DNA of 64,000 nt from Marsupella aquatica (lineage: Eukaryota > Plantae > Marchantiophyta). The notes under the pieces were generated by a model. It ran no database searches. It saw only the letters and a list, made by a program, of their open reading frames with translations, and was not told where the DNA came from. The position numbers and the translations under genes were made by a program. Where the stretch lies: assembly GCA_973895155.1 (NCBI GenBank), contig OZ316894.1, positions 14,399,680 to 14,463,679 on the forward strand, written 5' to 3'. Below, piece after piece: positions 1 to 64,000 of the stretch; within the stretch, counting starts at the first letter, position 1, and every line of letters starts with the position of its first letter.

Positions 1-471
1 AGCACGGAGAGAGAGACCTCCAACAAGGAAGGATTATCTTAGTAAGTCTTAGGGCCATCTTGCATGTGTGGGTCTTTAAGTGGTCAGGTGGCTCCTTTGG
101 AATGAGCGAGAGTTTCCTGCCTCACCCCCCCCCCCCCCACACTTGAGCCCAGTATTCACCGCTATAATGGTGGAGTTTCAAGGGCAACAGCTGGACACTT
201 TCCGCCCTTAGGTCCTGTCCTTTGAAATCAAATAGAACAGACAGATTGAACAAGAAATGACAAAAAAGCACACACAAGAAAAAGATTAAGCAGCAATCTC
301 GCAATTTAGGGAGTGCAAAGGTCCGATTTTTGGAAGACCTCATACGTGCAAGACAGCTATTATTTAGTAAACATTTTAGGTGCGGAAACGTCGCGACTCA
401 ATAATAAAGCTTGGCGAAAGTAGCGACTACTGAGATGACATACCCGACCAATTCTTCTACGATTTTGAAAA

Positions 472-611
472 GAGCGCGTGTTTGTCTTTAGGGAACTACA
501 ATCCGTAAGGGAAGACAAAGGCGTTTCAGTTCGGTCCGGGAGCGCGTGTTTGTCGTATCTTTGGGGAACTACAGTCCGAAGGGAAGACAAAGGCGTTTCT
601 GTTCGTTCGGG
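472..611. repeat. Imperfect tandem duplication of about 70 bp
   Basis: The string gagcgcgtgtttgtc...gggaactaca.tccg.agggaagacaaaggcgtttc.gttcg.tc.ggg occurs twice in a row. Confidence 0.8.
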
Positions 612-1878
612 GTAAGTTGCGGATTCGTGTAAAACCAGCCCAGGAAGGAGCATATCGCACAATGTATGAGTGGGTTGATTTCAAAAAAATGTCAAGTGAT
701 ACTAGCCAATGACATTTAGATGATTGCCAATGTTCTATGAAGGTTGGAAATACGTGCCTGGTCCTTCCGAGCGTTGAGATCGACTTTGGCACCGACTGAC
801 GATTGCGATGCGAATAGGGGGGTGGCGCTCGATCAGGGTATTGAATCTGAACAGCCCCTGCCGTAGTTTTGCAAGTTTCTCGTAAATCTTCTCTTCTTCT
901 CAGCGAGTTACTCCTGCGACCTTCCTTTTGAAGATTCGTTTTCTTGGTCATAGTCAATTGAGTATCCTCTGTCCAGCACCGGGGCCTTCCCAGCTGAGAT
1001 ACACAATCCTCTGTTCGGGGGTTTGGAGGGAATTGTGATTGAATTACGGTAGGCTGCAATCTCCCCCCCTCGGCTCGCGAGAAAAGATTAGGTCACAGAT
1101 TCGCCGTTAATGTTGTGCTCTAGGATGTTTGTCATCAGAGCTTTCCTTTGCTACTGGCTGAACAATGAATGATACCGTGGTACATTTGGAATCGAAGGTG
1201 CTGCTCGTGTGGTGTTAACATAGTACTCGCTCTTACTCGGTGTTCCTATTCTCAAGGCTTGGTACTGGACCTTAGGGTTAGGCCGAGCATTCTATTTGCC
1301 GAACTTCCGAACAGTTGCGAAGTACTTCCCTCATAGGCCGACGTCAAGTTTGTTGTATGGCTTGGGCACAGTTTACCCGGTGAGGGTTGCTTCACGAGTT
1401 GCAGATATCCCAGTTTTTAATTGCAGAGTTCCACTTTGAAAGAAGTGGCGAGTGGAGGTTTAGTTGACCTTACATCGCGTGTATGGTTGTATCTCTGGCC
1501 AGTGTTTCAAGGTCTCTTTGTGTTGGTCTAGAGACGCGAATGCTGTAAGTTTGATCATAATTGTTGTGCACTTTGTGTCCGCAGAACTACGTGACTCTTT
1601 GGAAGTTCTAGACCGACGCCAATAATTTTTCTCTCACATCATAGCCATAGGAAGGAGTTCGTATACTCATGACCCTCTACTAGGGAGCGGTATGTAGTTG
1701 GAATCTAAGCATGTGAAGCCCTGTACGCTTGTGTGGATTTACAGTTTTTTTTTATGCCGTGGCGTCAACATCTGCGCTCCAAGATATTTTTAAATCGCCG
1801 TTTACATGGAAGTCCTTTCGGGCCTTCTTTGATCCATCTTCTTTTTAATACCTTCGTGGCGATTTGCAGGCCTGAAGA

Positions 1879-4800
1879 ATGGAAGGAAGTACAGATCGTG
1901 CATTTCACTGGGTGACTCTAGCATTGGCAGCTGGACTTGCAGCGGGAACTGCAGCTGCTGTAACATCAGCCGCATTTCCGTATGCTTTTGGGGCAGCCTT
2001 CACTGTGTTGCGGTCTAAGAGAAAGAAAGAACAGCGAGAGCACCGTCACCGCTCTAAGGCCGAAAAGGTTAAAAGGACAACCAGTAAGCCGAAAGAAGGT
2101 CAAGCTTACAGAGCCGCAATACGGAGCGGTCTCTTAAATTGGAAAGACATAGATGTTACTTTTGAAAAATTTCCGTATTTTGTTAAGTAAGTAGCTATTC
2201 CATGTCCCCCTTATTTTACTAATAAAACCTAGTGATTTCGATGCTCAAAATCGATAGAAGGACTCGTGTTTTTCTCGAAAGAATTTGGCTGATTGGAAGT
2301 CAAGGAACGTTTCTTTCAGTTGAGTTCGATGGGAATGGGTCTCACTTGGATCGTCAGTTTCTATCTGTGAGCTTCAACCATTTGGTCGTTAATAAGTTTG
2401 CTTGAGCTTAGTCAGTAAAGTTCACTCGTTTACGAATTGACGACAATGAATGGAAGTTCTCAAAGCATCTGGGGCATCCGCCTCTACGTGAAGTGGAAAA
2501 TGATATTCTTGTTCTGTTTGACAGTGACAATACAAAATCTGCACTTCTAGATTCCATGTATGTTTATCTCAAGCGACCAGAATTTACGAAGTACACAGCT
2601 GATCTCACGTCTGTGAGCCCACGAATTCTTCTTACAGGTCCAACAGGTCTGTTCATGTCTGGAACTACTTTCTATTGCACCATCTTGTGTACTCGTACGA
2701 CCATATTTGTGGGATTTGCTGTTAGTGAAGTATGGACGATCTGTTTTTCTTTCTTGTCGTGACTTAGTCAGTTTTAAGCATCAGTGGTGGTTTTTATTGT
2801 TTGGGAGTGGTAGGTGTAATTCAGACCACCGTGACTAACGTAGTAGTCCTGCTGTACCCAAATATTGTGGCCGGTATCTAATTTTGTTTGTCTCCGTTGT
2901 AAGTGTCATCTCGATTCTGAGAGTCAGAAGATCAAATATGTCCTCTTAGTTTCAGCATGGTTGTATGGAAACTTTTTAGGGTCCGAAATATATCAAGAAC
3001 ATTTGGTGAAAGGGTTGGCTCATCAGTTACAGGTCAATTTATTGATATTTGACAGCACACGGGTTTCCTTGGAGGTATGGCTTAAATGTTACCCTGTGTT
3101 CCATGACTCAATTGCAATAAAAGAGAATTTTGTCGAAATTCTAGACCGTTTGGAATTCTTTACCTATTTTTCTCCACGTATTTGTGGAGTTCTCATTCAA
3201 ATATGAGGCTGGTTTAAGGGCATGTCTGTTTTGTTCCGGCTCTTGTTTGACCTCGGATGCTTTATGCAATGTTTCTTGGCATCTGACTGCGATCATAGTT
3301 TGAAAGTATTCTCTACCACGATCCTGCGCTCTTAAAGTTGCATTAATGAACTCACGTACACATAGTTTGCTCTTTGCTCTCCTTTGGCATGCTTTCACAT
3401 TAAAGTAACCTGCATTTTGGAGCTTACCTATTCAGGCCAGTGAGTCAGTTCCAGGAAGTTTGGAAAGGATTGCAGAGGGTTCATCAGCGGCAAACCAGCT
3501 CTCAACAGACGCATCTGTCGAGCTACCCGTGGATGCCAGTCCTAATGACATGAAGGATTTGGTATGAATAAAAATCTCTCCACCGTTGTTTGCACACAAA
3601 ATTTCCAGTTTTATCTGCAGTGTAATTCCCACTCCTTACAATTTCTTTATCCTGGCACTTGTGCCAATCGATTCTCTCCGTCCCCTTTTCCGATTCGGAT
3701 CTGTCGATTTTTCCAATTTAATCCCGTTTCTGACCCCGCATCCTCAAAGAGGGTAGGGCGTATCAGTATTGCAACTGGGCCAAGGTAGACGACGATCATG
3801 ACCTCCTCCACACTTGTGGTGGAACTATATCGCAGTTTTTTGGCCACGGCGACTGTAAATGACTGTCTTAGGACTTTCTCGTCTATGAAAACTAGGCCTG
3901 TGTAAGGAATGGCAGCCGTTCCTAACAACAGAGCATATTTTAATGAAAAGTTAGCGGGTTTAATAACTCTATTTCCTAATTGTTAGTTTCAAGGATTGCA
4001 CACATGCAACTATTTTTCCTAGATAGTTGGAAAGGTCTTAGTTCTGAGACCATGGTTCACGTAGCTGGAATGCATCTAACACCAGGAGCGTCATGAGTTC
4101 CGATAAATTTCATTTGTCTTAGCGACAAATTGCAGGTAATAGAAAAGATGTTCTTAGAATTTTTTGTAGGAAGATAATCTCGTTCTTTTTTCTGACTCTC
4201 CCAATACTAACTGGATTTGCAGGGCAGCAGCGATTGCCTGTCATCTTCTTCTGATGGAAAGCCGGAGACTCTGAAGGCATTGAGAAGTACATCTATGCTT
4301 GCGCATTCGAAAGACGTGGACACAGATGCAGCGCAGGTGGCGCCACTACCCCAGTTACGATCTAAAAGCAAAGGAGAAGCCCATTTAGATGCGAATTCCT
4401 TGGTCACAGTTGTTGCTGCAGCTGCCACTGCAGCCTCAACTTCAACTACAGTGGATTCTCGGCGCTTGCTCAAGAAAGGTGAGGAAATATTTTGCCTCAC
4501 TTATTTTTCTTGTTTGGACGAAGGCCAGCATATGTGTGGAAAGTTATTTAGACGTGCTCTGCGTCGTAATTTATTACTATCTCATCGATGAGTGAATGAG
4601 ACCTCTGATGACCTCCACCCAGGAGAAGGTATTCAAGGAGCTATTTTTTAGGGTTATGAGCTAAATGAAATTTACAACTCACGATGCTTGCAGAAGTAGT
4701 TAAACTCTAGTTTTACTACTTCTGGAGGCCCTGTTTGTAAAGGACCTAAAATGGGAGAAAATGAATGAACTGCTGTGACGTCTACTTTAACGTCCAACAG

Positions 4801-7800
4801 GGATATGGGACATGGAGTACAAAACAGGCAAGAAGCCAAAAGAAGTACTCAATATTATTAAAGGAACTGAATTGACGTAAATTGAAGCAGAGCCAATCAT
4901 AGGCGCAAGTATGAGCCGGAAACCAGATATGCTTCTATTCTTTCCATTTTCCATCAGATTAATTACTTCCATATATTAAGAGGTACTTTTGGAAGAGAGC
5001 CGAAGTTTCTGTATTTGGAATTCCTCGATACCTTTTATTTGCATTAGTGCCTAATTTAGGCGTCGAAGGAGATCAATATGTTGTTTTGACCAGATTCTTG
5101 AAAAGCATGACTTGGGCAAGGTGGTAAGACGGATAGGAGAGATGTAGGGATCCGTCATTCGCGGTAGGGATGGATATGTTCTTTCTTTGATTTTTGAGCA
5201 AGTTTCTGTACAACTTCCTGGTGCAGATCATTAACAGTTATATTTGTGGAGGGCACTTCAATAAATTAGAGTGCCGTGATTGTTTATGCAGTATCTTGAG
5301 TTGATATCTTGAGCTTGCTTTCTTTGTCATCTTGTAATAGAATTAGCTTTGAGGGCCTTGTTGATATCAACGGAGTGGATGAGGGGAACTAGAACTTCTA
5401 TGCGAGTTTGTTCTGCAGCCTTGTGAATGGCAATAAGAATGTGAATCACAAAACAAGGGATCTCATTTTCTTTGTTGCGGGTCAGATATGCCAATTCGCT
5501 GTACTCTGCATGTGAAGGTGATCGTGTTAAGTATGTGGGTACTTCTATTGGCGGAGCTTCTGGAGGGGTAGTTGTCTTGAACCACGGGGGCCCTACTGGG
5601 TAAGTATGCAAATCTGTTGTTTAGATACTATTGAAATCTTGATTGTGTTATGCCCAATTTTGTTTCGCAGAACAATTTTCCGTCATGGTTTTTCCTTAAA
5701 AGTTGACACATGTCGGATGTGTTTCTCAGCCTCAAAAGAAGCTGTTAAGTCGCTTGACAAATTTTCATTAGTATGCAAACTTTTGCTTATACTCCAATTC
5801 GTATTGAATCTTAATTATTAAGTTTCTGAGTCTAATATTTGGCCCAGTAGTTTCGTGACCAGCTCAGTAGAGTTTTATAGTGAGACAGTTATTTGCTTTC
5901 TTGTTTACCCAGAAATGGAAAGTCCGTCCCTTGTCTGGGGTCGAGACCTTCAATTAAGCAGAGTCTTCCGCATATAATTGACTTTCGAGGTTATCAAGGA
6001 GCTAATTTTTTGGAGCGCTCTTGTACTGTTTTTGTATACTGAAGCAGAGGGCCTGCGATAGGGGCAAGAGGTCGGGTGCTGGTTATGCTCGAGGAGAATC
6101 CCAACAAAGCAGGGGTCCGTTTTGACAAACCAGTGTACGGTGGGAACAATCTAGTGGATCTATGTGAAGATGGCCACGGGTTTTTCTGCAATGGTATGAT
6201 CTTGATGCAAATGTTAACATCTCCAGTCTTCTTCCAATCCTGCGTAAATGCTTGTTGTCATATATCTCCAAAGTACGTTCTGATTCGTTGGGTTGTTTTG
6301 TCAACGTAATCTAGTTACTCATTTCCTGTTAGTTTATGGGAAACCAACTACGAGGAGGTAAATCCCAGGGAGATGGTCCGCTGTTTCAATATTCGTCCAT
6401 AGAACTCGAATGATTTCGGTCTATGCTATCCGAATTGATAAATGAATTATTATTTTTAGTCTGCCGTCCCTATGGAAGTTGGAAAGAAAGTACAAGGTCG
6501 CAGAAGCTAGAATAAGTTAATTCTGATTCAAGAATTCATCACTTCGATCTGCTCAAGAGAAAGTCTCCTCCAACATTAACATTAAACTGGCCGATTACAG
6601 TTAATTCTTCGTGAGATAAGGTACATGAGGAGGATCTGGAGTCATGCTGATAGTGCCATATAGCGAATCTTCCCCCTATTACCTAGACAATACTGTTTAC
6701 CTAGTAGTAAACTACCATGTGGATACTTGTCATCCAATCCCCAAATCTTACGTTTCTGGACTGGATGAAATTGCTAGTATTGGGGTGCTTGGATCTAAGA
6801 CTATTCTCGTTGCATCGTGCCTGTACTGTCCTCCACTCTTTACTTGCGAATGATGTTCTTCCCACATAGTTCACACCAGACCGGAGAGTGGTTGGACATA
6901 CCGATGTCGTTGTCATGCAAGTCGGAGAACCTGCGTTAGGCTTATCATTTCATAACGCTCTCTCAAGGAATCAGATTAGGGAAGGTCCCGTTGAGTAATA
7001 TTTACCTCCACCAAGAGTCCGGTCTCATATTAATTTCTGCAGGAATCCCCATCAACACTAAATTGCTGTTGGCCAAATAGCAAGTATAGCCAGAGTTCTG
7101 ATAGTCAAGGTCATTTTTAGACCTCATCGCAAGAAGAGACTTTACGTCCTTGAGAACAGCTTGAAAAATCTAATGAGCTGCAATGAAATGGGGACTCGAT
7201 CCATCAGATCTGAATGGAGCAAGTTCTTTTAGTGTGTCCTGGAAAGGCTGTTTTGATACCTGGTCCCAACGTTACACTTATGAATACGTGGACGTATTGG
7301 TCTGGCGTTTTATTTTTCTACCTGGCTGTAAAGGGTCAGCTCTGAGATTGTAGTTGAAAGAAGAGCAGACCTCTTGGTCTCTCATGAACCTTTAATTTCT
7401 ATTGACCCTCGCTGTTTTTATTTGTCTACCTTTGACAATGACTTTAGTTGTTGTTGAACAGCACATAATTCTCTAGAACTTTCGACGTCGTCAAGATCTG
7501 ATCGGCGGAGTCCTGTATCCAGTTTCCTTAGCTCACAATTACAGCCAGCATGAATCAGCAGAGCCCATTCGACTGCGTCATAGTTGAACCCCATTGCAAA
7601 ATTCGGTACTCTTTTACTTTAGGGCACTTCCGAGAACCATCGAGATAAAGAAGAGGAGAGTGGGAAACTGCAATTTTGTCCATTTCAATTGTCGTAAGAA
7701 TGCAACCCATGAATTGATTTATTGGAATTAGTAACAATTTTATTTCTGTTGATACTGGCAACCTCTCCAAATATCTCTTGTACAATCTGAATACCAGGAT

Positions 7801-10800
7801 AATTTACTTTGGCTACTTTCTGCAAAGCTTTCCCAGAGTCACAAAAGTGGGTGGAAAATAAGAGGGCACAATGAACAACAGAAATGAAGATTTTTCGTTC
7901 CCCACCAGATGGCTCTCCCGATCCAATGTATAGTTGCAGAAACCCATGAACTGAGTTAGTGGAATAGTTGCGTGGGTGGACTGATCCACGTCGAAATCTA
8001 GCCCCGTCAAAACTCACGTCATACTGGTACTGTTTTGCACAATCTAGGAGCTATATATCGGACTGCGTACAACACCATTCCAGACTTGAATTCCCAATAC
8101 GCCATATATTGTTTGGGCCGCGTTGTTTTTTGAAAAAATAAATAATTCGTTTGAGAAAGAAGATCAAGCGAAGGACGAAAAGAAACTCATTATTTGTAAT
8201 TACCAGCTAGGGCTTCTAACTCTCTCAAAAGAGTTCATCCGCAAGTATAACATCAGAATCCCTACTGAAAGTTTTCTAGAGCTATCTGATTTATGTCGTC
8301 AATAGCCCCCATTCTCGCTGGAAACCGACAATATTGGAGAGCCCCGTATCTTCATGCGATTTCCTACTCATGTGAACTGAGGCTCTTTTCGTTTTCCAAA
8401 ACGTTCTTGAAGTTGGTTTCGCCTGTTTTCACCGAGGTTTATTCGACTATTAGTAGACATTTACATTCCAAATCGTGTATTGGAATTCCTGATAATATCT
8501 CAGTGTTTGCTCAATTCTATAATTTGGCCATTACCATCGTTCCTACAGTCCGTCCGTGTATTAGTAAAGAGCATGGTTTTAGAGAATTTCATTTGTTGTG
8601 CTCAGGTACAATTTGTTTGCTTGCCTGACAGCTTCCAACAAATCTATCATGCAGTGACGGAGCTTCGTTTGGAAAATTCTCCAGGTGAAGATGCAGACAA
8701 ACTTGTGTTGGATTCTTTGCTTGAGGTACGTGGCTTAGAGATTACTGCAGTTTCCTTTCTGGTGTTTCACTTTAAAGCGTTCAAGCTATTAGACATTTAG
8801 GTGCAAGCCGTTTGGTAACATATAATTTCTAACGCAGGTGTTATTAGTTGAAGCTTCAAAGGAGCCACTGATTCTCTTCATGAAGAACGTGGAGAAGTCA
8901 ATTATTGGTAACTTTGAGCGGTACATGAAGCTGGAACGTCTGGAAAAAACTGATGCTAGGCTCGTAGTCATTGGGTCACATACATCAGATCTTCAGAAGG
9001 AGAAGGTATCGCTGTTCTCACTTTGTATGCAGCTCGACTTTAGACCTCGAATCTGTTGGTTTTGACCTGTGTGTTTCAAATCAAGATGAATTTAGTCTGA
9101 GGAGTTTTCTTTTTGGTGCAGGGCAGTTCTGGATCTTCAGCCTCGCAGAAATTGGGAAACAATTTTACAGCCCTCTTAGATATCTCATTTCTGGTTAGCT
9201 TGTTGGTTTCCTCTTTCTCGTTCTCGTCCCTTTCATATTATTTTTGTAGGTTATTCACCATGTTTCTTTCTTGTTATTTCTTGGTTGTCTCTTTCCAGAC
9301 CTTCATGTAGTGATTATGCTGAATATATTTGTCTATTTATGTTAATACAGTACTTTCTATGCTTGGATCAGTCGTCGACATTTCCGCATCTCTTTGTTAA
9401 TATTTGCAATTGTTGCAGGATCATCTCGCATCACGTATGGAGGACTACAAAGGAGACGGTCCAAAAGCTTCAAAGATGCTTTTGAAACTTTTTCCGACAA
9501 AGATACACGTGCAGCAACCCCAGGTACCTACTAATTACAGTAAGTAACAGACAGATTAGTTGATGGGAAAACGTCGTACTGCACAGCCTAGATTTAGAAT
9601 TAAGAACGTTTTTAAGTGTTTCCTTTGTACCGGTTTTTCTTTTCTGTTGTGTATTTGTGGCATTTGGCTAATAGTGTGGTCACTCCGGTGATTGAGATGC
9701 ACAAAGAGTTATTTTGGATTTTTAGTAAACATTACTTATTTGACAGTTTGCTTATAGTATGGGATACCATTCTTTGGTTCTTCTCATCGTTTACTCAGTC
9801 ATTGGCAAAGCTGACTCATGTCTTATACCTGTGAGATTTCTTGAAAAGGAGGTATCAGGAGGCCTGTGAGTAAGGGGTACAATTCTTGTCAATCGTAGCA
9901 TTACTTACAGTGGCTGTTTCTTTGAATGCGATTGGTCGTTCGGAATACTCTTGCAATGGCAACACAGGTCTGATGACTGCAAATTGCTCCTACTGTTTGT
10001 TCCAGGAGGAAAGCCAATTGCTGGAGTGGAATCAGCAACTTGAGCAGGACACCGAGAAACTCAAGGCTGAGACTAACAGGCAGCAGCTTCGCATGGTTTG
10101 TGCCTTCTCTTCCGGTCTAATCTGTGCTGGATATTACTTCAAAAGTTGAACTTCTGAACTTGTGGCGGCTCATCTCATCAGTTTGTTTTGACTGGATAGA
10201 GGTGAGGTGTTCAGTCTTCAAATTTGATCAGGATCAAGTGCGTCCTAAGGTAGGATAAAATCTATGTAGAACGAGAAGGACTTCCCCAGAAATAAAGATC
10301 TGCCTACATAGATCCGAAGAAGATTGATACATTACAGAATGAAGAAACAATGTACATAAGATCTACATAGTCCGGAGTCAGGTCTTGGTTCCTCTCAGGA
10401 ACTCACGAACAGCAGTTTCCTCTTTAGGTAGGAGGAACAGAGTCCTAGTGAGATGTCCAGGGCCTCACTCTCCAGCAATGAGGGAATCCTAGGGACATCT
10501 GGAATTTCACTGGACAGCTTTGGAGCTTTGAACTTGGTTAACTTATACGCCCCGAGGTGACTACCTACTACAACAGCACTATTGACTGAACAAAGACTGG
10601 CAGATCAGATGCGATTAGAGACAGACCGTCGGCCTTAATATGAAAGCTGGTAGGAAAGGATCTATAAATTCATCCCTGTGAATTCCTAGCAAAACTTAGC
10701 TTAAACAAAAATAAATCAACTATCTTTTAACCTTGTTACACGTCTGCAGTCCAGGACGTAGCCCATCGACTTGAGGTCATATGTACAATATGTAGCTCTA

Positions 10801-13800
10801 ACATCTGTTCTTTACAGGTCATGGGAGCTTCGAGTGTTGAATGCCATGATCTGTCAAATATTGAAGTCCGGACGCATGTCTTGACACATGACAGTAAGTG
10901 CATGGTTCTAATGAAATTTCTAATTCCCACTTGACAGTTGTCGTTTTTTGCCTTTTACCGACGTGAAAGCTGATCCATAACTCGGGATGGACTTACTGTT
11001 CCTAATAGTGGAGTGTACAAATGATTATGTGGTTTTGCAAGCTGGAGCTACCCACTGGTCTACATCAAAAGTGAATCCTTTCAGTTGGTGAGGGGGTAGG
11101 ACGGTGGAGGTGTTGGTCATTTTATGATGCTTTCATTGATTGGCAGTGGCAGAGAAGGTGGTAGGTTGGGGTATAAGCCATCACTTGCAGACAAATCATG
11201 ACACTGTTTTCAATAATGGGAAGCTTGTGATAGGAGCTGAAAGGTGAGTCTGTTTACATTGCTGCTGTGATAGATTCAGAGGAAACCTCATTGTCTTTGA
11301 ATTATTGTTCAGAGGTTTTACTAAGAAGCTTGGACAATTTTTTTCCTTCCTAATTTTGGACTGTCTGAGGATATCTCTTGCAGTTTACAACACAGTCTTC
11401 AAGAACTTCAGTCACTACAACGGGGTAGTTCTCCTCGAAAGAAAAACCTTAAGGTGTGAAGATCTTGATATAGCTCTCAAGTCATCTGTGTAATGAACAT
11501 CGTTGTAGGTTTATACAGGAGAACTATCGCTTCCAGCAGGTTCGTGAGGACTACTGCAAGTTAGAATTGGGTGCTTCGTTCCCACTAGAAGAAATAAGTT
11601 TGAAGGCTTGGTACTGATCTCGGACAGTGAAACAGGATGTGATTTGTGACAACGAATTTGAGAAGATGCTACTTCCCGAGGTTATCCCACCGGATGAACT
11701 TGGGGTGACTTTTGATCATATTGGGGCTCTTGACAATGTGAAGGAGACATTACGAGAGTTAGTAATGCTTCCTCTTCAACGACCAGAGCTGTTTGTCAAG
11801 GGACAACTAACCAAGGTGATTTGATTTGATATTGATAGTTCTAAGTACGGGTTTGGACACAATCGATTGTGGGTACTCTCCTTTTTTGTGTTTTAGTCAT
11901 TGACCTAGATTGGAACGGCACCCTTTCGAAGATAACTATCTGCTGCTTGGTAGTCTCCATCCCATATTCCCGTGCTCCTTCCACCTATCGGCTTTCAAAT
12001 GAATTTCAATCTCGTAGTCTTTTAATGGAATCAGGCATGCTATCTGGGATCAACATATCTGAAAGCCAATCGAAGAGATGTTAAGAAGTCTGTCTTCTCG
12101 GACAAGTGGGTGAGGGACATTTCTCAAAACTTGTGGTACGGAAATAATGAAGCGGCCTGGTACGTAGTTATTCAGCTATTGGCGTGGCCAGCTGTAAGTC
12201 TACTGAGCAGCACAGTAACTTGACTTTGGCAGATATGAGAGACCTTGCACGAGCCCTTTTCAAAGTAACCGGCAGTATATCATCGTATTTTAAAAACCTT
12301 TTGAACTCATGTAGGAAATATCGGAAATTCCTTGTCCTCAGACTTTTGTGATCGCCGAGAACTTGCCACTTTTTGCTTTGTCTATTTGTTTCATCTGTTT
12401 AGACAGTTCTTGGCCATTTTCTTTTGAAGGTATTGTAATGGGTAGTGTTGGACTATCATGAAGAGATTCTACAGTGGTGAGTAACATCATGTCTGTCATT
12501 TTTTAAAGAAGGAACTCAAAGTCTGAAGGTGGGAGCCTAATCACTTCGCACTTACTGTTGTACTTCTAAATCGTTGTTGCTTATCTCGGTAACTTTTGGA
12601 GTTGTTGAGAACCGTAATTGAACCCTGGATGTATGATACTAACCATTTCATCCCTTTCAGCCTTGTAGAGGTCTTCTTCTGTTTGGGCCACCTGGTACTG
12701 GCAAGACAATGCTGGCGAAAGCAGTGGCAACAGAAGCTGGCGCAAATTTCATCAATATTTCAATGTCCACGATTGCATCAAAGGTAAAGTGCTAAATTCC
12801 ATAGAAATGGCATTCCTGCATGTTCTATTGGGTTGGACCCTTATTATGAAGTTGGGACATGTGTGTTGGCATTTTAGGTCGTCATGTGTGAGTTTCACTG
12901 ACGGTTTTAAAATTTTTGTTTTTCCACTCATGTATTGGAGTTTTCTGACTGTCATTTGCAGTGGTTTGGTGAAGCTGAGAAATATGTGAAGGCTGTATTT
13001 ACACTTGCAAGCAAGATTTCACCCAGTGTCATCTTCATAGATGAGGTATCTGGTCTGTCCTGTACTCCCACTTCTTGTACAGCAAACTTCAGAACCCCCT
13101 GTTTGCAGATACCTCACTCAGTCCATCGCTACTGACCATACGCTCTGTATTGCTAACATTTTTTAACTAGTTCTGAAGTTTGCTTGTTTGACTTGACAAG
13201 TTGGATACGTTCCCTGTTCTTTAGTATACAATATAACGTACTCAATATACTCTACATGCATGATGTGGCCCTTGGAAAGTATCCTATATATTGTCTTATC
13301 TATGACTCAGCTAGACTGAACGCGCTAAGTACATAAATTATGGGGTCCCTATAATGTTAAGGTGGACAGTATGCTAGGACGACGAGGCAAAGATACTGAG
13401 CACTCAGCCATGCGGAAGCTCAAAAATGAGTTCATGGGTAGCTGGGATGGATTACGTACCAGAGAAAAAGAAAGAGTTCTGGTTTTGGCAGCGACAAATC
13501 GTCCATTTGATCTCGATGAAGCTGTGATCAGGAGATTTCCTCGGAGGTCAGTATCTGTTGACCTTAAAACTATTTCAAGTCAATCGCCTCTTGCTATTCA
13601 TGCAAATTTAAATCTCGCTTGTTTTTCTTGCGAATTTAAAGGTCTCGCAATAAGGAGGAAGTGTTTACTTCTCGTATGCCCTCCAAACTGCATCTGTATT
13701 CTCTTGTCGTCCACACGGGCTCAAGGCGGTGTGTTGCAGGTTGATGATAGATCTTCCAGATGCTGAGAACAGAGCAAAAATTCTACGAGTCATTCTTGCT

Positions 13801-14795
13801 GAAGAGGATGTCTCATCCGACTTCAATGTGGACGAGCTTGCTGCTGCGACTGATGGTTATTCGGGCAGTGACTTGAAGGTATGGTTTATTTGTTTTTTGT
13901 TAATTTCTTTCAGGTCGAGGAATTGTATTTGACAAGACTCATCTGAAGTCTTTATTCTCCCTGTCCTCACAGAGTTTATGTACGACTGCTGCATATAGGC
14001 GCATCCGAGAGCTTTTGGACCAGGAAAAGAAGGTTTGCACCCTGTAGCTCCGAAAACTCATAGGGCATTCGTCAAAAGGAGCCTGAGAAGTGTTCGGGAT
14101 ACTCCAAAATGGGGTAGTTGTGTTGAGATTATTCTCTTTTCAGTTGGAAATATTTTAATTATCTGGAGAGCTATACAGAAAAAGTAACTTGCGGTTTTTA
14201 GTCTCCATCACCCAAACTACTGAATGTCTTTGGAGCAGGATACTGCAAAAGCAAAGGAAGAAGGTTTGGAGCTTCCCCTGTCAAAAGCAGGAGTAGTCCC
14301 CTATATCCGTCCTTTGAATATGGCAGATATGCGTCAGGCCATAGAAAAGGTATTTATGTTCAGTTTTACTTGATTCCCTTACGATCTATAATTTTTCTGA
14401 TACAAATGAGTGCATTTCATCTGAATACGAGGAGGTCCATCCTTGAATCATGAGACTGGCAGTTCACGTGAGGAGGTTGCATGGAGGGTATCTGTGACGG
14501 ATCTGGGTCTTTGTCTTCTCTCTTTTTCTTCGTATTATACATGAATAGTCTCTATGGGCATTGGATAACGACATTGACAAAGCTATCCTGATTCATTTTA
14601 CTTATGTAGTAGACTGCCCTGAAACGCTCAGGTTATTTTGCCTTATGAATGCCCGTAACTGTGGTACTGGTCATTGTTTAGGTTCGATCAAGTGTTTCTA
14701 CAGATGCAGGAAGTATGGTGGAGCTTCAGCAATGGAATGAGCAGTATGGAGAAGGAGGGACCAGGAAGAAAACCACATTAAGTTACTTTATGTGA
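1879..14795 (+). CDS. Plant AAA+ ATPase (Msp1/ATAD1/spastin-like clade, At4g02480/At1g62130-like), 23 exons, about 959 aa
   Basis: Exons read by hand with GT-AG borders: 1879-2186, 2525-2646, 2980-3074, 3436-3561, 4223-4478, 5518-5599, 6048-6193, 8655-8725, 8838-9005, 9122-9193, 9419-9523, 10006-10095, 10818-10893, 11147-11243, 11384-11453, 11636-11815, 12661-12783, 12962-13045, 13362-13546, 13740-13878, 13973-14032, 14239-14349, 14682-14795. They sum to 2880 nt, a multiple of 3. Motifs: [33 protein letters not shown], Walker A GPPGTGKT, Walker [22 protein letters not shown], and C-terminal [20 protein letters not shown]. Confidence 0.93.
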
Positions 14796-15945
14796 CTTTT
14801 ATTAGGCCATTTTGTAGATATACTAGCTCTCTCCAGTGGTGGGGACTCCTCACTTCTGTTCTGGATCTACGTGATCGTTGTTTTTTCAGAACCGTGTGAG
14901 TAGCATCTGAGTCTGCCTTGAGGAAGATCATACCAAGTGCGATATTTTGTAGAGATGTCTCTCCAGGCAGTGTTTCATATGAGGATTTGTTCCTTGCTTG
15001 GCATGTTGGGTTTAAGCAGGCAGAGATGGAGAGGCAATGTGGGTCAGATTGCTAGCGATCTGGTCACTAACATACCAGTCTTGTGGTGATTTTCAGAACC
15101 CTTTCTTGGATGGTATTTTAATTTAGATTAGATAATAGGATGGTAGAGAGTACTGTGCAATTTGCAGCACAGACTCGCCTAGTATTTTAATGACTAGACA
15201 AACACTGATTTCAGTGGAGAGGTGTACACGATAATCAAGAAGCTTCCCTTAAGGCTGTTACAAGGTTTTCCCTGCTAGGGGATTGCCGCCGTTTTGATTC
15301 GAGTCGACTGTTTTTAATTTCGAGTGTCATTACCTAAGGCAAGGACAAAAGTATCTCTACTCTTGCACATTATGTGCACAATCCAGTACCATAGACTTAC
15401 TTAAACTTTCCCTGTCATTATTTCATTTCTTTACTTGTACTCTTGTACCTTATGCACAGAACTTTTCAATATCATAGATTTAAATTTTCCTAGTCATTGT
15501 GTGACTTGTACTTTATCCCACTCAACAAATATGCAGTAGCCACAAAAAATGAAACATGCTCATAAATGAACGTGCTATTGGCGAAGGCCGCCGTCAATAT
15601 CTGTTGGAGTGCCCGTCTGATGTGGTCAATTTCCTGTAACTATCAGCTGTAATATCAGCAGGTCGTTTTCCTGTATGTATACACTGATTATCAAAATTAG
15701 TCACACAATATTGAGAAATCTACTTCCTGCAACTATGAGCTGTGGGATTATATGAGCATTTACACTGATTACCACAATTAGATACACACAATATTGAGAA
15801 ACAAGGGCTCCAGGGATGTTGTGAGAAAATAGAGAAAATATAAGCAGTGAGTAAACACAATTTATTCTAAATGAAACGAAGTGTTATTTTCTATGACATG
15901 CAATAATATATGACAAGCACTCTATTAGTGTCTAAAACACGTTAA

Positions 15946-16572
15946 AAGTACAAAATATTCACTAATGTAATGTAAAAAATTAATCCGTGTACCCCCATGT
16001 TCTTTTAGAGACAGTTATCTAGAACTGAAGTCTAGATGAATCAAACTGAAGTCTAGATGGATCACCACGGTTTACTCCATGGTACCGAAGAAATGTTGGA
16101 TGCATTCAAGTTGCATCAAAAGTAATCATTTTTCAATTTTTACACTAAGATAAATGAAGAGAGAGAAGTCATTAGTGTCATCAAATCATTAACTTTGCAT
16201 AATTGTTTAAGACAAAAAGTTACATGAAAATAAATCTCCAATTGTGAAATTCAGAATTAAGTACAAAATATTCACTAATGTAATGTAAAAAATTAATCCG
16301 TGTACCCCCATGTTCTTTTAGAGACAGTTATCTAGAACTGAAGTCTAGATGGATCAAACTGAAGTCTAGTGGATCACCACGGTTTACTCCACGGTACCGA
16401 AGAAATGTTGGATGCATTCAAGTTGCATCAAAAGTAATCATTTTTCAATTTTTACACTAAGATAAATGAAGAGAGAGAAGTCATTAGTGTCATCAAATCA
16501 TTAACTTTGCATAATTGTTTAAGACAAAAAGTTACATGAAAACAAATCTCCAGTTGTGAAATTCGGAATTAA
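15946..16572. repeat. Near-perfect tandem duplication, unit about 313 bp
   Basis: The string aagtacaaaatattcactaatgtaatg...gtgaaattc.gaattaa starts at 15946 and again at 16259, with few mismatches. Confidence 0.92.
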
Positions 16573-17282
16573 TCGAAAGCTAAAGAAATTTAAAAACTCA
16601 TGACCACCTTAGAAAGCTCATTGGAAAGCTAGAGAACATTGAAAACTTATAATCTCCTCAGAACTCAACTAAATCTATCAATGTTAAGTTCATTAAGAAG
16701 TTGAAGAAATTCTAAAATTCATAATCTCTTTAGTACTCTATAAAATCTATAAATTTTAGGTTCATTCTCATGGAAGGGGTCAACATTTCAGGGGTTGTAC
16801 AACAAAGATTTCTATTCACGTTAGAGATTATGAAATCACGAGTAAAATTTATTTTTCAAATTACTTACTCAATTCTGGGGAATTTACAAACGACAGCAAA
16901 GAGATAATAGTAACAGCAAACGGGAACTGCTACAAGTGAACAGTGTTAGGCTTCCAGTGAACAATGATATAAAAAACCGGGACTAAAGAAGCATTGGGCA
17001 ATACTGATATAGAAAGTAAGACGACCAAAGAGGCCTGGAATGAAACAAAACAAAATGGAAACATGTCTTTGCCAAACGAGTAAAACGACTCACCATTCAA
17101 TCAAACAAAATCCGAGACCAAAATATGCCGATATACAAAGGGGGAAAAACAAAATGTCATATGTAATCGTAAAGTACACAACGCGCTCGGCGTAGGTCCA
17201 AAAAATGTAGTTTAAACCAGAAACCTGCCGGCAGAAAAGTCCGATATACAAAAGCCGTGGCCGACCCTGGCTCAAGATTGCC

Positions 17283-17558
17283 AAGAAAACATAAGCAGCG
17301 CTCGGCGCTATCTTACACTATGGTCCTAAAAATGCGGTCTATTGAAGAGAATAATCGGAAAGAAAACCAAAATGCTTAAGCCTCGATCGACTCAGTCTCA
17401 AAACTTCCGCAAGAATATGCAGCGCTCAGCGCTATCTTACACTACGGTCCTAAAAATGCAGTCTAATGAAGAGCACAATTGGAAAGAAAACCATAACGCC
17501 TCGGTCGACTCAGTCTCAAAACTTCCGCAAGAACATAAGCAGCGCTCGGCACTATCTT
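17283..17558. repeat. Tandem repeat of about 120-125 bp (about 2.3 copies), each unit carrying an AGCGCTCGGCGCT-type palindrome
   Basis: The unit gcagcgctc.gcgctatcttacacta.ggtcctaaaaatgc...cgactcagtctcaaaacttccgcaagaa is repeated. Palindrome cores start at 17297, 17421 and 17541. Confidence 0.85.
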
Positions 17559-17635
17559 AAAGTTATGACCAAACCGAATGATGTAACATCGTTCACTGTG
17601 AAAAACCATCCAGCCAAAACATATGAAGAGCACCT

Positions 17636-18208
17636 CTAGCTTTCAGAGTTGCAATCGTCGTCCACTCCTGCCGCTTCCCTTTTCCAATTTTTCTTGAATC
17701 CAAGACCACGCAATCGAATGTATCTCTCAGAAGGTCCCCGACGCACTGCCCTCCTACCTTCATTCAGAATATTACTGTCCTCAAAGTCAACTCACCCAAA
17801 CATTTCTTGAACTCTTCTTTTGATTGGGAGTACACCATCGATGGGAACTGCCTGATGAGATGAAAACCTGCTCGCAAACGGGAGCGGAGGAGAATCGACA
17901 ATCCACGGAATGTTCTTCTCTCTAGGACTAATAGCCTCATCATAGGGTAGAGCATGGTTCTGAAAAGTGGAAGTTTCAGTATCTTTGGACTCAATCCTTG
18001 ACTCATAAGAGCTGAAATGACTCTCCTCCGGACAAACTCGAGAAGGAAGGAACGCTGACTCCCACGCAACCAAGTCATTGTTTCTCGCCATGTCCAATAG
18101 GTCCACAAGAAATGTCAACTTCCCCTCTCACCAAACGCGAACAATGTCAAATGAGGTCACTCGTCCCTCAAAGGCCGGGGTATATACAAGCACGTACAGT
18201 CCATGCAT
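17636..18208 (-). pseudogene. Orphan reading frame of about 190 codons broken by two TGA stops, function unknown
   Basis: One frame reads MHGLYVLVYTPAFEGRVTSFDIVRVW*EGKLTFLVDLLDM...QEMFG*VDFEDSN...NSES*. It lies on the same strand and just downstream of ParB-MTase copy A. Confidence 0.35.
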
Positions 18209-19080
18209 GGGTTGGCTCTAGCACACCAACAGACACAAACCAGATGGACGTTGGTCTCTGAAATGTATATCGACGTAGTACTGACTACATACGGTTTGTC
18301 TCATTCTGAGGACCGTTGTAAGACACGACAAAGACACAATGGACAATCACCCCCAATAGAAGGAGGAAATATACCAACAATGAACCTCCATTTGGTAAGT
18401 GCCAGGTGCTGGTAAAAAACACCGATAATACGGCATCAATTTATACGGACCCTCATCAGCGGAACTGAATACATATTTGTACTAGCGCTTGGCGCTGGTA
18501 AAAAAATTCCCCTAAAGTTCCAAAAAATGTCTCACGATTTTGAAGAATCTGATTCTGAATTAGAATTTGTACTCTGTGACTTGTCTATGGACACAACCTC
18601 ATCGTCTACGTACTGACTCCGGGAAAAGTCATCAACATAAGGATTTTTAATGAACTTCCTGTCAACACCCTTTTGTAACCGAAGACCTTTGTTTTCCCAT
18701 CAAAGCGTCCTTGTACTCTCAACTTTCCTTGCGGCTTTCTCCGCATAGGAGGGAAGAACAAATGGTTTTTCCGGCGTTTCTATGTAGTGTCTGGCAACTC
18801 TCCTTTGGAGCTTGAAACGTCTATGAGCATTCCATTTTTGACCTGATGCAATGAATTCCAGCAAGTCAGGCACTTGTTTCAAGAACAACACAAAATTGGC
18901 ATAAATGGACGGGAATGGAGAAAGAAGCTTACAAGTTTATGAACATTACTCGGAAGAGTCATCACTATCGATTTCATTAGGAGATGCATGAGCCTCTTCC
19001 TTTTCCTCCTCTGAGTGCCCCGTAGCTTGTTGCTCTCTACCTTCACTGGACTCATCATCAGAATCAAAATTGAGAACCGA

Positions 19081-20060
19081 TCAAAGCTTATCTCGCTTCT
19101 TTTTGTCGGTAGGAGGAACAGGAGGAGGTAAAATTTGAATCTCTTTGGGAGACAACAAATCCATGAAAACCTTTGAAGTGGTTTCAATAAAGTCTTTCCT
19201 ATGTTCTATCCCGAGTACAAAGCGTCCAGAAAAATCTCCTGCAATGAAAGAGCTACCCGCCCCAACGGTCCAATCCATGAAAATATCACAAGGACGGGTG
19301 ACAAGCTCGATGACAGATTGCAAAACCCCAACAGACAAACAAGCATTTCCAGCAAACTCCATTTGTGGGAATGGATTGGATTTGAGAGAAGAAAGCCCGA
19401 TCAAATTGGTGATCGAGGGGTCTTCACTGATGGAGAGTGGACGGAATTTAGAGTCTTTGGGAATTTTACATTTCCCATTAATTTGGCCAAACATGTCCAG
19501 TCTGAGAGTAAACATCTGCCGAAAAAGCAATCTGAAGTGTCAGTTGGCGAATCCAGGTTACACGATTGATAACTCAAAAGGGGAAAGAGTCAAGAAGAGA
19601 TAATTACCTGACGGTCTGTCTTGGCCGTGTACATGGGAACAGACATCACAACATTTATGCGTACATATACATTGGAATCTTCTCGACAGACAGCAATGAC
19701 TTGAGACATGGGATTGTACTCCCCATTGTGTAGAATTGCAAGGACCCCATTGTCTAATAAAAATGGATCCATGGATTTGAAAAAAGAACTAGCCATTGAG
19801 TGGTCTGGCATGTTCCATTTAGGAACCTTCTTGTCAAGGATTGTCAGTTTGAACCCAATTGGAAGGTAAATGAAGTCTGCGTCGACTCCAAACAATCTTT
19901 CCTTTCCACCCCTCACAACACCCTTCACTTTGTATCCTGACTTTACTAGATCCTTCCCCCACTTTTCCACAATACTAACCCACTCTGGTTTCTCCTCTTT
20001 GTTGAAAGTCAAGTCAAAGAACTCAAATAGGCTTGACTCAACCATACAATGTCGAGACAT
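19081..20060 (-). pseudogene. Beta-class N6/N4 DNA methyltransferase-like domain of copy A (two exons, intron 19607-19516)
   Basis: VLQSVIELVTRPCDIFMDWTVGAGSSFIAGDFSGRFVLGIE matches the N6_N4_Mtase C-terminal pattern LLERLI..ST.PGD.VLDPF.GSGTT..AA...GR.FIGIE. The N-terminal half has ADFIYLPIGF at the motif IV position (degenerate) and FLLDNGVLAILH (an L.P.G-type motif). Confidence 0.7.
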
Positions 20061-20305
20061 TGTACTCTTGAAATTCCCAACTTCACGTTGGAGACCAGTT
20101 GCTGCAACACTCTCCCTTGAAGAAGGTCCTCCTTTGGTAACTCTTTTTCACTTCTTTCTAGTACTTGTGGCGTCGACTGGAACAATTACCTTCCCTTTGT
20201 CTACAGGAGTAATGGGGTCCGATCGAGCTCCTGTGTTTGCTTCAGAAACTTCAAGGGTAGCATCAGCTTTAGTATCTCCTATTCCTGCAGTATTTGACTT
20301 CCTCC

Positions 20306-23300
20306 TGTCACGTCGTCAGCCTTGGCCTTACTCCGGCTTTGGCTTAAATAGGCACATCCTTTGTCAAAATGAGGGTTCGGGCAGGGAGGGAGGCACGGAA
20401 TGCACCCAACTTACATAAAATAGCGCTAAGTGCGCCTATCATCATATACGGACACCTCCTAGGTATGTTTTGTGTTCCGCCACCGGAATGTACCTCAATC
20501 GATAGCAGGATCGACCCTGGCTTAAGGGCTTCTAAGCCTTCGTATTGTCCGCCTTTGATCCGGATTTTGTGGTATGGGTGCTCAACCCGGGCTCGCAACC
20601 ATGTACACGCAAGCTGCACCCCGTGCACTACTTGGGTAGTGCGTTCGGCCAAGCGTTGGCACCTATACACAAGATTCACACACATAGATACGCACAAGCA
20701 TAAAATCTCAATTTATACGAAGGAAATAACGGGAAGGGATTTTACTCCATAAGAGACATACGCGGTAAGGGCGTGCGCCTTCGCTAACAACTCATCGGCG
20801 GCTGCAACTTTGGGTTGTAGTTGCAGAAGCTCAGCCTCTTGAGCCGCAACTTTGTTCTTTAAGTATACGAACTCCACCCGGTACCGCTCTATCCTCTGAA
20901 GGGCCTCTGATTGGGCCCGACCTGCCTTTACTGCGGCAACCAACTCCTGATTGAAGAAATAGGCTACCTTCCGGGTCATGAACTCCCCGGTATCCTGGGC
21001 AATTTGATGAGAGAAATCTCCCAGAAGCCCGTTCAGAAATGTACCCGGTACGAAGAGTTCCGGGTGGTCCAGGTTGTGCCTGTCCGGAGTTGGGCACGAG
21101 CAGACGTCCACACGCGCGGGGGCTGGGGCAGTGACATCCAACCCTGGGGACGTAGTGTTGGAAGGGGTTGGAGTGTCCTCCTACAGCAATGTCCGGTTCT
21201 CCGGAATAGGGTGGGTCTTTGGGAGACCCGGGCTCGAGTAAAGGCCTCCGCTGTACCGACTTCTGTACTTGGACCGGCCTGTTGGATCGCATCTACGGTT
21301 GCAATTACCGACCCATCCGGTACCTCCTCGGTCATGACTATAGCTACTTGTGGAGGTGGGGTGGGTGAAGCCTGCATGTCCGCTGGACTTCGGCCTCGAG
21401 TTGGGGCCATCTCTCCAAGGCCGGGAAAACCCACTTAGCTGGGACCAGCTTTGTAACGTTGACACGGGGAAGGGTTCGTCGATCAAACCGAGCGTACCAC
21501 TCGAGAATGATCTCGATGTGGCTAGCAAAATACGCCTTCCCGCCAATGTATAGCGTCTTTCTTCGCCACTCCATCTCTTCGTGGAATTTCTTAGCGAAGT
21601 ACGATGCCCACTTCCTAGGTCGATAGTTCTCGACCTGGATAACCTGGGCAGCGGAGATCTCCCCTCGGGGTTCCATCATGTGGAGGGCGTACCTTTGGAA
21701 CTCCAGTCGCTCAGCTATCTCGGGAATGAGACAGGTCCTCATCACGAACCCGTTGTCCACTGCTCCCTCTGAGGGAAAACTCAAGGATTGGTACTTGGCT
21801 CCCTTGCCCCCGGGAGCCCGTGATTCAACTCGGTGGTCACCTTCGGGTAACCCAAAGATCATCTTGAGCCGTTCTTCCGTGAGGGACATATTCCTTCCCC
21901 GCAGCCGAGTAAGTTGACGTGCGTCATCATAATTCTTGACGAATTCTGTCATGTCCTCCCCGTAGTACCTGCAAGTGTTCCAGGGGAGAGAGGCGAGGTG
22001 CTCGAATCCCTGAGTCTTCAGGTACACCGCATGTTTGGGATGGAGGATGTTTTTATGCACGTTTTCCCCCATGCGGTGCATTGTCACCTTGGCCGCGGCT
22101 ACCGTGGCTAATGGTAACCCAGATGCAGCGGCGGGTTCCTTCCTCTTCTTCCCCCGTGACTGGCTTGGGGAGGGTGACACCTCCCCATCCTCTCGATCGG
22201 GCATAGGTAGTGCTACCGCCGTTAGTATTGGGCCCGGGGCGGCCACGGTCACCGTGTTGTTTGCTAGAGCCGTTCCTTGGGTCCAAGCATGGGGAGGGGA
22301 CGATGTAGTGTCGGCCCCCTGAGTGTTTGCTCCTCTGGGCCGCCTGAGCAAGGGTGGGGTAGCCTCATCATCGTCGCTAAGGTCCACAACATTGATGACG
22401 GAGCGTACTTGTACTGGCGGGGCGATTGGCGGTGGGGGTTAGCTAGGCTGAGACTAAGACTGAAGCTGAGTCTGCGCTGGTGCGGGTACGGGTATGGGGT
22501 CGACTGGGCCGGCGCCGGCGGGTGCAGGCCTAGTTCCCATGAAGCTCTGCAGGTGCTGGTAGAAGTTCTCCGAAGCAAGTGCAGAAGGCCTTGTCGAACG
22601 GGTAGTGCTAGACTCGCTGTTGATGATAGCCCGAACCTGAGCCCCTGATGTGGTCAAAGTGATGTCACTGCAAGTCAATCGTACCCGGGATATTGAAGAC
22701 CTCGTTCGGAAGCCAAAGCAATGCTTCCCAGAAACTGATATATTTGTCTCCGTTGAAGAAGTACCCAGATACCTCTGCTGGTCGGTAAAGCTCGCTCTGA
22801 GACGGGTAGTCAAAGTTAAGGATATAGTGGTGTCGTCTTGCTAGGTGGATGGCTCTCTCGTACTCGCATTCGATTTCATATCGGTGCGGGTTGGCGTGTT
22901 TCAATGAGTCGGCCAAGTGTCTTCCGGTAGATAGGAACTGCGTCCAGAATCGAATGGCCGAACTGGAGAGGATCATGTGCGACATTCAGAGGAGATAGCA
23001 GTGGCGACTAAGAGAGAACGAGAGAGCTGGGGTCGAAGCTGGCGCGTGGACTGATGGACTGGTGCACTACAAAGGGTCAGCTCCCTTTTTATACCCTAAG
23101 GGCTTGTCGATCACCCGGCGTCTCCTCGTTGCCTATAGGCTGAACCGTTCACGCTTGTAGTGTACCGGCCACTCCGCCGGTCTGAGTCAGCGCGTGTCAG
23201 TGGCCGCTTCCCTAAGTTCATTATACGGACCCGAGGGAGGGGCCCCTCCACGCTCGCAACCTGGGTGGGCGAATGGCGATACGCCGCCAGTCCGAACATG

Positions 23301-23452
23301 AATTCCCCTTATTGACTAATGATTTCCTACTCATAATGGTTACCTAAATACTGTCGTTATGCTAATAATAGTGGCCTAAGATACCCCTAACACACATGCT
23401 AAGTGCGGTCCAGACTGAATTACCGATTACTCACCGTACCGGCGGCGTCACA
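20306..23452 (-). repeat. 3' LTR (about 3.15 kb) of the Gypsy element
   Basis: Starts TGTGACGCC directly after the purine tract and ends ...CGTGACA at the TSD. Segment 22918-23452 matches 29390-29924. Confidence 0.75.
20713..22985 (-). pseudogene. LTR-encoded accessory ORF (plant mobile domain / Athila ORF1-like core plus coiled coil), fragmented
   Basis: ORF pieces 22665-22985, 21344-22387 and 20713-21141. The core GFEHLASLPW...MTEFVKNYD...LRGRNMSLTEERLKMIFGLPEG is homologous to ORFs at 37.5-38.5, 39.2-39.8 and 45.8-46.1 kb. Confidence 0.65.
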
Positions 23453-24788
23453 TAGCTCCCTACTTAACTGTGAAGCATCCTCGCGAACATCACTTTCGGC
23501 GTTGTCGTCTTGATGGTGGTACTTTTTTACACGATCGTAACTGACTCGCGTGGGGAGTAAATCGCCGGCGTACGTTGCAAGCTCCAAAGATCCGTTGGGG
23601 TAGATCTGATTGACTAGGAAGGGCCCTAACCAACGGGTATGAAGCTTCCCTAGAAACTGCATGTACCTACTATCGTATAGAAGGACCAGATCGCCTGTCA
23701 CGACATTGACCTTCCGTAGTCCTTTGTCGTGCTGCTTCTTAGAAGTTGCTTGCTGGTGTACGGCGTGTCGAGATGCTAGTAGTCGTGCCTCTTCTAAGGC
23801 TTCAATCTGATAAGCTTGGTCTGACGAACTTTCAGGTTTGGGCAAGCAATCCCGAATGCTGACCCGTGGAGTGTGTACTTCAAACTCGACGGGCACCAAC
23901 AAATGTTGGCCGAACGAGAAAGTACAGGCTGTGACTCGTAGTAGTTTTGTAAGCTAGATTATACACGTACACCGCTGCTTACAACTTATCATCCCAATCC
24001 GTTTTGTGCGCAGCTACAGTTTTGTTGAGGATCTTCCCAATGATACCATTGGCTCTCTCTGCCATCCCGTTGGCTTTAGGATGATACGGGGTAGTCTTGT
24101 GGTGCTTGACTAGGTAACGCTCCGTAAGCTGGGCTACCGTGTCATTGAGGAAGTGTGTTCCACGGTCGCTTACCAACTCTAAGGGCAGTCCGAACTGGGT
24201 GAAAATCTGTTCATATAAGAACCTGGCGCTGGTTGCGGCATCGTCCTTCACCGTAGCCCGCGCTTTGACCCACTTGGTGGAGTAATCTATAGCTAGTAGG
24301 ATGTACCTGCATCTTCACCTTCGGGTAACGGGAGTGAATGGCCCGATGTAATCAATACCCCACTTTTCAAAAGGTGCTAAGGGAAGCACTGATGTGAGAG
24401 GGTGATGATGAGCTCGTCTCGGGGCCCCAGCCCGTTGACACAGGTCACAGCCCTTGATGAAGCGTTGTACATCCCGATGCAACGTAGGCCACCAATACCC
24501 CGAGTCTAGAATCTTTTGGGCTGTCGTGATAGCCGCGAAATGGCCTCCAGCTTCTTCTTCATGCAAGGCCCGCATCACGATAAGTGTTTCCTTATACTCT
24601 AAGCAGCGTCGTAATTTCCCATTAACTCCTTCCTTATGTAGGTGGCCCTGTATCATGACATAAGGTCCGGCTTTCCTTAAAAACACAGCGGCGGCTTCCT
24701 GATTAATGCCGTCAGGGATGCGGCCCGTTAAGAGGAAGGTGATTATTGAACCGTACCACGTTGGCGTCATCGACCCTACATGGAACAA
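23420..24788 (-). pseudogene. Gypsy integrase (fragmented)
   Basis: HHCC region GHFAAITTAQKILDSGYWWPTLHRDV...CDLCQR, core WGIDYIGP / SDRGTHF / HPKANGMAER, and GPY/F-like WLGPF. Confidence 0.92.
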
Positions 24789-26425
24789 TTCCTCATCCAG
24801 AAAATATCATTAATTGGCTGATCGACTGGTACGCCGTCCAGCCTTGAAAATAAATCGACGTTGAGGTGTACCTTTCCTGGCCGAACCCGAACTTCGTAGT
24901 TAAATTCCTGGAGAAGTAGCACCCACCGGGCTATCCGTCCCGTCACGTCCGCTTTGTTGACCATGTACTTCAGGCTATCATGATCCGTGTGGAATATGAC
25001 CTTGTAGCCGAGTAGATAGTGTCGGAACTTTTTACACAAGTAGATTATTCCCAGAGCTTCTCGATCAGTGGGGGAATAATTCTTTTCGGCTGTGAATAAT
25101 TGACGGCTAGCGAAGTAGATGGGGTGGTCCCATCCGTCCTCATCAAGCTGACTGAGCACGGATCCAATACAGAACCCTGACACATTGACATACACGTGGA
25201 ACTCCTTATTCCAGTCTGGAGTGACCATGATAGGTGCGGTGGTGAGTCGTTTACGAAGTTCTTCGAAAGCAATCCATCTTCGAGGTGTCTCCTCGATCAC
25301 CGCGTCCTTCTTCATCATCTCAGTTAAGGGCAACGCAATTTTAGCAAAGTCTTTAATGAACCGACGGTAATACCCTACACAGCCCAAGAAGGATTGTACC
25401 GCTTTTTGATCCACGGGGAACACCACCGCCATCCAGGCCGCGACCTTCTCTTGATCCACCTCGATACCCCGTTTGGACACACGATGCCCGAGTAACACTC
25501 CCTCCTCTACCCCAAAAAAGCATTTGGCGGGATGTAGTTTGAGGTTAACCTCTCGGCATCGTTGCAACATACATCTTAGGTGTTCGGGGTGCATGGCGAC
25601 GGTTCCAAAGATGGCGAAGTCGTCGATAAATATCTCTAGAAATTCCCGTAGGAAATCATGGAAGATATTCATCATGAGTCGCTGAAACATGGCCGGAGCG
25701 TTACACAGTCCGAACGGCATTCTCTGAAATGCAAAAGTCCCCCATTCTGTAGTGAACGTTGTTTTGAGCTGATCCGAGAGGCGAATCCAGATTTGGTTAT
25801 AACCCGAATACCCGTCAAGGAATGTATAAATTTCATTTCGGGCTACCATATCTAGAACCATATCCATGAATGGTAACGGGTAATGGTCTTTTCGGGTCAC
25901 GTCGTTCAACTTACGATAGTCCTGACAGATCCGGATCTTAGGTTTTCCGTCCATACCTCCCTTTTTTGGTACAATGACGATGGGAGAGACCCAGTCGCTG
26001 GCCATTACCGGGTAGATGATATCTGCGGCGAGGAGATGATCAATTTCCTCCTTCCCTAAGATGGAGTACCTCGGGTTCATGCGATGTTGTCGCTACCGTA
26101 CTGCATGGGCCCCCAAATTCAAATCGATCGTGTGTTCTCCTAACTCGGGGGAGACTCCGGTTAAATCGTGATGGCTCCATGCAAACACATCTTCATATTC
26201 CTTGAGCAAAGCTTGGATAGATTTTTCTGCCTCCCTAGTCAGAGCGTGGCCCAGGTTAAAAGACTTATCCATCCCAATGGTGTACTTCCGGTAGTGCTCC
26301 TTCCTGATGACTTCAACCTGGGTCCGCAAGCTTGGGTCCAGGCTCGCATCGAGTTCAGCTAACCAAACTCCTCCGTACATGGGTGGAACCGGGATTGGTT
26401 TCGGGATTGGAGTCACTTCCACCAA
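24776..26425 (-). pseudogene. Gypsy reverse transcriptase + RNase H
   Basis: WVSPIVIVPKK, RICQDYRKLN, LDGYSGYNQI, MPFGLCNAPAMFQR, FIDDFAIF, FLGCVGYYRRFIKDF, AEKNYSPTDREAL, TDHDSLKY. Confidence 0.95.
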
Positions 26426-26443
26426 TTGTGGGATGGACGGATC

Positions 26444-28093
26444 CTAGGAAACTCGTTTCTTATGTCTTGGTCTCAGGTTTTTGGCATCGGGCGGTTGTTT
26501 GGCCGGTTCGTGGTCACGAGGCTCTGCACTGGTAGAAGCAGCATCGGCTCCCTGCTTAGCTGGAGCCGTGTCCTCTGTATTGATCGGTTGTTTTTGCGTT
26601 TCCTCATCCCGGGCGGTGGAGGTGCTCGGGGTGGACTCAATAGCAGCCTTCGGGTAATTCAGGAGATGTGTTTCCTGGGTTGCCTCAACTCCGAAGACAT
26701 CTTCCTCGGACAAGGACGAGATGAGTTCAATCATATTGAGTTCCTCTTCCTCCGAGGTCTTCGAATCATATTCCTCGGGTCCCTGTGGAGTTTCGCCCTG
26801 GTAATCGTCCATTGCCCATGATACCCGTACTGTGGGTGTCCCGAACCGTAGCTCCTTCTTTCCCCAATCCGTGACTACACGGCCACCGTACAGCCACGGC
26901 CTGCCTAGGAGGACCGGATAAGAGGAGGGCCAAACCGGCCTCATGACTAGGAAGTTGAGATAGAACTCCACCCCTCCCACCAGAGTGAGCACCCGTGTGA
27001 GCGTGCCTAATGGGAGGACCCTTGCCCCATTTGCTAATCTGATAGCTCGGGCCGTGGGTTGATATGTGAGGTGTCCTGACTTGACTGATGTTTCTTCAGT
27101 CATGATGTTGATGCCCGCTCCTCCGTCCACGAGAACCATCTTGATGGTACAATTATTAATTTCAATTGAGATGTCCGGCGCTCCCAGGTCCTCGCATATC
27201 ATGTTGCAATCTGCGATCCCAACACGGGGTAGTCGCCTCTGTCATCGACCCGTAAGCAACTCCCTCAATTGCCGTCGGTACTGTGGATTGTTTTGTAGCA
27301 GTTGTCCTACTGTTGCTGTAACCGGGAAACTCTTCACGTCTTCCTTAATATCATAGTCCTCCTTTTCTTCTTCCTTCGGTTGCTGCTTGACTTCCTCTTG
27401 CTGTTTCTTTACCATTTCTTTGATGCGGGGGAAAAATAGCTTCGGGTCGTCCCTACGGTAGTCATCATCTTTCTCTGGGGGTATGTCTATCGCTGGCTGC
27501 ACCGGAGTAGTATCTTGTTTTTTCCTGTGTTTCTCCTCCTGCTTCTCTTCCTTCCGTTCGGCTCTTATTGACACTCGGTAGCACTCAGCCTTGTCAGATG
27601 GATTAGGGTGCTCCGCCACGTCCACCAGATTTACCCACTCAGTGTTGTCATCTTGCCATTCCACAGCAATCATTTGGACGACTGCATCGCTCGTGGCCGG
27701 TCCACCCTGAGCTGGTCTTGCTCCATTTGTTCGAGCGGCTATTACCAATGGACAATTGGCCGTGGAATGAGCTTCCGTTTTGCAGACTTGACATAGTGGC
27801 ATGCCACGGCCATCCCCCTGGCGTCTTGGTTCTGTGCATTCCCTAGCAAAGTGGCCTGGCTTCTCACAGTTGTAACAAACCGGGGATCGCCAAATCCCTG
27901 GTTTAGGGGGAATGCTAGGATTACTGATAACTTGGAAACTTTGGCCATTGTTTGGGGAGGGGTATGCAGTTCTACTTGCTAAGTTACGCGGACCCACCGT
28001 TGAAATCTGATACACCGAATCAGGAGGGTCTTCAAAGAAATACTCCGTGGACTCCGCTTCAGGTCCCGGGTTGTCGACATCATCTAATTCCAC
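26444..28093 (-). pseudogene. Gypsy zinc knuckles + aspartic protease
   Basis: CCHC knuckles CYNCEKPGHFAREC and CQVCKTEAHSTANC; protease motifs LVDGGAGINIM and LLGRPWL. Confidence 0.9.
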
Positions 28094-28266
28094 CTGGTGA
28101 ACTCGGTTCTTCCATCTTGGGCATTCTTACACGACATGCCCGGATTGGAAGCACTTTGAACACCACGCATGGGCTCGGATCTCAAATGGCTTCTTCTTCT
28201 CCACCGGCTTTTCCGCGAGATGTACTGACAGTGCTTTGAGGCGATCCGTGATTTTGTTAAGCTTGT

Positions 28267-29319
28267 CTACTTCGGCAGCCTTTGGATCGGGTATCGTTCT
28301 TCGAGCACGGGGTTTGATTTTCCCCTCCTTCTTAACCCTCCTTTTCTTCTTCTTGCTCCAGCTCTCGCTCTCCGAATCACTTCCCGATGAGCTGGTGGTG
28401 GAGGACCCGCTGTTCGAAGTTGAATCTGAACTAGATTTTGTCTCCGAACTGGATGAGGTCGAACAATGTTTCTTCTTCTTCTTGCATTTCTTCTTCTTCT
28501 CGTCGCTGATTCGGAGTCACTGTCACTGAAGGTCTCGTACTTTCCCTTCTTGCGGCGTGCCCGTTGGCTTTGTCGGGAGTTATAGGTGGACTCCCGGTAG
28601 GTTTTGGCGCATGCTATGGCTGCTTGCATTGAAATTGGGTTATTCTGGCGCACCCAGAATTGCATATTCGTGGGCAAACCATGGAGGAACCACGTAAGCT
28701 GGAGTGCGTCACCAGGCCTGGGCCGTATCTTGGCAGCAAGTTTCTGAAACTTCTGAATGAACTTTCGCAGGGGCTCTTTTTTTCCCATGCGAAGCTGGCC
28801 GATCTTTAATAAAGAGCGCTGCTCGGATCCAATAGCACAAAATTCTTGTAGCAATGCAGCTTGGAATTGTGCCCATGTAGTACCGGGTGGCAGCGAGTTG
28901 TACCATGGATGAGCTTCTCCCTGCATCACTCCAGGGAGGACAGTTAGCTTAATGGCGTCTTCCCCGTTAGCCTTAGCAGTGGCTTCAAACTCATCCAACC
29001 ATTCATTCGGATCATCCCCATGACGCCTTTTGAAAGGTCGATAATGAAACCGTGATCGTTGCGATATTTGTGGACAAGCTTGGGCAGTGCGAGCCATCGG
29101 CGGGGCAGCTGCCATAGGTACTGGTGGCGGTGGCGGTGGTGCAGCAGGAACTGGAGCAGGACGGGTTGGACCGGACCCCGAGGGTCCTGGTGGTATGTTC
29201 ATTCGCCGAGGTGATTGCAAATCCTCCGATCCTGAAGAGTCTAAGCTTGCTGTGGTTGCACTCTCTCGTTCGCTAGTCAATCTCCTCAAGTAGGCTGCTT
29301 GAGAATGAGTGACGGGCAT
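28267..29319 (-). pseudogene. Gypsy gag (Retrotrans_gag-like), frameshifted near 28500
   Basis: DDPNEWLDEFEATAKANG...GEAHPWY...TWAQFQAALLQEF...KEPLRKFIQKF...WFLHGLP. Confidence 0.88.
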
Positions 29320-29389
29320 TTACTCATATACACATGATGGTTAGTAACTCACACGGGCCTGGTGTATTCTGCCCAGGTGCACCCGCACA

Positions 29390-29924
29390 TGTCTTCCGGT
29401 AGATAGGAACTGCGTCCAAAATCGAATGGCCAAACTGGAGAGGATCATGTGCGACATTAAGAGGAGATAGCAATGGCAACTAAGAGAGAACGAGAGAGTT
29501 GGGGTCGAAGCTGGCGTGTGGACTGATGGACTGGTGCACTACAAAGGGTCGGCTCCCTTTTTATACCCTGAGGGTTTGTCGATCACCCGACGTCTCCTCG
29601 TTGCCTATAGGCTGAACCGTTCACACTTGTAGTGTACTGGCCACTCCGCCGGTCTGAGTCAGCGCGTGTCAGTGGCCGCTTCCCTAAGTTTGTTATACAG
29701 ACCAAAGGGAGGGGCCCCTCCACGCTCGCAACCCGGGCGGGCGAATGGCGACACACCACCAGTCCGAACATGAATTCCCCTTATTGACTAATGATTTCCT
29801 ACTCATAATGGTTACCTAAATATTGTCATTATGCTAATAATAGCGGCCTAAGATACCCCTAACACGCATGCTAAGCGCGGTCCAGATTGAATTACTGATT
29901 ACTCGCCATACCGGCGGCGTCACA
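29390..29924 (-). repeat. Truncated 5' LTR (535 bp) of the Gypsy element
   Basis: Direct repeat of 22918-23452 with roughly 30 mismatches, mostly transitions. Contains TATAAAAAG on the minus strand. No PBS is seen after it. Confidence 0.88.
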
Positions 29925-31583
29925 CCTCCCTCCTAAATCAAGAGTAAGAGATGATACTTAGAAGTCAAAGGCATAAAACCTGAATATTGAACAACACTAG
30001 CGCCAAGCGCTAACCAAATCACTACGTGCACTAGAACCACAACAGACTCAGTAAGGACATTTTCATTCCCAAGATAATTTAAGCCAACGCCAGGCGCTGG
30101 CCAAAATACCAACACAAATACTCACTTTTCCTCCCAGATTTAGTTGACTCGCTGGGTGCTGCCAACTTTGCTTTCCCTTTTGCTCAAGGTTTGTGGTTGC
30201 GGTCGACATGGACAATGGTCGTTTCATAGATAGTTTGCAAGTCTGTGGCAGACTTGTTGACATCGTCAAGTAGACCCTGCTTCATGTTGGAAACAATTTT
30301 GGTTGGAATGTGGGACTTTGAAAGCTATGGAATGCATCCTTCTCCCTCTGATCAAAAGGTGAATCCCATCTATCGGTATCTAAATACCACGGGCAGTGAG
30401 TTCTCTCCCATTCTGTCATAGGTCTCGGCGGAAATATGCCCTCCAATGGGTACATGGAATACAAATCAGCTATAGCATCATCCTCACTTATTGTAATCCA
30501 CTTCATGAAAGCTGTGGGATATGCCCGGCCAGAAGAAATCAGGTTTGGTTACCTCCATGTGCATGTAGAACCAGTAGAGATACCTTTTAGCCCGCTTCTG
30601 GTTCTTCTGGGTGTAGTCTTCTTTGTCTAGGTACTTTGAAGGCCACATAGTGTGAAAGAACTTAGTCTTCACGGAATCACCATATCTCTTGAACTCGTTT
30701 GTAACAAAATGAATGAGATCATCAAAGGAATCACACTTCCACTCTTCCAATCGAGTCCCGGGAAAGGTTTGCTCTACTTCACGAAGAGACAACTGTAACA
30801 TGCCGACAGCAATTCCCTCCACACTATTCCAAGTGATCCAAGTGTGACACCATTGTTTCACTGGGTTGTCGTTAACACTAGTTGGGTGGAAAAACTGCCT
30901 CCGGAGCTCAGTTGTGCAATGTGCCACGAGTAGGGTACTCTACAACTTTGGGTCTAGTGCAGAGACCGCAGTGAACAATCGGGCGCGGTCCATTGTACAT
31001 AACATGGTGTCGGGCTTCTTCTCTCTCTTGTTTCTCTCTGTGACAACATACATTTCTGCACATGTACTCAGGAAATCTTCAAATTGAGGACTTAACAAGG
31101 GCGTAATTTTTGAACTCTTCACTGCCCAGTCTTTGGTTGCATCCTTCATCATTAAGGCATGCCGTTTAGAAATCTCTTCCACCAACCAGGGACTCCCTTG
31201 AGCCTTGGCTGCATCCATGTCAAGCTTGAATTGGTGTGAATAAGACTTTATCTTATTCTCACATAGAATGTAAACAAGAGCTTCTTGTGGCATCTTCTTT
31301 GTATACCATGACCCCTTCCGAGTCTTCAGCCGAATGTTCTCAAACTTCTTGAAATTGGCCGGGTCAATGAGTTTATTGTAATACTCAAGGTCATGAGCCA
31401 GAATCCTTTTGATTCTATCTACATCTAGGATCTAGGAGGGTTCAACAATGGCTTGTCCAACCCTACAAGAACAAACGCAATTTGTTAGAGTCAAATAAGA
31501 ATTGACCTATAACCAGCGCCATGCGCTCTTAAATCAAACACTCTAAGATTCAAGAAGGGAATCGGATTAGTATGTGAACTTAC

Positions 31584-32148
31584 TGATTGACGGTGTGCAT
31601 AGCTGCTTCAATTTCAATGAAAGATCCCTTGTCTCCCTTAAAAATTGTACAGAGCACACGAGGATGGTACTTTGGATTCTCGGGGTTCTCCTGTGTAACA
31701 AGCATCCATGAGTACAACCTGTGATTTCCATCAAAGACAGAGAACATCTTATCCTTCAACACGAGAAAATCTGGGTCAGCCTTGCATTCGGCCTCAAACT
31801 TCTCGTTCTCCAATTGCCAGATTGGATCCCAAGTATCACAAATCTCCTGGGTACATGCCAAAAGAATTCCGTTCTCATTCGTTGGTTGCACATAGAAACG
31901 CATTCCTATGGATGAGTTGTAACCAATACTACAAAATGAGTCTTTCAGCTTCTTGATGGAAGAGTTGTCTTTCTGTAATAGCAAACCACCTCCATGTGAA
32001 CCAATCAACATAGGGGGATTTGAGGCAACTCCTTGTCAAATCCATGAGAATCCTTCCCAAAACACATGACATGCTTGGATATGAGATCAGTCTCCGCAAG
32101 CGCTCAATCTGTGACATCCTGGATCGCAAATGTGTCAAGATTCTCCAT
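31584..32148 (-). pseudogene. ParB/Srx-like N-terminal exon of copy A
   Basis: QIPLC*LVHMEVV..LQKDNSSIKKLKDSFCSIGY...FYVQP...VFDGNHRLYSW. This follows the ParB/Srx pattern IP..L...R...I..L..S....G...V.P...DG.HR with an insertion. Confidence 0.75.
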
Positions 32149-33924
32149 CTTTTTGCGCAAAGGTTTTGGAATCAAAACACCGCTAATAGAAACGGGAGGC
32201 AACAACTTTGTGGAACATGTCACACGATGTGTATAAACCAACCCAGTAAACAAAGACTATACAATTCAGAATAAGCTCGATCCTGATATGGAACTGCACT
32301 ATACCCTATGCTTAGGGGAATACCTCCATCATCTTCCTTCCAGAAGCGTACAAACAATCGTACAATGAAATTATGACACTCTAATCCTCCTCAAACGTGT
32401 ATTATATTCTAGAAGGAGGGGGTAGTTCAGCGGATCCCTTTGGTTAAAGAGGCAAGCTAGTATGTTTGGCGGATCCCAACGTCTGTAATTGGATGACTCA
32501 ATTAATATCTAAATCAAGCGGAAGAAGATGCGTAATCAACACGTAACCCAGAAGTTACCGTTACATATTACCGTTAATACCCCTTCTCCACATTTGCGAG
32601 GAATACTAGCGTCGGGAACTATTAAAAAGATGGTCCCTAAAGAGAGATAATTGGAAGAGTATTGATGATAGCGCCCGACGCTAGTAATAAGAAAGACACA
32701 AAAATATGTCTGAATTCGTGGTTGCAGTAGATGATTTATCCTCTTAACACCCCATATTTTAAATTGTTTCCGTTGTTGTAACTGATTTTTGAAAAACTTT
32801 CTTTCTCCTAGTACTAGCGCCAGGCGCTGGTAAAAAAACATGCAGCGTTAATCCCTAAATCTGGTATGTTTTCCAATAATGGAGTGCTTTGAAACTCACA
32901 TATCCCATATAATTTCTGAATTATTTTGCTGCGGAGAGTGTGGATTTTATACTAGCGCCTGGCACTAGTATGTGTCGCGCCCCTAACCCGGGCCTTAAAT
33001 CCGAGTTGGTTCCCTAGTGCGACCTCGACCACCAGTAGGGGTGAGGGTTTGGGCAAGGAGGTGTGTAGCGGGCCTGATTAGCCCTAAGTCGGGCTAAGTC
33101 AATATACTTACCGGTATAATACTTACGCAACTCATACTGGTCATAGGTATATTTGTTTTCCATCGCTGGAATATTCCCACAGTTAGTGACTCAGACTAAC
33201 TCCCGGCTTGGGGCTTTCAAGCCATCAACGCGATAGATACTTGTGACATGCAATAGGTGGCAATCCCTACCATTAGTCCGCACCCGATACGTCCCTTGAA
33301 ATGGCGCCTTTGCCCAGACAAAGCATACACACAACACCAGTTACTCGCGATAGAATCAGAGGGAAAAGCCTACATTTACTCAGCGAAGAATCAGTTTACA
33401 TAGTTGACTCAACTTCTAAGGGGGTCAGCAGGCCTAACGGCAGTTGATGCCCAGTCTCTACGAGGCCCCACCCCGCGCTTGCCCAACAAGCTTGACTCTG
33501 GCTCTCACTCCTTAGTGCACTCTGACCCTGCTCAGGCCGGGACTCCCCGTGCCTCGCCTTTCCTTGCACTGAGATAACTAAGCCTTCTTCCCCTCCCACA
33601 ACGGAAGGGGAAGCCTAAATACTACGTTTGCGGAAAGGAGCCGGAAGATACTACCTCTCAAGATAATGCCTACTGACTAACCGGCCGCACTACCTCTGAC
33701 CGGCTGACCGTCAGTGGTAAGGGGCGCTAACCAGGGTGGCAATGGCTAAGTCTACTGACCAAAATCTAGTCCGTTGATGGACTCTATCCTACGTCGGCTG
33801 ATCCTAACTGATCCTGTCCTAATTCTTCCCACTGTGCCGCTAATTGGCGCCTAATGACAGCTATTCTATCGTTAAGCCTAATAAAAAAGATGCTATTGAC
33901 TCAACTACCTCGCGCGGCACCCGC

Positions 33925-36900
33925 TGTGATCCCTAGCCAGGAATCACTGGGCTAGTTTAAGGTAGGGGAAAAGGGAAGTGTACCCTAGAAACACCTTAGT
34001 ATAGTTACATAAACAAGGAAAATATAAACAATTAAGGGTGACTATGGAACCCGAGCCGAGGCCGGAAGTAAGGACGCCAGGGGAGAGAACACGATTAGGG
34101 TTAGGGCATGCTAAGTGCCGGCGGCTAGGGGTAACCAATGGGAGGGAGAACCAGAGGAGGAGAGGGGTAAGGACCGCTCGCAAGGAATAGTAGCTCATTT
34201 GCAAGCACGAACTGAGCACGCAACTACGGGCGGCCAACTACTGTCAACTGCTTAGGCAAGCGCTCAGGGTGGGAACAAATACCGACTATCAACTTGAGAA
34301 GGGTATGAGTGTGGTGCGTCCCATGGCTCCCTAAACCCAAGAAACCCCCCAACGCAAGCCGATTCCCGTAGGTTTCGCGCTTGGCGAGGCCGTTTCCGCG
34401 GCTTAGCGGCATGGGACGCTGATAACTTCTACTATTACTATTAGCCTTTTACACACATATACTGGACAGATCCTTCATCGGGTCATGAGATACGTAGCCG
34501 GCCTAATCTAGGCCTTCCCTTGTCTTCCTCTCCTTCTGGTTAGGTATGTTTGGATTCCGCCGCCAGAATGATCCCCAATAGGTTTGGTTAAGCCGCTAAG
34601 ACCTCTCTCAGCTCGACACATCCAACTCTCACTCCCCTGCTTACTTTCCTTCCTCTGTTGGTTGATGTGGGCACTCTTCACACAAGTTAATGCGACACAC
34701 AAATGGCAAAATGACTCCTTCTGACTGAGTCATACCATGCACTTGCCATATAAACAGTACATCTCATACACAAGCTCTGCGAACTAAGCCATGAGGCCAA
34801 CTCTATTCAGCTCTTAGGCATGAGGAAACATGAATATACACAAGGTCACGGTATGACTAACCAAGAGCTTCTCTTACTACTTGATCCCAGCCCGGCTGGT
34901 GCAAACTAAAAACTTGCTAAAGAAGAGGCCCTGAGCTCCCCGCTGCCCAGGTACTTATCCTGGTAATGGATCCGCCTAATTCTTTGCAGCGCAAGCCTAA
35001 TCTACCTAACAGTAATCTACCTGCCCGGATCTACCTATGTACAGCAAGGCAGGAGCACAAGTGTTGCTCCTACCAGTGGAACCGCAATCCCACTAAGCTA
35101 AGTGCCAGGGCCGCTCCTGGTCCTGATCCTAATCCTAAACTTGGAGATCAGCGCCCGCCCTGCCCACTCACGCCTCCTACCTCCACGTCCGCCCTTCCTA
35201 AAAGGAATGGCGCCCTTGCACCGTCATGACACCGGTGGTGGATCCTCAATGGACGCCCCCAACGCTTCCTCCTCAGCCACTGCCGTAGGTTCGTTCTCTG
35301 ACAGATTACCTGCCCTTGACTGAGTCAACTCTCCATCGGCCTGACTGGGTCCACCATCGGCATCGGCATCGGCTCGGGAATCATTCTCGGCTACGGTCTC
35401 CCCGGCCTGCTCAAGAGGCGGATCTGGGATACCGGCCTCATTACTGGGTAGTTCGGCTTGGGCCGCACCATCCCCACCTTTGGTGATAGCGGGATCTATT
35501 GTCGTGTTCATGCCGGAGGTTGGTGCCGGTTTGAGTACGGCTTGAGGGGTCGAATAACCTCCGGACCCCGAAGGTTTCCACTTCTTCTTCTTCACTATCT
35601 CCACAGTCGGTTCCTTCCCCTTGCCGCCAACGTCCGGCACTGGGCCGTGTGTCACGGCTGGTCCTTCGGCAATTACCACCCCTGGTAACTGGTTTGCCCC
35701 AATGGGAGATGGACCTGATGCAGCTAAGCATTTAAATACTGCGGCTTGTTTCTTCAGCCGCTCTGTTTGGTTGTCGGCCCGCCGCTGTAGGTTCTCCATC
35801 TTCCTCGTGATTTCCTCCAACTCCTCCTGGGTCTCATCCAGGTCCTTACGTGCCTCCTCCAGCTCATTTTTGGCTTCCTCCAATTCCTTGTGGGCTTCCT
35901 CCAATTCCTTCTTGGTGGTAGCCCTCTCCTCCTGGGTTGCTCTTAGCTCCTTGTCGAGCTCCGCTACGACCTCAGACTCCATGTTATGCATCTTGGCATA
36001 AGTGTGGTCGAGCTGGGCGTCCTTCTCCCGCAGGTAGGCCTTGAAGCTGGCCGACAGGGACGCAAGCTCCTGCTGTAGCGCAATAATCCCTTGATAGGAT
36101 TTCCCTAACTCGGCCTCCTTCTGCTCAAGGGCTCCGCGGATTTTCTCGAGCTCCCCCTTCAACGCCCATTCCTTTCTTTGGGTCTCCGCCATGGCCCGGT
36201 TGTTGGCTGTTATGTGGGCCTCCTCTGTATTCCTCAGCTCTCGCTTCCATTTCTCCCTCTCTTTGATCGCGTCGGCCAATTCTCCCTGGGTCTGAGTCAG
36301 TTTATCCTTGATAATCTGATTATCAGCCTGCGCAGTGTCCAACAGCCCCTGCATGATGTTCAGCTCATGCCGCTTAATCCGCAGTTCATCTTGGGCTTTC
36401 TTGGCCGCCCTTAGATCTTCAATCTCGGCTTCCATCCTCCTAAGCCGCCGGATGACCTCGTCCTTCTTGCTTCTCTCTAAAGCCATCGCTTCTTCTAATT
36501 GGTGCTTCTCCAACTCCTCCCTATGGAAAAAGGGTCCTACCTCCAACTCCTCCCCAAAGATGCCGAGCGCAAGTTCCCCACATATCTCACCATACTCCAT
36601 GGCTCTATTCTTAGCGTAGGTGGAGTAAGTAGAAGTGATCGGCATCGTCCATCGCGGCCTCTGCTCCCAAGCCGACTTGCGGATCTCTTCAATCGTGGCT
36701 AGAGGTTTGCTTCCTTTTTCGGCTAGCCGCCTGATGTCCTCCGGCCAATCTCCTCCTGGCAAATCCTTTTCCCTAGCCAGGGCTGCCTCCTCTTCCTGCC
36801 TGATTCGCTCCTGAAATTCCTGCGCCGTCTGTTTTATGCTGTCAAAGCTCGGGGGAGCAACATCTGGTGGGGGAGACTCAGGGCTACTCTGCTGGTTGGG

Positions 36901-38965
36901 GTCCCCTCGTACTACCCTTGGAAGTATGGGGATAAACCGGCCACAGGTCCTTACTCCTGGAACGTGATGGTCCGACCCATAGCCGGAGTTATCATGGCTG
37001 CAGTCCTCCACTGCCTCCTCTACTTCTTGGACTTCCGGCTTCTCCCTCTCTTGGTCGGTAGGAGCTTCAGGCAATTCTGCCTCAGATTCAAAGCTTGAGA
37101 CTCCCACGTACATTCGAACACCCGGCTTGGATTCTGGCCTGATTCTCTCCTTGTTTTTGGTAAAGGAGTTTTCCCTTCTAAGTCTGCTTAGGTTGACCTC
37201 TGGGGCAGTGTCCTGTATTGGTGCCGTTGCCAAAGCCGGTGCCGTTGCCGTCTTTTCCTTCTCCAGCATTTTCAGCAGATTCTGCATGCTTGGTTGCTGC
37301 ATTGGCAAGTCTTCCTTCCTTGGCCTAAACACCTGCTCAATCGTAGGGCTAACAGGTGGTTGAGGCTTCTCTGCTACCGGCCTTGGTGCTGGAGCTTCCT
37401 CGGGTACCCTTACCTGCAGGGGAAGTACTGGGGCAAAGGTCTGACCTCTGGCATACCGGCACAATAGCGGCATGTGATAGCCAAGCCGCGACACGCTCCC
37501 CATGCCGATTACCTACTGCTCCTCCTTTAAGATTTTCTTCAATTGGTTGAGGAGGTACCCGTTGTAGTCCCGGCTTGGGTCTGGCCTCTCTGCCAGATAG
37601 ACCTGTGCCTTGCCAATCTCTGCCCTTGTCAAGTTACAATGCATGGTCACCCACAAGAAGTCGATCATCTCTCCTATGTGCGGGTTGGTGCAGGTATTCC
37701 GGAAGAAGCAATTCTTCGTTGATGGCCCGGGGAACGACCGGAACTCTTTGTCAGGCAAGGTCTTCCTGGTATCAACCTTGGTCTTATTGCCCATCGGCAA
37801 GCCAAACACTTTGGCAATTACCTTGGGAGTAAGATAGAAATCCTTCCCATATATCCTCGTGCAATTGGTCTCGGGTTCCCATGACCCCACGAATTCTAAT
37901 AGGTCTGAATCCGGCACCTCCGGCTTTAGCCATGGTAATCTTACAAAGGCCTCTAAGCCGGATCCGGCCATGAAGCCTTGGTACTTCTTGGTCTGTATGG
38001 CCGTAAAGCATGCATCCTCCTCCCGTGCAAAATGTAGTTGCACCTCCACTGGTAGGGTTGCCGCCCAGCCTTTCCAGGTGTCATCCCTGGTTGGAATGGC
38101 ATTGATGGGATCGACCTCCTCCTCTTTGGCTTCTCCCTGCCTCCTGCTCTGCTGCTCGGCTGGCTTCTTTGGTGCCGCCGACCTCGTTCTTTTTGCCAGG
38201 GTGGCTTCATCGTTGACGGCTCCCTTCCTCTTCATCTCTGTTGCCGTGGAGGTTTCTCCTAGCACCGTTGCCTGGGTCCACCTTTCCGTGCTACCCTTCA
38301 ATTCCCAATGTATGTCGTTGCAGTTCTTGATGGCCTCTCGAATGCCGATGATTCTGTCTTCGCAAAACAGAAGATCGTCGAGCTGATTGGAAGTAGGAGT
38401 CCACAAGAACTTGGCCTTGATGAGTTTGCCTCCTAAGAAAGCCGTCTTCTGCAGCTCCCACAATCGAGCGAGCTCCTGTCGTTCTCGAGCTGCCCTTTCT
38501 GATTCTTCGTCCTCGTAAGTCTTGATGTACTCAGTTGCCCGTTCGAACAGGCATCCCTAGAAATGTGCCGCTTGATTGATGTTGCTCATACCCTCCTTGA
38601 GTCGATTGTTGGTATCTGTTCCCAACCCGAGTGCTTGTCTAAGCAGCTGATAGCATTTGGCCTCCCGTAGTCGTCTGCCTAGTTCGTTCTTGCAAATGAG
38701 CCACTATTCCTCGCGAGCGGTCCTTACCCCTCTCCTCTTCCGGTCCTTCCTTCCGTTGATCCTTCCTAGCCGTCGACGCTTAGCGCGCCCTAACCCTAAT
38801 CGAGTTTTCACCCCCAGCGTCCTTACCTCCGGCCTCGGCCCGGGTTCCATAGTCGCCCCTAATTGTTTATATTTTCCTTGTTTTGTCCCTATACTAAGGT
38901 GTTTCTAGGGTGCATTCCTGCTTTACCCACTTAACTGGCCGAGTGATTCCTGGCTAGGCATCACA
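33925..38965 (-). mobile_element. 5-kb element bounded by inverted repeats of about 385 bp (TGTGAT...ATCACA), nested in the solo LTR
   Basis: 33925-34309 is a diverged reverse complement of 38585-38965 (for example ctagccaggaatcact and agtgattcctggctag). No clean TSD. Confidence 0.75.
35224..38589 (-). pseudogene. Accessory protein of about 1120 aa: PMD-like domain + long coiled coil, two in-frame TAG stops
   Basis: ATG at 38589; stops at 38557-38559 and 37513-37515; ORFs 37513-38463 and 35224-37503 share one frame. LLEFVGSWEPETNCTRIYGKDFYLTPKVIAKVFGLPMG resembles the PMD pattern ERW.PET.TF..P.GE.TITL.DV..ILGLP. Heptad repeats KKELEEAHKELEEAKNELEEARKDL. Confidence 0.7.
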
Positions 38966-39208
38966 TCCATCCTCTCGGGCACAGGTGGTTCCTTGGATGG
39001 GGCGGTGAGCTCCTCCGTAGTCTGCAATGGGGAGGGAAAGGTTTCTTCAGGTGGTGGAGGGATTGGGGGTGGTTGTACTGGGGTAGCGGACGTTCGACGG
39101 AAGGGGGCGGTGGAATACCAACGGGAGGAGGTGGCGGAGTATTAGGTGGGGCCGCAGGCTCAGGGTTTGCCCAAGGCGCGGTAGTCTGCTCGCTCCTGGT
39201 TGCCTCCT

Positions 39209-40849
39209 CTAGAGCGAGGATGACATTAGTCGGGCTGAGGTAGCCATATTCTTCCCCCTTGCCTCCCGCCGCACTTTGTACCAGGCAAGGATGATGGCAA
39301 TGTGACTTCCCAGGTAGGTTCTTCCCCTGATAGACATACCTCCTTGAGCCCGATTAAGCTCCCCCAAGAACCTGCGGTAAAAGAATTGGGCCCAGTTCCG
39401 CCGTTTGTACTGTTCCACCTGTATGATCATACAGAGGGAGATCTCAGATTGTGGCTCAATCATGTGTAGGGTAGTCCGTATGAAGTTAAGCCGCTCCATA
39501 TAGACTAGGCTGGTGCATGACCCTTGCTTGTACCCGGTGTCTGTCTTACCCTCGGGTTTGAAGTGTCGGGGTGTATACTCCTTATCCCAAATTTGGAGTT
39601 CAACCGACACTGGCCCGGTTGGCAAACAAAAGATTTGTGCCAACCGATGCTCCGTAAGTGATAAGGTCTGTCCTGAAACCTTGGTGGTCGCTGCATCAGT
39701 GTCGAAGTTGGAGATGAACTCATAAACCTCCTTTGGCCCGACTGCGCTAGGTCTCCATAGCAAGTGAGCGAACTGCTCCAATTGATGCTCCTTGAGATAG
39801 TCCGCGTGGTCAGGTTTCTTGATTGTCGTCCAGACTACCTCGGGGACGCGGATTACCTGTAATAAGTTAGGCTGTTGATTATCCGAGGGCCATCGGGTCT
39901 GATTGGTCGATGGGTTGGTCGGGTCAGGCGTAGGGGCGGCGTTGGTTCACGTTGTTGGTTCGGGGGCCGGCGTCGTCCTTGCCCGCTTCCAAGAACGTGT
40001 TCAAGCTGCGGACTAACACGCTCAGAACCCAAGGAACACTCAGTGTTGTTCATGGGACGGACTTGGGACCGGTTTGGTGGTACGCTGGTGGTCATTGGCT
40101 GAGGGGCTGGGGGTGGTGTCGGGGTAGCCATATCCCAGTTGAAGGCGTTGGAGCTTTCCCCAAGGAACGTAAGATTGCGCACCGCTTCCCGTTGTCTGCT
40201 GATGTCTTCTTCACTCTTCTTGGCTGCAATCTGCTGGTCAATGTATCCCGGGATTTTGTCGAACTCCGCTGGAGTCAGCCTCTGGCTACCCCTCAGCCTA
40301 AAAAACTTTGCGGGGACTTCAAGAATCGCCTCTGCTAAACCCCTCCTTGCTGATATATAACTCGTTGATGTAGTCACAACTTGTAGCTGGAATCCCTGGT
40401 GATGGCTATCTTCTCACAGTTAACCTGTGCTACCTTAGCCACCAACTTTGCGTACCTTTGTTTGTAAGCGGCTTTCTCGGGGCAAGAATACCAGTAAGTC
40501 TAGGAGAACTTAGCACCTACCTCGCCAAACAAGGTCCAAAATCCCAAGGCTGTAAGGGACATACTAACCTTGTAGTCTGGTTTGTCGAGTCCACGTCCCC
40601 GCTCGGCAATTTTGCTTGCTGGTGGAGGTCATACTCGCCCTAACTAAATTCTGCCACAATCTGCTCTTATCCCTTGATAATTCCCTCGTAAAAGTTAGCT
40701 CAATTTGAGCAAAAGGCGAGAGGGAATGGCCGCGTCCACAAATTCTAAAAGGTATGAATGAGAAAATGGGCCGTGCCACCATTGACTCAGCTCTTATGGG
40801 GGTGCCAGGGTGAGCTGGAGCGTGAGAAGGCAAGGCCATTTTTAGTCAT
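39209..40849 (-). pseudogene. LTR-encoded PMD-like ORF, fragmented
   Basis: Close homologue of 44674-46143: AEAILEVPAKFF.L.GSQRLT and EFISNFDTDA..TKV.GQ.LSLTEHRL.QIFCLPTG. Confidence 0.7.
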
Positions 40850-43800
40850 CGATAATGGCTCAAAGTTGGGTATCTCGGTCCAAGCGTGATCTCCTAACGG
40901 ATTTTTACTCCGCCGCCGCCACCATACCTTGGTCAATTGTAATAATCCCCTTCCTTAATTCATAATCATTCAGTCAACTAACCTACTCCTAATCTATTCA
41001 TAATGGTAAAGATGGCTATTCGTGCTACTCTACGCTACGGCTACGGTCCTAATGACCGTATAAGTCCTAATCTAGGACCCACGTCCAGTTAAGTGACAGG
41101 TTACCCATGTCATAGTATGGGATATCAATATTCGGGACTCTTTAGTTTTGTTGTATTTTAGTTAGCGTCTGGCACTACTCAAATTGTGCCTAATATTTAT
41201 TGCCTTATGGTGAATTGGAGATTTTTCAATGGACCTTTTTGACAGTGTATGAGGGTCTGACATCCAGACTTATCGGAAAAAATGACAAAAAATCATTTAT
41301 GGCGCCAACGGATTCCATGTCGCCTACATTTCTTGTCTTATACAAATGGCTCTTTTAACATAAAGTTCCCAGGTGCAATTGGTATAAGCTCCACATTCTT
41401 GCAAACTTTTCTTTCTCAACAACTTTCAGCCCCCATATTTGTCTTTGATTGTAATGTCTTGGTCTATCGTTCTATCCCGCTTCGGGACTGGGGATATTGT
41501 CACCATCCCCATCCCTTTGGCAGACACGTACAAGCAAGTAGGGGAGAGATACTTTTGCAGAAGATTTGATTTGAACATGAATGACATTGAGTCCATTGTT
41601 TGAGAGGTTGAATCCATTGACGATATCAAAGATGCTACAACGTTCAATGTTGATGATGGTGAACAATTTTGGCATCTTAACGCTGGGATTTTGTACTCAC
41701 TTTGGGTTAGACCACCTGAAGGACTACCAGGTGTCCGCCAGGTTCCATTTGATGTTGTGGAGATTCTTCTAGTGAAGATGGAGATCACACTCCAAGTCCT
41801 TTGTTGAAGTTGAAAGTCCCGCAACATGTTTTCATTAAAGGTGAGACTTCGGGGAGCTCTAACTAGTTGGAGGTTGTGTATCGGCGAAGTGCAATGGACA
41901 CATTGCCCAAATCCACTGGTCATAGCGAGTTGTCAAGGTTCATATCAACGGGTGATTTCAGACATGAGCAAGTCTCTTGTTTGCCAAACAAGTACAACGG
42001 GAACATTGTCTTTGAATTGCCACCCATTGACAAGATGCTCTCAAAAAGGGTCTAGGCTTAGGGACATGGACCATGCCAAAGATTGCTACATTTGGACACG
42101 CATATTTCCAACCACCGCAAACGTGCAGCCAAAAAAACATTGGCAATTTGGTAAGGTTACCTGTACATGGTTTATTGAATGTCGGAACAAGTCCTGCGAG
42201 TACTTCCAAAGGAAGAAGAGGCAAACGCTAAAGCATGGCAGGGTGCTCCAAAGCTTAGTGGTCAATATGTTGTGGGTTCTTTTATTGAAGAGGGAGGTGT
42301 TGTATGTCATTAATGTCAAGCGATTCCATTTTGGTCAAGTACTGCCCTGCTCGCTTGTTTTATATGTACCCGCAAGTATTACTTGATGCAAAAACATGTA
42401 GTCATATGTCCCGCCTAGCAATTCACATAGGTGAGCATAACCATCCAGGTGAAAAACCTTCTCAAGGAGTGTAGAGAAGATGGCTGAGGATTTGATTAAA
42501 AAAAATCATGAAGCCAGTCCTCTTGCAAAACCAACAGGGATCTTGAATTCTGCTACAACGTTGATAGTGAAAGCTCTTTGCAAACATGTTGACGACATGG
42601 TTGATATCAAAGAAACTGAAATTTGGAAGTCTTTGATGGTACTTTCCACTCCCCAAAAGTTTGCATCGCTTTGTCAGAGCGTAAGGATAGACCAAAAGGG
42701 TCGGGGTGAGTTATATTTTCTCTTGCAAATGCAAAAGAGGATTAACCTTTTGTTTCTCCAAAGGTATTTGCTCCTAGGTAGGGTTGTCAAGACGATAGGC
42801 CTCACATCTTCAAAGTGACCGTGAAGGGTCATAGTTCCGGTGTAGATCTTTTGCGGCTGATGCAACCGGGTGGAAGACTCAAAGGAGCCTGGGTGAGTTT
42901 TGATGTCATGCGTTGTGTGACAACCGATTGGTTTAGTTTTAGCACGCACATCTACGACCATAACTTCCGTGCTCTTTGTACAATTTTCACATGCAAGTTG
43001 AAAGGTGAAGACACCAAGTCTTTTGAAAAGGCTTGGAGAGTTATGATAGAGGTTTGCAAGGAAAATGGATTACAGGATGTTGTCATCCAAGGGTTTATGG
43101 CGGACAATGCACAAGCAGGATGGAATGTTGTCCGCAATGTTTTTTTGGGTGGACACCCAGCCCCGGAGTGGGAGCGCTCTGATGCATTTCACTTTTATCA
43201 ATCTTTTCATCAACATTCCAAGGAAGTCCAAGTATTGGAAGAATGTCAATCAGAACATTGGAGGTTGTGGGAGAAACTAAGAAACACTCCAACGTTTGTG
43301 GTGGCGTATCGGGTGTCCCGAGAGATTGTGGTGTGGTGGCAATCAAGAAACTGTGTACCAGGAAAGCTCTTGATGCTACAAAGCTGGATATCCTGGTGGG
43401 TTGTTCGCTAGCGCCAGTGGGGGAATTTTATTTCAATGGTATGATATATATCTCCTCTCTTGTTTGTCATTGTACATCAACTTTAGACTAGCGCCAGGCG
43501 CTGATTTTATTTTCATGTAATTCACACGTTGAAACAATGATTGCAATACATTGAAGCCCATATGTCAATAAATTGCAAGAGTCAGAGATTCAAATTGTAT
43601 TTGACGTTTGTATAACATAATTGTCATTGACAGCGTTGGGCGCTGGTAATAGAATGTCACTTATTGTTGAATTTGTACTATGGCAGAGCAAAAGCGTAGA
43701 AGAAGGTGCCTTGATTCCCAATTGTACAGGGTCATAATCAAGGCATGCCTCTATGAAAGCATGGGCTACGAAGAAAAAGGTTGGTCTTTTTGAAGATTGC

Positions 43801-44410
43801 AAAGTTGACCAAAACCGTGCTCTGTCGCAAATTGCAGGATATAGTGCATACCAAAAAGGGTTGAACAAAGGAAAGGGGCCAACTATATGGGAATTGGCGT
43901 TCCGTTCTGCCGATCAAGCAGGTTTGCCGAGGTTATTTGAAGATGCGACCAACATGCTTCTTTCCAACGTGGCAAGCTTTGATTTGGAAAGAACTAATCC
44001 CCTTAACGGAGATATAGTGACAAAGTCAATGAAGAGGAAGGGACCTGCAACTAGGATTGTCTTGCCACAAGACTCCCATCGGCATGACACTGTTTTCATA
44101 ACCACACCAAATACTCTAGGCTTGAAAAGGAAAAACCTCAACAAAACTGACTTTGCCTTCATTCCCTCAACTTCTGAAGATCCTGTTACAAGAGTGGTGG
44201 ATCTCTCTGGTCTGGACACATCAGCGGGTGATAGTGATTCACTAGACAATACCCCTCAAACAACTCATGCAACAAGATCCTCTAGACCGCCGCTCAATGC
44301 CCCAGCCGCACTTCAAAATCCTCTTCCACAGACTATTCCACTGGAGAAGGATGTCCCTCTAGGTCAGTGGCAGTTGCGACGGATGTCAAAATATGGAGCA
44401 AGACCCCAGT

Positions 44411-46827
44411 TGTGACACGAGTAACGTGTCACTTAACCGAACCCAGGTCATAGATTAGGTCTTATACGGACGTTAGGACCGTAGCCGTAGCGTAGAATAG
44501 CACATATAGCCGTCCGTTGCCATTATGAATAGATTAGGAGTAGGTTAAGATGACCGAATAATTACGAGTTCAGGAAGAGGATTATTACGCGCGACCACGG
44601 TATGGTGGCTGCAGCGGAGTAAAAATCAGTTAGAAGTCACGCTTGGACCGAGGCGCCGACTTCAGCTCATTCAATGACCAAAATGGCCTGGCCTTCTCAC
44701 GCTCGGGCTCATCTTGGCACCTCCATAAGAGAGGAGCCGATGGCGCTGCGGGCCATTTTCTCATTTCCACCTTTTTGGAATTCGCGGACATTGCCATCCA
44801 CTCGCCTTTCTGATCGAATCAAGTCGACCTTTACAAGGAGATTATCGAGGGATAAGAGCGGAATATGGCAAGATTTAGTCAGGACGAGCGAGACCTCCAC
44901 AAGTAAAGGACCAACCGAGGGGGAACGTGGACTCAACGGACCGGACTACGAGGTTAGTATGACCCTTACAGCCTTGGGATTTTGGACCTTGTTTGGCGAG
45001 GTAGGTGCTAAGTTCTCCGAGACTTATTGGTACTCTTGCCCCGAGAAAGCCGCTTACGAACAAAGATATGCGAAGCTGGTGACCAAGGTAGCACTGGTTA
45101 ATTGCGAAAGGACAGCCATCACCAGGGATTCCAGCTACAACGAGCTGCGAGACTACATCACCGAACTATATCTCAGCGAGGAAGGGCTTAGATCGGTAGC
45201 AGAGGCAATTCTTGAAGTCCCAGCGAAGTTCTTTAAGCTGAAGGGCAGCCAGCGGCTTACTCAAGCGGAGTTCGACAAGATTCCGGGGTACCTAGACCAG
45301 CAGATCGCAGCCAAAAAGCGCCAAGAAGACATCAGCAGACAACGGGAAGCGGCGCATAATCTTACGTTCCTTGGGGAAAGCTCCAACGCCTTCAACTGGG
45401 ATATGGCTACCCCGATACCACCAGTGCCTCAGCCGATGACCATCGGCGTACCGCCAAACCGGTCCCAAGTCCGTCCAGTGATCAACACAGAGTGTTCTTT
45501 AGGTTCCAAGCAAGTTAGTCCGCAACTCGAACAGCGTTCTCGTAAGCAGCCAAGGACGACGATGGCCCCCGAATCAACAACGCAAACCAACGCCGCTCCT
45601 GCACCTGCCCCGGCGAACCCCCCGGCCAACCAGAACCGACGGCCCCCGGATAACCCGAAGTCCAACTTATTACAGATAATCCGTGTCCCCGAAGTAGTCT
45701 GGATCGCGATCAAGAAACTTGAACACGCGGACTATCTCAAGGAGCATCAGTTGGAGTAGTTTGCTCACTTGCTATGGAGGCCGTGCGCCACCGGGCCAAA
45801 GGAAATTTGTGAGTTCATCTCCAATTTTGACACTGACGCATCGGCCACCAAGGTTTTGGGGCAGGCCTTATCACTCACGGAGCATCGGTTAACGCAAATC
45901 TTCTGTCTGCCAACCGGGCCGGTGCCGGTTGAACTCCGAATTTGGGATAAGGAGTATATGCCGTGGCACTTCAAACCCGAGGGTAAGACGGACAACGGAT
46001 ACAAGCAGGGGTCGTGCACCAACTTAATCTGCATGGAGCGTCTTAACTTCATACGTCTTAACTTCATACGGATCATTGAGCCACGATCCGAGATTTCCCT
46101 CTGCACGATCGTGCAGGTGGAACAGTACAAATGGCGGAACTAGGCCCAATTCTTCTACCAAAGATTCTCGGGGGAGCTGAAGCGGGCTCAGGGTGGTATG
46201 GCTATTGGGGGGAAGGCTTAGTTATCTTAGTAGAAGATAGGTGAGGCACGGGGAGTCCCGGCCTGAGCAGGGTCAGAGCGCACCAAGGAGTGAGAGCCAG
46301 AGTCGAGCTTGCTGGGCAAGTGCGAGGCAGGGTCTCGTAGAGACTGGGCATCGACTGCCATTGGGCCTGCTAACCCCCTTTGAAGTCGAGTCAACCATGT
46401 AAACTGATGCTTCGCTGAGTAAATGTAGTCTTTTCCCTCTAATGTTTCCGCAAGTAACTGGTGTTGTGAGTATGCTTTGTCTGGGCAAAGGCACCATTTT
46501 AAGGGACGTACCGGGTGCAGACTAATGGTAGGGATTGCCACCCATTGTATGTCACAAGGTTCTTTCGCGTCGATGGCTTGAAAAGCCCCAAGCCAGGAGT
46601 TAGTCCGAGTCACTAACTAAGGGAGGATTCCAGCGGTGGAAGATAAAAGATACCTATGACTAGTACAAATTGCTTAAGCGTTATACCAGTAAGTATAGCG
46701 GCTTAGCCCGACTTAGGGCTAATCGGAGCCACTACACACCTCCTTGCCCGAACCCTCACCCCTACTGGTGGTCGAGGTCGCACCATGGCACTAAACTGGA
46801 TTTAAGGCCCAGGTTAGGGACGCGACA
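44411..46827 (+). mobile_element. Solo-LTR-like unit with an internal deletion, same family as 32973-41114
   Basis: TGTGACAC...CGCGACA termini; TSD CCAGT at 44406-44410 and 46828-46832. Confidence 0.9.
44674..46143 (+). pseudogene. LTR-encoded PMD-like ORF (361 aa open, then TAG, continuing in frame)
   Basis: ORFs 44674-45759 and 45769-46143 are in one frame and are homologous to the other LTR ORFs. Confidence 0.7.
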
Positions 46828-48878
46828 CCAGTGTAATGGGACTCTCTGTGGGAATTCTGATCGCGATGAGTGTCAAAATTGTATCAAGAAATTTGGATTA
46901 CATTCGTCTGACGGTGTTGTTGGAATTGTCGTGAGGGGCCATCGTCTTTTTAGGGGCAAACCCATATCCAAAATGATTTGGTTCTGCCCAAACAAAGCAT
47001 GTTATAGGAGTCACCCGCATCGTGGGGTTGATCGACTTCCTCCTGTTCCTGATATTTTTCCGGTTCTGAAGGGTACAAGCCTGTCTCCCTCTGAAATTAA
47101 GTTCCTCGAAGGGCAAGGACTTGTGCTAGCCCAAACACCAGGATTGAGTTGATCTGTGCCATCTTTGTTTGATCTCAGGATAAATGTGACCGTGTTCCCC
47201 AAAACAATAAAGTTTTTGGAGCCAAATGTCCGGCTGGGTAGTCGAAACAAGAGGAACTCAAGGCCTCAATCTAATCTTACTATGGATCACACTAAGCGAA
47301 TGGAGTCTACACGAAAAGAAGAGATGAATTTGGATGGGAATGGGATGTTCAGACTGGAAATGATTTTGGAAAGCAATTTCAAATTTGAACCCATGAGAAC
47401 CTTCAATCGCCAAGCACTTACTTTGTCCAAATCTGTATCTTCCCTGCTTGCTCTTGTGAGGACTTCTTCCGGCGGCATTCGCGTGGCAAGTCGTACATGC
47501 CTTGTAAACATCTCTATTGGGTGTACATTAATGTTTTCAAATTTGATGTTGAGGAGTCGACTCTTTGTAGCCAACCAGTTTTGACAGTGGGCAAAGTCAA
47601 GCTTGTCTTGGAGAGGCAGAACGTGAATGGCTTATAATAGAACCCAAAAATTCCGTGTAACTTGTTCTACATAACGGATAGTCACTATTTTGTCTTTAGC
47701 CAACGGATATTTTACTGGTTTGTTCAAAAGATTTTGGTTAGCGTTGGGCACTGCTTCCAGTAGTTGCTACGTTCCTTGCTTTATGATGTGCCTATAAGAG
47801 AGAATCATTAGGACATGTTCCATTTTATATGTATGTCTTTTATCTTTAAAGTCGTGTGTTCAATCATTCTGAATAATACAGTTGGCACCAGGCGCTGTTT
47901 TGTCATTTGTTTGTTGGGATACAGGGTCCATTTAAGTGAACCCATTGTGATTGATGTCATTTGGACACCAGCCTTGACTAGTGCTATTAATGGTGGGTCC
48001 CACCCAAGGGTAACTCTTTAGCCTGGACAATTTGTGAGTTATTATTGGGTATGGTCCCAATTATGTGTTATATGATCTTCTACAATAAATTGTCGTGTCA
48101 AAGGACCCTTGAAGTACTATTGAGCTCGCATGGCACTAAAAGATTTGTTAGTTTTGAAGCTAATTCCTTAAGACAAACTCATGTGATTGGCGTAGTTTTT
48201 CAGTATTGAAGGCTTCCAACCATAGGTATGTTCTGAGTGTATATAATTTATATGTAGTGGGAGAGACTTTTTCTCATTTGTATCAAGGGGTTATGGTTTA
48301 TGCTAAACTGGTAACAGGGAAAGTTTTACTGGTAATAGGTAAATTTTGGCTGTTAACAATAAAGGGTTTCCTGGTAACAGGTTATCTGTTTTCTGTTTTC
48401 TGTCATGGTTGCCATACACCTCAATTCTTACCGAATGGTGACAATGCTAAGCTCATCCGGACCACCTCTTCAAGATCTTTCCAACGCCATATTATACGTG
48501 AGTTTTCATTATGATTTGACTCAGCAATGTCAAATAAAAAATTGTTGTCGGGAAATTTTTATGTTTTAAATAAAATGGTTAGTGGGAGCAGTTTTACCTC
48601 AATCTTTTTGTCTTTTGATTTGTCTTTTTTTTACATTCTTTTTTACGGCATGGCGTCCTAGTTTTTACAGCAAAGTTGCCACAAACACAAATGCAGAAGT
48701 TCATTTTATCCAAAAACAAGTCTCTTCCTATTTGCAGCGTGCATGATGATGTGGCGTGCTGTGGAGCCAGGAATTTTGGAAAGGACCCCTAATGGGGGTC
48801 CGTAATAAGAGCATATCAACTACTATAATATCTAAATACTGCCAAAAGTGTTGGGTAGATTGTTTACAAAGTGGGTAG

Positions 48879-51800
48879 TGTTGTGGGAGAAATGAGACAA
48901 AGAGTTAGTTCCATCTTTACTCTTGGTAGAATATGTACATGTGGCTATGGCCTAAGTAGTTAGGGTAGTTACATAGGTAGTTATCCCAAAGGTAGACTTA
49001 ACTCAAGTATGAGTTACAACACTCCCCCTTTGTAACATTGGGGTTGAAATGTTACAATCAAGAGTCTACTTTGGGTATATTCAGTGGTATACAATAGGTT
49101 TTGTTTATGTCTAGCCTATTTTATAAATGGTGTAGCCATCTCAAGTCTACTATAAATGAATGTCAAGCTTCTCCTAATAGATGTCTTATAATTCATGTTG
49201 CATGGTAGAGTGTAAGTGGGCACGGGGCTTTTATGTGTAGTAGGCACCCTTGGGAAAAATATCTCCCCCTGAATTTATGAAATTAATTGGTGGAAGTAAT
49301 CATCATTTGTCGCCATGTAGGTTCTGTAATTTAGTTTCTTTCTTTATGTCCTTACTTCATGCCTTGTTGTTTGGTTTTTCTTGCCTTTTGAAGAGAAAGT
49401 CTCTTTGTTCTTTAGTTCTCCATTACTTAGTGTAAAATGGTCTTCTTAGAAGAAAATGTGGAGGACTTTCCTTTGGTTTGATGGCTTCTCTTTGTTTGCC
49501 TCCTTTGCCCGGCGTCTCGTCTGTAGCCTATACCACGATCTCCGTCTGCATTGGACGTCCTTCTCTCTCCTGGCGTTCCTCGCGTTCTCTCTTTGGTTTT
49601 TCGGGTTTGTGCTTCCTTCAATGTTCTTGGATTTATCCTCCTTGCCTTTGGTGCTTATTGTTTCTCCTCTGTCTCGCATTCTTTCCTTCAAAGTTTTCTC
49701 CCTTCGCGTTTGATATGTTCGCGATGCTGCCTGCCTTGCTCACGATCTGCGTTCGATTTCTGTAGTGTCTTCTCTCCTCTTATCTTTTCAATTGGGAATT
49801 AGGCGTAACTATGGGTGTTCCTTATGAATCAAGCTTCCGTATGGGGTCGCCTTCACGGACTGGAAGTAGGAGGTCTGATGACTCGTTCCAAAACTTGTTC
49901 CAAAATGCAGATGCGTCAGTATAACCACGTATCATCTTGGCAAATGCCCAGTGTGCCTCACTTGGCCCCCAAAACCAAAACATTTTGCGCCTGTCGAGAG
50001 AGCTTCACAAATATGATTGACGGAAACTTCCCTACATGTCGTCGATCTTGAATGACGGAGCATGCTTCATCTTGTTATCGAATTGTAACGTAACGGTTAG
50101 TTCCATGCTTTGCCCAGTGCTCCTTCAAATCGATAGGATAATTTACATTTATCCCTTCGGAGCCGAGTTGTTCCAAAAAGTTCATGGAGATCATAGTGGT
50201 GCAACGCGAGGACTGCCAGCCCCCGTTACCCCATCTGTAACACTGCTGTCTCACACCTATACAGGAGCAGTGGGGAATGGGGTATCGCACATTATCAACG
50301 TCGTGAACATCATCGTTTGGGCCCTTCAGGTAATCGGCCTCGTCGCTATCTCCAAGCTCCAAATGATGCTCCTGGGGAGAACGACATGATCTTTTCGAAC
50401 GCACTGTGCGATCGAGCGTAGATTTCACTATTAGCTTCCTCTTCCTAGGAAACCCACAAACTGACTCTTTTGGCGTCGCCGATCTTGCCAAGGTCACTTT
50501 GCTCTTGAACAACAGCACTGTACCGTGTGGAAGACAAGGGAGCCTAATGAAAAACTCCTACAATAGTACAATTCTTTTCATACTCAGCGGATGGAAGAGC
50601 TTTGAATCTTTCACCGATGGCCTCTTTTGGACAAGGGTGTTTTGTTCGCTGAAATATCAAGAGCTGTAACAGCAGCATCGCGTTCCTCCATGGCGGAATC
50701 TCGATCAGCGTAAGCTACATCACGTAGCAGAAGAGCAGCGTCTCTCTCCTCATATGCAACTATTCTCTCCGTGATAGCCGAATTTTTCTCCAAGATAGCT
50801 GCATCCCGTGCGGGCTATCATTGGCTATCGAGCGAGGCCTGCCCCTATGAGGTTGCGATGTCCTAATCGAATTCTTCTTTCTGCTTTTTGATCGTCTTCT
50901 CTCTATTGCTGTTGTCTTGCTCTTCTTATCCTTTTCACCCTGGAGGGGGATGCTGCTTTTCAGGATCGGTTACTCTCGAAGGGCGAAGGACTCATCAATG
51001 ACTGACGAAGAATGTAATCTTGTGATCCTCGGTTGGGGATAGACTTCCGTTCTGTTCTACTTTCTTCTTGAGTTCTCTTCGAATCTTCTAAGAAAAATTT
51101 CCTTATCTCCTGCTATCCTTACGAGTTCCTTATGGAATTGAGGCTGTGATCTGTGCCTTGGATTGGTTTGCTTGTGTGATGATCTCGCTGCCTGAAGTGG
51201 AGGTCGCTACTTTCTATGGTCTGCAAGTCGCGACTTTCTTCACTTGCCTCTTTTCGCACTTCTTACGCGATTGCTCCAAATCCTTCTTTCGTTTTCCAGT
51301 GATGCGACCAACGGGTTTAATTTCCCCATGTTTGTCCTGCTTTTCTGTCAGCATAGTGTCGGGAAAGCGTAGTGTCGGGAAAGAAATCACAACATCCTGT
51401 TACTGCTTCGTCCATTTCGAATGCCTCCAGCGGTAGACTCGAGTAGAACTGGAAGCAAACACAGGAAACAGAGTAGGTTGTCGTACTCCAATCTGTTGTG
51501 CGCTCATGACCAGCCGTCAGTGAGCTGGTGTTCGCTAGAAATGTTATCAATCAAAGATGTAGTTGGTGTGAGGGTCTTGCTCGCCAGGGAATGAGAAAAC
51601 ACCTTGGCCACCAACTTCCGACTCCTCGAAATGGCTGGAGTTCCAATCGCTGGCTCATTTCCAGATTCGTGAGCGCGTCAACAACACTGGCTCTGACTGA
51701 CTGTTGCTGTTGCCTTACTGCTGTACCAACTTGAAAAGCGTGCACCGAATAAGATGGCGCCTTGATATTCAATTCACCATAGCCGGGATCAATTCTTCCT

Positions 51801-52106
51801 TGGCCTTACTCCCAAAGAAAAATTGCTCGCGCAGCGCTTCAAGCAGCTCTCGCAAAAAAAACTTTGGCACATTCGAATCACATCTTTTTCTTCTTTCTTC
51901 GTCTTAGAGTGAATCAGTCCTGGCCTAAAAAATTCAGCCAGTCTTAGGCTCGTGCTGATAACGTGTTGTGGGAGAAATGAGACAAAGAGTTAGTTCCATC
52001 TTTACTCTTGGTAGAATATGTACATGTGGCTACGGCCTAAGTAGTTAAGGTAGTTACATAGGTAGTTATCCCAAAGGTAGACTTAACTCAAGTATGAGTT
52101 ACAACA
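48879..52106 (-). mobile_element. Non-autonomous Copia-type (Bianca-like PBS) LTR element with 143-bp LTRs, carrying host-gene fragments
   Basis: LTRs at 48879-49021 and 51964-52106 (TGTTG...CAACA, 2 mismatches), TSD GGTAG, minus-strand PBS CGTTATCAGCACGAGCC next to the right LTR, and PPT AAGGGGGAG next to the left LTR. No gag or pol motifs seen. Confidence 0.92.
50075..50815 (-). pseudogene. BPC: Captured fragment of a group II BBR/BPC (GAGA-binding) transcription factor
   Basis: Alanine zipper EKNSAITERIVAYEERDAALLLRDVAYADRDSAMEERDAAVTAL; C-terminal [33 protein letters not shown]...[20 protein letters not shown]. Confidence 0.9.
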
Positions 52107-53737
52107 GGTAGTACATTTTACAAAGTGACTTTTGGAAGGAATGAGAGCCTTCAATTTTGACTTTTGGAAGGAATCCATAAGAGAATTCAATTCATTCATT
52201 GAGTTTCTTGTGCAATGAGATTACCACAAAATGGGATAAGCAATAAAGCTCAATAAACCTACGACAACTAGGAGAGAACAAAGGATCAGCAAAGAGATAT
52301 TTTATTTTCATTTTTAAATAATTTTACACTTTTAGAAAACATCTTTTGCAAAACATCATCTTACTTGCAAATGATATCTATTATGCAACATCTTTTCCTA
52401 AAATTACATATTTTGTGCAATGACATCTTTTGTGAATAAAATTTTCTGTGCAACGCAGAACTAGTAAAATCTAAAAGACATGTCAATTGACATTCAAATT
52501 TTGTTATGGTACAATGAATTGAAAACCAGATTATGAATACAATCAAAATCAAATATGCACATCTTAATGAATTGTTATTTTATTCATCTACAAGAACTTA
52601 ATAATGAATATATGTTTAGTATATTTTTTAGACTTGTAATTACATTTTTCTTAGTGTATGTGAAACTATTTAGGCAGAGATATGATTCACCACTCTCTGC
52701 ATCTCAAGATTGAATGGGGTATTAGGGCATCTCAAAACCAGGCAGATTCCCAACTTTTAGGCTCATCACTTTATTGCGGTGCAGATTGTATACCCTCAAA
52801 GTGTGGTTGACCGAGTTAAACCCTAAACCAATAGAAATTCATAAAATCATGATCTTGTTACTCACCCATCTCTCAATGAAGCCTTTTGTGCTAAACACTT
52901 AGAAGAAAGGGTATAACCACCGTGACAGCAAATAGTAAATAGATTTGCTGTTACCAGCAAATATTCTGCTCACTCAAATAATCTATTCTACAAGTCCGTT
53001 TGATACTTCCTATCAAGTAAGTAGCGTACTTCATCCATGGTGAGAATTGGCTGACTTGATAATGTCAACTCATGCAGATCCAACTTCAAAACATTCTTGT
53101 ACACCCGATACAAATTAATGTTAGCAAGGCATATAGGGTTTCCTGTAAGTGTGCCAACAGTAAATAGTCCTCACATGAGCAACACGGGAAACAACAAATC
53201 TGAACGCAATAAGAGGCCACCAATCCCTCATTTTCATATGTCTAGATACAATTATACTACTTCCCCATGCATTCTTGCTAGTGATATCTCTCTTGCATGC
53301 GAGTCTCATGATTTCTTTTTTGGATGCTTTGATTTTCTTGTAATGTGTTTGAGTTATAATTCACTCTTTGCAAGCACTTCCTCCCATTCTTGTAGGGCAT
53401 TGCAAAGTTGGGTCCATTAAACTGATTCACTCTTGGAAAAAATTACATCAATGCACAACTCCGACGAGGATGGTTCTATCTTCAACTCTTTCTCCACTCC
53501 CTCCTATGAATATGACTCCTAGATTGTTGTGTCAAGAATTGGATAATTGCCTTCATGTTGGTCACTCTAGCAATCAAAAGACTAGACAAAACATTTGGGA
53601 ATGTTTGAAACTTCTTTCCTCGGTCTGCTTTGTGTGACACTTGTTATTTGGCCAAAACCATATCTGATCCGAAAGAGAGGGGAGGTAATCCATCAGTTAT
53701 CAGTCACTGATATCAGTCACCCCTTTTTTTTTCTCTA

Positions 53738-54162
53738 ATCTCGGAGACCTCTCCGAGATGGCGACAGTTTTTTTGGCAATCTCGGAGAGCTCTCTGAGAT
53801 CCCTACCATTTTTTTGGCAATCTCGGAGACCTCTCCGAGATGGCAACAATTGTTTTTGGCAATCTCGGAGAGGCTCTCCGAGATCCCAACACACTTCCAG
53901 GAGTATGTTGGAGACATGGTAGTTTGTTTGCTCACCATGTCAGAGAGCCTCTCCGACATACCAATTCACTCCATTGCCATCTCGGAGAGCCTCTCCGAGA
54001 TACCAAGTCTTTTTGTTGACCATCTTGGAGAGCCTCTCCGAGATACCAAGTCACTTTGCAAACCATCTCGGAGAGCCTCTCTGAGATACCAAGTCACTTT
54101 GCAGACCATCATCGACTTTCCCATTCCATTTCTAAGACCATCTCAAAGAGCCTCTCCGACAT
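53738..54162. repeat. Cluster of about 9 ATCTCGGAGAGSCTCTCCGAGAT palindromes at roughly 41-43 bp spacing
   Basis: A perfect copy lies at 53979-54001; the others differ mainly at the CpG positions. Confidence 0.9.
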
Positions 54163-54285
54163 ACAAATACAAAAAATTTGCAAGTGATACACATCACATT
54201 CACTTTTCATATATATTATAATGTGTACACAGCAACACTTCATCATTGCTACCTTCTCTAAAGCTAACCCCTGTTGGCCACTACT

Positions 54286-55073
54286 TTATTCTGTTATCTG
54301 ATATGTGCACAGGTCATAAATAATCTTCTTTCGCAAGTTTCCTACCTGGCTGCCATCAAAATCCATAGGAGCATCTCGACTTATGCGCTCTGCATAGTTA
54401 AGGATAAATACCCCACAATTTACACTATCTTCTTGTGATGCAAGGCCTGACACTAAAGTTCTAGGCCAGTTGTTTGCATCTGGTGAGGGCATGCCTCTTT
54501 GACTTGCTTCATCCTCGACATACCTTGTTAGAGTATACATGAGATACTCATTTCGAGCCTCCCAAAAGTTTCCTGATTTCTCCCAAGCGAATCTAGGAAC
54601 AACACCTCTTTTCCAGTTAAATCAATCACTGCCAACACCCAATGCTCCCTGTTTGCCTGGTGGATAGGGACCAATATCCTGTCATAATCAAATATGTTTT
54701 CTGTTTTGGTCCATCGAGCAACATTGGCAAAACAGTATACGGGCGTTGAGAGCAACGTGTAGAATGCTGTGATGAAAAATGCACACTTTGGATAGCCTCT
54801 TGATCTCCCCCTAAACTGCAACAAGGCCAAGTATGCATCGATGATATCTGAATGTAGCCATTGAGCTCCTGTTCTTCCTTCAGACAAGCATCTCATTGAC
54901 GCCCTGGTCAACTTGTAATCTACAAAGTTGAATAGTACTTCCTTGTCTGGGAGCTCTGTGGATAGACATGTGGATACTATGTCGGAAAAGTCTTGAGAGC
55001 AGACTACTTCAGCAAATAACCCAGGTATCTGGGTATTCCCACCACGTGCTGGATAGGATTGAACAGCATGGCA
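54286..55073 (-). pseudogene. Ulp1/SENP-type cysteine protease domain (Peptidase C48), one frameshift
   Basis: WLHSDIIDAYL, FFITAFY, VARWTK..NIFDYDRILVPIH, EHWVLAVID, FLDSLG, QEDSVNCGVF (His-Asp-Cys triad present). Confidence 0.93.
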
Positions 55074-56140
55074 TTAGGCATCATCTTCATCTGAGCTATA
55101 GGTCACAAAAGAAGGGTGAGCTATCTTATCACTATCACTGCTGACACTCTCACTTTCATTGTAGTCTACCTCTACTGCTCTATCATCTACAAATCTTGAT
55201 TTTCGCCTCTTTGTGTACTTCTCAGCTACACCCTTGAGCCGTTTGAAGGGGCGTGAATCAACAATCCCTTCTGCGTAAGTTGGAAGGCAAAATCTTTCTG
55301 GAGAGAAAGTTTTTGATGCTTCCTCCCATGCTTCACGGACTTTGTCCTTGTCCGATGTGTGCCATTGTTCGGACTCGATGTTCCTGTAGTGAACTGCCTA
55401 TTGGTTAAGTAGACAGTTTAAGGTAATACCATAATAATGTGGAACTTCACATTTTTATTTATCCTCACCATGGCACAATGTAAATTGCAAACTAACAACA
55501 AATGGGTTCTTGGATTCAACGTTTACTCACAATCCTGAGCATTCCCACCCTTGCCTTCTGCGGCATCCTCCTCTGAATCAGACTCAAGGACAAGCTTCTT
55601 CCACCCTTCAGGCTTCTTAGTCTCCTTGGCCTCCTCCTTCTTACTCTCCTTGCCCTCCGCCTTGGTCTGATTGCCCTGCTGTGTTGAAAGGAGTTTTGAC
55701 ACCACCGAAGCTGCTGACTCACCAAAGTAGTCATGCGCTTCCATCCCAAATACTAGTCGCCCACAATTATTGGCAGCTTTGTAGATAGCACCAAAGTGGA
55801 CATTCCAAGAAAATATGATATCGCCGGGACTGGTGATGTGCTCTATGATGCATTGCAAGGTTGCAGGCGATAAGGTTCCGGCCAATTCATCTCTCATTGC
55901 ATCATCTTCCTTTGTAAAATTGGATAGAGCATTGCTCTTTCTTGGGCACAAATCACCAGTAATTTGCTTCATATGTACCTTTGGGAGGGTCACCTCTGTA
56001 CCCTTCATGGCGAATATATCCAAATGCAGATATTGAGCCTGTCACATCATGCAAAATAGATTTGCACTTGTTAGCAACACTGGCAACACTAATTGCTAAA
56101 CTAATCCGACATCGGTCCTACCTCTCTAAACCCTAAAAAT

Positions 56141-56878
56141 CCTACCTATCTCAGAGAGGCTCTCCGAGATCCATGCTACCTATCTCAGAGAGGCTCTCCA
56201 AGATGGATCCTACCTATCTCAGAGAGGCTCTCCGAGATCCATGCTACCTATCTTAGAGAGGCTCTCCAAGATGGATCCTACCTATCTCAGAAAGGCTCTC
56301 TGAGATCCATGCTACCTATCTCAGAGAGGCTCTCCTAGATCCATGCTACCTATCGCAGAGAGGCTCTCCAAGATGGATCCTACCTATCTCAGAGAGGCTC
56401 TCCGAGATCCATGCTACCTATCTCAGAGAGGCTCTCCGAGATCCATGCTACCTATCTCAGAGAGGCTCTCTGAGATCCATGCTACCTATCTCAGATAGGC
56501 TCTCCGAGATCCTACCTATCTCAGATAGGCTCTCCGAGATCCTACCTATCTCAGAGAGGCTCTCCTAGATCCATGCTACCTATCTCAGAGAGGCTCTCCA
56601 AGATGGATCCTACCTATCTCAGAGAGGCTCTCCGAGATCCATGCTACCTATCTCAGAGAGGCTCTCCGAGATGGATCCTACCTATCTCAGAGAGGCTCTC
56701 CGAGATCCATGCTACCTAACTCAGAGAGGCTCTCCGAGATGGATCCTACCTATCTCAGAGAGGCTCTCCAAGATGGATCCTACCTATCTCAGAGAGGCTC
56801 TCCGAGATCCATGCTACCTATCTCAGAGAGGCTCTCCGAGATGGATCCTACCTATCTCAGAGAGCCTCTCCGAGATCA
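56141..56878. repeat. Intronic tandem array of about 22 units of 34 bp built on the palindrome (ctacctatctcagagaggctctccgagatccatg / ...aagatggatc)
   Basis: Directly visible. It lies in the intron that splits the MTase-like domain of copy B (56999-56039). Confidence 0.95.
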
Positions 56879-59365
56879 ATGTTACCCATAAGGGAGAGGG
56901 TGTCCGACATCGTAATTGCGGACATATTTTTCAACTATCTCGGAGAGCCTCTCCGAGATGACTTCTATTGAAATGCCAAAATTGAAGTGAACTTCTAACT
57001 TTTTTGCTTGACGCCATGTAGCAAGGTGTGTCATTCCAAATGGTGAATGAGTCAATGTGATCCAACTTCTCAGCCCAGTCAATGTGAAGGTACTCAAAGA
57101 TTGAGCGTGTGTGGGCAAATGAACCACTGTGCACAATGCACAAGAAACCGTCGTTTGTGAGTAGAGAGTCTGCCAATGTCGTTGCCACTTCTAGGTCACT
57201 GAGCCGAAATCTATTCCACACCGGAACATTATTTTCAGCCTGCGCTATGCGATAATCTGTCCCTAGCTGAACAAAGATCATATCACAACCATGGCCCTTA
57301 GGTACACCATCAACTATCCAACCTTGTTTTCACAAGCCAGCCAACTTCAATTTCTTACACCAGTCCCGGAATTCCCTCATGAATGGAGGGAGAGGCAACT
57401 TTCCCGTGGTTGGCTGATATTTGTCCTTCAGCCAAGAAGAACACTCTAGTAAGGTCATATGCTCTTTTGCATGGCAAAATTGCAGGGCAGATGTAATAGC
57501 ATGAGAGGGCCGAGGTACTCCAAGAATTTTGCAAAGATCATCCTCCGGAATTTCTGGGGCTTCTGTTGAAACTGGCTTCTTTGTGGGTTCGTCTATCCTC
57601 TTGTCGGCTTTCTTCTTTGGCCGACTGGTTGGCTTACCAGAGATTTGTGGTTTGCTTGGGGTCCCACTCGGGGTCCCGCTTGGGGTTGAAAGGTCAGGCT
57701 CCTCCTCCTCCTCATGGCCCTCTGAATTGTCCCCGGTGGCCATCCCATCCTCCTCTCCATTGTCCCACTCGCCGCTTTCTCATCCTCCTCTCCATTTCCC
57801 CACTCACCGCTTTCTCATCCTCCTCTCCATTGTCCCCGGTCTTTCTTGGCTCCATCTTCTCATCCATCGGACGACATTTGCTTGAGGTAGACCCTGGGGT
57901 TCCAAACTTTTCCTTACTTTTTTCTGCAGAACAAAGTAAGGAGTTTAGTTATCATTTTACAATGATACTATCTCGGAGAGGCTCTCAAACATATGTTAGA
58001 TGTACAATGCAAGCTAGGGTGTAAACCTTACCAGGAGTGCCTTGTTCTGAGGTGGTGTCTTCTGATTCCTTTTCTTTCTTCCCCCGAACCTTCTTCCCAT
58101 CATATTTTGGCTCTCCAAGAGGCAAAATGGCCTCCAAGTCCAATGCAACCTTTGTCGACAGCTCAAGATCTCCCAACTTTGAAGGTGCAAAAAGGTTGTC
58201 TGGTAGTTTCCCCTCCTTTAGGAGGTTGGCAGCTTCCTTCTCTTCGGGCGTAATGAACTCATTCCAATCATTGAACTCCATGAACCATGGACAATTTTGT
58301 CTCTCCCAGTCTGAAAAGACTCTTGCTGCTGGCTTCAGCCCATCTGTTGGATACATTGACAGCGGGCCTTTCTCCGTCATCCATGCAGTCAGAGCACTTG
58401 GTAACACTTTGAAAGTAGAGGCTCCAATGCTCTCCTGATGAAGTAAATATCTGACCACACACCTCTTTGCACGCTTCCTCCACACATCTTTGCTTTGCTT
58501 TGCTGGATTCCACATCTTCTTGCCCTCCTCATAGGACCGAGTCTGTACAAATTGCTTGTACATCTTGTTGTGAAACTCAACAAACTCGTCTTTGCTTCCA
58601 TTGAAGTTCTGCCACTCACCAGAATCATATGCACTCTTGGTAAACTCTGACATTATCAAACTGCCAACATGGGCAATGTAACACCACATTGACCACACTA
58701 GCAACCAAGCTCTCACTGCTGAATCACCATATACATCTGGATGGTGGTGTCGCTTCTTCTCCTCCGCGGTTGAAAAATGAACGCGGAGTAACTTGTTTCG
58801 ACACTCAGCAGGCATCACCGCACTTGCAAACAATTTAACTCGATCCAACCCCACTTGCACTTATGGCTGATCTTTCTGTTTACTCTGCAACTGGTGCAGC
58901 TCCTCGGCAATCTCCATAAACTCCTCTCCATTGCTGGATTGACAATCTGAGCAAACTTCTGCATTTTGCCCTCCCAAGACCTACAAGCTTCACTCGTCAT
59001 GAGTGCGGTTTCCTTTTGGAACTTATCCAAACTCCAGGCATGGCCAATTGCAACATCGGCTGCCATCTCCTTCGCAAGACGAATCCTCCCGTCTTCAATA
59101 TTATTCCACGACATGATGTACACAGCAACATCCTTTGTCATGCACTTGCTATACCATGTCTTTCCATGCCCATGGCTTCTTGCTGCTAAGAATCTAGCAT
59201 AACCATCCGGATGAAGCAATGTCTGATACTCCTCCAAAGGTGCCATCAACAGCTTCTTCACCCTGTCTGCATCGGTCAACCAAGATGTCTGCACAACGTT
59301 TGCGCTTATCCTGCATAAAGAAGCGACAAATGTTGGCGTCAAAGGCTTCATACCTGAAAATTACA

Positions 59366-59570
59366 TCTCTCTTGGAGATGCTCTCCGAGAAGGCATGGAC
59401 ATCTCGGAGAGGCTCTCTGAGAAGGCATCGCTCTCCAAGAAGGCACTGATATCTCGGAGAGGCTCTCCGAGAAGGGAAGGTTTATCTCGAAGAGCCTCTC
59501 CGAGGTAGCATTTTGAGAGCCAAACATTGTATGTGTGTATGTATCTATCTCGGAGAGCCTCTCCGAGATA
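59366..59570. repeat. About 5 palindrome copies inside intron 1 of copy B
   Basis: For example atctcggagaggctctccgaga at 59451 and atctcggagagcctctccgagat near 59547. Confidence 0.88.
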
Positions 59571-60339
59571 GGATTGCCTATGTGGGTGCAAAAAAACAAC
59601 AAATGCAAGAACAACCAAAAACCAAGGGGGCGGAAACTTACGCGTTGAGGCCGTGCATTGCCTGCTCAATCTTCCTGAATCCTTGTTTTCTAGGCTGTAG
59701 AAGAGAGAATCTCACGCAAGGGTGGTACTTCTGCTCGTCAGGATACTCTTCAGCCACTTGTCTCCATGCATTCAGGCGATGATTTCCATCAAACACCCAA
59801 AACATCTTACCCTTCAAAACGTGAAACTCCTCGTACTCATCACACTCCATCTCAAATTTTGCGTTAGCTTGTTCCCATAGAGGGTCCCAATCCGCGGAAA
59901 ATTCAAACATGGAGTGGGTGGCGTTATGCGCATTGGTCTCTGATATGTGGAATTCCAAAAACTTGTCCACATACCCATTCTTCACGAAGTCCTTCTTCAT
60001 CTTCAGAATGGAGCTCTGTTGGAGAGTCCGAACTGCCTCCATTGTCATCAACGACATAGTGGAATCCGAGGTGGCTCTCTGGGCTTCCCACTTGGTTCAG
60101 CTCCAAATGAAAGCAAGTACTCCCCAACAATCCCTTCGAATGCACCTTTGTTCAGACGTTCAGCAGACACATTTTCAAAGTTCAGAACCTTCGGCTCCAG
60201 CTTCTTCACTGTGTGAGTTTCCCGACCACTGGCGGTGCTCTCTGCTATCTTTGATCTGGTCTGCCGACCAGACGATGAAGGAGAGGGAGTGGGTTGCTTC
60301 CTCTTCCCTGTCATTTTCAAATCTCACCAACTACTGAAT

Positions 60340-60740
60340 TGCACGAGCACAACTTGCACAACACTTGCACCACCCACAGCTCAGTCGCAGCAAGCTCAAT
60401 CACACCGCTCGCACAGCACTCGCACTCGCACCGCCACAGCTCACCGCACTCAATCGCACCGCCACAGCTCAGTCGCAGCAAGCTCAATCACTGGCAGTGG
60501 CACAACACTCAATCACACTGCTCGCACAACACTCGCACTCGACCGCCATAGCTCACCACACTCAATCGCACCGCTTCCAGCACTCGCACCACCACAACTC
60601 AGTCGCAGCAAGCTCAATCGCACCACTTGCACAGCACTCAATCGCACCGCACAACTACTCGCACTCACAATCGCACTCAATCGCACCGCACTCACAATCG
60701 CACTGCTTCCAGCACTCGCACCACCACAGCTCATAGCACA
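60340..60740. repeat. Imperfect short repeats (cactcaatcgcaccgc; cagctcagtcgcagcaagctcaatc) upstream of copy B
   Basis: Repeated C/A-rich words. The overlapping ORFs here are low-complexity artefacts. Confidence 0.75.
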
Positions 60741-61365
60741 CAGAGCGCGGAGAGGGAAAGATCACAAAGCAACTTACGCTCTCCAAGAAATATGAGGTAA
60801 ATTGCATCCGCACTCGCACTCGCTCGGCCTCAATTGCTCGCCTTTCAAATGAGGAAAGGCGAGAGATGGCGGGGACTCACCAAAGTAGTCATCATCATTA
60901 TTAGGCAACGGAAGATCTAGGGGCATCACAACTGACTTCACTATCGCCGTCATGCAGGTTGAGTCCCATCCAAACAACGGGAGATCTATGGGACCACTCA
61001 TTGATTACAAGTGGTAGGGGCCACGGGAGGAAGTTGACATGTTAGTAGTTTATTGGCTTATATGTTGTCGTACTCTGATAATGATGAATGGCTAGATTTG
61101 ACTCATGTCAGAGTCGCAACACTGAAGTACCTGTACAGATGCTTTCATTATTACTACCCCTTCACGCCATAATGTCCTTGGTACGATTGATTCCAGACCA
61201 GATAAGATTTCCTATCATTCCTTGGTATTAATGAGTACGATCGTTGAATGACTGGATTTAATTCCAAAAAATATTCAGTACTTGCACGACATGTCAGGCC
61301 AGTCTCAAGTTCCAGATTGTCTCCGAGATATGTCACGCCCCCATGTCAGATAAGCTCTCCACTCT

Positions 61366-61672
61366 GACATGTAAAGTGGGGACGTAAGTCGGAGAGGCTC
61401 TCCAAGATGACATGTAAAGTGGGGACGTAAGTCGGAGAGCCTCTCCGAGATGACATGTAAAGTGGGGACGTAAGTTGAAGAGGCTCTCCGAGTTGACATG
61501 TAAAGTGGGGACGTAAGTCGGAGAGGCTCTCCGAGATGACATGTAAAGTGGGGACGTAAGTCGGAGAGGCTCTCCGAGTTGACATGTAAAGTGGGGACGT
61601 AAGTCGGAGAGGCTCTTCGAGATGACATGTAAAGTGGGGACATAAGTCGGAGAGGCTCTTCGAGATGACATG
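61366..61672. repeat. Tandem array of 7 units of 43 bp, each with one palindrome
   Basis: gacatgtaaagtggggacgtaagtcggagaggctctccgagat starts at 61366, 61409, 61452, 61495, 61538, 61581 and 61624. Confidence 0.95.
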
Positions 61673-61824
61673 TCATGGAGGACCCATGTCAGAGCCTCTC
61701 CAAAATTGAATATTACACAAGATCAGACCTTGGAGAGGCTCTCCGAGATGACATATCAGGTTGGTGATAACTTTGGAGAGCCTCTCTAACAAATATTGGG
61801 CCTAATCCTTGCTACACACCTAAA

Positions 61825-62477
61825 GATGGCATCTCGGAGAGCCTCTCCAACATCCCTAAACCCTTCATACCTGCGCAAGATGGTATCTCGGAGAGCCTCT
61901 CCAACATGGGTCAAGGCTACATACCTCCGCAAGATGGCATCTCGGAGAGCCTCTCCAAGATGAAACTTGGTGAGATCCGGTGCAAGATCTAATCTCGGAG
62001 AGCCTCTCCAAGATGGGTCGAGGCCTCATACCTGCGTAAGATGGCATGTCGGAGAGCCTCTCCAAGATGAAACTTGGTGAGATCCGGTGCAAGATCTAAT
62101 CTCGGAGAGCCTCTCCAAGATGGGTAGAGGCCTCATACCTCCGCAAGATGGCATGTCAAAGAGCCTCTCCAAGATGAAACTTGGTGAGATCCGGTGCAAG
62201 ATCTAATCTCGGAGAGCCTCTCCAAGATGGGTTGAGGCCTCATACCTGCGCAAGATGGCATGTCGGAGAGCCTCTCCAAGATGAAACTTGGTGAGATCCG
62301 GTGCAAGATCTAATCTCGGAGAGCCTCTCCAAGATGGGTTGAGGCCTCATACCTGCGCAAGATGGCATGTCGGAGAGCCTCTCCAAGATGAAACTTGGTG
62401 AGATCCGGTGCAAGATCTAATCTCAGAGAGCCTCTCTAACATGGGTCGAGGCTTCCAAATGGCATCTGAGAGAGCCT
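61825..62477. repeat. Tandem array of about 5 units of 107 bp, each with two palindromes
   Basis: gaaacttggtgagatccggtgcaagatctaatctcggagagcctctccaag recurs at 61962, 62069, 62176, 62283 and 62390. Confidence 0.93.
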
Positions 62478-62544
62478 AATGGACACCCTAAACTTGCTGT
62501 CAAAGGTTCTTGGATGTTGGTCCAATAAACTTAGTCACTGTCAA

Positions 62545-62836
62545 TAACAGTTTTCACGCTCACAAGGGTGCGTTGTCAAGAAGGATTCTTACATATTCAA
62601 CGAGGGAAGAATATTGTAACAATTTTTACGCTCAGTCTGGGCGATAAGGTACTCTGACAAAACAATCTTGACATATTCAACAAAGAAAGAAGCGAGTCTA
62701 ACAATTTTTACGCTCTGTCTAGGCGGTAAGGTACTCTGACAAAACAATCTTGACATTCAACAAAGAAAGAAGCGAGTGTAACAGGTTTTACGCTCGGTCT
62801 GGGCGATACGGTACTCTGACAAAACAATCTTCACAT
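62545..62836. repeat. Tandem repeat of about 80 bp (3-4 copies) upstream of copy C
   Basis: aaca.ttttacgctc.gtct.ggcg.ta.ggtactctgacaaaacaatcttgaca..ttcaacaaagaaagaagcgagt is repeated. Confidence 0.85.
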
Positions 62837-62933
62837 ATTAGTATACACCCATCGCGTCACTCGATCGACTACGTCCCTGTCGACTTCCGAAGCTGAATCT
62901 GCATAGCCCTTCCCGAGGTCGAGGAGAGGGAGA

Positions 62934-64000
62934 ATGGACCCTAAGGACGTCTCCATGGGTGAAGTCAGTGACATAGGCTTATCGATGGACGAGGTAATAT
63001 CAAAGCACGCATTGTCATTCGGGATGGATTTTTGAGGATTCGATAAGGAGCCACCTCGAATTCCTCTTTGTAGATTGCTCCCCATGGAGGTTGTTCGAAC
63101 CTTACAGAAAGAAAGTGCATCGATCGAGAAGTTGAAAGAATCATTCCGTGTCACCGGGTACAACTCGCGCATTGGGATGCCTTTCTACGTTCAGCCTGCG
63201 AATGCCTATGGGGTTTCTCAGATATGCACCAGCGAGATCCGAGACTCTTGGGATCCAATCTGGGTCGCAGAGAACGACAAGTTTGAGGAAGAGTGTGATA
63301 CGGACCCAGCGTTCCATATTCTAAAAGATAATATGTTTTGGTTGTTTGACGGAAATCATCGATTGTACTCGTGGTCAATCGTCATGAGGGAGAATCCGGA
63401 CAACTTGAAGTATCATCCTCGTGTGATTTGCGTCATTTTCAATGGTGACAGAGGTTCGCTAGTTGAGCTCGAGGTGGCAATGCACACCGTGAACCAGTAA
63501 GTTCTATTCGTTAACTGTTGTTACCCCTGTCATTCATTTTGGACCAAACATGCTTTGCGAAAGTGTTCATTCCCCAATTTTTGCTAGCGCCCAGCGCTAC
63601 TAATTCCTTTTCATTGCATCCAAGCTTGGACAAGCAGTCGTTGAGCCTTCTTGGATTCTTGACGCGGACAGAATTTCCTGAATTCTGTCGCATGATCTTG
63701 ATCACTATAAGCCACTCATCGACAGCGCGAACATGGCAAAGTTTGAGGCGATCCGAAAGAAGACGAGAAAGGGGTCTTGGTTTACACATAAAATGCCACA
63801 GGATGCTCTCATCTACATTCTGTGTGTGGACAAAATCAAGTCTTACTCAAATCAATTTAAGTCTGATATGGCTTTAGCCAAAGCTCAAGGGGCTTCTTGG
63901 TCAGAAGAGGAGACCACAAAGAGGCATGAGGCAATGATGAAGGAGGCGACCAAAGATTGGTCGATCAAAGTGACGAAGATCACCCCTTTACTTCATCCGG
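62934..64000 (+). pseudogene. ParB/Srx-like gene copy C (A subfamily), running off the window end
   Basis: MDPKD...SFGMDF*GFDKEPPRIPLCRLLPMEVVRTLQ...LFDGNHRLYSW...AMHTVNQ; intron 63497-63623 (acceptor appears mutated AG to AA); exon 2 LGQAVVEPSWILDADRI...KGSWFTHKMPQDALIYILC is nearly collinear with copy A. Confidence 0.8.

Follow-up and report, generated by a model that had tools for sequence, protein, structure and literature searches.

Bacterial ParB proteins bind CTP in their N-terminal domain, where the CTP motif is arginine-rich, and read parS through a separate helix-turn-helix. The parS, NBS, and KorB operator sites are palindromes similar in size to the one described here; each system has several of them, some within promoter regions. 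In En/Spm, many copies of a private 12-bp motif, some of them arranged as inverted pairs, lie close to the two ends and within the promoter region; by binding them, TnpA controls transcription and transposition.

For algal transposons, accessory genes of the ParB type have already been published together with arrays of inverted repeats. In Plavaka elements of the red alga Bostrychia moritziana, ParB-like accessory genes adjoin tandem inverted-repeat arrays, with PAG3 combining a ParB-like N terminus with a 2OG-oxygenase and PAG2 a PF01555 methylase with SET, and the authors propose that the ParB-like protein binds its own element (bioRxiv 10.1101/2025.02.11.637652). The Ectocarpus element Sola1-1_Ec32 encodes a protein of 1104 aa that joins ParB to a DNA methyltransferase, its gene and that of the transposase lying on opposite strands (PMC12477816). 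For VANDAL21, PMC5735166 describes VANC21 as binding to motifs in introns and in intergenic and terminal non-coding DNA, often in tandem repeats; the number of YAGTATTAY repeats varies between copies, and related families bear different words.

Here, we analyzed a 64-kb stretch of DNA (in full, the window) that contains a decayed copy of a very abundant two-gene plant DNA transposon, here named element A (Table 1). Its genes are divergent: the minus strand carries a ParB-fold, methyltransferase-like accessory gene, and the plus strand a transposase that is unclassified and for which no Pfam match was found. Both limits of the ParB-like gene and its exons below 20150 are approximate, and nested retroelement DNA interrupts it from about 20150 to 29937. 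Intron 1 of this gene has GT..AG borders; P0046, a spliced homologue, supports it, as does low depth at 31468-31569. In the transposase gene, TGG has become TAG within WWVVR*RQWG, and a nested element breaks the gene at about 44411-46827. Its intron (43439-43729) follows the exon end WWVVR.RQWG, past which P0002-P0005 have open reading frames that continue into the intron; for a CxC..CxH tail at 47389-47637, the Pfam SWIM match is no better than E 1.6. This copy of the transposon is dead, a pseudogene. A 5.7-kb inverted-repeat element (33588-39323) in turn splits the nested TG..CA element, whose target-site duplication, TAGTA, is formed by the last five bases of the palindrome at 32950. Terminal inverted repeats of element A were looked for and none were found, so its ends are undefined; repeat depth drops to about single copy at 17004-17120.

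Table 1. Features of element A, its nested insertions, and the comparators within the window
Feature	Position	Strand	Remarks
124-bp tandem array	17288-17559		beyond 3' end of ParB-like gene
A-type palindrome	17293..17313	.	array unit 1; core 1 mismatch; PWM 18.5 bits
A-type palindrome	17417..17437	.	array unit 2; core 2 mismatches; PWM 11.8 bits
A-type palindrome	17537..17557	.	array unit 3; core 2 mismatches; PWM 14.8 bits
ParB-fold, methyltransferase-like accessory gene, decayed pseudogene	17600..32347	-	tblastx to B and C; tblastn with P0001; fold evidence
A-type palindrome, decayed	18394..18414	.	both CG to TG; low-copy gap between exon blocks of ParB-like gene
A-type palindrome	18480..18500	.	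among three best copies; 1 mismatch to 21-mer
Nested Ty3-type LTR retrotransposon	22918..29937	-	550-bp LTRs, 93% alike; one chance-level motif match at 24214
A-type palindrome	29995..30015	.	large internal gap of ParB-like gene, also housing nested retroelements
A-type palindrome	30082..30102	.	same gap, 87 bp from 29995 site
A-type palindrome	31511..31531	.	inside intron 1 of ParB-like gene (31463-31583, minus strand)
FDGNHR exon of ParB-like gene	31584-32035	-	fold evidence
A-type palindrome, decayed	32604..32624	.	divergent spacer; PWM 18.2 bits; 3 core mismatches, 2 C>T or G>A
A-type palindrome	32666..32686	.	divergent spacer
A-type palindrome	32812..32832	.	divergent spacer; sole copy with 0 mismatches to 21-mer
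A-type palindrome	32950..32970	.	divergent spacer; 1 mismatch to 21-mer
Nested TG..CA element	32971..41112	.	5-bp TAGTA duplication at 32966-32970 and 41113-41117
A-type palindrome, decayed	41160..41180	.	divergent spacer, far side of nested insertion
Transposase gene, decayed pseudogene	41451..47640	+	tblastn with P0002-P0005, 56-62% identity in core
A-type palindrome	43486..43506	.	transposase intron; core exact
A-type palindrome	43628..43648	.	transposase intron, 142 bp past 43486 site
A-type palindrome, decayed	47736..47756	.	beyond 3' end of transposase; PWM 11.2 bits; 3 core mismatches, all C>T or G>A
A-type palindrome, decayed	47880..47900	.	beyond 3' end of transposase
Sister element B	53863..62388	.	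52 copies of its own palindrome TCTCGGAGAGNCTCTCCGAGA
A-type palindrome	63582..63602	.	intron 1 of A-like gene copy C; intron shared with 31511 site, different offset

The non-coding DNA of element A carries a 21-bp palindrome with a 10+1+10 build, in which the center base is unconstrained. In the window, the core AGCGCCNGGCGCT was matched 17 times with at most two mismatches (0.84 expected; 4 in the richest shuffle) and 10 times with at most one (0.02 expected), and the 21-mer TACYAGCGCCNGGCGCTRGTA was matched six times with at most three mismatches (0.01 expected), a count reached by 0 of 100 shuffles. Fifteen of the 17 core matches lie in host segments of element A, one in gene copy C, and one in a nested retroelement; two weaker sites bring the total for element A to 17. 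At a threshold of at least 10 bits, a PWM scan gave 19 sites where 0.5 were expected per simulated window. Of these, 17 are in A host segments, and the other two are at 24214, in the nested LTR retrotransposon, and at 63582, in gene copy C. Nine of the sites had gone into the PWM, and for those nine the result is circular. A weaker, noisy PWM made from the three best copies only yielded 17 matches of at least 10 bits (3.5 expected), and at 8 bits or more A host segments, with 16.5% of the window's length, took 12 of its 24 non-seed matches (binomial p 1.5e-4). C>T or G>A changes account for 24 of the 28 core mismatches, so the ancestral sites matched more perfectly than the present ones, and this mainly C-to-T decay is what would be expected of methylated DNA.

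All 17 sites fall within the approximately 3.0 kb of non-coding DNA of the approximately 10.55-kb host element (P ~5e-10 under uniform placement), and none lies inside an exon block, the blocks being approximate and hand-drawn from open reading frames and homology. The sites occupy introns, 3' flanks, and the spacer of about 1 kb between the divergent 5' ends, where five of them cluster. A low-depth stretch at 18057-18524 is flanked by high-depth exon blocks of the ParB-like gene, and one unit of the 124-bp array is missing in another copy or allele (joint 17411 to 17529). The PWM scan detected no A-type palindrome in the nested TG..CA element. Read by eye, the sites have neither common flanks nor direct-repeat duplications around them, which rules out that they are insertions of a small element.

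A preliminary description of this DNA had reported a 21-bp dyad scattered through non-coding DNA of the element, and the counts, far above expectation, confirm that the motif is a genuine dyad and that it keeps to one element's non-coding DNA. All 16 places listed there were recovered, including one (47736, given as 47740) that has three core mismatches and was visible in the PWM scan alone; the three best copies were placed exactly, and sites at 32604 and 32666 were added. The sites had been assigned to spacers and to introns of both genes, and the motif does tie the ParB gene and the transposase to a single element, with one word common to the introns of both genes, the divergent spacer, and both 3' flanks. 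Its reported absence from an AAA gene and from nested LTR elements held for the AAA region (none in 1-15000), but one chance-level match was found in a nested LTR element, at 24214.

The comparisons cover four elements, namely, A, B, C, and L001, the last being an unrelated metagenome contig. Sister element B carries a 21-bp palindrome that differs from the A type but has the identical 10+1+10 build. All 52 copies lie within element B and none in element A, and the PWM scan found no A-type site of at least 10 bits in element B. B-type copies flank the ParB-like gene upstream and downstream in large arrays and also sit inside it, with five in intron 1 (59370-59568), and the transposase there is a 3' stub only. 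The homologous intron 1 of the ParB-like gene holds one A-type palindrome in A, one A-type palindrome in C, and five B-type palindromes in B; the introns of A and C do not align apart from the palindrome. On L001, a distant relative whose transposase is 66% identical, the homologous transposase intron contains three palindromes, TATTGCTAGCGCC|GGCGCTAGCAATA, which are 3 of the 3 copies on the contig. They have the half-site CTAGCGCC as in A without the central base, and one of them extends to a perfect 29+29-nt palindrome. Together, the private palindrome of B, the intron shared by A, B, and C, and the L001 half-site argue that the motif has been kept for a reason.

An AlphaFold model of the FDGNHR exon had a pLDDT of 91.5. 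In a Foldseek search, the top 40 ranks were all ParB, KorB, Noc, sulfiredoxin, SbnI, or serine kinase, with 7bnr as the best structural match (E 0.009, probability 1.0). VIA-align 2 superimposed the model on residues 42-140 of Caulobacter ParB with a Z of 8.4 and an rmsd of 2.9 A over 99 residues, a Z of about 8 lying, according to the tool's own note, in the range that can reflect a common arrangement. The model, which covers the N-terminal nucleotide-binding ParB-like domain alone, supports a predicted fold like that of the nucleotide-binding N-terminal domain of ParB, KorB, and Noc. By Pfam, 0 of 46 members were assigned to the ParB family, the sole match being DndB at E 0.066. The segment 19081-19539 matches PF01555 motif I at E 0.021, under the Pfam cut-off, and the catalytic motif of the methyltransferase-like part seems, by eye, to be replaced; placement of the open reading frame 19590-20147 in this gene had no tool support. 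The ParB label of the preliminary description is upheld at the fold level for the FDGNHR exon. A GCM-like N terminus of the transposase, also suggested there, was not borne out, as Pfam and PDB sequence searches were empty; by eye, a Cys/His-rich N-terminal region is conserved among relatives of the transposase.

We tentatively propose, at somewhat short of an even chance, that the 21-bp palindromes are family-private docking sites for an element-encoded dimer, most probably the ParB-fold methyltransferase-like accessory protein. The protein supplied by intact copies would recognize the palindromes on all copies of its own family and on those of no other family. Once bound, it may influence transcription or chromatin, for instance by opposing silencing, which is what VANC does for VANDAL21; a role of this sort has likewise been put forward for ParB-like accessory proteins in algal transposons. 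The methyltransferase-like part could form a further module that contacts or modifies DNA. No ParB-like reader domain of the helix-turn-helix type was identified in the accessory protein, however, and the sites in the transposase intron and near both element ends fit a transposase reader equally well. A rigid dimer is also awkward to reconcile with the one-base difference in dyad spacing between A and L001, to which a hairpin or cruciform would be indifferent.

That the transposase itself reads the sites is conceivable but doubtful. A dimer of its Cys/His-rich N-terminal domain would pair the ends for cutting at subterminal arrays and, from internal sites, regulate the genes of the element, a mode of action known from TnpA on the subterminal repeats of En/Spm and suggested for Mutator-type transposases. 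This would suit the sites beyond both 3' ends (17293-17557 and 47736-47900), close to where the element must end, the two and three sites in the transposase's own intron in A and L001, respectively, and the conservation of the N-terminal region. In addition, the abstract of bioRxiv 10.64898/2026.08.24.746577 describes sequence-specific activation of cognate copies by Mutator transposase and the derivation of Spm TnpA from a transposase. Nevertheless, element B keeps its palindromes around the ParB-like gene with merely a stub of the transposase, the majority of A sites lie inside the element, in the promoter spacer and introns, rather than at its ends, the ends lack terminal inverted repeats that would define them, and DNA binding by the N-terminal region, given the empty searches, is only putative.

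Palindromes that act through structure, as cruciforms or hairpins in DNA or as stem-loops in unspliced RNAs of the two genes read by host or element factors, appear highly improbable. A and L001 share a conserved stem around a center that shrinks from one base to none, the center base of the A sites is free, one L001 copy is perfect over 29+29 nt, and a palindrome yields an identical hairpin from the transcript of either strand; yet many sites lie between gene starts and may be untranscribed, ten-base arms are short for cruciform extrusion, and the exact 10+1+10 build in both A and B suggests a fixed geometry. To our knowledge, no process of this kind employs family-private stems.

Host-factor sites captured by the element, for example, an enhancer or promoter element of a transcription factor, are very unlikely as well. 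The clustering of five sites between the divergent gene starts would fit such an origin, as would GAGAG/CTCTC within the B-type palindrome, which resembles targets of plant BPC/GAGA-binding proteins, and a BPC-like open reading frame is present at 50075-50557. The BPC link is putative, however, the sites also occur in introns and 3' flanks, and two related families in one genome have unrelated palindromes, as expected of private readers and not of a common host factor.

Finally, there is little chance that the word has no function and was spread in non-coding DNA by local tandem duplication and gene conversion: several sites do lie in tandem repeats (the 124-bp array and the B arrays), array unit number differs between copies, and exons would exclude a word that, on either strand, has TAG in two frames out of three, which would then be seen only in non-coding DNA, but most A sites are without mutual flanking similarity, the A and C introns retained one site each while diverging beyond alignment, the half-site persisted in L001 at 66% protein identity, and an independent family has a palindrome of equal build.

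Docking of an accessory protein on private palindromes can be compared with several known systems. The predicted fold of the N-terminal domain matches those of ParB-parS, Noc-NBS, and KorB-RK2 operator systems, although no sequence-level membership in the bacterial ParB family was found for the element A protein and no ParA partner of its gene was seen. Unlike the bacterial systems, element A has a eukaryotic host, its gene has introns, and its motif, DGNHR, differs from the arginine-rich CTP motif. With En/Spm TnpA, element A would share an element-encoded protein on many private short motifs near the ends and the promoter, whereas the En/Spm motifs are subterminal instead of running through introns across the element and no ParB-like or methyltransferase-like gene is present.

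VANC21 and VANDAL21 offer a probable analogy in that an accessory protein reads a short family-private word, and the word is distributed alike in element A (PMC5735166). The VANC21 motif is 9 bp, asymmetric, and in one orientation, whereas that of element A is a 21-bp palindrome; VANC proteins contain DUF1985 and DUF287 rather than a ParB/Srx-type domain, and binding and methylation loss were demonstrated for VANC.

The algal systems differ from element A in that its host is plant-like and not an alga, its transposase belongs to another family, its methyltransferase-like part looks catalytically altered by eye, and its palindromes extend across the introns of both genes, the spacer, and the flanks, rather than just beside the ParB-like gene. 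They resemble it in being eukaryotic cut-and-paste transposons with a ParB-like accessory gene. Ectocarpus Sola1-1_Ec32 would, in addition, share the fusion of ParB and methyltransferase opposite the transposase, and for Bostrychia PAG3 the HHpred match published by its authors, PDB entry 7bnr, is also the best structural match of the FDGNHR model.

The DNA around the palindromes is eukaryotic and plant-like in content, with spliced genes and nested retroelements, and includes an open reading frame (ORF) of the BPC/GAGA-binding type (positions 50075-50557, minus strand; Pfam E = 1e-33), a family regarded as specific to plants. A pair of 144-bp direct repeats (48878-49021 and 51963-52106; 99% alike) brackets this ORF. 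Self-comparison showed that the region from 17.1 to 48.0 kb is a single decayed DNA transposon, here named element A, fragmented by later insertions; its own DNA (~17100-20150, 29938-32970, 41113-44410, and 46828-48000) totals ~10.5 kb. The element carries an accessory gene of ~1000 codons on the minus strand, here called ParB-like, and a transposase gene on the opposite strand, with a common spacer between the divergent gene starts that forms one continuous stretch when the nested insertion is removed. Three approaches to finding terminal inverted repeats of element A gave none above chance, so its ends are undefined; terminal duplications were not found either. The element adjoins a separate, extremely abundant repeat (15951-16886), whose contig depth reaches thousands of times the single-copy level and which includes a 312-bp unit in tandem duplicate, 98% alike; this repeat could be a satellite or a miniature element. 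On its left side, single-copy DNA extends to 15950; divergence of many contigs occurs at ~16617 and at 16876-16921.

In four public sequencing runs, contigs matching the exons of element A had a depth of tens to hundreds of times single copy, showing that the family is very abundant, while its introns and spacers were near single- to few-copy depth at 85% likeness; these figures derive from Logan contigs. The insertions into element A and the palindrome sites are compiled in the table. The inverted ends of the 5.7-kb nested element (33925-34309 versus 38585-38965) are 83% alike, and its ORFs of 762 and 347 amino acids gave weak, coiled-coil-like Pfam matches, none of them significant. Insertion of the first TG..CA element took place precisely at a palindrome's edge: the final five bases of the palindrome at 32950-32970 form the element's target duplication (32966-32970 and 41113-41117).

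Insertions into element A and positions of the A-type and B-type palindromes
Feature	Position(s)	Details
Ty3-type LTR retrotransposon nested in A	22918-29937	550-bp LTRs 93% alike; gag, protease, RT, RNase H domains
Retroelement-like DNA in A	~20150-22917	limits uncertain
2.4-kb TG..CA element, two inverted copies in A	32971-41112; ~44411-46827	TAGTA and, probably, CCAGT as 5-bp duplications (read from the sequence)
5.7-kb element splitting first TG..CA copy	33588-39323	380-bp inverted ends
A-type sites, spacer between divergent gene starts	32604, 32666, 32812, 32950, 41160	spacer ~1 kb
A-type site, intron 1 of ParB-like gene	31511	intron GT..AG, 31463-31583
A-type sites, large internal gap of ParB-like gene	29995, 30082	
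A-type sites, low-copy gap further downstream in ParB-like gene	18394, 18480	
A-type sites, tandem array 3' of ParB-like gene	17293, 17417, 17537	124-bp units
A-type sites, transposase intron	43486, 43628	intron 43439-43729
A-type sites, 3' of transposase gene	47736, 47880	
B-type palindromes, upstream of gene	61387-62388	
B-type palindromes, intron 1	59370-59568	5 copies
B-type palindromes, internal gap	56149-56958	34-bp array, ~22 units
B-type palindromes, downstream	53863-54161	

The A-type palindromes are real and well above chance. At up to three mismatches the 21-mer matched the window 6 times (0.01 expected), and its 13-mer core matched 10 times at up to one mismatch (0.02 expected) and 17 times at up to two (0.84 expected; maximum of 4 among 100 shuffles). 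Fifteen of these 17 core matches lie in the DNA of element A itself and one in intron 1 of copy C, an A-like copy of the ParB-like gene; the last, at 24218, is in the LTR retrotransposon, a level that chance can give. A position-weight matrix (PWM) built from nine sites, and hence circular for those nine, scored 19 sites at or above 10 bits (0.5 expected), adding those at 32604 and 47736. The PWM from the three best copies only was much noisier (17 versus 3.5 expected at 10 bits); at 8 bits, 12 of its 24 non-seed matches fell in element A, which makes up 16.5% of the window (p = 1.5e-4). All 16 palindrome coordinates of a preliminary description, made from the sequence alone, were recovered, and sites at 32604 and 32666 were added. 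Its statement that the nested LTR elements are free of sites held apart from the chance-level match at 24218.

None of the 17 A-type sites of the element lies in the (approximate) exon blocks, which has a probability of ~5e-10 under uniform placement within the element. As described before, they are thus confined to non-coding DNA, that is, introns of both genes and spacers, and since the same palindrome surrounds the ParB-like gene and the transposase, it ties both to one element, again as proposed. Beyond an A/T-rich fringe, the sequences flanking the sites show no relationship to one another, and direct-repeat duplications were not seen, which argues that the sites are neither copies of a longer repeat nor insertions of a small element; a reading of each palindrome as a very small insertion was rejected on these grounds. 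In the 19 sites, 24 of 28 core mismatches are C>T or G>A, as would be expected from the decay of methylated cytosines, and this bias suggests nearly perfect ancestral sites. The number of units in the 124-bp array (17288-17559) varies: two runs include contigs in which 17411 is joined to 17529, leaving out one unit.

Element B (~53.0-62.6 kb), a sister element, has a paralogous ParB-like gene whose exon with the FDGNHR motif is 43 to 50% identical, an ORF for a Ulp1 protease (54528-55073, minus strand; Pfam E = 8e-16), and, of its transposase, only a 3' stub (53029-53247, minus strand). It bears a palindrome of its own, TCTCGGAGAGNCTCTCCGAGA, with 52 copies at up to three mismatches against 0 expected. 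Both palindromes are of the same build, with ten bases, one free center base, and ten bases. All 52 B-type copies fall within 53863-62388 and none in element A, and conversely no A-type site of 10 bits or more was found in element B. The locations that they occupy relative to the gene are comparable to those of the A-type sites. Arrays of 34-, 41/43-, and 107-bp units carry the B-type palindromes around and within the ParB-like gene (53737-62452). The GAGAG/CTCTC of the B-type palindrome resembles the kind of sequence that BPC/GAGA-binding proteins recognize, which may be a coincidence.

Copy C (62997-63960) shows 66% nucleotide identity to element A and carries a single A-type site (63582) in its first intron. 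The first introns of A and C do not align otherwise, and their sites are at different offsets; the intron itself is real, as an annotated liverwort homologue (P0046) is spliced at exactly that point. The 80-bp tandem repeat upstream of copy C (62593-62834, 2.7 units) gave no match to the A-type PWM; an imperfect, dyad-like sequence within it (ACGCTC..GGGCGA) could be a decayed site or a different type of site.

Among metagenome contigs, a single one (L001, 2078 bp) encodes a relative of the transposase, with 66% identity over residues 318 to 668. Its homologous intron (1079-1438) contains TATTGCTAGCGCC abutting GGCGCTAGCAATA three times, at 1105-1130, 1189-1214, and 1279-1304, and no copy is present elsewhere on the contig. 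The half-site CTAGCGCC is common to L001 and element A, and in L001 the center base is missing; this even form does not occur in the window, nor does the odd form in L001. The middle palindrome of L001 extends to a perfect inverted repeat of 29+29 nt with a 2-nt center (1172-1231), the shared word being 26 bp. Taken together, the comparisons with B, C, and L001 show a lineage-private word that relatives retain and whose sequence and spacing can both change. At the protein level, the tail of one transposase relative (P0005; ..IASARR, then a stop) reads as the motif translated in one frame, which is a hint only.

Besides the FDGNHR exon of element A (31584-32035), the window contains two paralogues of it, in B (59.8 kb, minus strand) and in C (63.3 kb, plus strand); the gene of A is dead in the copy studied, with in-frame stops. 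A profile search yielded 43 homologues, three of them from the liverwort Calypogeia fissa and none with a Pfam domain. The 154-amino-acid exon of copy C was modeled with AlphaFold2 on a 46-sequence alignment (pLDDT, 91.5; pTM, 0.85), a model from a 4-sequence alignment (pLDDT, 38) being discarded. In Foldseek, the top 40 ranks were all ParB, KorB, Noc, Srx (sulfiredoxin), SbnI, or serine kinase (best E = 8.6e-3; probability, 1.0). VIA-align 2 superimposed 99 residues on residues 42 to 140 of Caulobacter ParB (7bm8_A) with an rmsd of 2.9 Å and a Z score of 8.4, values of ~8 being moderate support by the tool's own note, and all 33 rows listed by VIA belong to the ParB/Srx superfamily. In the (M)F..DGNHR...W motif, F101, G106, N107, R109, and W113 are invariant in the 46 sequences, and M, D105, and H108 are nearly so; we read DGNHR as the ParB/Srx phosphate-binding loop (GxxR). 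The Pfam scan of the 46 members returned no significant family (one member matched DndB at E = 0.066), and profile and sequence searches of the PDB with the ParB-like protein gave no match. The "ParB" label of the preliminary description therefore stands at the level of fold for this exon and finds no counterpart among curated sequence families. The model supports a ParB/Srx N-terminal nucleotide-binding domain, which would not itself be the DNA reader.

For the methyltransferase-like part, ORF 19081-19539 (minus strand), toward the 3' end of the ParB-like gene, matched positions 163 to 219 of the 221 in PF01555, the family of beta-class N6/N4 DNA amino-methyltransferases, at E = 0.021 and 15.2 bits, under the 26.7-bit cutoff. 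This weak match covers the region of AdoMet-binding motif I (FxGxG), which reads ..DWTVGAGSS.. in A and is degenerate in the B copy. The catalytic motif (D/S)PP(Y/F) was not seen by eye in the candidate ORF 19590-20147 (minus strand), whose membership of the gene is uncertain and which had neither a Pfam match nor a tblastx match to B. The viral contigs contained no relative of the ParB-like protein or the transposase, and a search of PHROGs gave no match.

The core of the first long transposase exon of A (41451-43438, plus strand) is 56 to 62% identical to four proteins of 660 to 742 amino acids from public assemblies. These full-length relatives and the transposase ORFs of the window matched no Pfam family, the MULE transposase core and the WRKY/GCM1-type N-terminal finger included, and a PDB sequence search with the transposase gave no match. 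Its CxC..CxH tail (47389-47637) matched SWIM only at E = 1.6 (Pfam), and its Cys/His patterns were noted only by visual inspection. Like its neighbor, the transposase is dead in the copy studied, with TGG changed to TAG in the conserved WWVVRWRQWG.

The A-type palindrome is probably a functional cis-element of this transposon family. The preliminary description had proposed a dyad site for a dimer of either the ParB-like protein or the transposase. What is observed is how the sites are distributed, that they are private to one family and retained among relatives, and the fold of one domain; that a protein binds the palindromes is inferred, as are its identity and effect. Judged from sequence, they may be private docking sites for an element-encoded dimer, most likely the ParB-like accessory protein, a reading we prefer tentatively and at somewhat below an even chance. 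The transposase is a serious rival, which we rate as rather unlikely: the outermost sites of A are near its presumed ends and the word is present in the transposase intron of both A and L001, but in element B the palindromes were kept and amplified around the ParB-like gene with hardly any transposase left. A reading based on structure would accommodate the one-base spacing change between A and L001 and appears improbable. We give as little credence to a captured host factor that binds the palindromes and to a repeat that spreads without function.

If the ParB-like protein is the reader, its binding may serve to recognize all family copies and to act on chromatin or transcription. A fuller scenario, which we put forward as speculative and on the whole unlikely, is a ParB-parS-like self-recognition in a land plant transposon: a dimer of a ParB-fold pseudo-methyltransferase would load on private 21-bp palindromes in introns, promoter spacer, and ends, spread, and shield the element from silencing, and a changed half-site (A versus B) or dyad spacing (A versus L001) would let sister families escape cross-talk. 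As candidate target sites, the two sister families of this 64-kb window each provide a 21-bp palindrome, the two being unrelated, and a third relative offers the same half-site at a different spacing. With such sites in hand, the self-binding idea can be tested by simple binding assays, and protein and site can be examined for co-variation.

Accessory genes combining ParB and methyltransferase parts are now reported from transposons of brown, red, and green algae. In a Bostrychia genome preprint, Plavaka transposons are described with two accessory genes, of which PAG2 combines a PF01555 methylase with SET and PAG3 a ParB-like N terminus with a 2OG-oxygenase; tandem inverted-repeat arrays adjoin PAG3, and self-binding is proposed by the authors (bioRxiv 10.1101/2025.02.11.637652). 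Its supplements may hold pertinent repeat sequences; our literature search on ParB-like proteins with liverworts, transposons, palindromes, and introns found nothing else relevant. The Ectocarpus Sola1 element codes for a 1104-amino-acid protein of ParB and DNA methyltransferase opposite its transposase (PMC12477816). Like these, element A carries its ParB-like accessory gene within a DNA transposon and with the transposase on the other strand, and, as in Bostrychia, inverted-repeat arrays lie by that gene, with 17 sites in A, the 124-bp tandem array included, and 52 in B. For VANDAL21, work on VANC21 shows experimentally the same layout, with private motifs placed in the non-coding DNA of introns, intergenic parts, and termini and evolving by way of tandem repeats (PMC5735166). 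Unlike VANC, no scanned ORF has DUF1985 or DUF287, and the likeness is limited to the layout of sites; should the accessory protein turn out to act on silencing or chromatin in a sequence-specific way, it would represent a second counterpart of VANC, of independent origin, and might also be used as a programmable DNA-targeting module. The A-type system belongs to a recently recognized kind, which it would extend to a plant-like genome where its family is highly abundant; its candidate sites are unusually clear.

Follow-up and report, generated by a model that had tools for sequence, protein, structure and literature searches.

Genes and features of the locus

The window analysed here is a stretch of 64,000 nucleotides from the liverwort Marsupella aquatica (contig OZ316894.1 of assembly GCA_973895155.1, positions 14,399,680 to 14,463,679 of the forward strand). 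It contains a decayed DNA transposon (element 1), which carries a ParB-methylase-like gene (copy 1) head-to-head with a transposase and is split by three later insertions. The features of element 1 are, in window positions:

17190-18443, DNA left of the candidate left end, either the true left arm of element 1 or a sibling element, with element-1 palindromes and an ORF-like stretch
18444-48804, element 1 as a whole, a degraded DNA transposon whose right end is demonstrated and whose left end is a candidate
18444-18462, candidate left terminus, an inverted match to the right terminal 20-mer
18484-47896, ten element-1 palindromes, AGCGCCWGGCGCT, at 18484, 29999, 30086, 31515, 32670, 32816, 32954, 41164, 43490 and 47884, in introns, intergenic and 3′ DNA
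18532-18842, minus strand, copy 1 exon 5, conserved LPSYA..PYVDD tail
18950-19515, minus strand, copy 1 exon 4, SAM-binding half of the methylase fold (DWTVGAGS..GIE) and an acidic stretch; 3′ border uncertain
19608-29932, minus strand, copy 1 exon 3, linker and N-terminal half of the methylase fold (catalytic position YLPI), interrupted by the 20306-29924 retroelement
20306-29924, minus strand, Ty3-type LTR retroelement inserted later, with gag, RT, RNase H and an integrase zinc finger, TSD CCTCC
30126-31462, minus strand, copy 1 exon 2, helical region with stops at 31434 and 30942 and frameshifts, homologous to that portion of a liverwort model onto which the helix-turn-helix domain of ParB aligns
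31584-32332, minus strand, copy 1 exon 1, predicted ParB nucleotide-binding domain with DGNHR, frameshifted
32973-41114, 2.4-kb LTR-like unit, also inserted later, in which a 5.7-kb piece (33588-39323) is nested, TSD GTATG
41456-47637, plus strand, transposase pseudogene of about 1170 codons, with one intron near 43440-43690, interrupted by the 44411-46827 LTR
44411-46827, later insertion, solo LTR-like unit of 2.4 kb, TSD CCAGT
48786-48804, right terminus of element 1, defined by contig divergence behind 48805

The three insertions were correctly anticipated in the original prediction, each having its 5-bp direct repeats precisely at its borders. The 2.4-kb unit of 44411-46827 also makes up both ends of the 32973-41114 insertion, making these one family, and the ORFs tested in these two insertions had no match in Pfam. 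With all three insertions subtracted and the left end taken as 18444, the native size of element 1 is approximately 10.2 kb, for which the predicted term "giant" was generous; overall the native element measures 10-11.5 kb, with its left end at 18444 or at about 17.1 kb.

Contigs running past 48805 entered mutually unlike AT-rich DNA in at least three of four sequencing runs, among the contigs listed (45 contigs in X1, 37 in X2 and 72 in X4). Dispersed copies of element 1 have this discrete end in common (37-72 contigs per run), and the prediction of a DNA transposon was borne out by an element which is multicopy and ends discretely at 48804. The terminus at 18444 agreed with the right terminal 20-mer at 16 of 20 positions, the top inverted match in the window. 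The flanks of 18444 and 48804, of which the left is only a candidate, have TA alone in common, without an 8-11 bp target-site duplication; in Mutator-like elements this duplication is 8-11 bp long. Scans of the window by itself for terminal inverted repeats and target-site duplications found none over background. Element-1 palindromes also lie to the left of 18444, at 18398 and, in a tandem array of 118-126 bp units, at 17297, 17421 and 17541. The ORF-like stretch left of the candidate end lies at 17.6-18.4 kb.

Copy 1 was predicted to have five exons. This count holds in outline, with the GT..AG borders of introns 1-3 read directly, and it is not exact to the base because the donor of the last intron is ambiguous (phase mismatch at 18949, fit near 19040). 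The FDGNHRL motif is located in exon 1, and the C-terminal LPSYA..NPYVDD segment corresponds to the tails of homologues. The start codon of copy 1, inferred from a homologue, is the ATG at 32332 (minus strand); it lies 976 bp from the transposase ATG at 41456 (plus strand) once the intervening insertion is removed, in agreement with a predicted distance of under 1 kb. Both genes are pseudogenes here.

The transposase

The transposase has a Cys/His-rich N-terminal domain, a D..D..DxxH..(E) core, a second Cys-rich stretch and a SWIM-type finger. The core residues are D (SFDVM), D (FMADN), DxxH (SDAFH) and an ES-x-H-type segment, and the codon expected to encode E is a stop at 43735. We take these four segments to resemble those of MULE transposases. 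Judged by eye, the N-terminal Cys/His pattern ends in HxGxHxHP and the SWIM-type motif reads CxC-x15-CxH (47389-47637); neither stretch had a match in Pfam. The transposase as a whole had no profile match in Pfam, NCBIfam, PHROGs or PDB, and none was found in plasmid records. In excerpts of a published description, MULE transposases carry an N-terminal WRKY-GCM1 zinc domain and a C-terminal SWIM finger (PMC1702500). Element 1 is likely a Mutator-type transposon.

Further copies of the gene

The right-hand part of the window contains a second element and two further copies of the gene:

53676-62500, element 2, multicopy, carrying gene copy 2 and a Ulp1 protease gene; borders approximate
53862-62442, 54 element-2 palindromes, ATCTCGGAGAGSCTCTCCGAGAT, many in tandem arrays with units of 34, 43 and 53-54 bp
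54289-55400, minus strand, Ulp1-family protease gene, broken (PF02902, E 7.6e-16)
55523-60300, minus strand, ParB-methylase-like gene copy 2, broken (catalytic position QLGT)
62910-64000, plus strand, gene copy 3, of the clade of copy 1 and truncated where the window ends; its intron 1 contains a palindrome of the element-1 type at 63586

A metagenome scan added four short outside loci (L001-L004). In exon 1, copies 1 and 2 share 40-44% identity, and the two belong to different clades: in the tree, copies 1 and 3 form one group (99/91), and copy 2, L002 and L003 form another (100/99). Homologues were found in liverworts, mosses and ferns, and none of the relatives looked up (124 found) was a named prokaryotic member. 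With a Riccia homologue as the query, the atlas returned streptophyte clusters only, with scores below 0.8, which is a lead only. Comparison of copies 1 and 3 gave a dN/dS of 0.11 over 86 codons, with the synonymous sites of exon 1 saturated; the ParB-methylase-like gene has been under long purifying selection.

The predicted linkage of this gene to the transposase held for copy 1 and for 2 of the 124 homologue gene models, on two Riccia contigs, which fuse pieces of the same transposase family to the gene; in these models both genes lie on one strand rather than head-to-head. It did not hold for copies 2 and 3, which stand alone: no transposase adjoins either within the window (none lies upstream of copy 3), and none of element 1's family was seen within the window in element 2. 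We consider it extremely improbable that the gene is carried along passively or moves as a unit of its own, with its adjacency to the transposase incidental and the palindromes unrelated repeats. Such a reading could draw on the two of three window copies which lack an adjoining transposase and on the 15 of 237 joints listed, among which no contig joins 32972 to 41115 and so bridges both genes; the four outside loci, none of which has a transposase match, are too short to bear on linkage. It is opposed by the purifying selection, by one motif running through both genes, by the Riccia models and, as a weak measure, by the similar summed contig depth of the two genes, both multicopy, in four runs (a hint, not a copy number).

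The ParB-like part of the protein

Fold comparisons were made on a predicted model of a liverwort homologue. ParB and Noc chains aligned over 179-203 residues onto model residues 95-465 or thereabouts (Z 8.0-8.4, rmsd 5.5-9.9). As the model matches whole ParB, Noc and KorB chains, the middle region of the protein is predicted to contain the ParB-type DNA-binding part. The best 16 Foldseek rows were all ParB, Noc, KorB, pNOB8 or sulfiredoxin, with none at E ≤ 0.001, and an unbiased wide structure search placed KorB first (Z 7.1), followed by PadC (Z 6.3). It should be noted that a Z near 8 can occur among helical proteins. The predicted structural match to ParB/Srx was thus obtained at a middling level (best Foldseek E 0.069). 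Exon 2 of the window gene is homologous to the modelled ParB-aligning region (probability 99.9, the window piece itself being in the alignment).

Among the sequences covering each position, GxxR is kept in 47 of 54, the box-I Arg in 50 of 55 and a downstream Asn in 49 of 49. The ENxxR motif of ParB is not kept as such; the position reads MHxxN-like, with the Asn alone constant. Pfam gave no ParB match in the window pieces or in approximately 124-131 homologues, profile searches of the PDB with ParB-region alignments gave no match, and NCBIfam gave a single weak one (DGQHR, E 0.005). Modelled as two chains, the ParB region scored 0.00, a value obtained without use of the alignment. On the model, the N-terminal part of the protein is predicted to have a ParB nucleotide-binding and helix-turn-helix fold. 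With ParB, Noc, KorB and BisD it would share this fold, GxxR and palindromic candidate sites; it differs from these bacterial clamps in its large helical insertions, the missing ENxxR, the lack of a ParA partner, the C-terminal methylase fold and its introns.

The methylase-like domain

The C-terminal domain has, according to the homologue model and the family profile, a permuted beta-class Rossmann fold in which the catalytic motif precedes the SAM motif. The N4/N6-methyltransferase fold proposed in the original prediction was recovered through matches to CcrM (E 2.7e-11) and DpnA (E 1.1e-6); PF01555 matched exon 4 of the window gene at E 0.021 and exceeded its cut-off in 1 of 124 homologues. 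Fold and motif order are shared with CcrM, M1.HpyAVI, MboIIA, PvuII and MpDN4MT1, but those enzymes keep DPPY or TSPPY and the window family does not: the catalytic [DNS]PP[YFW] motif was found in 0 of 36 family members. At this position the window reads YLPI (copy 1) and QLGT (copy 2), while intact relatives read YLPT and FLPN on the side of copy 1 and QLGT, SVGT and QMGA on the side of copy 2, so the loss is not due to decay of the window copy. The suggestion of an active 4mC/6mA writer of the Marchantia type is not supported, given this absence, which includes an intact close relative; Marchantia MpDN4MT1 carries TSPPY in excerpts of its description (bioRxiv 10.1101/2021.02.12.428880).

The stacking aromatic is absent in 35 of 36 members, D-x-P is kept in 25 of 36 and one member reads DVPF; the two clades present in the window lack even the Asp of the catalytic motif. 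The SAM loop reads DWTVGAGS..E in copy 1 and D-[FWCY]-x-G-x-x-G in most of 16 rows, and is eroded in copy 2 (SWNVHFGA). The retention of D-x-P, together with the SAM-loop-like GxG in most members, means that residual methylase activity is possible. It seems quite unlikely to us that the domain is an active enzyme with a non-canonical motif, depositing 4mC or 6mA as a clamp spreads and so protecting or marking the element. The clear beta-class fold, the kept D-x-P, the one DVPF and the SAM-loop residues of copy 1 speak for such activity, as does the Ectocarpus protein discussed below, which its describers predict to methylate (PMC12477816, as excerpted); the missing aromatic, the missing Asp in the window clades and the eroded loop of copy 2 speak against it. 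On these motifs the methylase domain is likely inactive and, as the catalytic motif is lost in 36 of 36 members while GxxR is kept in 47 of 54, marking of its own DNA by the element is unlikely. The label "methylase" may therefore be wrong for this class of accessory genes. Excerpts of work on DIRS1 retroelements provide a precedent for inactive transposon-borne methylase domains (PMC4738411).

Palindromes

The palindrome AGCGCCWGGCGCT runs through both genes of element 1, as predicted: allowing two mismatches at most, it has 14 matches in the window against 0.59 expected, a count reached by 0 of 100 shuffles. Of these 14, ten fall within the native DNA of element 1, four of the ten in the 1-kb divergent promoter region. 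An analogy to the element-specific motifs of VANDAL was also predicted and fits the placement of the sites, with 10 of 10 non-coding in element 1 (non-coding DNA being 34% of its native DNA) and 54 of 54 non-coding in element 2. The element-1 type is absent from element 2 and the element-2 type from element 1. The element-2 type was found in the intron after exon 1 at L002 (18 of 23 bases) and L003 (17 of 23), with 0 of 60 shuffles reaching either; the other two of the four outside loci, L001 (a short intron piece) and L004, have neither type, and their other palindromes are not distinctive. Palindrome type thus follows protein clade, across two clades and five informative sequences only. By analogy with bacterial ParB proteins, the palindromes are likely bound by the accessory protein. 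They could instead be transposase sites, yet they also occur in element 2 and in copy 3, where no transposase is visible.

The arrangement of the sites also bears on two other functions. In one, the ParB protein is a transposition cofactor which binds palindromes inside or near the ends and pairs short, dissimilar ends, leaving silencing unaffected. ParB is able to bridge DNA, the terminal repeat is short at best (16/20), and arrays of the motif are placed close to either end of element 2 (53.7-54.2 kb and 61.3-62.5 kb) and near 17.3-17.6 kb. However, most sites are in introns or between genes, far from the ends, as reported for VANC, and the gene also occurs without a transposase, so that we hold this function to be unlikely. 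In the other, which we judge very unlikely, the gene works in the manner of KorB, as a repressor or copy-number control which limits transposase expression through palindromes around a shared promoter. The four promoter-region sites would suit an operator, KorB tops the wide structure search and KorB represses at a distance, but sites spread across introns and 3′ DNA and the long arrays of element 2 exceed what an operator needs.

Comparison with known systems

The design of the gene, carried by what the original prediction called a candidate new transposon, is already published for brown and red algal transposons. Excerpts of the Ectocarpus report describe Sola1-1_Ec32, whose 1104-aa gene product combines ParB-like and N4C/N6A methylase domains, is encoded on the strand opposite the transposase and is suggested to bind the element that encodes it and to modify it (PMC12477816). 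In common with our gene are the two domains in one protein of about 1100 aa, the DNA transposon and the orientation opposite the transposase; in contrast, Sola1-1_Ec32 is a 21.5-kb element of a brown alga with a Sola transposase, and element 1 is from a land plant with a Mutator-like transposase. Loss of the catalytic motif and clade-specific palindromes are features of the elements here, and the likeness to Sola1-1_Ec32 is by description only. The excerpts on Sola1-1_Ec32 contain neither an analysis of the catalytic motif nor a binding motif. In excerpts of a red algal study, the Plavaka accessory genes PAG2 and PAG3 of Bostrychia, also present on Chondrus Mutator elements, are ParB-like and PF01555 methylase cargo, tandem inverted repeats beside the ParB gene are proposed as its sites, and the cassette moves between transposon families (bioRxiv 10.1101/2025.02.11.637652). 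As described there, Bostrychia has two genes, a ParB-2OG oxygenase and a methylase-SET, whereas here ParB and the methylase fold form one protein. Our literature search returned no land-plant report; its scope did not extend to Repbase, to papers behind subscriptions or to the supplementary files of the two algal studies, which may describe such elements. New here are the occurrence in non-seed land plants, which extends the algal accessory-gene class to liverworts, mosses and ferns, the erosion of the catalytic motif and the specificity of the palindromes to clades.

Ulp1 genes are fellow cargo of VANDAL-like elements, and to our knowledge very few transposon proteins address their own DNA against silencing. 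One is VANC, which in the excerpted report binds family-specific, non-coding, tandemly repeated motifs and has been shown to counter silencing (PMC5735166). Like VANDAL elements, those described here combine an accessory protein on a Mutator-like element with family-specific short motifs, tandemly amplified, in introns, intergenic and terminal DNA. VANC motifs, as described, are non-palindromic 8-9-mers and ours are palindromes, and no VANC homology was seen in the protein, in sequence or in fold. A mobile-element ParB clamp is described, in excerpts, for ICEclc: BisD is loaded at palindromes and switches on genes across 50 kb, and one of its candidate sites is also an 11-bp inverted repeat (PMC12409273).

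Proposed mechanism

These analogies suggest that the gene may be part of a ParB/parS-like self-addressing accessory system, probably with an anti-silencing role like that of VANC. By analogy with ParB, KorB and BisD, a protein dimer would bind the palindrome of its element, close as a clamp upon nucleotide binding and slide along the 10-kb element. By analogy with VANC, the outcome would be local relief from silencing, so that the element stays expressed, and protein and motif would diverge together, with each family addressing only itself. The methylase fold would not be a writer but an effector or scaffold that binds DNA or SAM. Taken as a whole, namely a multicopy, likely Mutator-type transposon whose ParB clamp, with a likely inactive methylase, loads on its own palindromes, spreads and counters host silencing, we give this account roughly even chances. 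More tentatively, and with doubt prevailing, non-seed land plants may have a working nuclear ParB/parS-like system, in which family-specific transposon clamps bring a repurposed methylase fold along the element and stop its silencing.

If true, this would be a second, prokaryote-derived answer to the problem which VANC solves, and would provide a ready set of orthogonal protein-motif pairs. To the question of how a factor of the VANC type can reach all of an element from a few short motifs, a ParB clamp offers a concrete mechanism of spreading. It should also be noted that the original prediction had missed the pseudogene state of both genes, the loss of the catalytic motif, the copies at 55.5-60.3 and 62.9-64.0 kb and the extension of element 1 to 48804. 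The window gives two candidate protein-palindrome pairs which are fit for cross-testing.

Accessory gene design and layout of element 1

The feature is real and is a variant of a recently described algal design. In the available text of the reports, this gene design is already published for Ectocarpus Sola1-1_Ec32 (PMC12477816) and, alongside arrays of inverted repeats, for accessory genes of Plavaka and Mutator elements in red algae (bioRxiv 10.1101/2025.02.11.637652). No land-plant report of such an element was found in the literature searched, the coverage of which is incomplete. What is new and most useful here is that two palindromes are each specific to one protein clade and that the catalytic motif has been lost throughout the family.

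After removal of three later insertions, element 1, a decayed DNA transposon, carries two genes:

32332 to 18532, minus strand: spliced ParB-methylase-like accessory gene (copy 1)
41456 to 47637, plus strand: transposase gene

Their inferred starts are 976 bp apart (insertions removed), in agreement with the original prediction of a spacing under 1 kb, and the insertions have 5-bp duplications at the borders predicted for them. The first is a Ty3-type retroelement; the second and third belong to one 2.4-kb LTR-like family, with a nested piece in the second. No Pfam match was obtained for the long ORFs (762, 347 and 378 aa) that lie within the nested insert (33588-39323) and the LTR-like unit (44623-45759). 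The splicing proposed for copy 1 held for introns 1-3, which have sound GT..AG borders; the borders of the last intron are ambiguous. As both genes contain stops and frameshifts, this copy of the element is dead. Between 29600 and 44500, base changes from this copy to other copies in the public sequencing run X1 were A>G 317 and T>C 365 vs G>A 184 and C>T 216; where this copy has A/T, the others more often have G/C. This A/T excess is the pattern which would be expected from decay by deamination of methylated cytosine.

Palindromes and protein clades

The element-1 palindrome (13 bp) has 14 matches in the window vs 0.59 expected, and all 10 inside native element 1 are non-coding. The other two accessory-gene copies are:

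~53.7-62.5 kb: element 2, with a more distant accessory-gene copy (copy 2) and a Ulp1 protease gene
From 62.9 kb, cut: copy 3, with the copy-1 motif in intron 1

The element-2 palindrome differs from the element-1 type, being 23 bp long with 54 sites, all non-coding. In a tree of exon-1 proteins (n = 44), copies 1 and 3 formed one supported clade and copy 2 grouped with L002 and L003, two of four short outside loci with accessory-gene relatives. Both loci contain copy-2-like palindromes in the same intron (18/23 and 17/23 bases; 0/60 shuffles); neither type was found in L001 or L004. Palindrome type thus tracks protein clade in five informative cases, since copies 1 and 3 share one type and copy 2, L002 and L003 the other, the relation one would expect between a protein and its site.

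We infer, by analogy with ParB and with BisD, the ParB clamp of bacterial ICEclc (available part of PMC12409273), that the accessory protein would be loaded onto the palindromes and would then slide over the element. The element may gain by escaping silencing, with addressing that is specific to each family, as for VANC, the anti-silencing protein of Arabidopsis VANDAL elements (available part of PMC5735166). An alternative is that the protein acts in pairing element ends.

Three 80-bp tandem repeats upstream of copy 3 (62587-62836), each with an imperfect palindrome unlike the main motifs, may represent a further type of motif or mark where a third element ends. Low-complexity CGCAC/CTCA repeats (60360-60830) lie immediately upstream of copy 2.

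Accessory protein

The predicted methylase fold was borne out: profile search (DpnA, E 1.1e-6), predicted model (CcrM, E 2.7e-11) and Pfam all assign the C-terminal domain to the beta-class amino-methylases (PF01555 at E ≤ 0.005 in 9 of 124 relatives; 1 above cut-off). The canonical catalytic motif was found in 0 of 36 family members, which goes against an active methylase marking element DNA. A rival reading is a methylase active with a non-canonical motif: D-x-P is kept in 25/36 members and the aromatic in 1/36, but even the Asp is missing from intact relatives in either window clade. The fold probably does not act as a writer. Copies differ mostly at synonymous sites, with dN/dS of 0.11 between copies 1 and 3 in exon 2 and of 0.24 between copy 2 and L002 (remaining pairs saturated), and the gene has therefore long served the element; the competing explanation is that it is passive cargo.

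Relatives numbered 7 in a first search and then 124; the 13 named among 30 looked up all come from Riccia, Calypogeia, Ceratodon or Adiantum. These names, together with an intron-bearing AAA ATPase among the neighbouring host genes, indicate a non-seed land plant. When a Riccia homologue was modelled with AlphaFold (pLDDT 84), the leading matches in three structure comparisons were ParB, Noc, KorB and sulfiredoxin, none individually strong. GxxR is present in 47/54 sequences, but ENxxR of ParB is not conserved in the family. Because whole ParB chains (nucleotide and helix-turn-helix domains) align to residues ~95-465 (Z 8.0-8.4), much of the middle region originally called uncharacterised is likely, on this model, an expanded ParB DNA-binding domain. 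KorB among the matches is also relevant to a reading in which the protein is a KorB-like repressor.

Transposase, linkage and ends of element 1

The transposase N-terminus is rich in Cys and His, and the core has D, D and DxxH with a stop at the Glu position; together with a SWIM-type finger, these parts match the MULE layout in the available text of PMC1702500. None of the profile and sequence libraries searched confirmed the family; judged by sequence, the element is likely Mutator-like.

Of the three accessory-gene copies in the window, only copy 1 lies head-to-head with a transposase. Among the 124 homologues are two Riccia gene models, from different contigs, in which the accessory gene is joined to a piece of the element-1 transposase family (profile search, E 4e-21; search of a small database, E 2.5e-10), and both genes are therefore neighbours there, on one strand. 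The predicted pairing thus recurs, but not always head-to-head.

Many variant copies of both genes, at similar summed depth, occur among contigs of four public runs; the X1 summed depth over both genes (~740-1350 vs 14-18 for exact unique contigs) is a hint only. Behind 48805, 45, 37 and 72 contigs in three of the four runs depart from the window sequence into AT-rich DNA which differs from contig to contig; since so many depart at one place into unlike DNA, this point is the right end. The best inverted match in the window to the right terminus is at 18444 (16/20 bases), giving a native length of 10,168 bases if it is the left end. It is a candidate only, because no 8-11 bp target duplication was found at 18444/48804 (TA only) and the element-1 palindrome extends leftward beyond it to 17.3 kb. 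A broken ORF-like stretch downstream of copy 1 (17630-18400, minus strand), where element 2 has Ulp1, was searched without a match.

Neighbouring features

A multicopy 3.2-kb LTR-type element (48879-52105; 142-bp near-identical LTRs, TSD GGTAG) contains an ORF (50078-50557, minus strand) for a BBR/BPC GAGA-binding domain (PF06217, E 1e-33). This is a Polycomb-recruiting-type DNA-binding domain, and a retroelement carrying one merits separate study. Further upstream are a spliced, intact-looking host AAA ATPase gene (12660-14800; PF00004, E 2.7e-8) and a tandem duplication of 313 bp, 98% identical (15946-16572).

Follow-up and report, generated by a model that had tools for sequence, protein, structure and literature searches.

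Arrays of a 23-bp palindrome in and around a ParB-fold gene of a repeated liverwort unit: candidate binding sites for the family's own protein

A short palindrome recurs around and inside a gene with a ParB-like domain (gene B) in the 64-kb window of Marsupella DNA that was analysed here as a whole, and we asked what, if anything, might read it. A preliminary description had counted about 60 copies of this 23-bp palindrome surrounding the gene and filling its introns, and none in its exons. Both statements were borne out. The sequence ATCTCGGAGAGSCTCTCCGAGAT had four exact matches in the whole 64-kb window and 51 matches at up to three mismatches, compared with 0 in 100 shuffles. The total came to 58 palindromes, counts within one array not being independent events: 55 with at most five substitutions and three 22-nt forms missing one central base. 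All 58 lay within 53738-62442 (0 expected by chance), and none was found in the rest of the 64-kb window outside 53.7-62.5 kb. The 11-nt core GAGAGSCTCTC gave 46 matches, all at 53868-62436, and 94 of the 96 matches to the half-site CTCTCCGAGAT at up to one mismatch fell inside 53.7-62.5 kb. No palindrome was present in the coding pieces of gene B, and no half-site, at the same threshold, in its stop-to-stop coding pieces. Neither of the window's A/C-type paralogues, at 30-32 kb and 63-64 kb, had the palindrome.

Repeat finding and the motif scan placed the palindromes in six arrays and one isolated position. Downstream lies array L1 (53738-53884; Tandem Repeats Finder 53737-53891), which holds three 22-nt variants and one full 23-mer and has a period of 41 bp, not the 'about 42' first given. 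It is followed by L2 (53927-54162; Tandem Repeats Finder 53927-54110, period 43), with 5 palindromes of central base C downstream of the gene stop. The largest array occupies an intron at 56142-56959 (Tandem Repeats Finder 56142-56886, period 34, 22 copies) and has 23 palindromes, 21 of them with central base G; the next intron contains a lone degenerate palindrome with 3 mismatches (57970-57992), and a further intron array at 59369-59569 (Tandem Repeats Finder 59380-59501, period 50/33) has 5. Upstream of the gene are R1 (61365-61749; Tandem Repeats Finder 61365-61673, period 43, 7.2 copies), with 8 palindromes, central G in 7, and R2 (61776-62452; Tandem Repeats Finder 61885-62452, period 107), with 12 palindromes of central base C, two per unit. 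Three palindrome-bearing introns had been proposed; the one at 59.35-59.64 kb was confirmed by the homologue P0005, which spans its junction, and the other two are placed by where homology to P0046 stops. The repeat units had been called unrelated, which holds in that the spacers differ between arrays and the six arrays, with periods from 34 to 107 bp, have only the palindrome in common. It does not hold for L2 and R1, which share a period of 43 bp, have opposite central bases (C versus G), are inverted relative to each other and, in that orientation, match over 9 nt of spacer (uncorrected p about 0.04).

The nearly invariant part of the palindrome was its inner 10 bases, AGAG-S-CTCTC at positions 8-17, which were changed in 0-3 of the 55 copies and were kept across all six arrays; the palindrome and not the unit is thus conserved, as had been claimed. 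The most variable positions were the two CpG steps. CpG transitions accounted for 55 of the 103 palindrome mismatches, and a decayed CpG was common to all copies of whole arrays, from which we infer that the outer half-site positions are weakly held in the local copy. Among changed arm pairs 7 were still complementary versus 88 that were not, which argues against selection for a hairpin and fits a site that is read as duplex DNA, half by half. This low rate of compensation also counts against the arrays being a source of dsRNA, in which transcripts would self-fold or pair copy with copy and either provide substrate for silencing the element by small RNAs or serve as a decoy. Folding of 204 nt of intron array on the gene strand gave -99.8 kcal/mol compared with -77.8 ± 4.7 for shuffles (z -4.7), as a dsRNA source would predict; however, no Rfam family was matched and the motif also occurs in arrays outside the transcribed gene body, and we consider this explanation improbable. 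Plants possess GAGA-binding factors, and the invariant core GAGAG-S-CTCTC could be read by such host proteins, for example BPC proteins recruiting Polycomb-type silencing. A GAGA_bind gene fragment is present at 50075-50557, probably by coincidence. The GA runs, however, are only 5 nt long and the conserved motif reaches beyond them; we regard a host factor as a very improbable reader.

Could gene B itself supply the reader? The gene lies on the minus strand and, from its N-terminus, begins with a coding piece at 60048-60323 (alignment and translation) that is out of frame with the next one. The ParB/Srx-fold domain with a DGNHR motif follows at 59638-60096 (alignment, profiles and structure model), and then a helical middle region in two coding pieces at 57985-59360, assigned by P0046 homology. 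A methylase-like domain is split into an N-terminal half at 56965-57329 (blastp to residues 927-1030 of P0046), whose motif IV position is degenerate by eye, and a degenerate C-terminal half of beta-class DNA-methylase type with the motif I region at 55523-56041, for which the matches were weak (CcrM 6pbd, E 1.9; NCBIfam CcrM 0.11 and PRK13699 0.19). At the C-terminal end two coding pieces at 54286-55073 form a Ulp1 (peptidase C48) domain, matching Pfam PF02902 with E 7.6e-16 and 8.1e-06 (59.0 and 26.3 bits, cut-off 20.7); its His, Asp and Cys were identified by eye only. One missing base near 60049 puts the N-terminal piece out of frame, and in the contigs of four public runs (X1-X4) other copies have one base more behind 60049, at depths of 155.5/346.3 (X1), 1110.7/2505.5 (X2), 2811.4/4237.2 (X3) and 397.5/735.7 (X4). 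In the middle region the frame shifts near 58.93 kb and meets a stop codon near 58.86 kb, and in the 291-aa piece of that region at 57985-58860 the P0046 homology stops at residue 275. The Ulp1 pieces overlap in two frames at 54528-54621, probably a third frameshift; an extra base behind 54584 was carried by the entire contig depth of X1 and X2 and by some of that of X3 and X4. The local gene B is a pseudogene, its frame being shifted at least twice (probably three times) and interrupted once by a stop codon. Since it is unable to make the full protein, binding would need protein from other copies.

The protein family was found in liverworts and ferns among the members looked up; it comprises 177 cluster representatives and has no Pfam name. 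Its domain order is a ParB/Srx-fold N-domain with DGNHR, a helical region and a beta-class DNA-methylase-like domain, to which the B type adds the Ulp1 protease domain. The AlphaFold model of the N-domain had a pLDDT of 88.5 and a pTM of 0.80. In VIA-align the top 12 of its 23 matches were all ParB/Srx proteins, the best being KorB with Z 7.2 (the tool's middling range) and an rmsd of 2.7 over 89 residues, and others being PadC (Z 5.7), sulfiredoxin (5.4), pNOB8 ParB-N (4.9) and Spo0J (3.4). The top Foldseek rows were ParB, sulfiredoxin, Noc and KorB, with probability up to 0.97 and E 0.13 or worse; no row for the N-domain reached E ≤ 0.001. Together these comparisons point, with moderate strength, to a ParB/Srx fold. 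In the model D103-G-N-H-R107 comes after strand 99-103 and opens helix 105-117, which corresponds to a GxxR motif at a strand-to-helix turn. All five motif residues were invariant in the 8 closest sequences, and G, N and H were each conserved in 90% or more of 87. GERRxRA is the box of canonical ParB CTPase clamps. Judged from its sequence DGNHR is instead a motif of the Srx/DGQHR type, a difference that had been pointed out before, and Pfam ParBc (PF02195) gave no match even at E ≤ 10 in three window copies and four homologues. The family protein is not a canonical ParB.

A helix-turn-helix (HTH) had been left to structure prediction, which returned the fold and no more than a hint of an HTH. 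Homologue P0046 was modelled confidently as all-helical over residues 311-700, and pNOB8 ParB-N aligned with its residues 135-515 over 219 residues (Z 6.6, again middling, rmsd 4.5), covering the N-domain and the helices after it. The CENP-B HTH matched P0046 with Z 4.8, also in the middling range, and an HTH after the N-domain is thus only hinted at by the models. On the family level TIGR03187 (DndB) matched five of eight sequences at E 0.001-0.07 and 12.8-18.8 bits, under its cut-off of 58.85, and the nearest ESM Atlas clusters were DndB-like at 0.92, which serves as a lead only. These data bear on whether the protein acts as a true ParB/parS-type clamp. Like ParB and KorB, it would then take up a nucleotide in its GxxR pocket, be loaded onto DNA at the palindromes and slide or spread over the element. 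The fold with KorB as best match, the position of the motif glycine (and, in the 8 closest sequences, arginine) and the clustering of palindromes with a central S would suit such a clamp; the motif that is not GERRxRA, the absence of a ParBc match and the leaning of the weak family matches towards the DGQHR/DndB branch speak against it, and we regard it as quite improbable.

The region after the helices is methylase-like. PF01555 matched the Riccia homologues P0155, P0157 and P0158 at E 9e-06 to 5e-05, the bit scores of the three members being 26.2, 24.8 and 23.7 against a cut-off of 26.7, and the window paralogue at 19081-19539 at E 0.021. Every methylase profile match lies in the motif I region. 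A pattern search found no catalytic (D/N/S)PP(Y/F/W/H) in P0157, P0155 or P0158, and by eye copy B has other residues at that place.

The DNA of the 64-kb window is plant nuclear and liverwort-like. The whole unit, exons included, is a repeat family with roughly tens of copies in the four public runs. Contigs with 90-100% identity on 9.2 kb of the unit numbered 666 (X1), 1082 (X2), 3188 (X3) and 1864 (X4), and summed depth over gene B exceeded that of exact flank contigs 11-44x, 11-36x, 26-88x and 23-66x, respectively. A contig bridging the 34-bp array and the next exon (56832-57102) had about 9x single-copy depth in X1. The repeated DNA starts at approximately 53676-53706, where exact single-copy left-flank contigs end (53705 in X1, 53706 in X2, 53703 in X4 and 53669 in X3); past this edge the coverage consists of hundreds of short variant contigs. 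Among the scanned ORFs of the window there was no transposase family, and the window yielded neither convincing terminal inverted repeats nor a target-site duplication; the right end of the element may be beyond the window. The unit is transposon-like, with the word 'transposon' based on copy number and context only. The locus was at first likened to a bacterial ParB/parS arrangement. It is a repeated transposon-like unit of a plant genome and not a bacterial-type partition locus.

Joints in the run contigs skip 78, 230, 600 and 629 bases, so that copies vary in array length. This would be expected if the arrays were neutral satellites, that is, if slippage or unequal exchange had copied a palindrome-bearing unit that no protein reads and the conserved look reflected young or homogenised arrays. 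The decayed CpGs common within arrays and the pseudogene state of the local copy are consistent with such growth, and so are the A/C-type paralogues, which are also multi-copy (depth at 62.7-64 kb) yet have no palindrome and show that the family has no need of it. Neutral growth does not readily account for the same inner 10 bases in six arrays of different period and spacer, nor for a second published lineage in which, in the portion of the source drawn on here, ParB-like transposon genes are paired with tandem inverted repeats (bioRxiv 10.1101/2025.02.11.637652). We hold it to be rather unlikely.

The reading that we prefer, tentatively and at somewhat less than an even chance, is that the palindromes are candidate binding sites of the element family's own ParB-fold accessory protein. 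A dimeric protein from intact copies would read the two half-sites, and dense arrays would make it specific to the element, in the way that VANC21 owes its specificity for VANDAL21 to motif density. Binding would tether the methylase-like and Ulp1 domains to the element's own DNA, where they might act on element chromatin, for example by taking SUMO off silencing factors; slippage or unequal exchange would expand and shrink the arrays. Supporting this reading are the confinement of palindromes and half-sites to the locus and their absence from the A/C-type paralogues, the sharing of only the palindrome, with positions 8-17 kept, by six arrays of differing period, the uncompensated arm changes, the ParB/Srx fold, the repeat nature of the unit with its copy-to-copy differences in array length, and published precedents (PAG3, the brown-algal ParB-methylase genes, VANC21 and DndB). 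Against it are the local pseudogene, the multi-copy paralogues that lack the palindrome, the share of CpG transitions among the mismatches, the non-independent counts, the missing ParBc match, the Foldseek E-values, the middling KorB Z-score, an HTH that is only hinted at, and the lack of a transposase or termini. A bolder version, which we think a long shot, is that liverwort and fern transposons have retained a functional ParB/parS module that came from a phage or plasmid, with nucleotide-gated loading at the arrays and spreading over their own element, and that the SUMO protease, with a dead methylase as DNA reader, strips host silencing. If this is true, ParB/parS would have been put to use in eukaryotic chromatin as an anti-silencing device.

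Several known systems resemble parts of this arrangement. KorB and ParB of bacterial plasmids and chromosomes bind palindromic sites close to their own genes, and KorB was the best structural match, with Z 7.2-7.5 across the N-domain and P0046 comparisons. They are, however, CTP-gated clamps that carry GERRxRA together with a defined HTH and work with ParA or KorA as partner, whereas the present family has DGNHR and no Pfam ParBc match. The likeness to VANDAL21/VANC21 of Arabidopsis is a functional resemblance only, in that a tandem motif lies in the element's own introns and upstream region, is absent from exons and varies in array size; a ParB fold is not known in VANC. As far as the consulted part of that report goes, the motif bound by VANC21 is 9 bp long and recurs in tandem in VANDAL21 introns and upstream regions but not in exons, VANDAL21 copies differ in array size, and motif density gives VANC21 its specificity; the motif is, in contrast to ours, not a palindrome and has one orientation, and the element is a Mutator-like transposon (PMC5735166). 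Should the tethering idea be true, element-specific anti-silencing of the VANDAL/VANC kind would have been reached twice, by independent routes. DndB, a protein with a DGQHR motif close to DGNHR, binds palindromes in its own promoter according to the section of the report used here, and is likewise touched by the weak TIGR03187 matches; it is, however, a bacterial operon repressor and not a transposon protein, and the matches are far under the family cut-off (PMC4507180).

The closest parallels come from algae, where two recent papers, in the parts available, propose for ParB-like transposon accessory proteins that each binds and modifies the element encoding it. Brown-algal transposon accessory genes encode a ParB-like domain followed by an N4C/N6A-type DNA methylase, the same two-domain logic carried by a transposon; that account, in the excerpt consulted, mentions no palindrome arrays, and the Marsupella family differs in lacking (D/N/S)PP(Y/F/W/H) and in the Ulp1 domain added in its B type. 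The Plavaka PAG3 protein of the red alga Bostrychia moritziana has an N-terminal ParB-like domain and a 2OG oxygenase effector, its gene is adjoined by tandem inverted-repeat arrays, and the authors propose, in the portion of the preprint covered here, binding and modification of its own element (bioRxiv 10.1101/2025.02.11.637652). Compared by description, both are transposon-borne ParB-like N-domains with effectors and adjoining arrays. PAG3, on that partial account, differs in its 2OG oxygenase and in belonging to a Plavaka element with a known transposase, whereas the Marsupella locus, in a land plant, combines Ulp1 with a methylase-like domain without the catalytic motif, has arrays that also fill introns, and yielded no transposase. 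The PAG3-type traits present here are the fusion of a ParB-like N-domain with an effector, a tandem inverted-repeat array adjoining the gene and a repeated element. The locus thereby extends the pairing of ParB-like gene and array to land plants and brings to notice an unnamed plant family with a ParB/Srx domain, a methylase-like domain without catalytic motif and, in one branch, a SUMO protease. It also supplies a precise candidate site, about 58 copies of a 23-bp palindrome whose central 10 bp are invariant, so that the own-element binding proposed for the algal proteins becomes directly testable.

A motif search of the 64-kb window found the palindrome ATCTCGGAGAGSCTCTCCGAGAT in four exact occurrences, in 51 copies at up to three mismatches (against none in 100 shuffles) and in 55 copies at up to five substitutions; with three 22-nt forms that are without one central base the total is 58, and every one of these (58/58) lies within 53738-62442. 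Half-sites at up to one mismatch numbered 96, with 94 of them in the palindrome stretch, and the same search found none within the coding pieces of copy B, the ParB-fold gene on the minus strand (~60323 to 54286). Array periods of 41, 43, 34, 50/33, 43 and 107 were obtained with Tandem Repeats Finder. The preliminary description had reported about 60 copies of a 23-bp palindrome around this gene and in its introns, and on rechecking of counts, placement and periods it proved accurate save for small points. A C/A-rich tandem repeat (130-bp unit, 2.1 copies, 60454-60733) between the start of copy B and the upstream arrays is free of palindromes. In metagenome contigs the exact 23-mer was matched once, in a GC-rich coding stretch; this match was dismissed as chance, the core being there in a single copy in bacterial-looking coding DNA.

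The arrays combine a constant motif with varying spacers and periods, occupy introns and flanks while leaving exons free, and are unstable in length, and the palindrome is specific to one branch of the transposon gene family. On the strength of this array pattern and of the precedents of VANC21, PAG3 and DndB, we tentatively rank first the reading that the palindromes are where the element family's ParB-fold protein would bind. Positions 8-17 (AGAG-S-CTCTC) were altered in just 0-3 of 55 copies, the most variable positions were the two CpG steps, and CpG transitions made up 55 of the 103 mismatches across palindrome copies. Such CpG decay favors neutral satellite growth of the arrays, as does the derivation of whole arrays from a unit already mutated, but one motif has been kept though array spacers and periods differ, and we regard this alternative as less likely. 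When spacers were compared between arrays, 3 of 30 pairs reached an uncorrected p of 0.03-0.04, and the likeness may be meaningful, as a suggestion only, for the pair of period-43 arrays downstream (53927..54162) and upstream (61365..61749) of copy B alone. The arrays could also be a source of double-stranded RNA, consistent with the folding of the intron array (z -4.7); changes in the palindrome arms were rarely compensated (7 vs 88 uncompensated), which counts against a selected hairpin, and we regard this role as improbable. An Rfam scan of 53-63 kb returned no family at gathering score.

Pfam recognized only the C-terminal Ulp1 protease domain in copy B. An exhaustive search collected 177 cluster representatives of the protein family at E<=0.001, and the 20 longest, when scanned, were free of Pfam domains save one with a phosphatase domain. 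The exon with the DGNHR motif (59638..60096, minus strand) was modeled confidently (pLDDT 88.5) with an 87-sequence alignment as input, and ParB/Srx proteins ranked first in two independent structure searches of this domain. Foldseek returned ParB, sulfiredoxin, Noc and KorB with a probability of up to 0.97 and a best E of 0.13; VIA-align returned KorB (Z 7.2), PadC (5.7), a serine kinase (5.5), sulfiredoxin (5.4) and pNOB8 ParB-N (4.9), and the top 12 of its 23 matches all had the ParB/Srx fold. PDB sequence searches with two family profiles (A1, A2) gave no ParB-related match, and a homologue search restricted to longer proteins gave none. By its modeled structure the copy B family belongs with the ParB/Srx fold, so the earlier reading of the gene as ParB held for the fold; it did not hold for the family proper, since ParBc had no Pfam match to copy B even at E<=10 and the protein is not a canonical ParB member. 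Weak matches to the NCBIfam DGQHR domain in 5 of 8 sequences and DndB-like neighbors in the ESM Atlas point weakly to a domain closer to the DGQHR/DndB branch than to ParB proper. For such a protein, true nucleotide-gated clamp loading at the palindromes has a slim chance.

The long homologue P0046 (1191 aa) is collinear with the copy B exons. Residues 133-710 are confidently modeled as a ParB/Srx domain with a helical part behind it. The alignment of pNOB8 ParB-N to 219 residues of this region (Z 6.6) hints at a ParB-like two-domain head but does not prove one. The middle region resembled integrase core-binding domains in the ESM Atlas (0.90-0.95; recognition below the mark), and no integrase core-binding structure was among the 50 matches listed in the structure search with P0046. 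Further along the family proteins lies a beta-class DNA-methylase-like domain, modeled in P0046 with pLDDT <50. PF01555 scored 23.7-26.2 bits against three Riccia members, below the cut-off of 26.7, and E 0.021 against the window's other paralogue; copy B matched CcrM weakly. The catalytic (D/N/S)PP(Y/F/W/H) motif was found by pattern search in 0/3 Riccia members, and a homologue search with the methylase-like piece returned one 98-aa fragment. Three proteins of Riccia sorocarpa (P0155, P0157, P0158) are labeled 'Trimethylguanosine synthase' in UniRef; since Pfam sees in them just a near-threshold N6_N4 DNA-methylase match, in the motif I region, this name looks like an over-reach. Active prokaryotic-type N4-cytosine methylases are reported from liverworts, a lead at most.

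Judged by its reading frames, copy B is broken, and a dead local gene again suits neutral growth of the arrays. Near 60049 it is one base short compared with its homologues, and other copies in all four public sequencing runs have the extra base there; a second frame change follows near 58.93 kb and an in-frame stop near 58.86 kb. The two Ulp1 pieces share a stretch that they read in different frames, and other copies carry an extra base behind 54584 in this region. The four runs (X1-X4) come from two organisms and two studies, and in each of them roughly half or more of the words of the stretch are present. Between 666 and 3188 short contigs per run, of 90-100% identity, aligned over 9.2 kb. 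The left flank, in contrast, was covered by long exact contigs, which end at 53703-53706 in three of the runs and at 53669 in the other. Summed contig depth over copy B was ~11-88x that of flank contigs; such sums do not translate into copy numbers, and we keep the estimate at roughly tens of copies of the repeat unit. A contig spanning the 34-bp array and the next exon had ~9x single-copy depth in X1, so palindromes and gene are linked in many copies, trivially, because both belong to one repeated unit. Joints within arrays skip 78 to 629 bases, and array length therefore varies among copies. Comparison of the left edge with candidate right ends gave just 7-16-nt matches, not convincing as terminal inverted repeats, and no transposase family was found in the window ORFs scanned, including the neighbors at 41.4-47.6 kb.

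The window holds a plant GAGA_bind gene piece, intron-split genes and retrotransposon-like ORFs with paired 550-bp repeats; a liverwort supplied the sole named close homologue of copy B, and a second liverwort and ferns the longer relatives. An A-type paralogue (30249-32082 and 19036-20147, minus strand), ~40% identical to copy B in the DGNHR domain, seems to be split by an LTR retrotransposon (22918-29937), in which a 550-bp repeat pair (22918-23467 and 29390-29937, 93%) flanks reverse-transcriptase- and integrase-like ORFs. Its methylase-like exons resume at 19-20 kb, and downstream of them stretches of 312 bp (98%) and 124 bp are tandemly duplicated (15946-16572, 17288-17559). Copy C, a second A-type paralogue (62997-64000, plus strand), is oriented head to head to copy B; it comes with a separate 80-bp tandem repeat (62617-62839), is free of palindromes, and is multi-copy in the four runs as well; the region from 62.7 kb to the window end is likewise repeated. 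This multiplication of paralogues without the palindrome is a further point for neutral growth. A 1.8-kb inverted duplication (39324-41112 and 44413-46211, 82%) carries paralogous ORFs, and the ORFs between its arms (41.8-44.4 kb) matched no Pfam family. Summed contig depth over the 20 kb examined peaked at 44.7-46.7 kb, where in X1 it exceeded that of the flank contigs several hundredfold, and the duplication looks like another, far more abundant element. The GAGA_bind (BPC-type) gene piece (50075-50557, minus strand, E 1e-33) lies in low-copy DNA immediately to the left of the element. This protein family reads GA/CT runs, and a host GAGA-type factor might read the palindromes with their GAGAG-S-CTCTC core; the proximity is probably coincidence and such a reader very improbable.

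The binding-site reading has parallels in known systems. For VANC21, a protein of Arabidopsis VANDAL21, the same array pattern of the binding motif was demonstrated, according to passages of PMC5735166: as around copy B, the motif lies in introns and flanks, exons are free and array length is unstable. PAG3, the ParB-like accessory gene of the red-algal Plavaka transposon, was proposed by its authors to bind its own element (passages of bioRxiv 10.1101/2025.02.11.637652), and DndB, a DGQHR-motif protein, binds palindromes in its own promoter (PMC4507180). A literature search over passages of papers found no published work on the plant family of copy B or on such arrays in liverworts, and nothing relevant pairing ParB, Ulp1 and a plant transposon; 'DGNHR' returned unrelated papers alone. 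We infer that the copy B system would work like the PAG3-type and VANC-type systems. Novel here are the land-plant host, an effector set that joins a methylase-like domain without the catalytic motif to a SUMO protease, and the sharp definition of the candidate site.

Follow-up and report, generated by a model that had tools for sequence, protein, structure and literature searches.

A predicted ParB-fold gene of two lineages, each with its own palindrome and possibly encoding the protein that binds it

Genes and features of the locus

The stretch of DNA analysed here (64,000 nt, referred to as the window) contains three copies of a predicted ParB-fold gene, designated A, B and C (Table 1). All three are pseudogenes that carry stops or frameshifts. 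Both the A/C family and the B family are multi-copy in public runs, and the gene is probably a many-copy, transposon-borne one. N-domain identity is 65% between A and C and 39-42% between B and either of them.

Table 1 Features of the ParB-fold gene copies, their palindromes and their surroundings in the window
Feature	Position	Strand	Remarks
A/C-type palindromes, 3' flank of gene A	17297..18496		At 17297, 17421, 17541, 18484
Gene A, methylase-like 3' part	18610..19955	minus	Located by tblastn with B methylase-like exons and Riccia proteins
A/C-type palindromes downstream of gene A middle domain	29999..30098		At 29999, 30086
Gene A, 5' two-thirds	30210..32150	minus	Predicted ParB-fold N-domain and middle; pseudogene
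First intron of A	31453-31583	minus	131 nt
A/C-type palindromes, 5' flank of gene A	32670..32966		At 32670, 32816, 32954
B-type arrays beyond Ulp1 gene	53737..54160		41- and 43-bp units; 6 sites with up to 4 mismatches
Ulp1-type cysteine protease domain	54289..55073	minus	Split between two reading frames; adjoins gene B on its downstream side
Gene B	55077..60310	minus	Predicted ParB-fold N-domain, helical middle, methylase-like end; pseudogene
34-bp tandem array	56142..56886	minus	22 palindromes; later intron of B
First intron of B	59311-59641	minus	331 nt; phase 2, after AMHGLN
B-type arrays between 5' ends of B and C	61365..62452		43-bp units, scattered singles, 107-bp units; 19 sites
80-bp tandem repeat	62617..62839		2.7 units; upstream of C
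Gene C (A/C clade)	62934..64000	plus	Ends with window edge; pseudogene
First intron of C	63497-63623	plus	127 nt; phase 2

Gene B is colinear with residues 38-1072 of its Riccia homologue P0005 over 60308-55664, and its tail motif lies in the open reading frame 55077-55397. Frameshifts of 1 bp near 60049 and near 58930 disrupt it, as does a TAA at 58861-58863; other gene B copies have the frameshift bases present and CAA in place of TAA. The 34-bp array fills an intron flanked by B coding matches at 57003-57509 and 55664-56032. The adjoining Ulp1 gene matches Pfam Peptidase_C48 in both of its frames (E 7.6e-16 at 54528-55073 and E 8.1e-06 at 54286-54621), and the arrays beyond it form the left limit of the B-type motifs. 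The block that carries B-type sites spans 8.7 kb. A gene of the BPC type, which matches Pfam GAGA_bind at E 1e-33, is found at 50075-50557, 3 kb from the B-type arrays.

Gene A has at least three in-frame stops and a frameshift. Between its 5' and 3' parts lie a nested LTR retrotransposon and roughly 3 kb of other repeat sequence, and the 3' part retains a weak N6_N4_Mtase match (E 0.021). No Ulp1 remnant was found next to gene A. Gene C carries TGA at 63033-63035 and at 63679-63681 as well as a mutated intron acceptor at 63623; most other C-type copies have C at 63679 and G at 63623. Many other copies diverge leftward at 62840, where 16 contigs from 4 runs have loose ends. The 5' side of C abuts the B-type arrays.

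Reading the intron borders by hand showed that A, B and C each have a GT..AG intron in phase 2 directly after AMH..N. This agrees with a preliminary description of the locus, whose boundaries for the B intron were reproduced exactly. The coding sequence 5' of this intron is without a further intron, as judged from the alignment with Riccia P0005 (residues 38-259 colinear with 60308-59644 of B) and from P0001, a single open frame as far as the first intron.

Two palindromes and their distribution

The preliminary description also placed AGCGCnnnGCGCT in the introns of A and C and a GGAGAG-type palindrome in that of B. Both are present, the latter in five copies. The A/C-type palindrome is GC-rich and of the AGCGC type; it occurs as AGCGCCATGCGCT at 31515-31527 in the A intron and as AGCGCCCAGCGCT at 63586-63598 in the C intron. 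Most other C-type copies have a perfect palindrome, AGCGCCCGGCGCT, at the same place in the intron. It arises by 63593 A>G, a change with 5414.7 of 6000 depth in run X2. Exact matches to the A/C-type pattern number 8 in the window, where 0.01 would be expected, and none of 100 shuffles reached this number. Thirteen A/C-type sites were found in the window in total, and 11 of them are no more than 1.6 kb away from A/C coding pieces (binomial P 7e-7). Three of the four sites in the 3' flank of gene A sit in a 124-bp tandem repeat; with this triplet counted once, 9/11 sites are near A/C coding pieces (P 1.4e-5). The 470-bp stretch directly upstream of C has no A/C-type site.

The B-type palindrome GGAGAGSCTCTCC has 21 exact matches in the window (0.00 expected), two of them in the first intron of B (59456, 59552). 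With up to 4 mismatches to the 21-mer core, this intron holds sites at 59370, 59402, 59452, 59485 and 59548. Contig joints inside 59319-59547 indicate that the number of repeats differs among copies. The B-type sites (n=54) lie on either side of gene B and in two of its introns. All 54 lie within 53863-62421, an interval with 0 of the 13 A/C-type sites; the two palindrome types thus hold mutually exclusive stretches of the window. Each type occurs on either flank (5' and 3') of its own gene, within the first intron and past the middle domain, and tandem duplication has spread the palindromes through introns and flanks. Among the variants, the two CpG positions contribute 26 and 19 G>A changes to a total of 88 in the twelve commonest classes. 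This dominance of CpG decay suggests that the sites are methylated and decaying.

Between arrays or sites, the palindrome core alone is conserved. In a comparison of seven array types, 18/21 core columns are common to at least six types vs 2/36 flank columns, and the 13 A/C-type sites are embedded in sequences unrelated to one another. The first introns of A and C are not alignable (score 11 vs 9.8 ± 1.8 for shuffles, with 87 of 300 shuffles equalling it) and keep the palindrome at differing offsets of 58 and 89 nt. A further B-clade copy, L001, is located on a metagenome contig, and its N-domain is 51% identical to that of B. The same intron of L001 contains a 15/17 match to the palindrome (0/200 shuffles), on which the best local alignment of the two introns is anchored (0/300 shuffles).

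Predicted protein and related systems

The gene product is predicted to begin with a ParB-fold N-domain, followed by a helical middle and, at its end, a degenerate N6/N4-methylase-like region. The AlphaFold model of P0005 has pLDDT >90 for most of residues 91-460. A Foldseek search with this model returned ParB, Noc, KorB and sulfiredoxin as its top matches (best E 1.2e-2, probability 0.97), and the top 12 matches of a VIA structure search were all ParB-family N-domains. Matches aligning the N-domain alone had Z 8.3-6.8 and rmsd 2.6-3.4 Å over 93-100 residues. With Z at about 8, these matches give middling support for a ParB fold of the N-domain. Pfam ParB families had no match at E up to 5. 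The methylase-like end scores below the Pfam thresholds and is missing the catalytic motif. A DNA-binding domain that could read sequence was not recognised: Foldseek with the middle-domain model found nothing, and a wide VIA search gave generic helical matches (best Z 6.3) without a DNA-reading domain.

Several described systems resemble this arrangement, as far as the available parts of the sources go. In red algae, Plavaka and further giant DNA transposons carry the accessory gene PAG3 (Petroll et al. 2025, bioRxiv 10.1101/2025.02.11.637652). Only remote homology reveals the N-terminal ParB-like domain of its product, with 7BNR_B as best HHpred match, and Petroll et al. suggest that the protein binds the element that encodes it and modifies it (10.1101/2025.02.11.637652). 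The entry 7bnr_B is also among the top VIA matches of the liverwort-like family. Compared by description, both combine a transposon-borne ParB-like domain with a putative nucleic-acid-modifying domain and have adjacent tandem arrays of inverted repeats. In PAG3, however, the partner domain is a 2OG oxygenase rather than a degenerate N6/N4-methylase-like one, the elements have a known DDE transposase, of which none was found in the window, and the hosts are red algae instead of a land plant (liverwort-like genome). Different from PAG3 as described, the arrays here fill introns, and two sister lineages have different palindromes.

The accessory gene of Sola1-1_Ec32, a large DNA transposon of Ectocarpus, encodes ParB plus a DNA methyltransferase and is likewise proposed to act by binding and modifying its own element (PMC12477816). 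By description it shares the plan of a ParB-like domain with an N4-cytosine/N6-adenine-type methylase, and its length of about 1100 aa is that of Riccia P0005. Its methylase is recognised outright, in contrast to the sub-threshold domain with a lost catalytic motif found here; the host is a brown alga, and palindrome arrays are unmentioned in the available text (PMC12477816). The same partial scope applies to phage and prophage fusions, in which a ParB fold is followed by a PF01555-type methylase, but which are prokaryotic, have intact catalytic motifs and come with no mention of palindrome arrays (PMC12704722).

VANC motifs are tandem repeats in the introns and upstream regions of Arabidopsis VANDAL elements (PMC5735166; PMC10398659). 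As here, they are short, family-specific and fast-changing, lie upstream of the element's own genes and in their introns, differ between related families and vary in repeat number among copies (PMC5735166). As described, the anti-silencing VANC proteins have DUF1985 and DUF287 domains, neither of which was found in the liverwort-like family, the motifs are non-palindromic 9-mers, and VANDALs encode a Mutator transposase. The likeness is one of function and not of membership. ParB-parS and the KorB/Noc systems share the fold of the N-domain (PDB 7bm8, 6sdk, 7ol9, 8qa9), clusters of palindromic sites near the gene and distinct site specificities among related systems (PMC12704722). In contrast to ParB-parS, neither a ParA partner nor a helix-turn-helix domain nor a Pfam ParB match was found here, and a role in partition is unlikely, since the gene is a eukaryotic, intron-bearing one in a multi-copy element.

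In a protein-language-model search, the clusters ranking nearest to P0002 were those of fungal DUF3723 (score 0.95, 180/256 shared features). DUF3723 is a conserved cargo gene of fungal Starships; it too belongs to the accessory genes of giant mobile elements and has no function assigned in the available text (PMC9156397). Pfam DUF3723 had no match in any of the 36 family members at E up to 5, and the literature searched yielded no paper on DUF3723 and ParB together. The relation is treated as a lead only.

Possible readers of the palindromes

Clade and palindrome type agree in 4/4 copies, with the AGCGC type in A and C and the GGAGAG type in B and L001. The preliminary description had taken such agreement as evidence of cognate protein-site pairs that diversify together. 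This idea is in keeping with the concordance, the exclusive stretches and the conservation of the core alone. The four copies, however, form only two clades, so a single switch is seen, which has no statistical power against plain common descent; common descent alone would yield the same concordance. The emphasis on the shared intron adds little, since the motifs occur throughout all the non-coding stretches of each element. The analogy to plasmid partition is apt given the predicted ParB-type fold, and the layout is VANC-like. No DNA-reading domain was recognised, and a partner transposase, named as another possible reader, was not found in the window.

That the protein may read its own palindrome is plausible. 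Overall, we read the locus as a predicted ParB-fold gene of two lineages, each with its own palindrome that the encoded protein would bind, with a probability of about 0.45. In this reading, it is the ParB-fold protein and not some other product of the element that would bind the palindrome of its own lineage, probably as a dimer, and would thereby recognise copies of its own family. Such self-recognition may serve to regulate or de-silence these copies, as in VANC/VANDAL, or alternatively to bring in an activity that modifies DNA, as has been suggested for the ParB-type accessory genes of algae. At the split of the A/C and B lineages, protein and site would have changed together.

It is also conceivable, though unlikely, that the palindromes bind a different protein of the same element, either an unseen transposase or the neighbouring Ulp1-domain protein, and that the ParB-fold gene merely shares their history. 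In bacterial ParB the sequence is read by the helix-turn-helix domain and not by the N-domain, and no such reader was recognised in the present protein. CACTA and Mutator elements use subterminal repeats as transposase sites, and the arrays toward both outer sides of the B block, which includes the Ulp1 gene, are reminiscent of these, except that arrays also occur inside the block and are densest within the ParB-fold gene's introns (22 and 5 sites) instead of at its ends. The open frames scanned (26, 86 and 9) contain no transposase family, the nested LTR retrotransposon aside, and neither terminal inverted repeats nor other element ends were found. Another element protein could therefore be the reader, but the same results speak against a transposase, as gene A, with palindromes and no Ulp1 remnant, speaks against the protease.

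Less probable again is a family-specific satellite that has no reader, grows through slippage or unequal exchange and is passed down with its element lineage, the match between clade and motif reflecting shared descent. One switch between two clades would cover all four copies, palindromes favour slippage, unit numbers differ between copies, and CpG decay dominates the variants. Yet pure drift should erode core and spacers equally. The core recurs in seven array types whose spacers are unrelated, the 13 dispersed single A/C-type sites differ in their flanks, the otherwise unalignable introns of A and C both keep the motif, and the 15/17 match persists in L001 despite only 51% protein identity. 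Retention in diverged copies is unexplained by hairpin silencing, one form of a host-mediated action of the palindromes, which we regard as improbable. Perfect intronic palindromes of 21-23 nt would form hairpins when transcribed and could feed small-RNA silencing, in line with the methylation indicated by CpG decay; alternatively, a host factor such as a GAGA-binding BPC protein, a gene for which lies nearby, could occupy the GGAGAG/CTCTCC half-sites. The BPC gene is located outside the motif-bearing block, however, the whole 21-23-nt dyad is conserved beyond its GAGAG part, and the GC-rich palindrome of the sister family is unrelated and has no GAGA motif.

The layout of a predicted ParB-fold gene with palindrome arrays resembles a recently described kind of system, represented by PAG3 of red algae and by the ParB-methylase transposon gene of Ectocarpus.

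Gene copies, shared intron and decay

This eukaryotic window carries one gene in three copies, A, B and C. Identity in the N-terminal domain is 65% between A and C but 39-42% between B and either of them. In all three copies a phase-2 intron with GT..AG boundaries, the first of the coding sequence, is read directly after AMH..N. The splicing call is based on these boundaries, restoration of the frame and colinearity with Riccia proteins. No joint skipping the whole intron was found among contigs of four public sequencing runs (two organisms, two studies) aligned to B and C. The preliminary description had placed the intron of B at 59311-59641 and had assigned to the shared intron one palindrome in A and C (A/C-type) and a GGAGAG-type palindrome in B (B-type). 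Direct reading confirms both the span and the two motifs. The A/C-type, AGCGCnnnGCGCT, is 13 nt long and GC-rich, and is found once in the intron of A (31515) and once in that of C (63586). The B-type has the 21-nt core TCTCGGAGAGSCTCTCCGAGA, which occurs five times, at ≤4 mismatches, in the first intron of B.

Genes, first introns and palindrome sites in the window
Feature	Position	Strand	Sites or remark
Gene A, 5' part	30210-32150	minus	
Gene A, methylase-like part	18610-19955		split from the 5' part by the nested Ty3/gypsy element 22918-29937
Gene B	55077-60310	minus	
Gene C	62934 to window end	plus	
First intron of A	31453-31583		
First intron of B	59311-59641		
First intron of C	63497-63623		
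B-type, 34-bp array in later intron of B			22
B-type, first intron of B			5
B-type, arrays between 5' ends of B and C			19
B-type, beyond downstream Ulp1 gene			6
B-type, singles	56938 and 57971		2
A/C-type, 3' flank of gene A			4
A/C-type, after gene A middle domain			2
A/C-type, first intron of gene A			1
A/C-type, 5' flank of gene A			3
A/C-type, near 43.5 kb	43490, 43632		2
A/C-type, intron of C			1

The Riccia homologue P0005 (1104 aa, a long Riccia model) is colinear with gene B from 60308 to 55664, which makes the 34-bp array intronic and divides the gene into three parts. A Ulp1-type protease domain is encoded directly downstream of gene B; none was found beside gene A. The nested Ty3/gypsy LTR retrotransposon that separates the 5' part of gene A from its 3' part is on the minus strand and encodes gag, zinc knuckle, protease, RT, RNase H and integrase, and its 550-bp LTRs are 93% identical.

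All three window copies are dead. Copy A has at least three stops and one frameshift. Copy B lacks one base near 60049 and another near 58930 and has TAA at 58861-58863, whereas B-type copies elsewhere have both extra bases and CAA in place of TAA. Copy C is disrupted by two TGA codons, and its intron acceptor is mutated; the majority of other C copies have CGA at 63679 and G at 63623. The first TGA of C (63033-63035) is common to most aligned contigs, with T>C ranging from 0 of 667.5 depth (run X1) up to 464.6 of 1333.7 (run X4). Many C-type copies may thus have multiplied after this nonsense mutation.

Per run, 152-883 contigs aligned to B and 176-562 to C, at 90-100% identity. Contigs this numerous at such identities indicate that the B and A/C families each exist as many sequence variants. 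Boundaries of repeat units are suggested at 62840, where 16 contigs have loose ends, and at 62459, where 3 do. The only named relatives are those of the liverwort Riccia sorocarpa, with 53 protein clusters on many chromosomes; a Logan protein and a single metagenome contig complete the relatives found. Leaving aside the nested LTR element, no transposase was found among the scanned frames of the window. A search for inverted repeats as terminal repeats returned palindrome arrays only, and an 8-nt word common to the regions near 53707 and 62545, considered as element ends, was judged to be a chance match. The 762-aa open reading frame at 35227-37512 is linked to plant Transposase_28 clusters only through a weak lead from Atlas (score 0.87). 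It lies in a GC-rich block (32972-46828) with large inverted duplications (32972-33587/46212-46828, 33925-34309/38585-38965 and 39324-41112/44413-46211), and an ORF family without Pfam match is repeated at 21347-22438, 37432-38064, 39212-39946 and 45631-46227.

Distribution and conservation of the palindromes

Both palindrome types are far more frequent than expected by chance: across the window the AGCGCnnnGCGCT pattern is matched exactly at 8 places versus 0.01 expected, and an exact B-type 13-mer at 21 versus 0.00. All 54 B-type sites are located within 53863-62421 and outside the mapped coding segments. They form at least six arrays around and inside gene B, with Tandem Repeats Finder periods of 34, 41, 43, 43, 50 and 107. 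The A/C-type has 13 sites at ≤1 mismatch, with unrelated flanks, and 11 of these lie ≤1.6 kb from A/C coding pieces (P 7e-7; 9/11 and P 1.4e-5 if a tandem triplet is taken once). The A/C-type palindromes at 43490 and 43632 are far from recognized A/C coding pieces and may mark another fragment of an A/C element.

The two types are never mixed in the window, and the palindrome layout around gene A mirrors that around gene B. A limit on the co-variation claim is that the 5' side of C adjoins B-type arrays and that no A/C-type site occurs in the 470 bp upstream that belong to C itself. The pairing within the same intron is present as described but is not specific to that intron, since the palindromes are element-wide, in introns as well as flanks; the core has been multiplied by tandem duplication across every non-coding compartment of its own family. 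Other repeats occur nearby. An 80-bp tandem repeat (2.7 units, 62617-62839) upstream of gene C has in each unit an imperfect 17-nt dyad, with 6/8 arm positions pairing, that is unlike both palindrome types. A CGCAC/CTCA-rich low-complexity tandem repeat with periods of about 39 and 130 is located just upstream of the B start (60340-60760).

When the seven B-type array types are aligned by their dyads, at least six types agree at 18 of the 21 core columns. In the flanks such agreement is limited to 2 of 36 columns, namely the pair of bases by which the dyad is lengthened to 23 nt. Joints within 59319-59547 indicate that the repeat number in the intron differs among copies. The introns of A and C are not alignable (87/300 shuffles equal the score), and the offset of the palindrome from the donor is 58 and 89 nt, respectively. 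The core is retained although the spacers, flanks and entire introns around it have diverged, and so behaves as a constrained cis element.

The intron palindrome of window copy C has a CpG-to-CpA change at 63593. Most C-type copies among the aligned contigs have G at this position, so that the intron palindrome of the family is the perfect AGCGCCCGGCGCT. In B-type sites the most frequent changes are G>A at the two CpG positions, which contribute 26 and 19 of the 88 changes that make up the twelve commonest classes listed. Methylated CpG would be expected to leave such a signature. Across 53863-62421, CpG-to-CpA and CpG-to-TpG changes dominate the B-type variants. The whole 34-bp array has an identical CpG-to-CpA change in the left arm, which indicates that this array was amplified after the mutation.

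A scan of metagenome contigs with a four-row alignment yielded one locus from 598 pattern matches, a copy of 1265 bp with in-frame stops (L001). It belongs to the B clade, with an N-domain 51% identical to that of B versus 39-40% to those of A and C. Its matching phase-2 intron (698-802) contains TCGGAGAGGGTCGCCGA, which agrees with the B-type core at 15/17 positions (0/200 shuffles), and no A/C-type site. This motif also anchors the best-scoring local alignment between the introns of B and L001 (0/300 shuffles). Protein clade and palindrome type, for which the preliminary description proposed co-variation, are concordant in four of four copies, but two clades amount to one switch, which common descent alone would give as well.

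Predicted architecture of the protein

The DGNHR motif is invariant across the A/B/C gene family and resembles the nucleotide-binding GxxR-type box of ParB. In the AlphaFold model of P0005, which is 36-44% identical to the window N-domains, residues 91-460 mostly have pLDDT >90. Foldseek ranks ParB, Noc, KorB and sulfiredoxin highest for this model (best E 1.2e-2, probability 0.97). With VIA, all 12 top rows are N-domains of the ParB family (ParB, Noc, KorB or PadC; Z 8.3-6.8), and where a row aligns just the N-domain, the rmsd is 2.6-3.4 A over 93-100 residues. The predicted match to the ParB fold is consistent but, by VIA's own grading, middling (Z about 8).

Sequence profiles returned no such match. 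ParB_N (PF02195) or related families did not match the window pieces or the homologues P0001 and P0002 at E up to 1, nor did any ParB family match the 36 members of set A2 at E up to 5, and a PDB sequence profile search gave chance-level rows without ParB. Save for sub-threshold methylase matches, no Pfam family was found for the gene in the window pieces or in the homologues P0001-P0025 and P0026-P0048. In contrast to canonical ParB (ParABS), no ParA-type partner is found among the open frames scanned in the window, the sole ATPase match, at about 13.3-13.9 kb, being to a host-like gene of the AAA family. The exons of this gene (Pfam AAA and AAA_lid_3, about 13329-13929) lie near a 312-bp direct duplication with 98% identity (15946-16572).

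The helical middle domain, modelled alone, has a pLDDT of 79. Foldseek found no match for it, and VIA returned generic helical rows only (Z ≤6.3). Two Noc rows span model residues 109-468, with 183-196 residues aligned, but at an rmsd of 8.4-10.4 A. In the C-terminal part, three members have sub-threshold matches to PF01555 (N6_N4 methylase) that all cover one motif-I region (E 0.021, 0.087 and 7.8e-4); the best score, 19.9 bits in the homologue P0032 (E 7.8e-4), is below the Pfam cut-off of 26.7. The catalytic motif of N6_N4 methylases is (D/N/S)PP(Y/F/W). It is absent at the aligned place in the family, which has DMPS or DIPT, and in window copy B, which has QLGT. The C-terminal part is methylase-like and probably inactive; its pLDDT in the full-length AlphaFold model is <50.

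Candidate readers of the palindromes and known systems

Beyond the constrained cis element, the mechanism is what we infer. The most economical reader of the palindrome would be a protein of the element. The earlier proposal that the gene product or a partner transposase reads it is plausible but unproven: the predicted ParB-like fold speaks for it, and the lack of a recognized HTH in the middle domain and of a transposase in the window speaks against it. In the reading that we favour, the ParB-fold protein would bind the dyad as a dimer for self-recognition; we give this a probability of roughly 0.45. Binding would regulate or de-silence the element's own copies, as VANC does; alternatively, the protein would be a DNA-bound platform whose methylase end is now degenerate.

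That another protein of the element, for example an unseen transposase, is the reader seems improbable. Still less probable is that the palindromes have no reader and are lineage-specific satellite sequence only; the motif is kept in the intron across deep protein divergence, which is hard to explain without a function of the motif. Host-mediated effects, through hairpin small RNAs or a GAGA-binding factor, are the least probable of these. A BPC/GAGA-binding gene (Pfam GAGA_bind, E 1e-33) is encoded on the minus strand at 50075-50557, 3 kb from the arrays with their GGAGAG/CTCTCC half-sites, and is a possible host reader. Its nearness to the arrays is probably a coincidence, and the factor was set aside as the main reader because conservation spans the entire dyad and the sister motif is without GAGA.

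Returning to recognition by the ParB-fold protein, the closest systems are algal. It was not until 2025 that algal giant transposons were reported to carry ParB-like accessory genes with nearby inverted-repeat arrays, and binding to their own element is so far a proposal. PAG3 of red-algal Plavaka elements is proposed to bind and modify its own element (bioRxiv 10.1101/2025.02.11.637652). Compared by description with PAG3 and the Ectocarpus Sola1-1 gene, the genes studied here likewise have tandem inverted-repeat arrays beside them and a predicted ParB-like fold; their methylase-like end gives sub-threshold PF01555 matches. The families studied here are multi-copy, and neither a transposase nor terminal repeats were found in the window. 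Fusions of ParB-HTH and Dam are described in chlorophytes and chytrids (PMC4738411), and phages are described as enriched in fusions of the ParB fold with N6_N4 methylase (PMC12704722).

VANC/VANDAL is the functional analogue that has been tested (PMC5735166, PMC10398659). Family-specific motif repeats in own introns and upstream regions are described there as well (PMC5735166), but DUF1985 and DUF287 are absent from all Pfam scans of the gene and its relatives. A protein-language-model search with P0002 placed fungal DUF3723 clusters nearest (0.95). Pfam gave no DUF3723 support for this link to P0002, and a limited literature search found nothing joining DUF3723 with ParB. DUF3723 is a conserved Starship cargo without assigned function (PMC9156397). 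That it is a relative of the ParB-fold family is an idea suggested by language-model similarity.

A limited literature search found no case of ParB with a transposable element in a land plant and returned the red-algal paper only. The finding is real and coherent, and the locus is best filed as a new bryophyte member of the recently recognized transposon-borne ParB-like accessory genes with putative cognate inverted-repeat arrays. A useful addition is the presence in one genome of two sister families, with 13-nt GC-rich and 21-23-nt GGAGAG-type palindromes, whose ParB-fold domains are 40% identical. They offer a ready-made reciprocal test of whether the proteins read the repeats and of which part sets the specificity.

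The fuller picture, a land-plant mobile element with a ParB/parS-like self-recognition code in which dead-methylase ParB-fold dimers sit on co-diversified, family-seeded palindromes, is doubtful as a whole. If it is true, protein and palindrome would have co-diversified within one genome into mutually exclusive specificity groups, like the incompatibility groups of plasmids, which would make a natural specificity-swap pair of the A/C and B families. Such a code could extend to algal PAG3-type genes and perhaps to the fungal DUF3723 Starship cargo.
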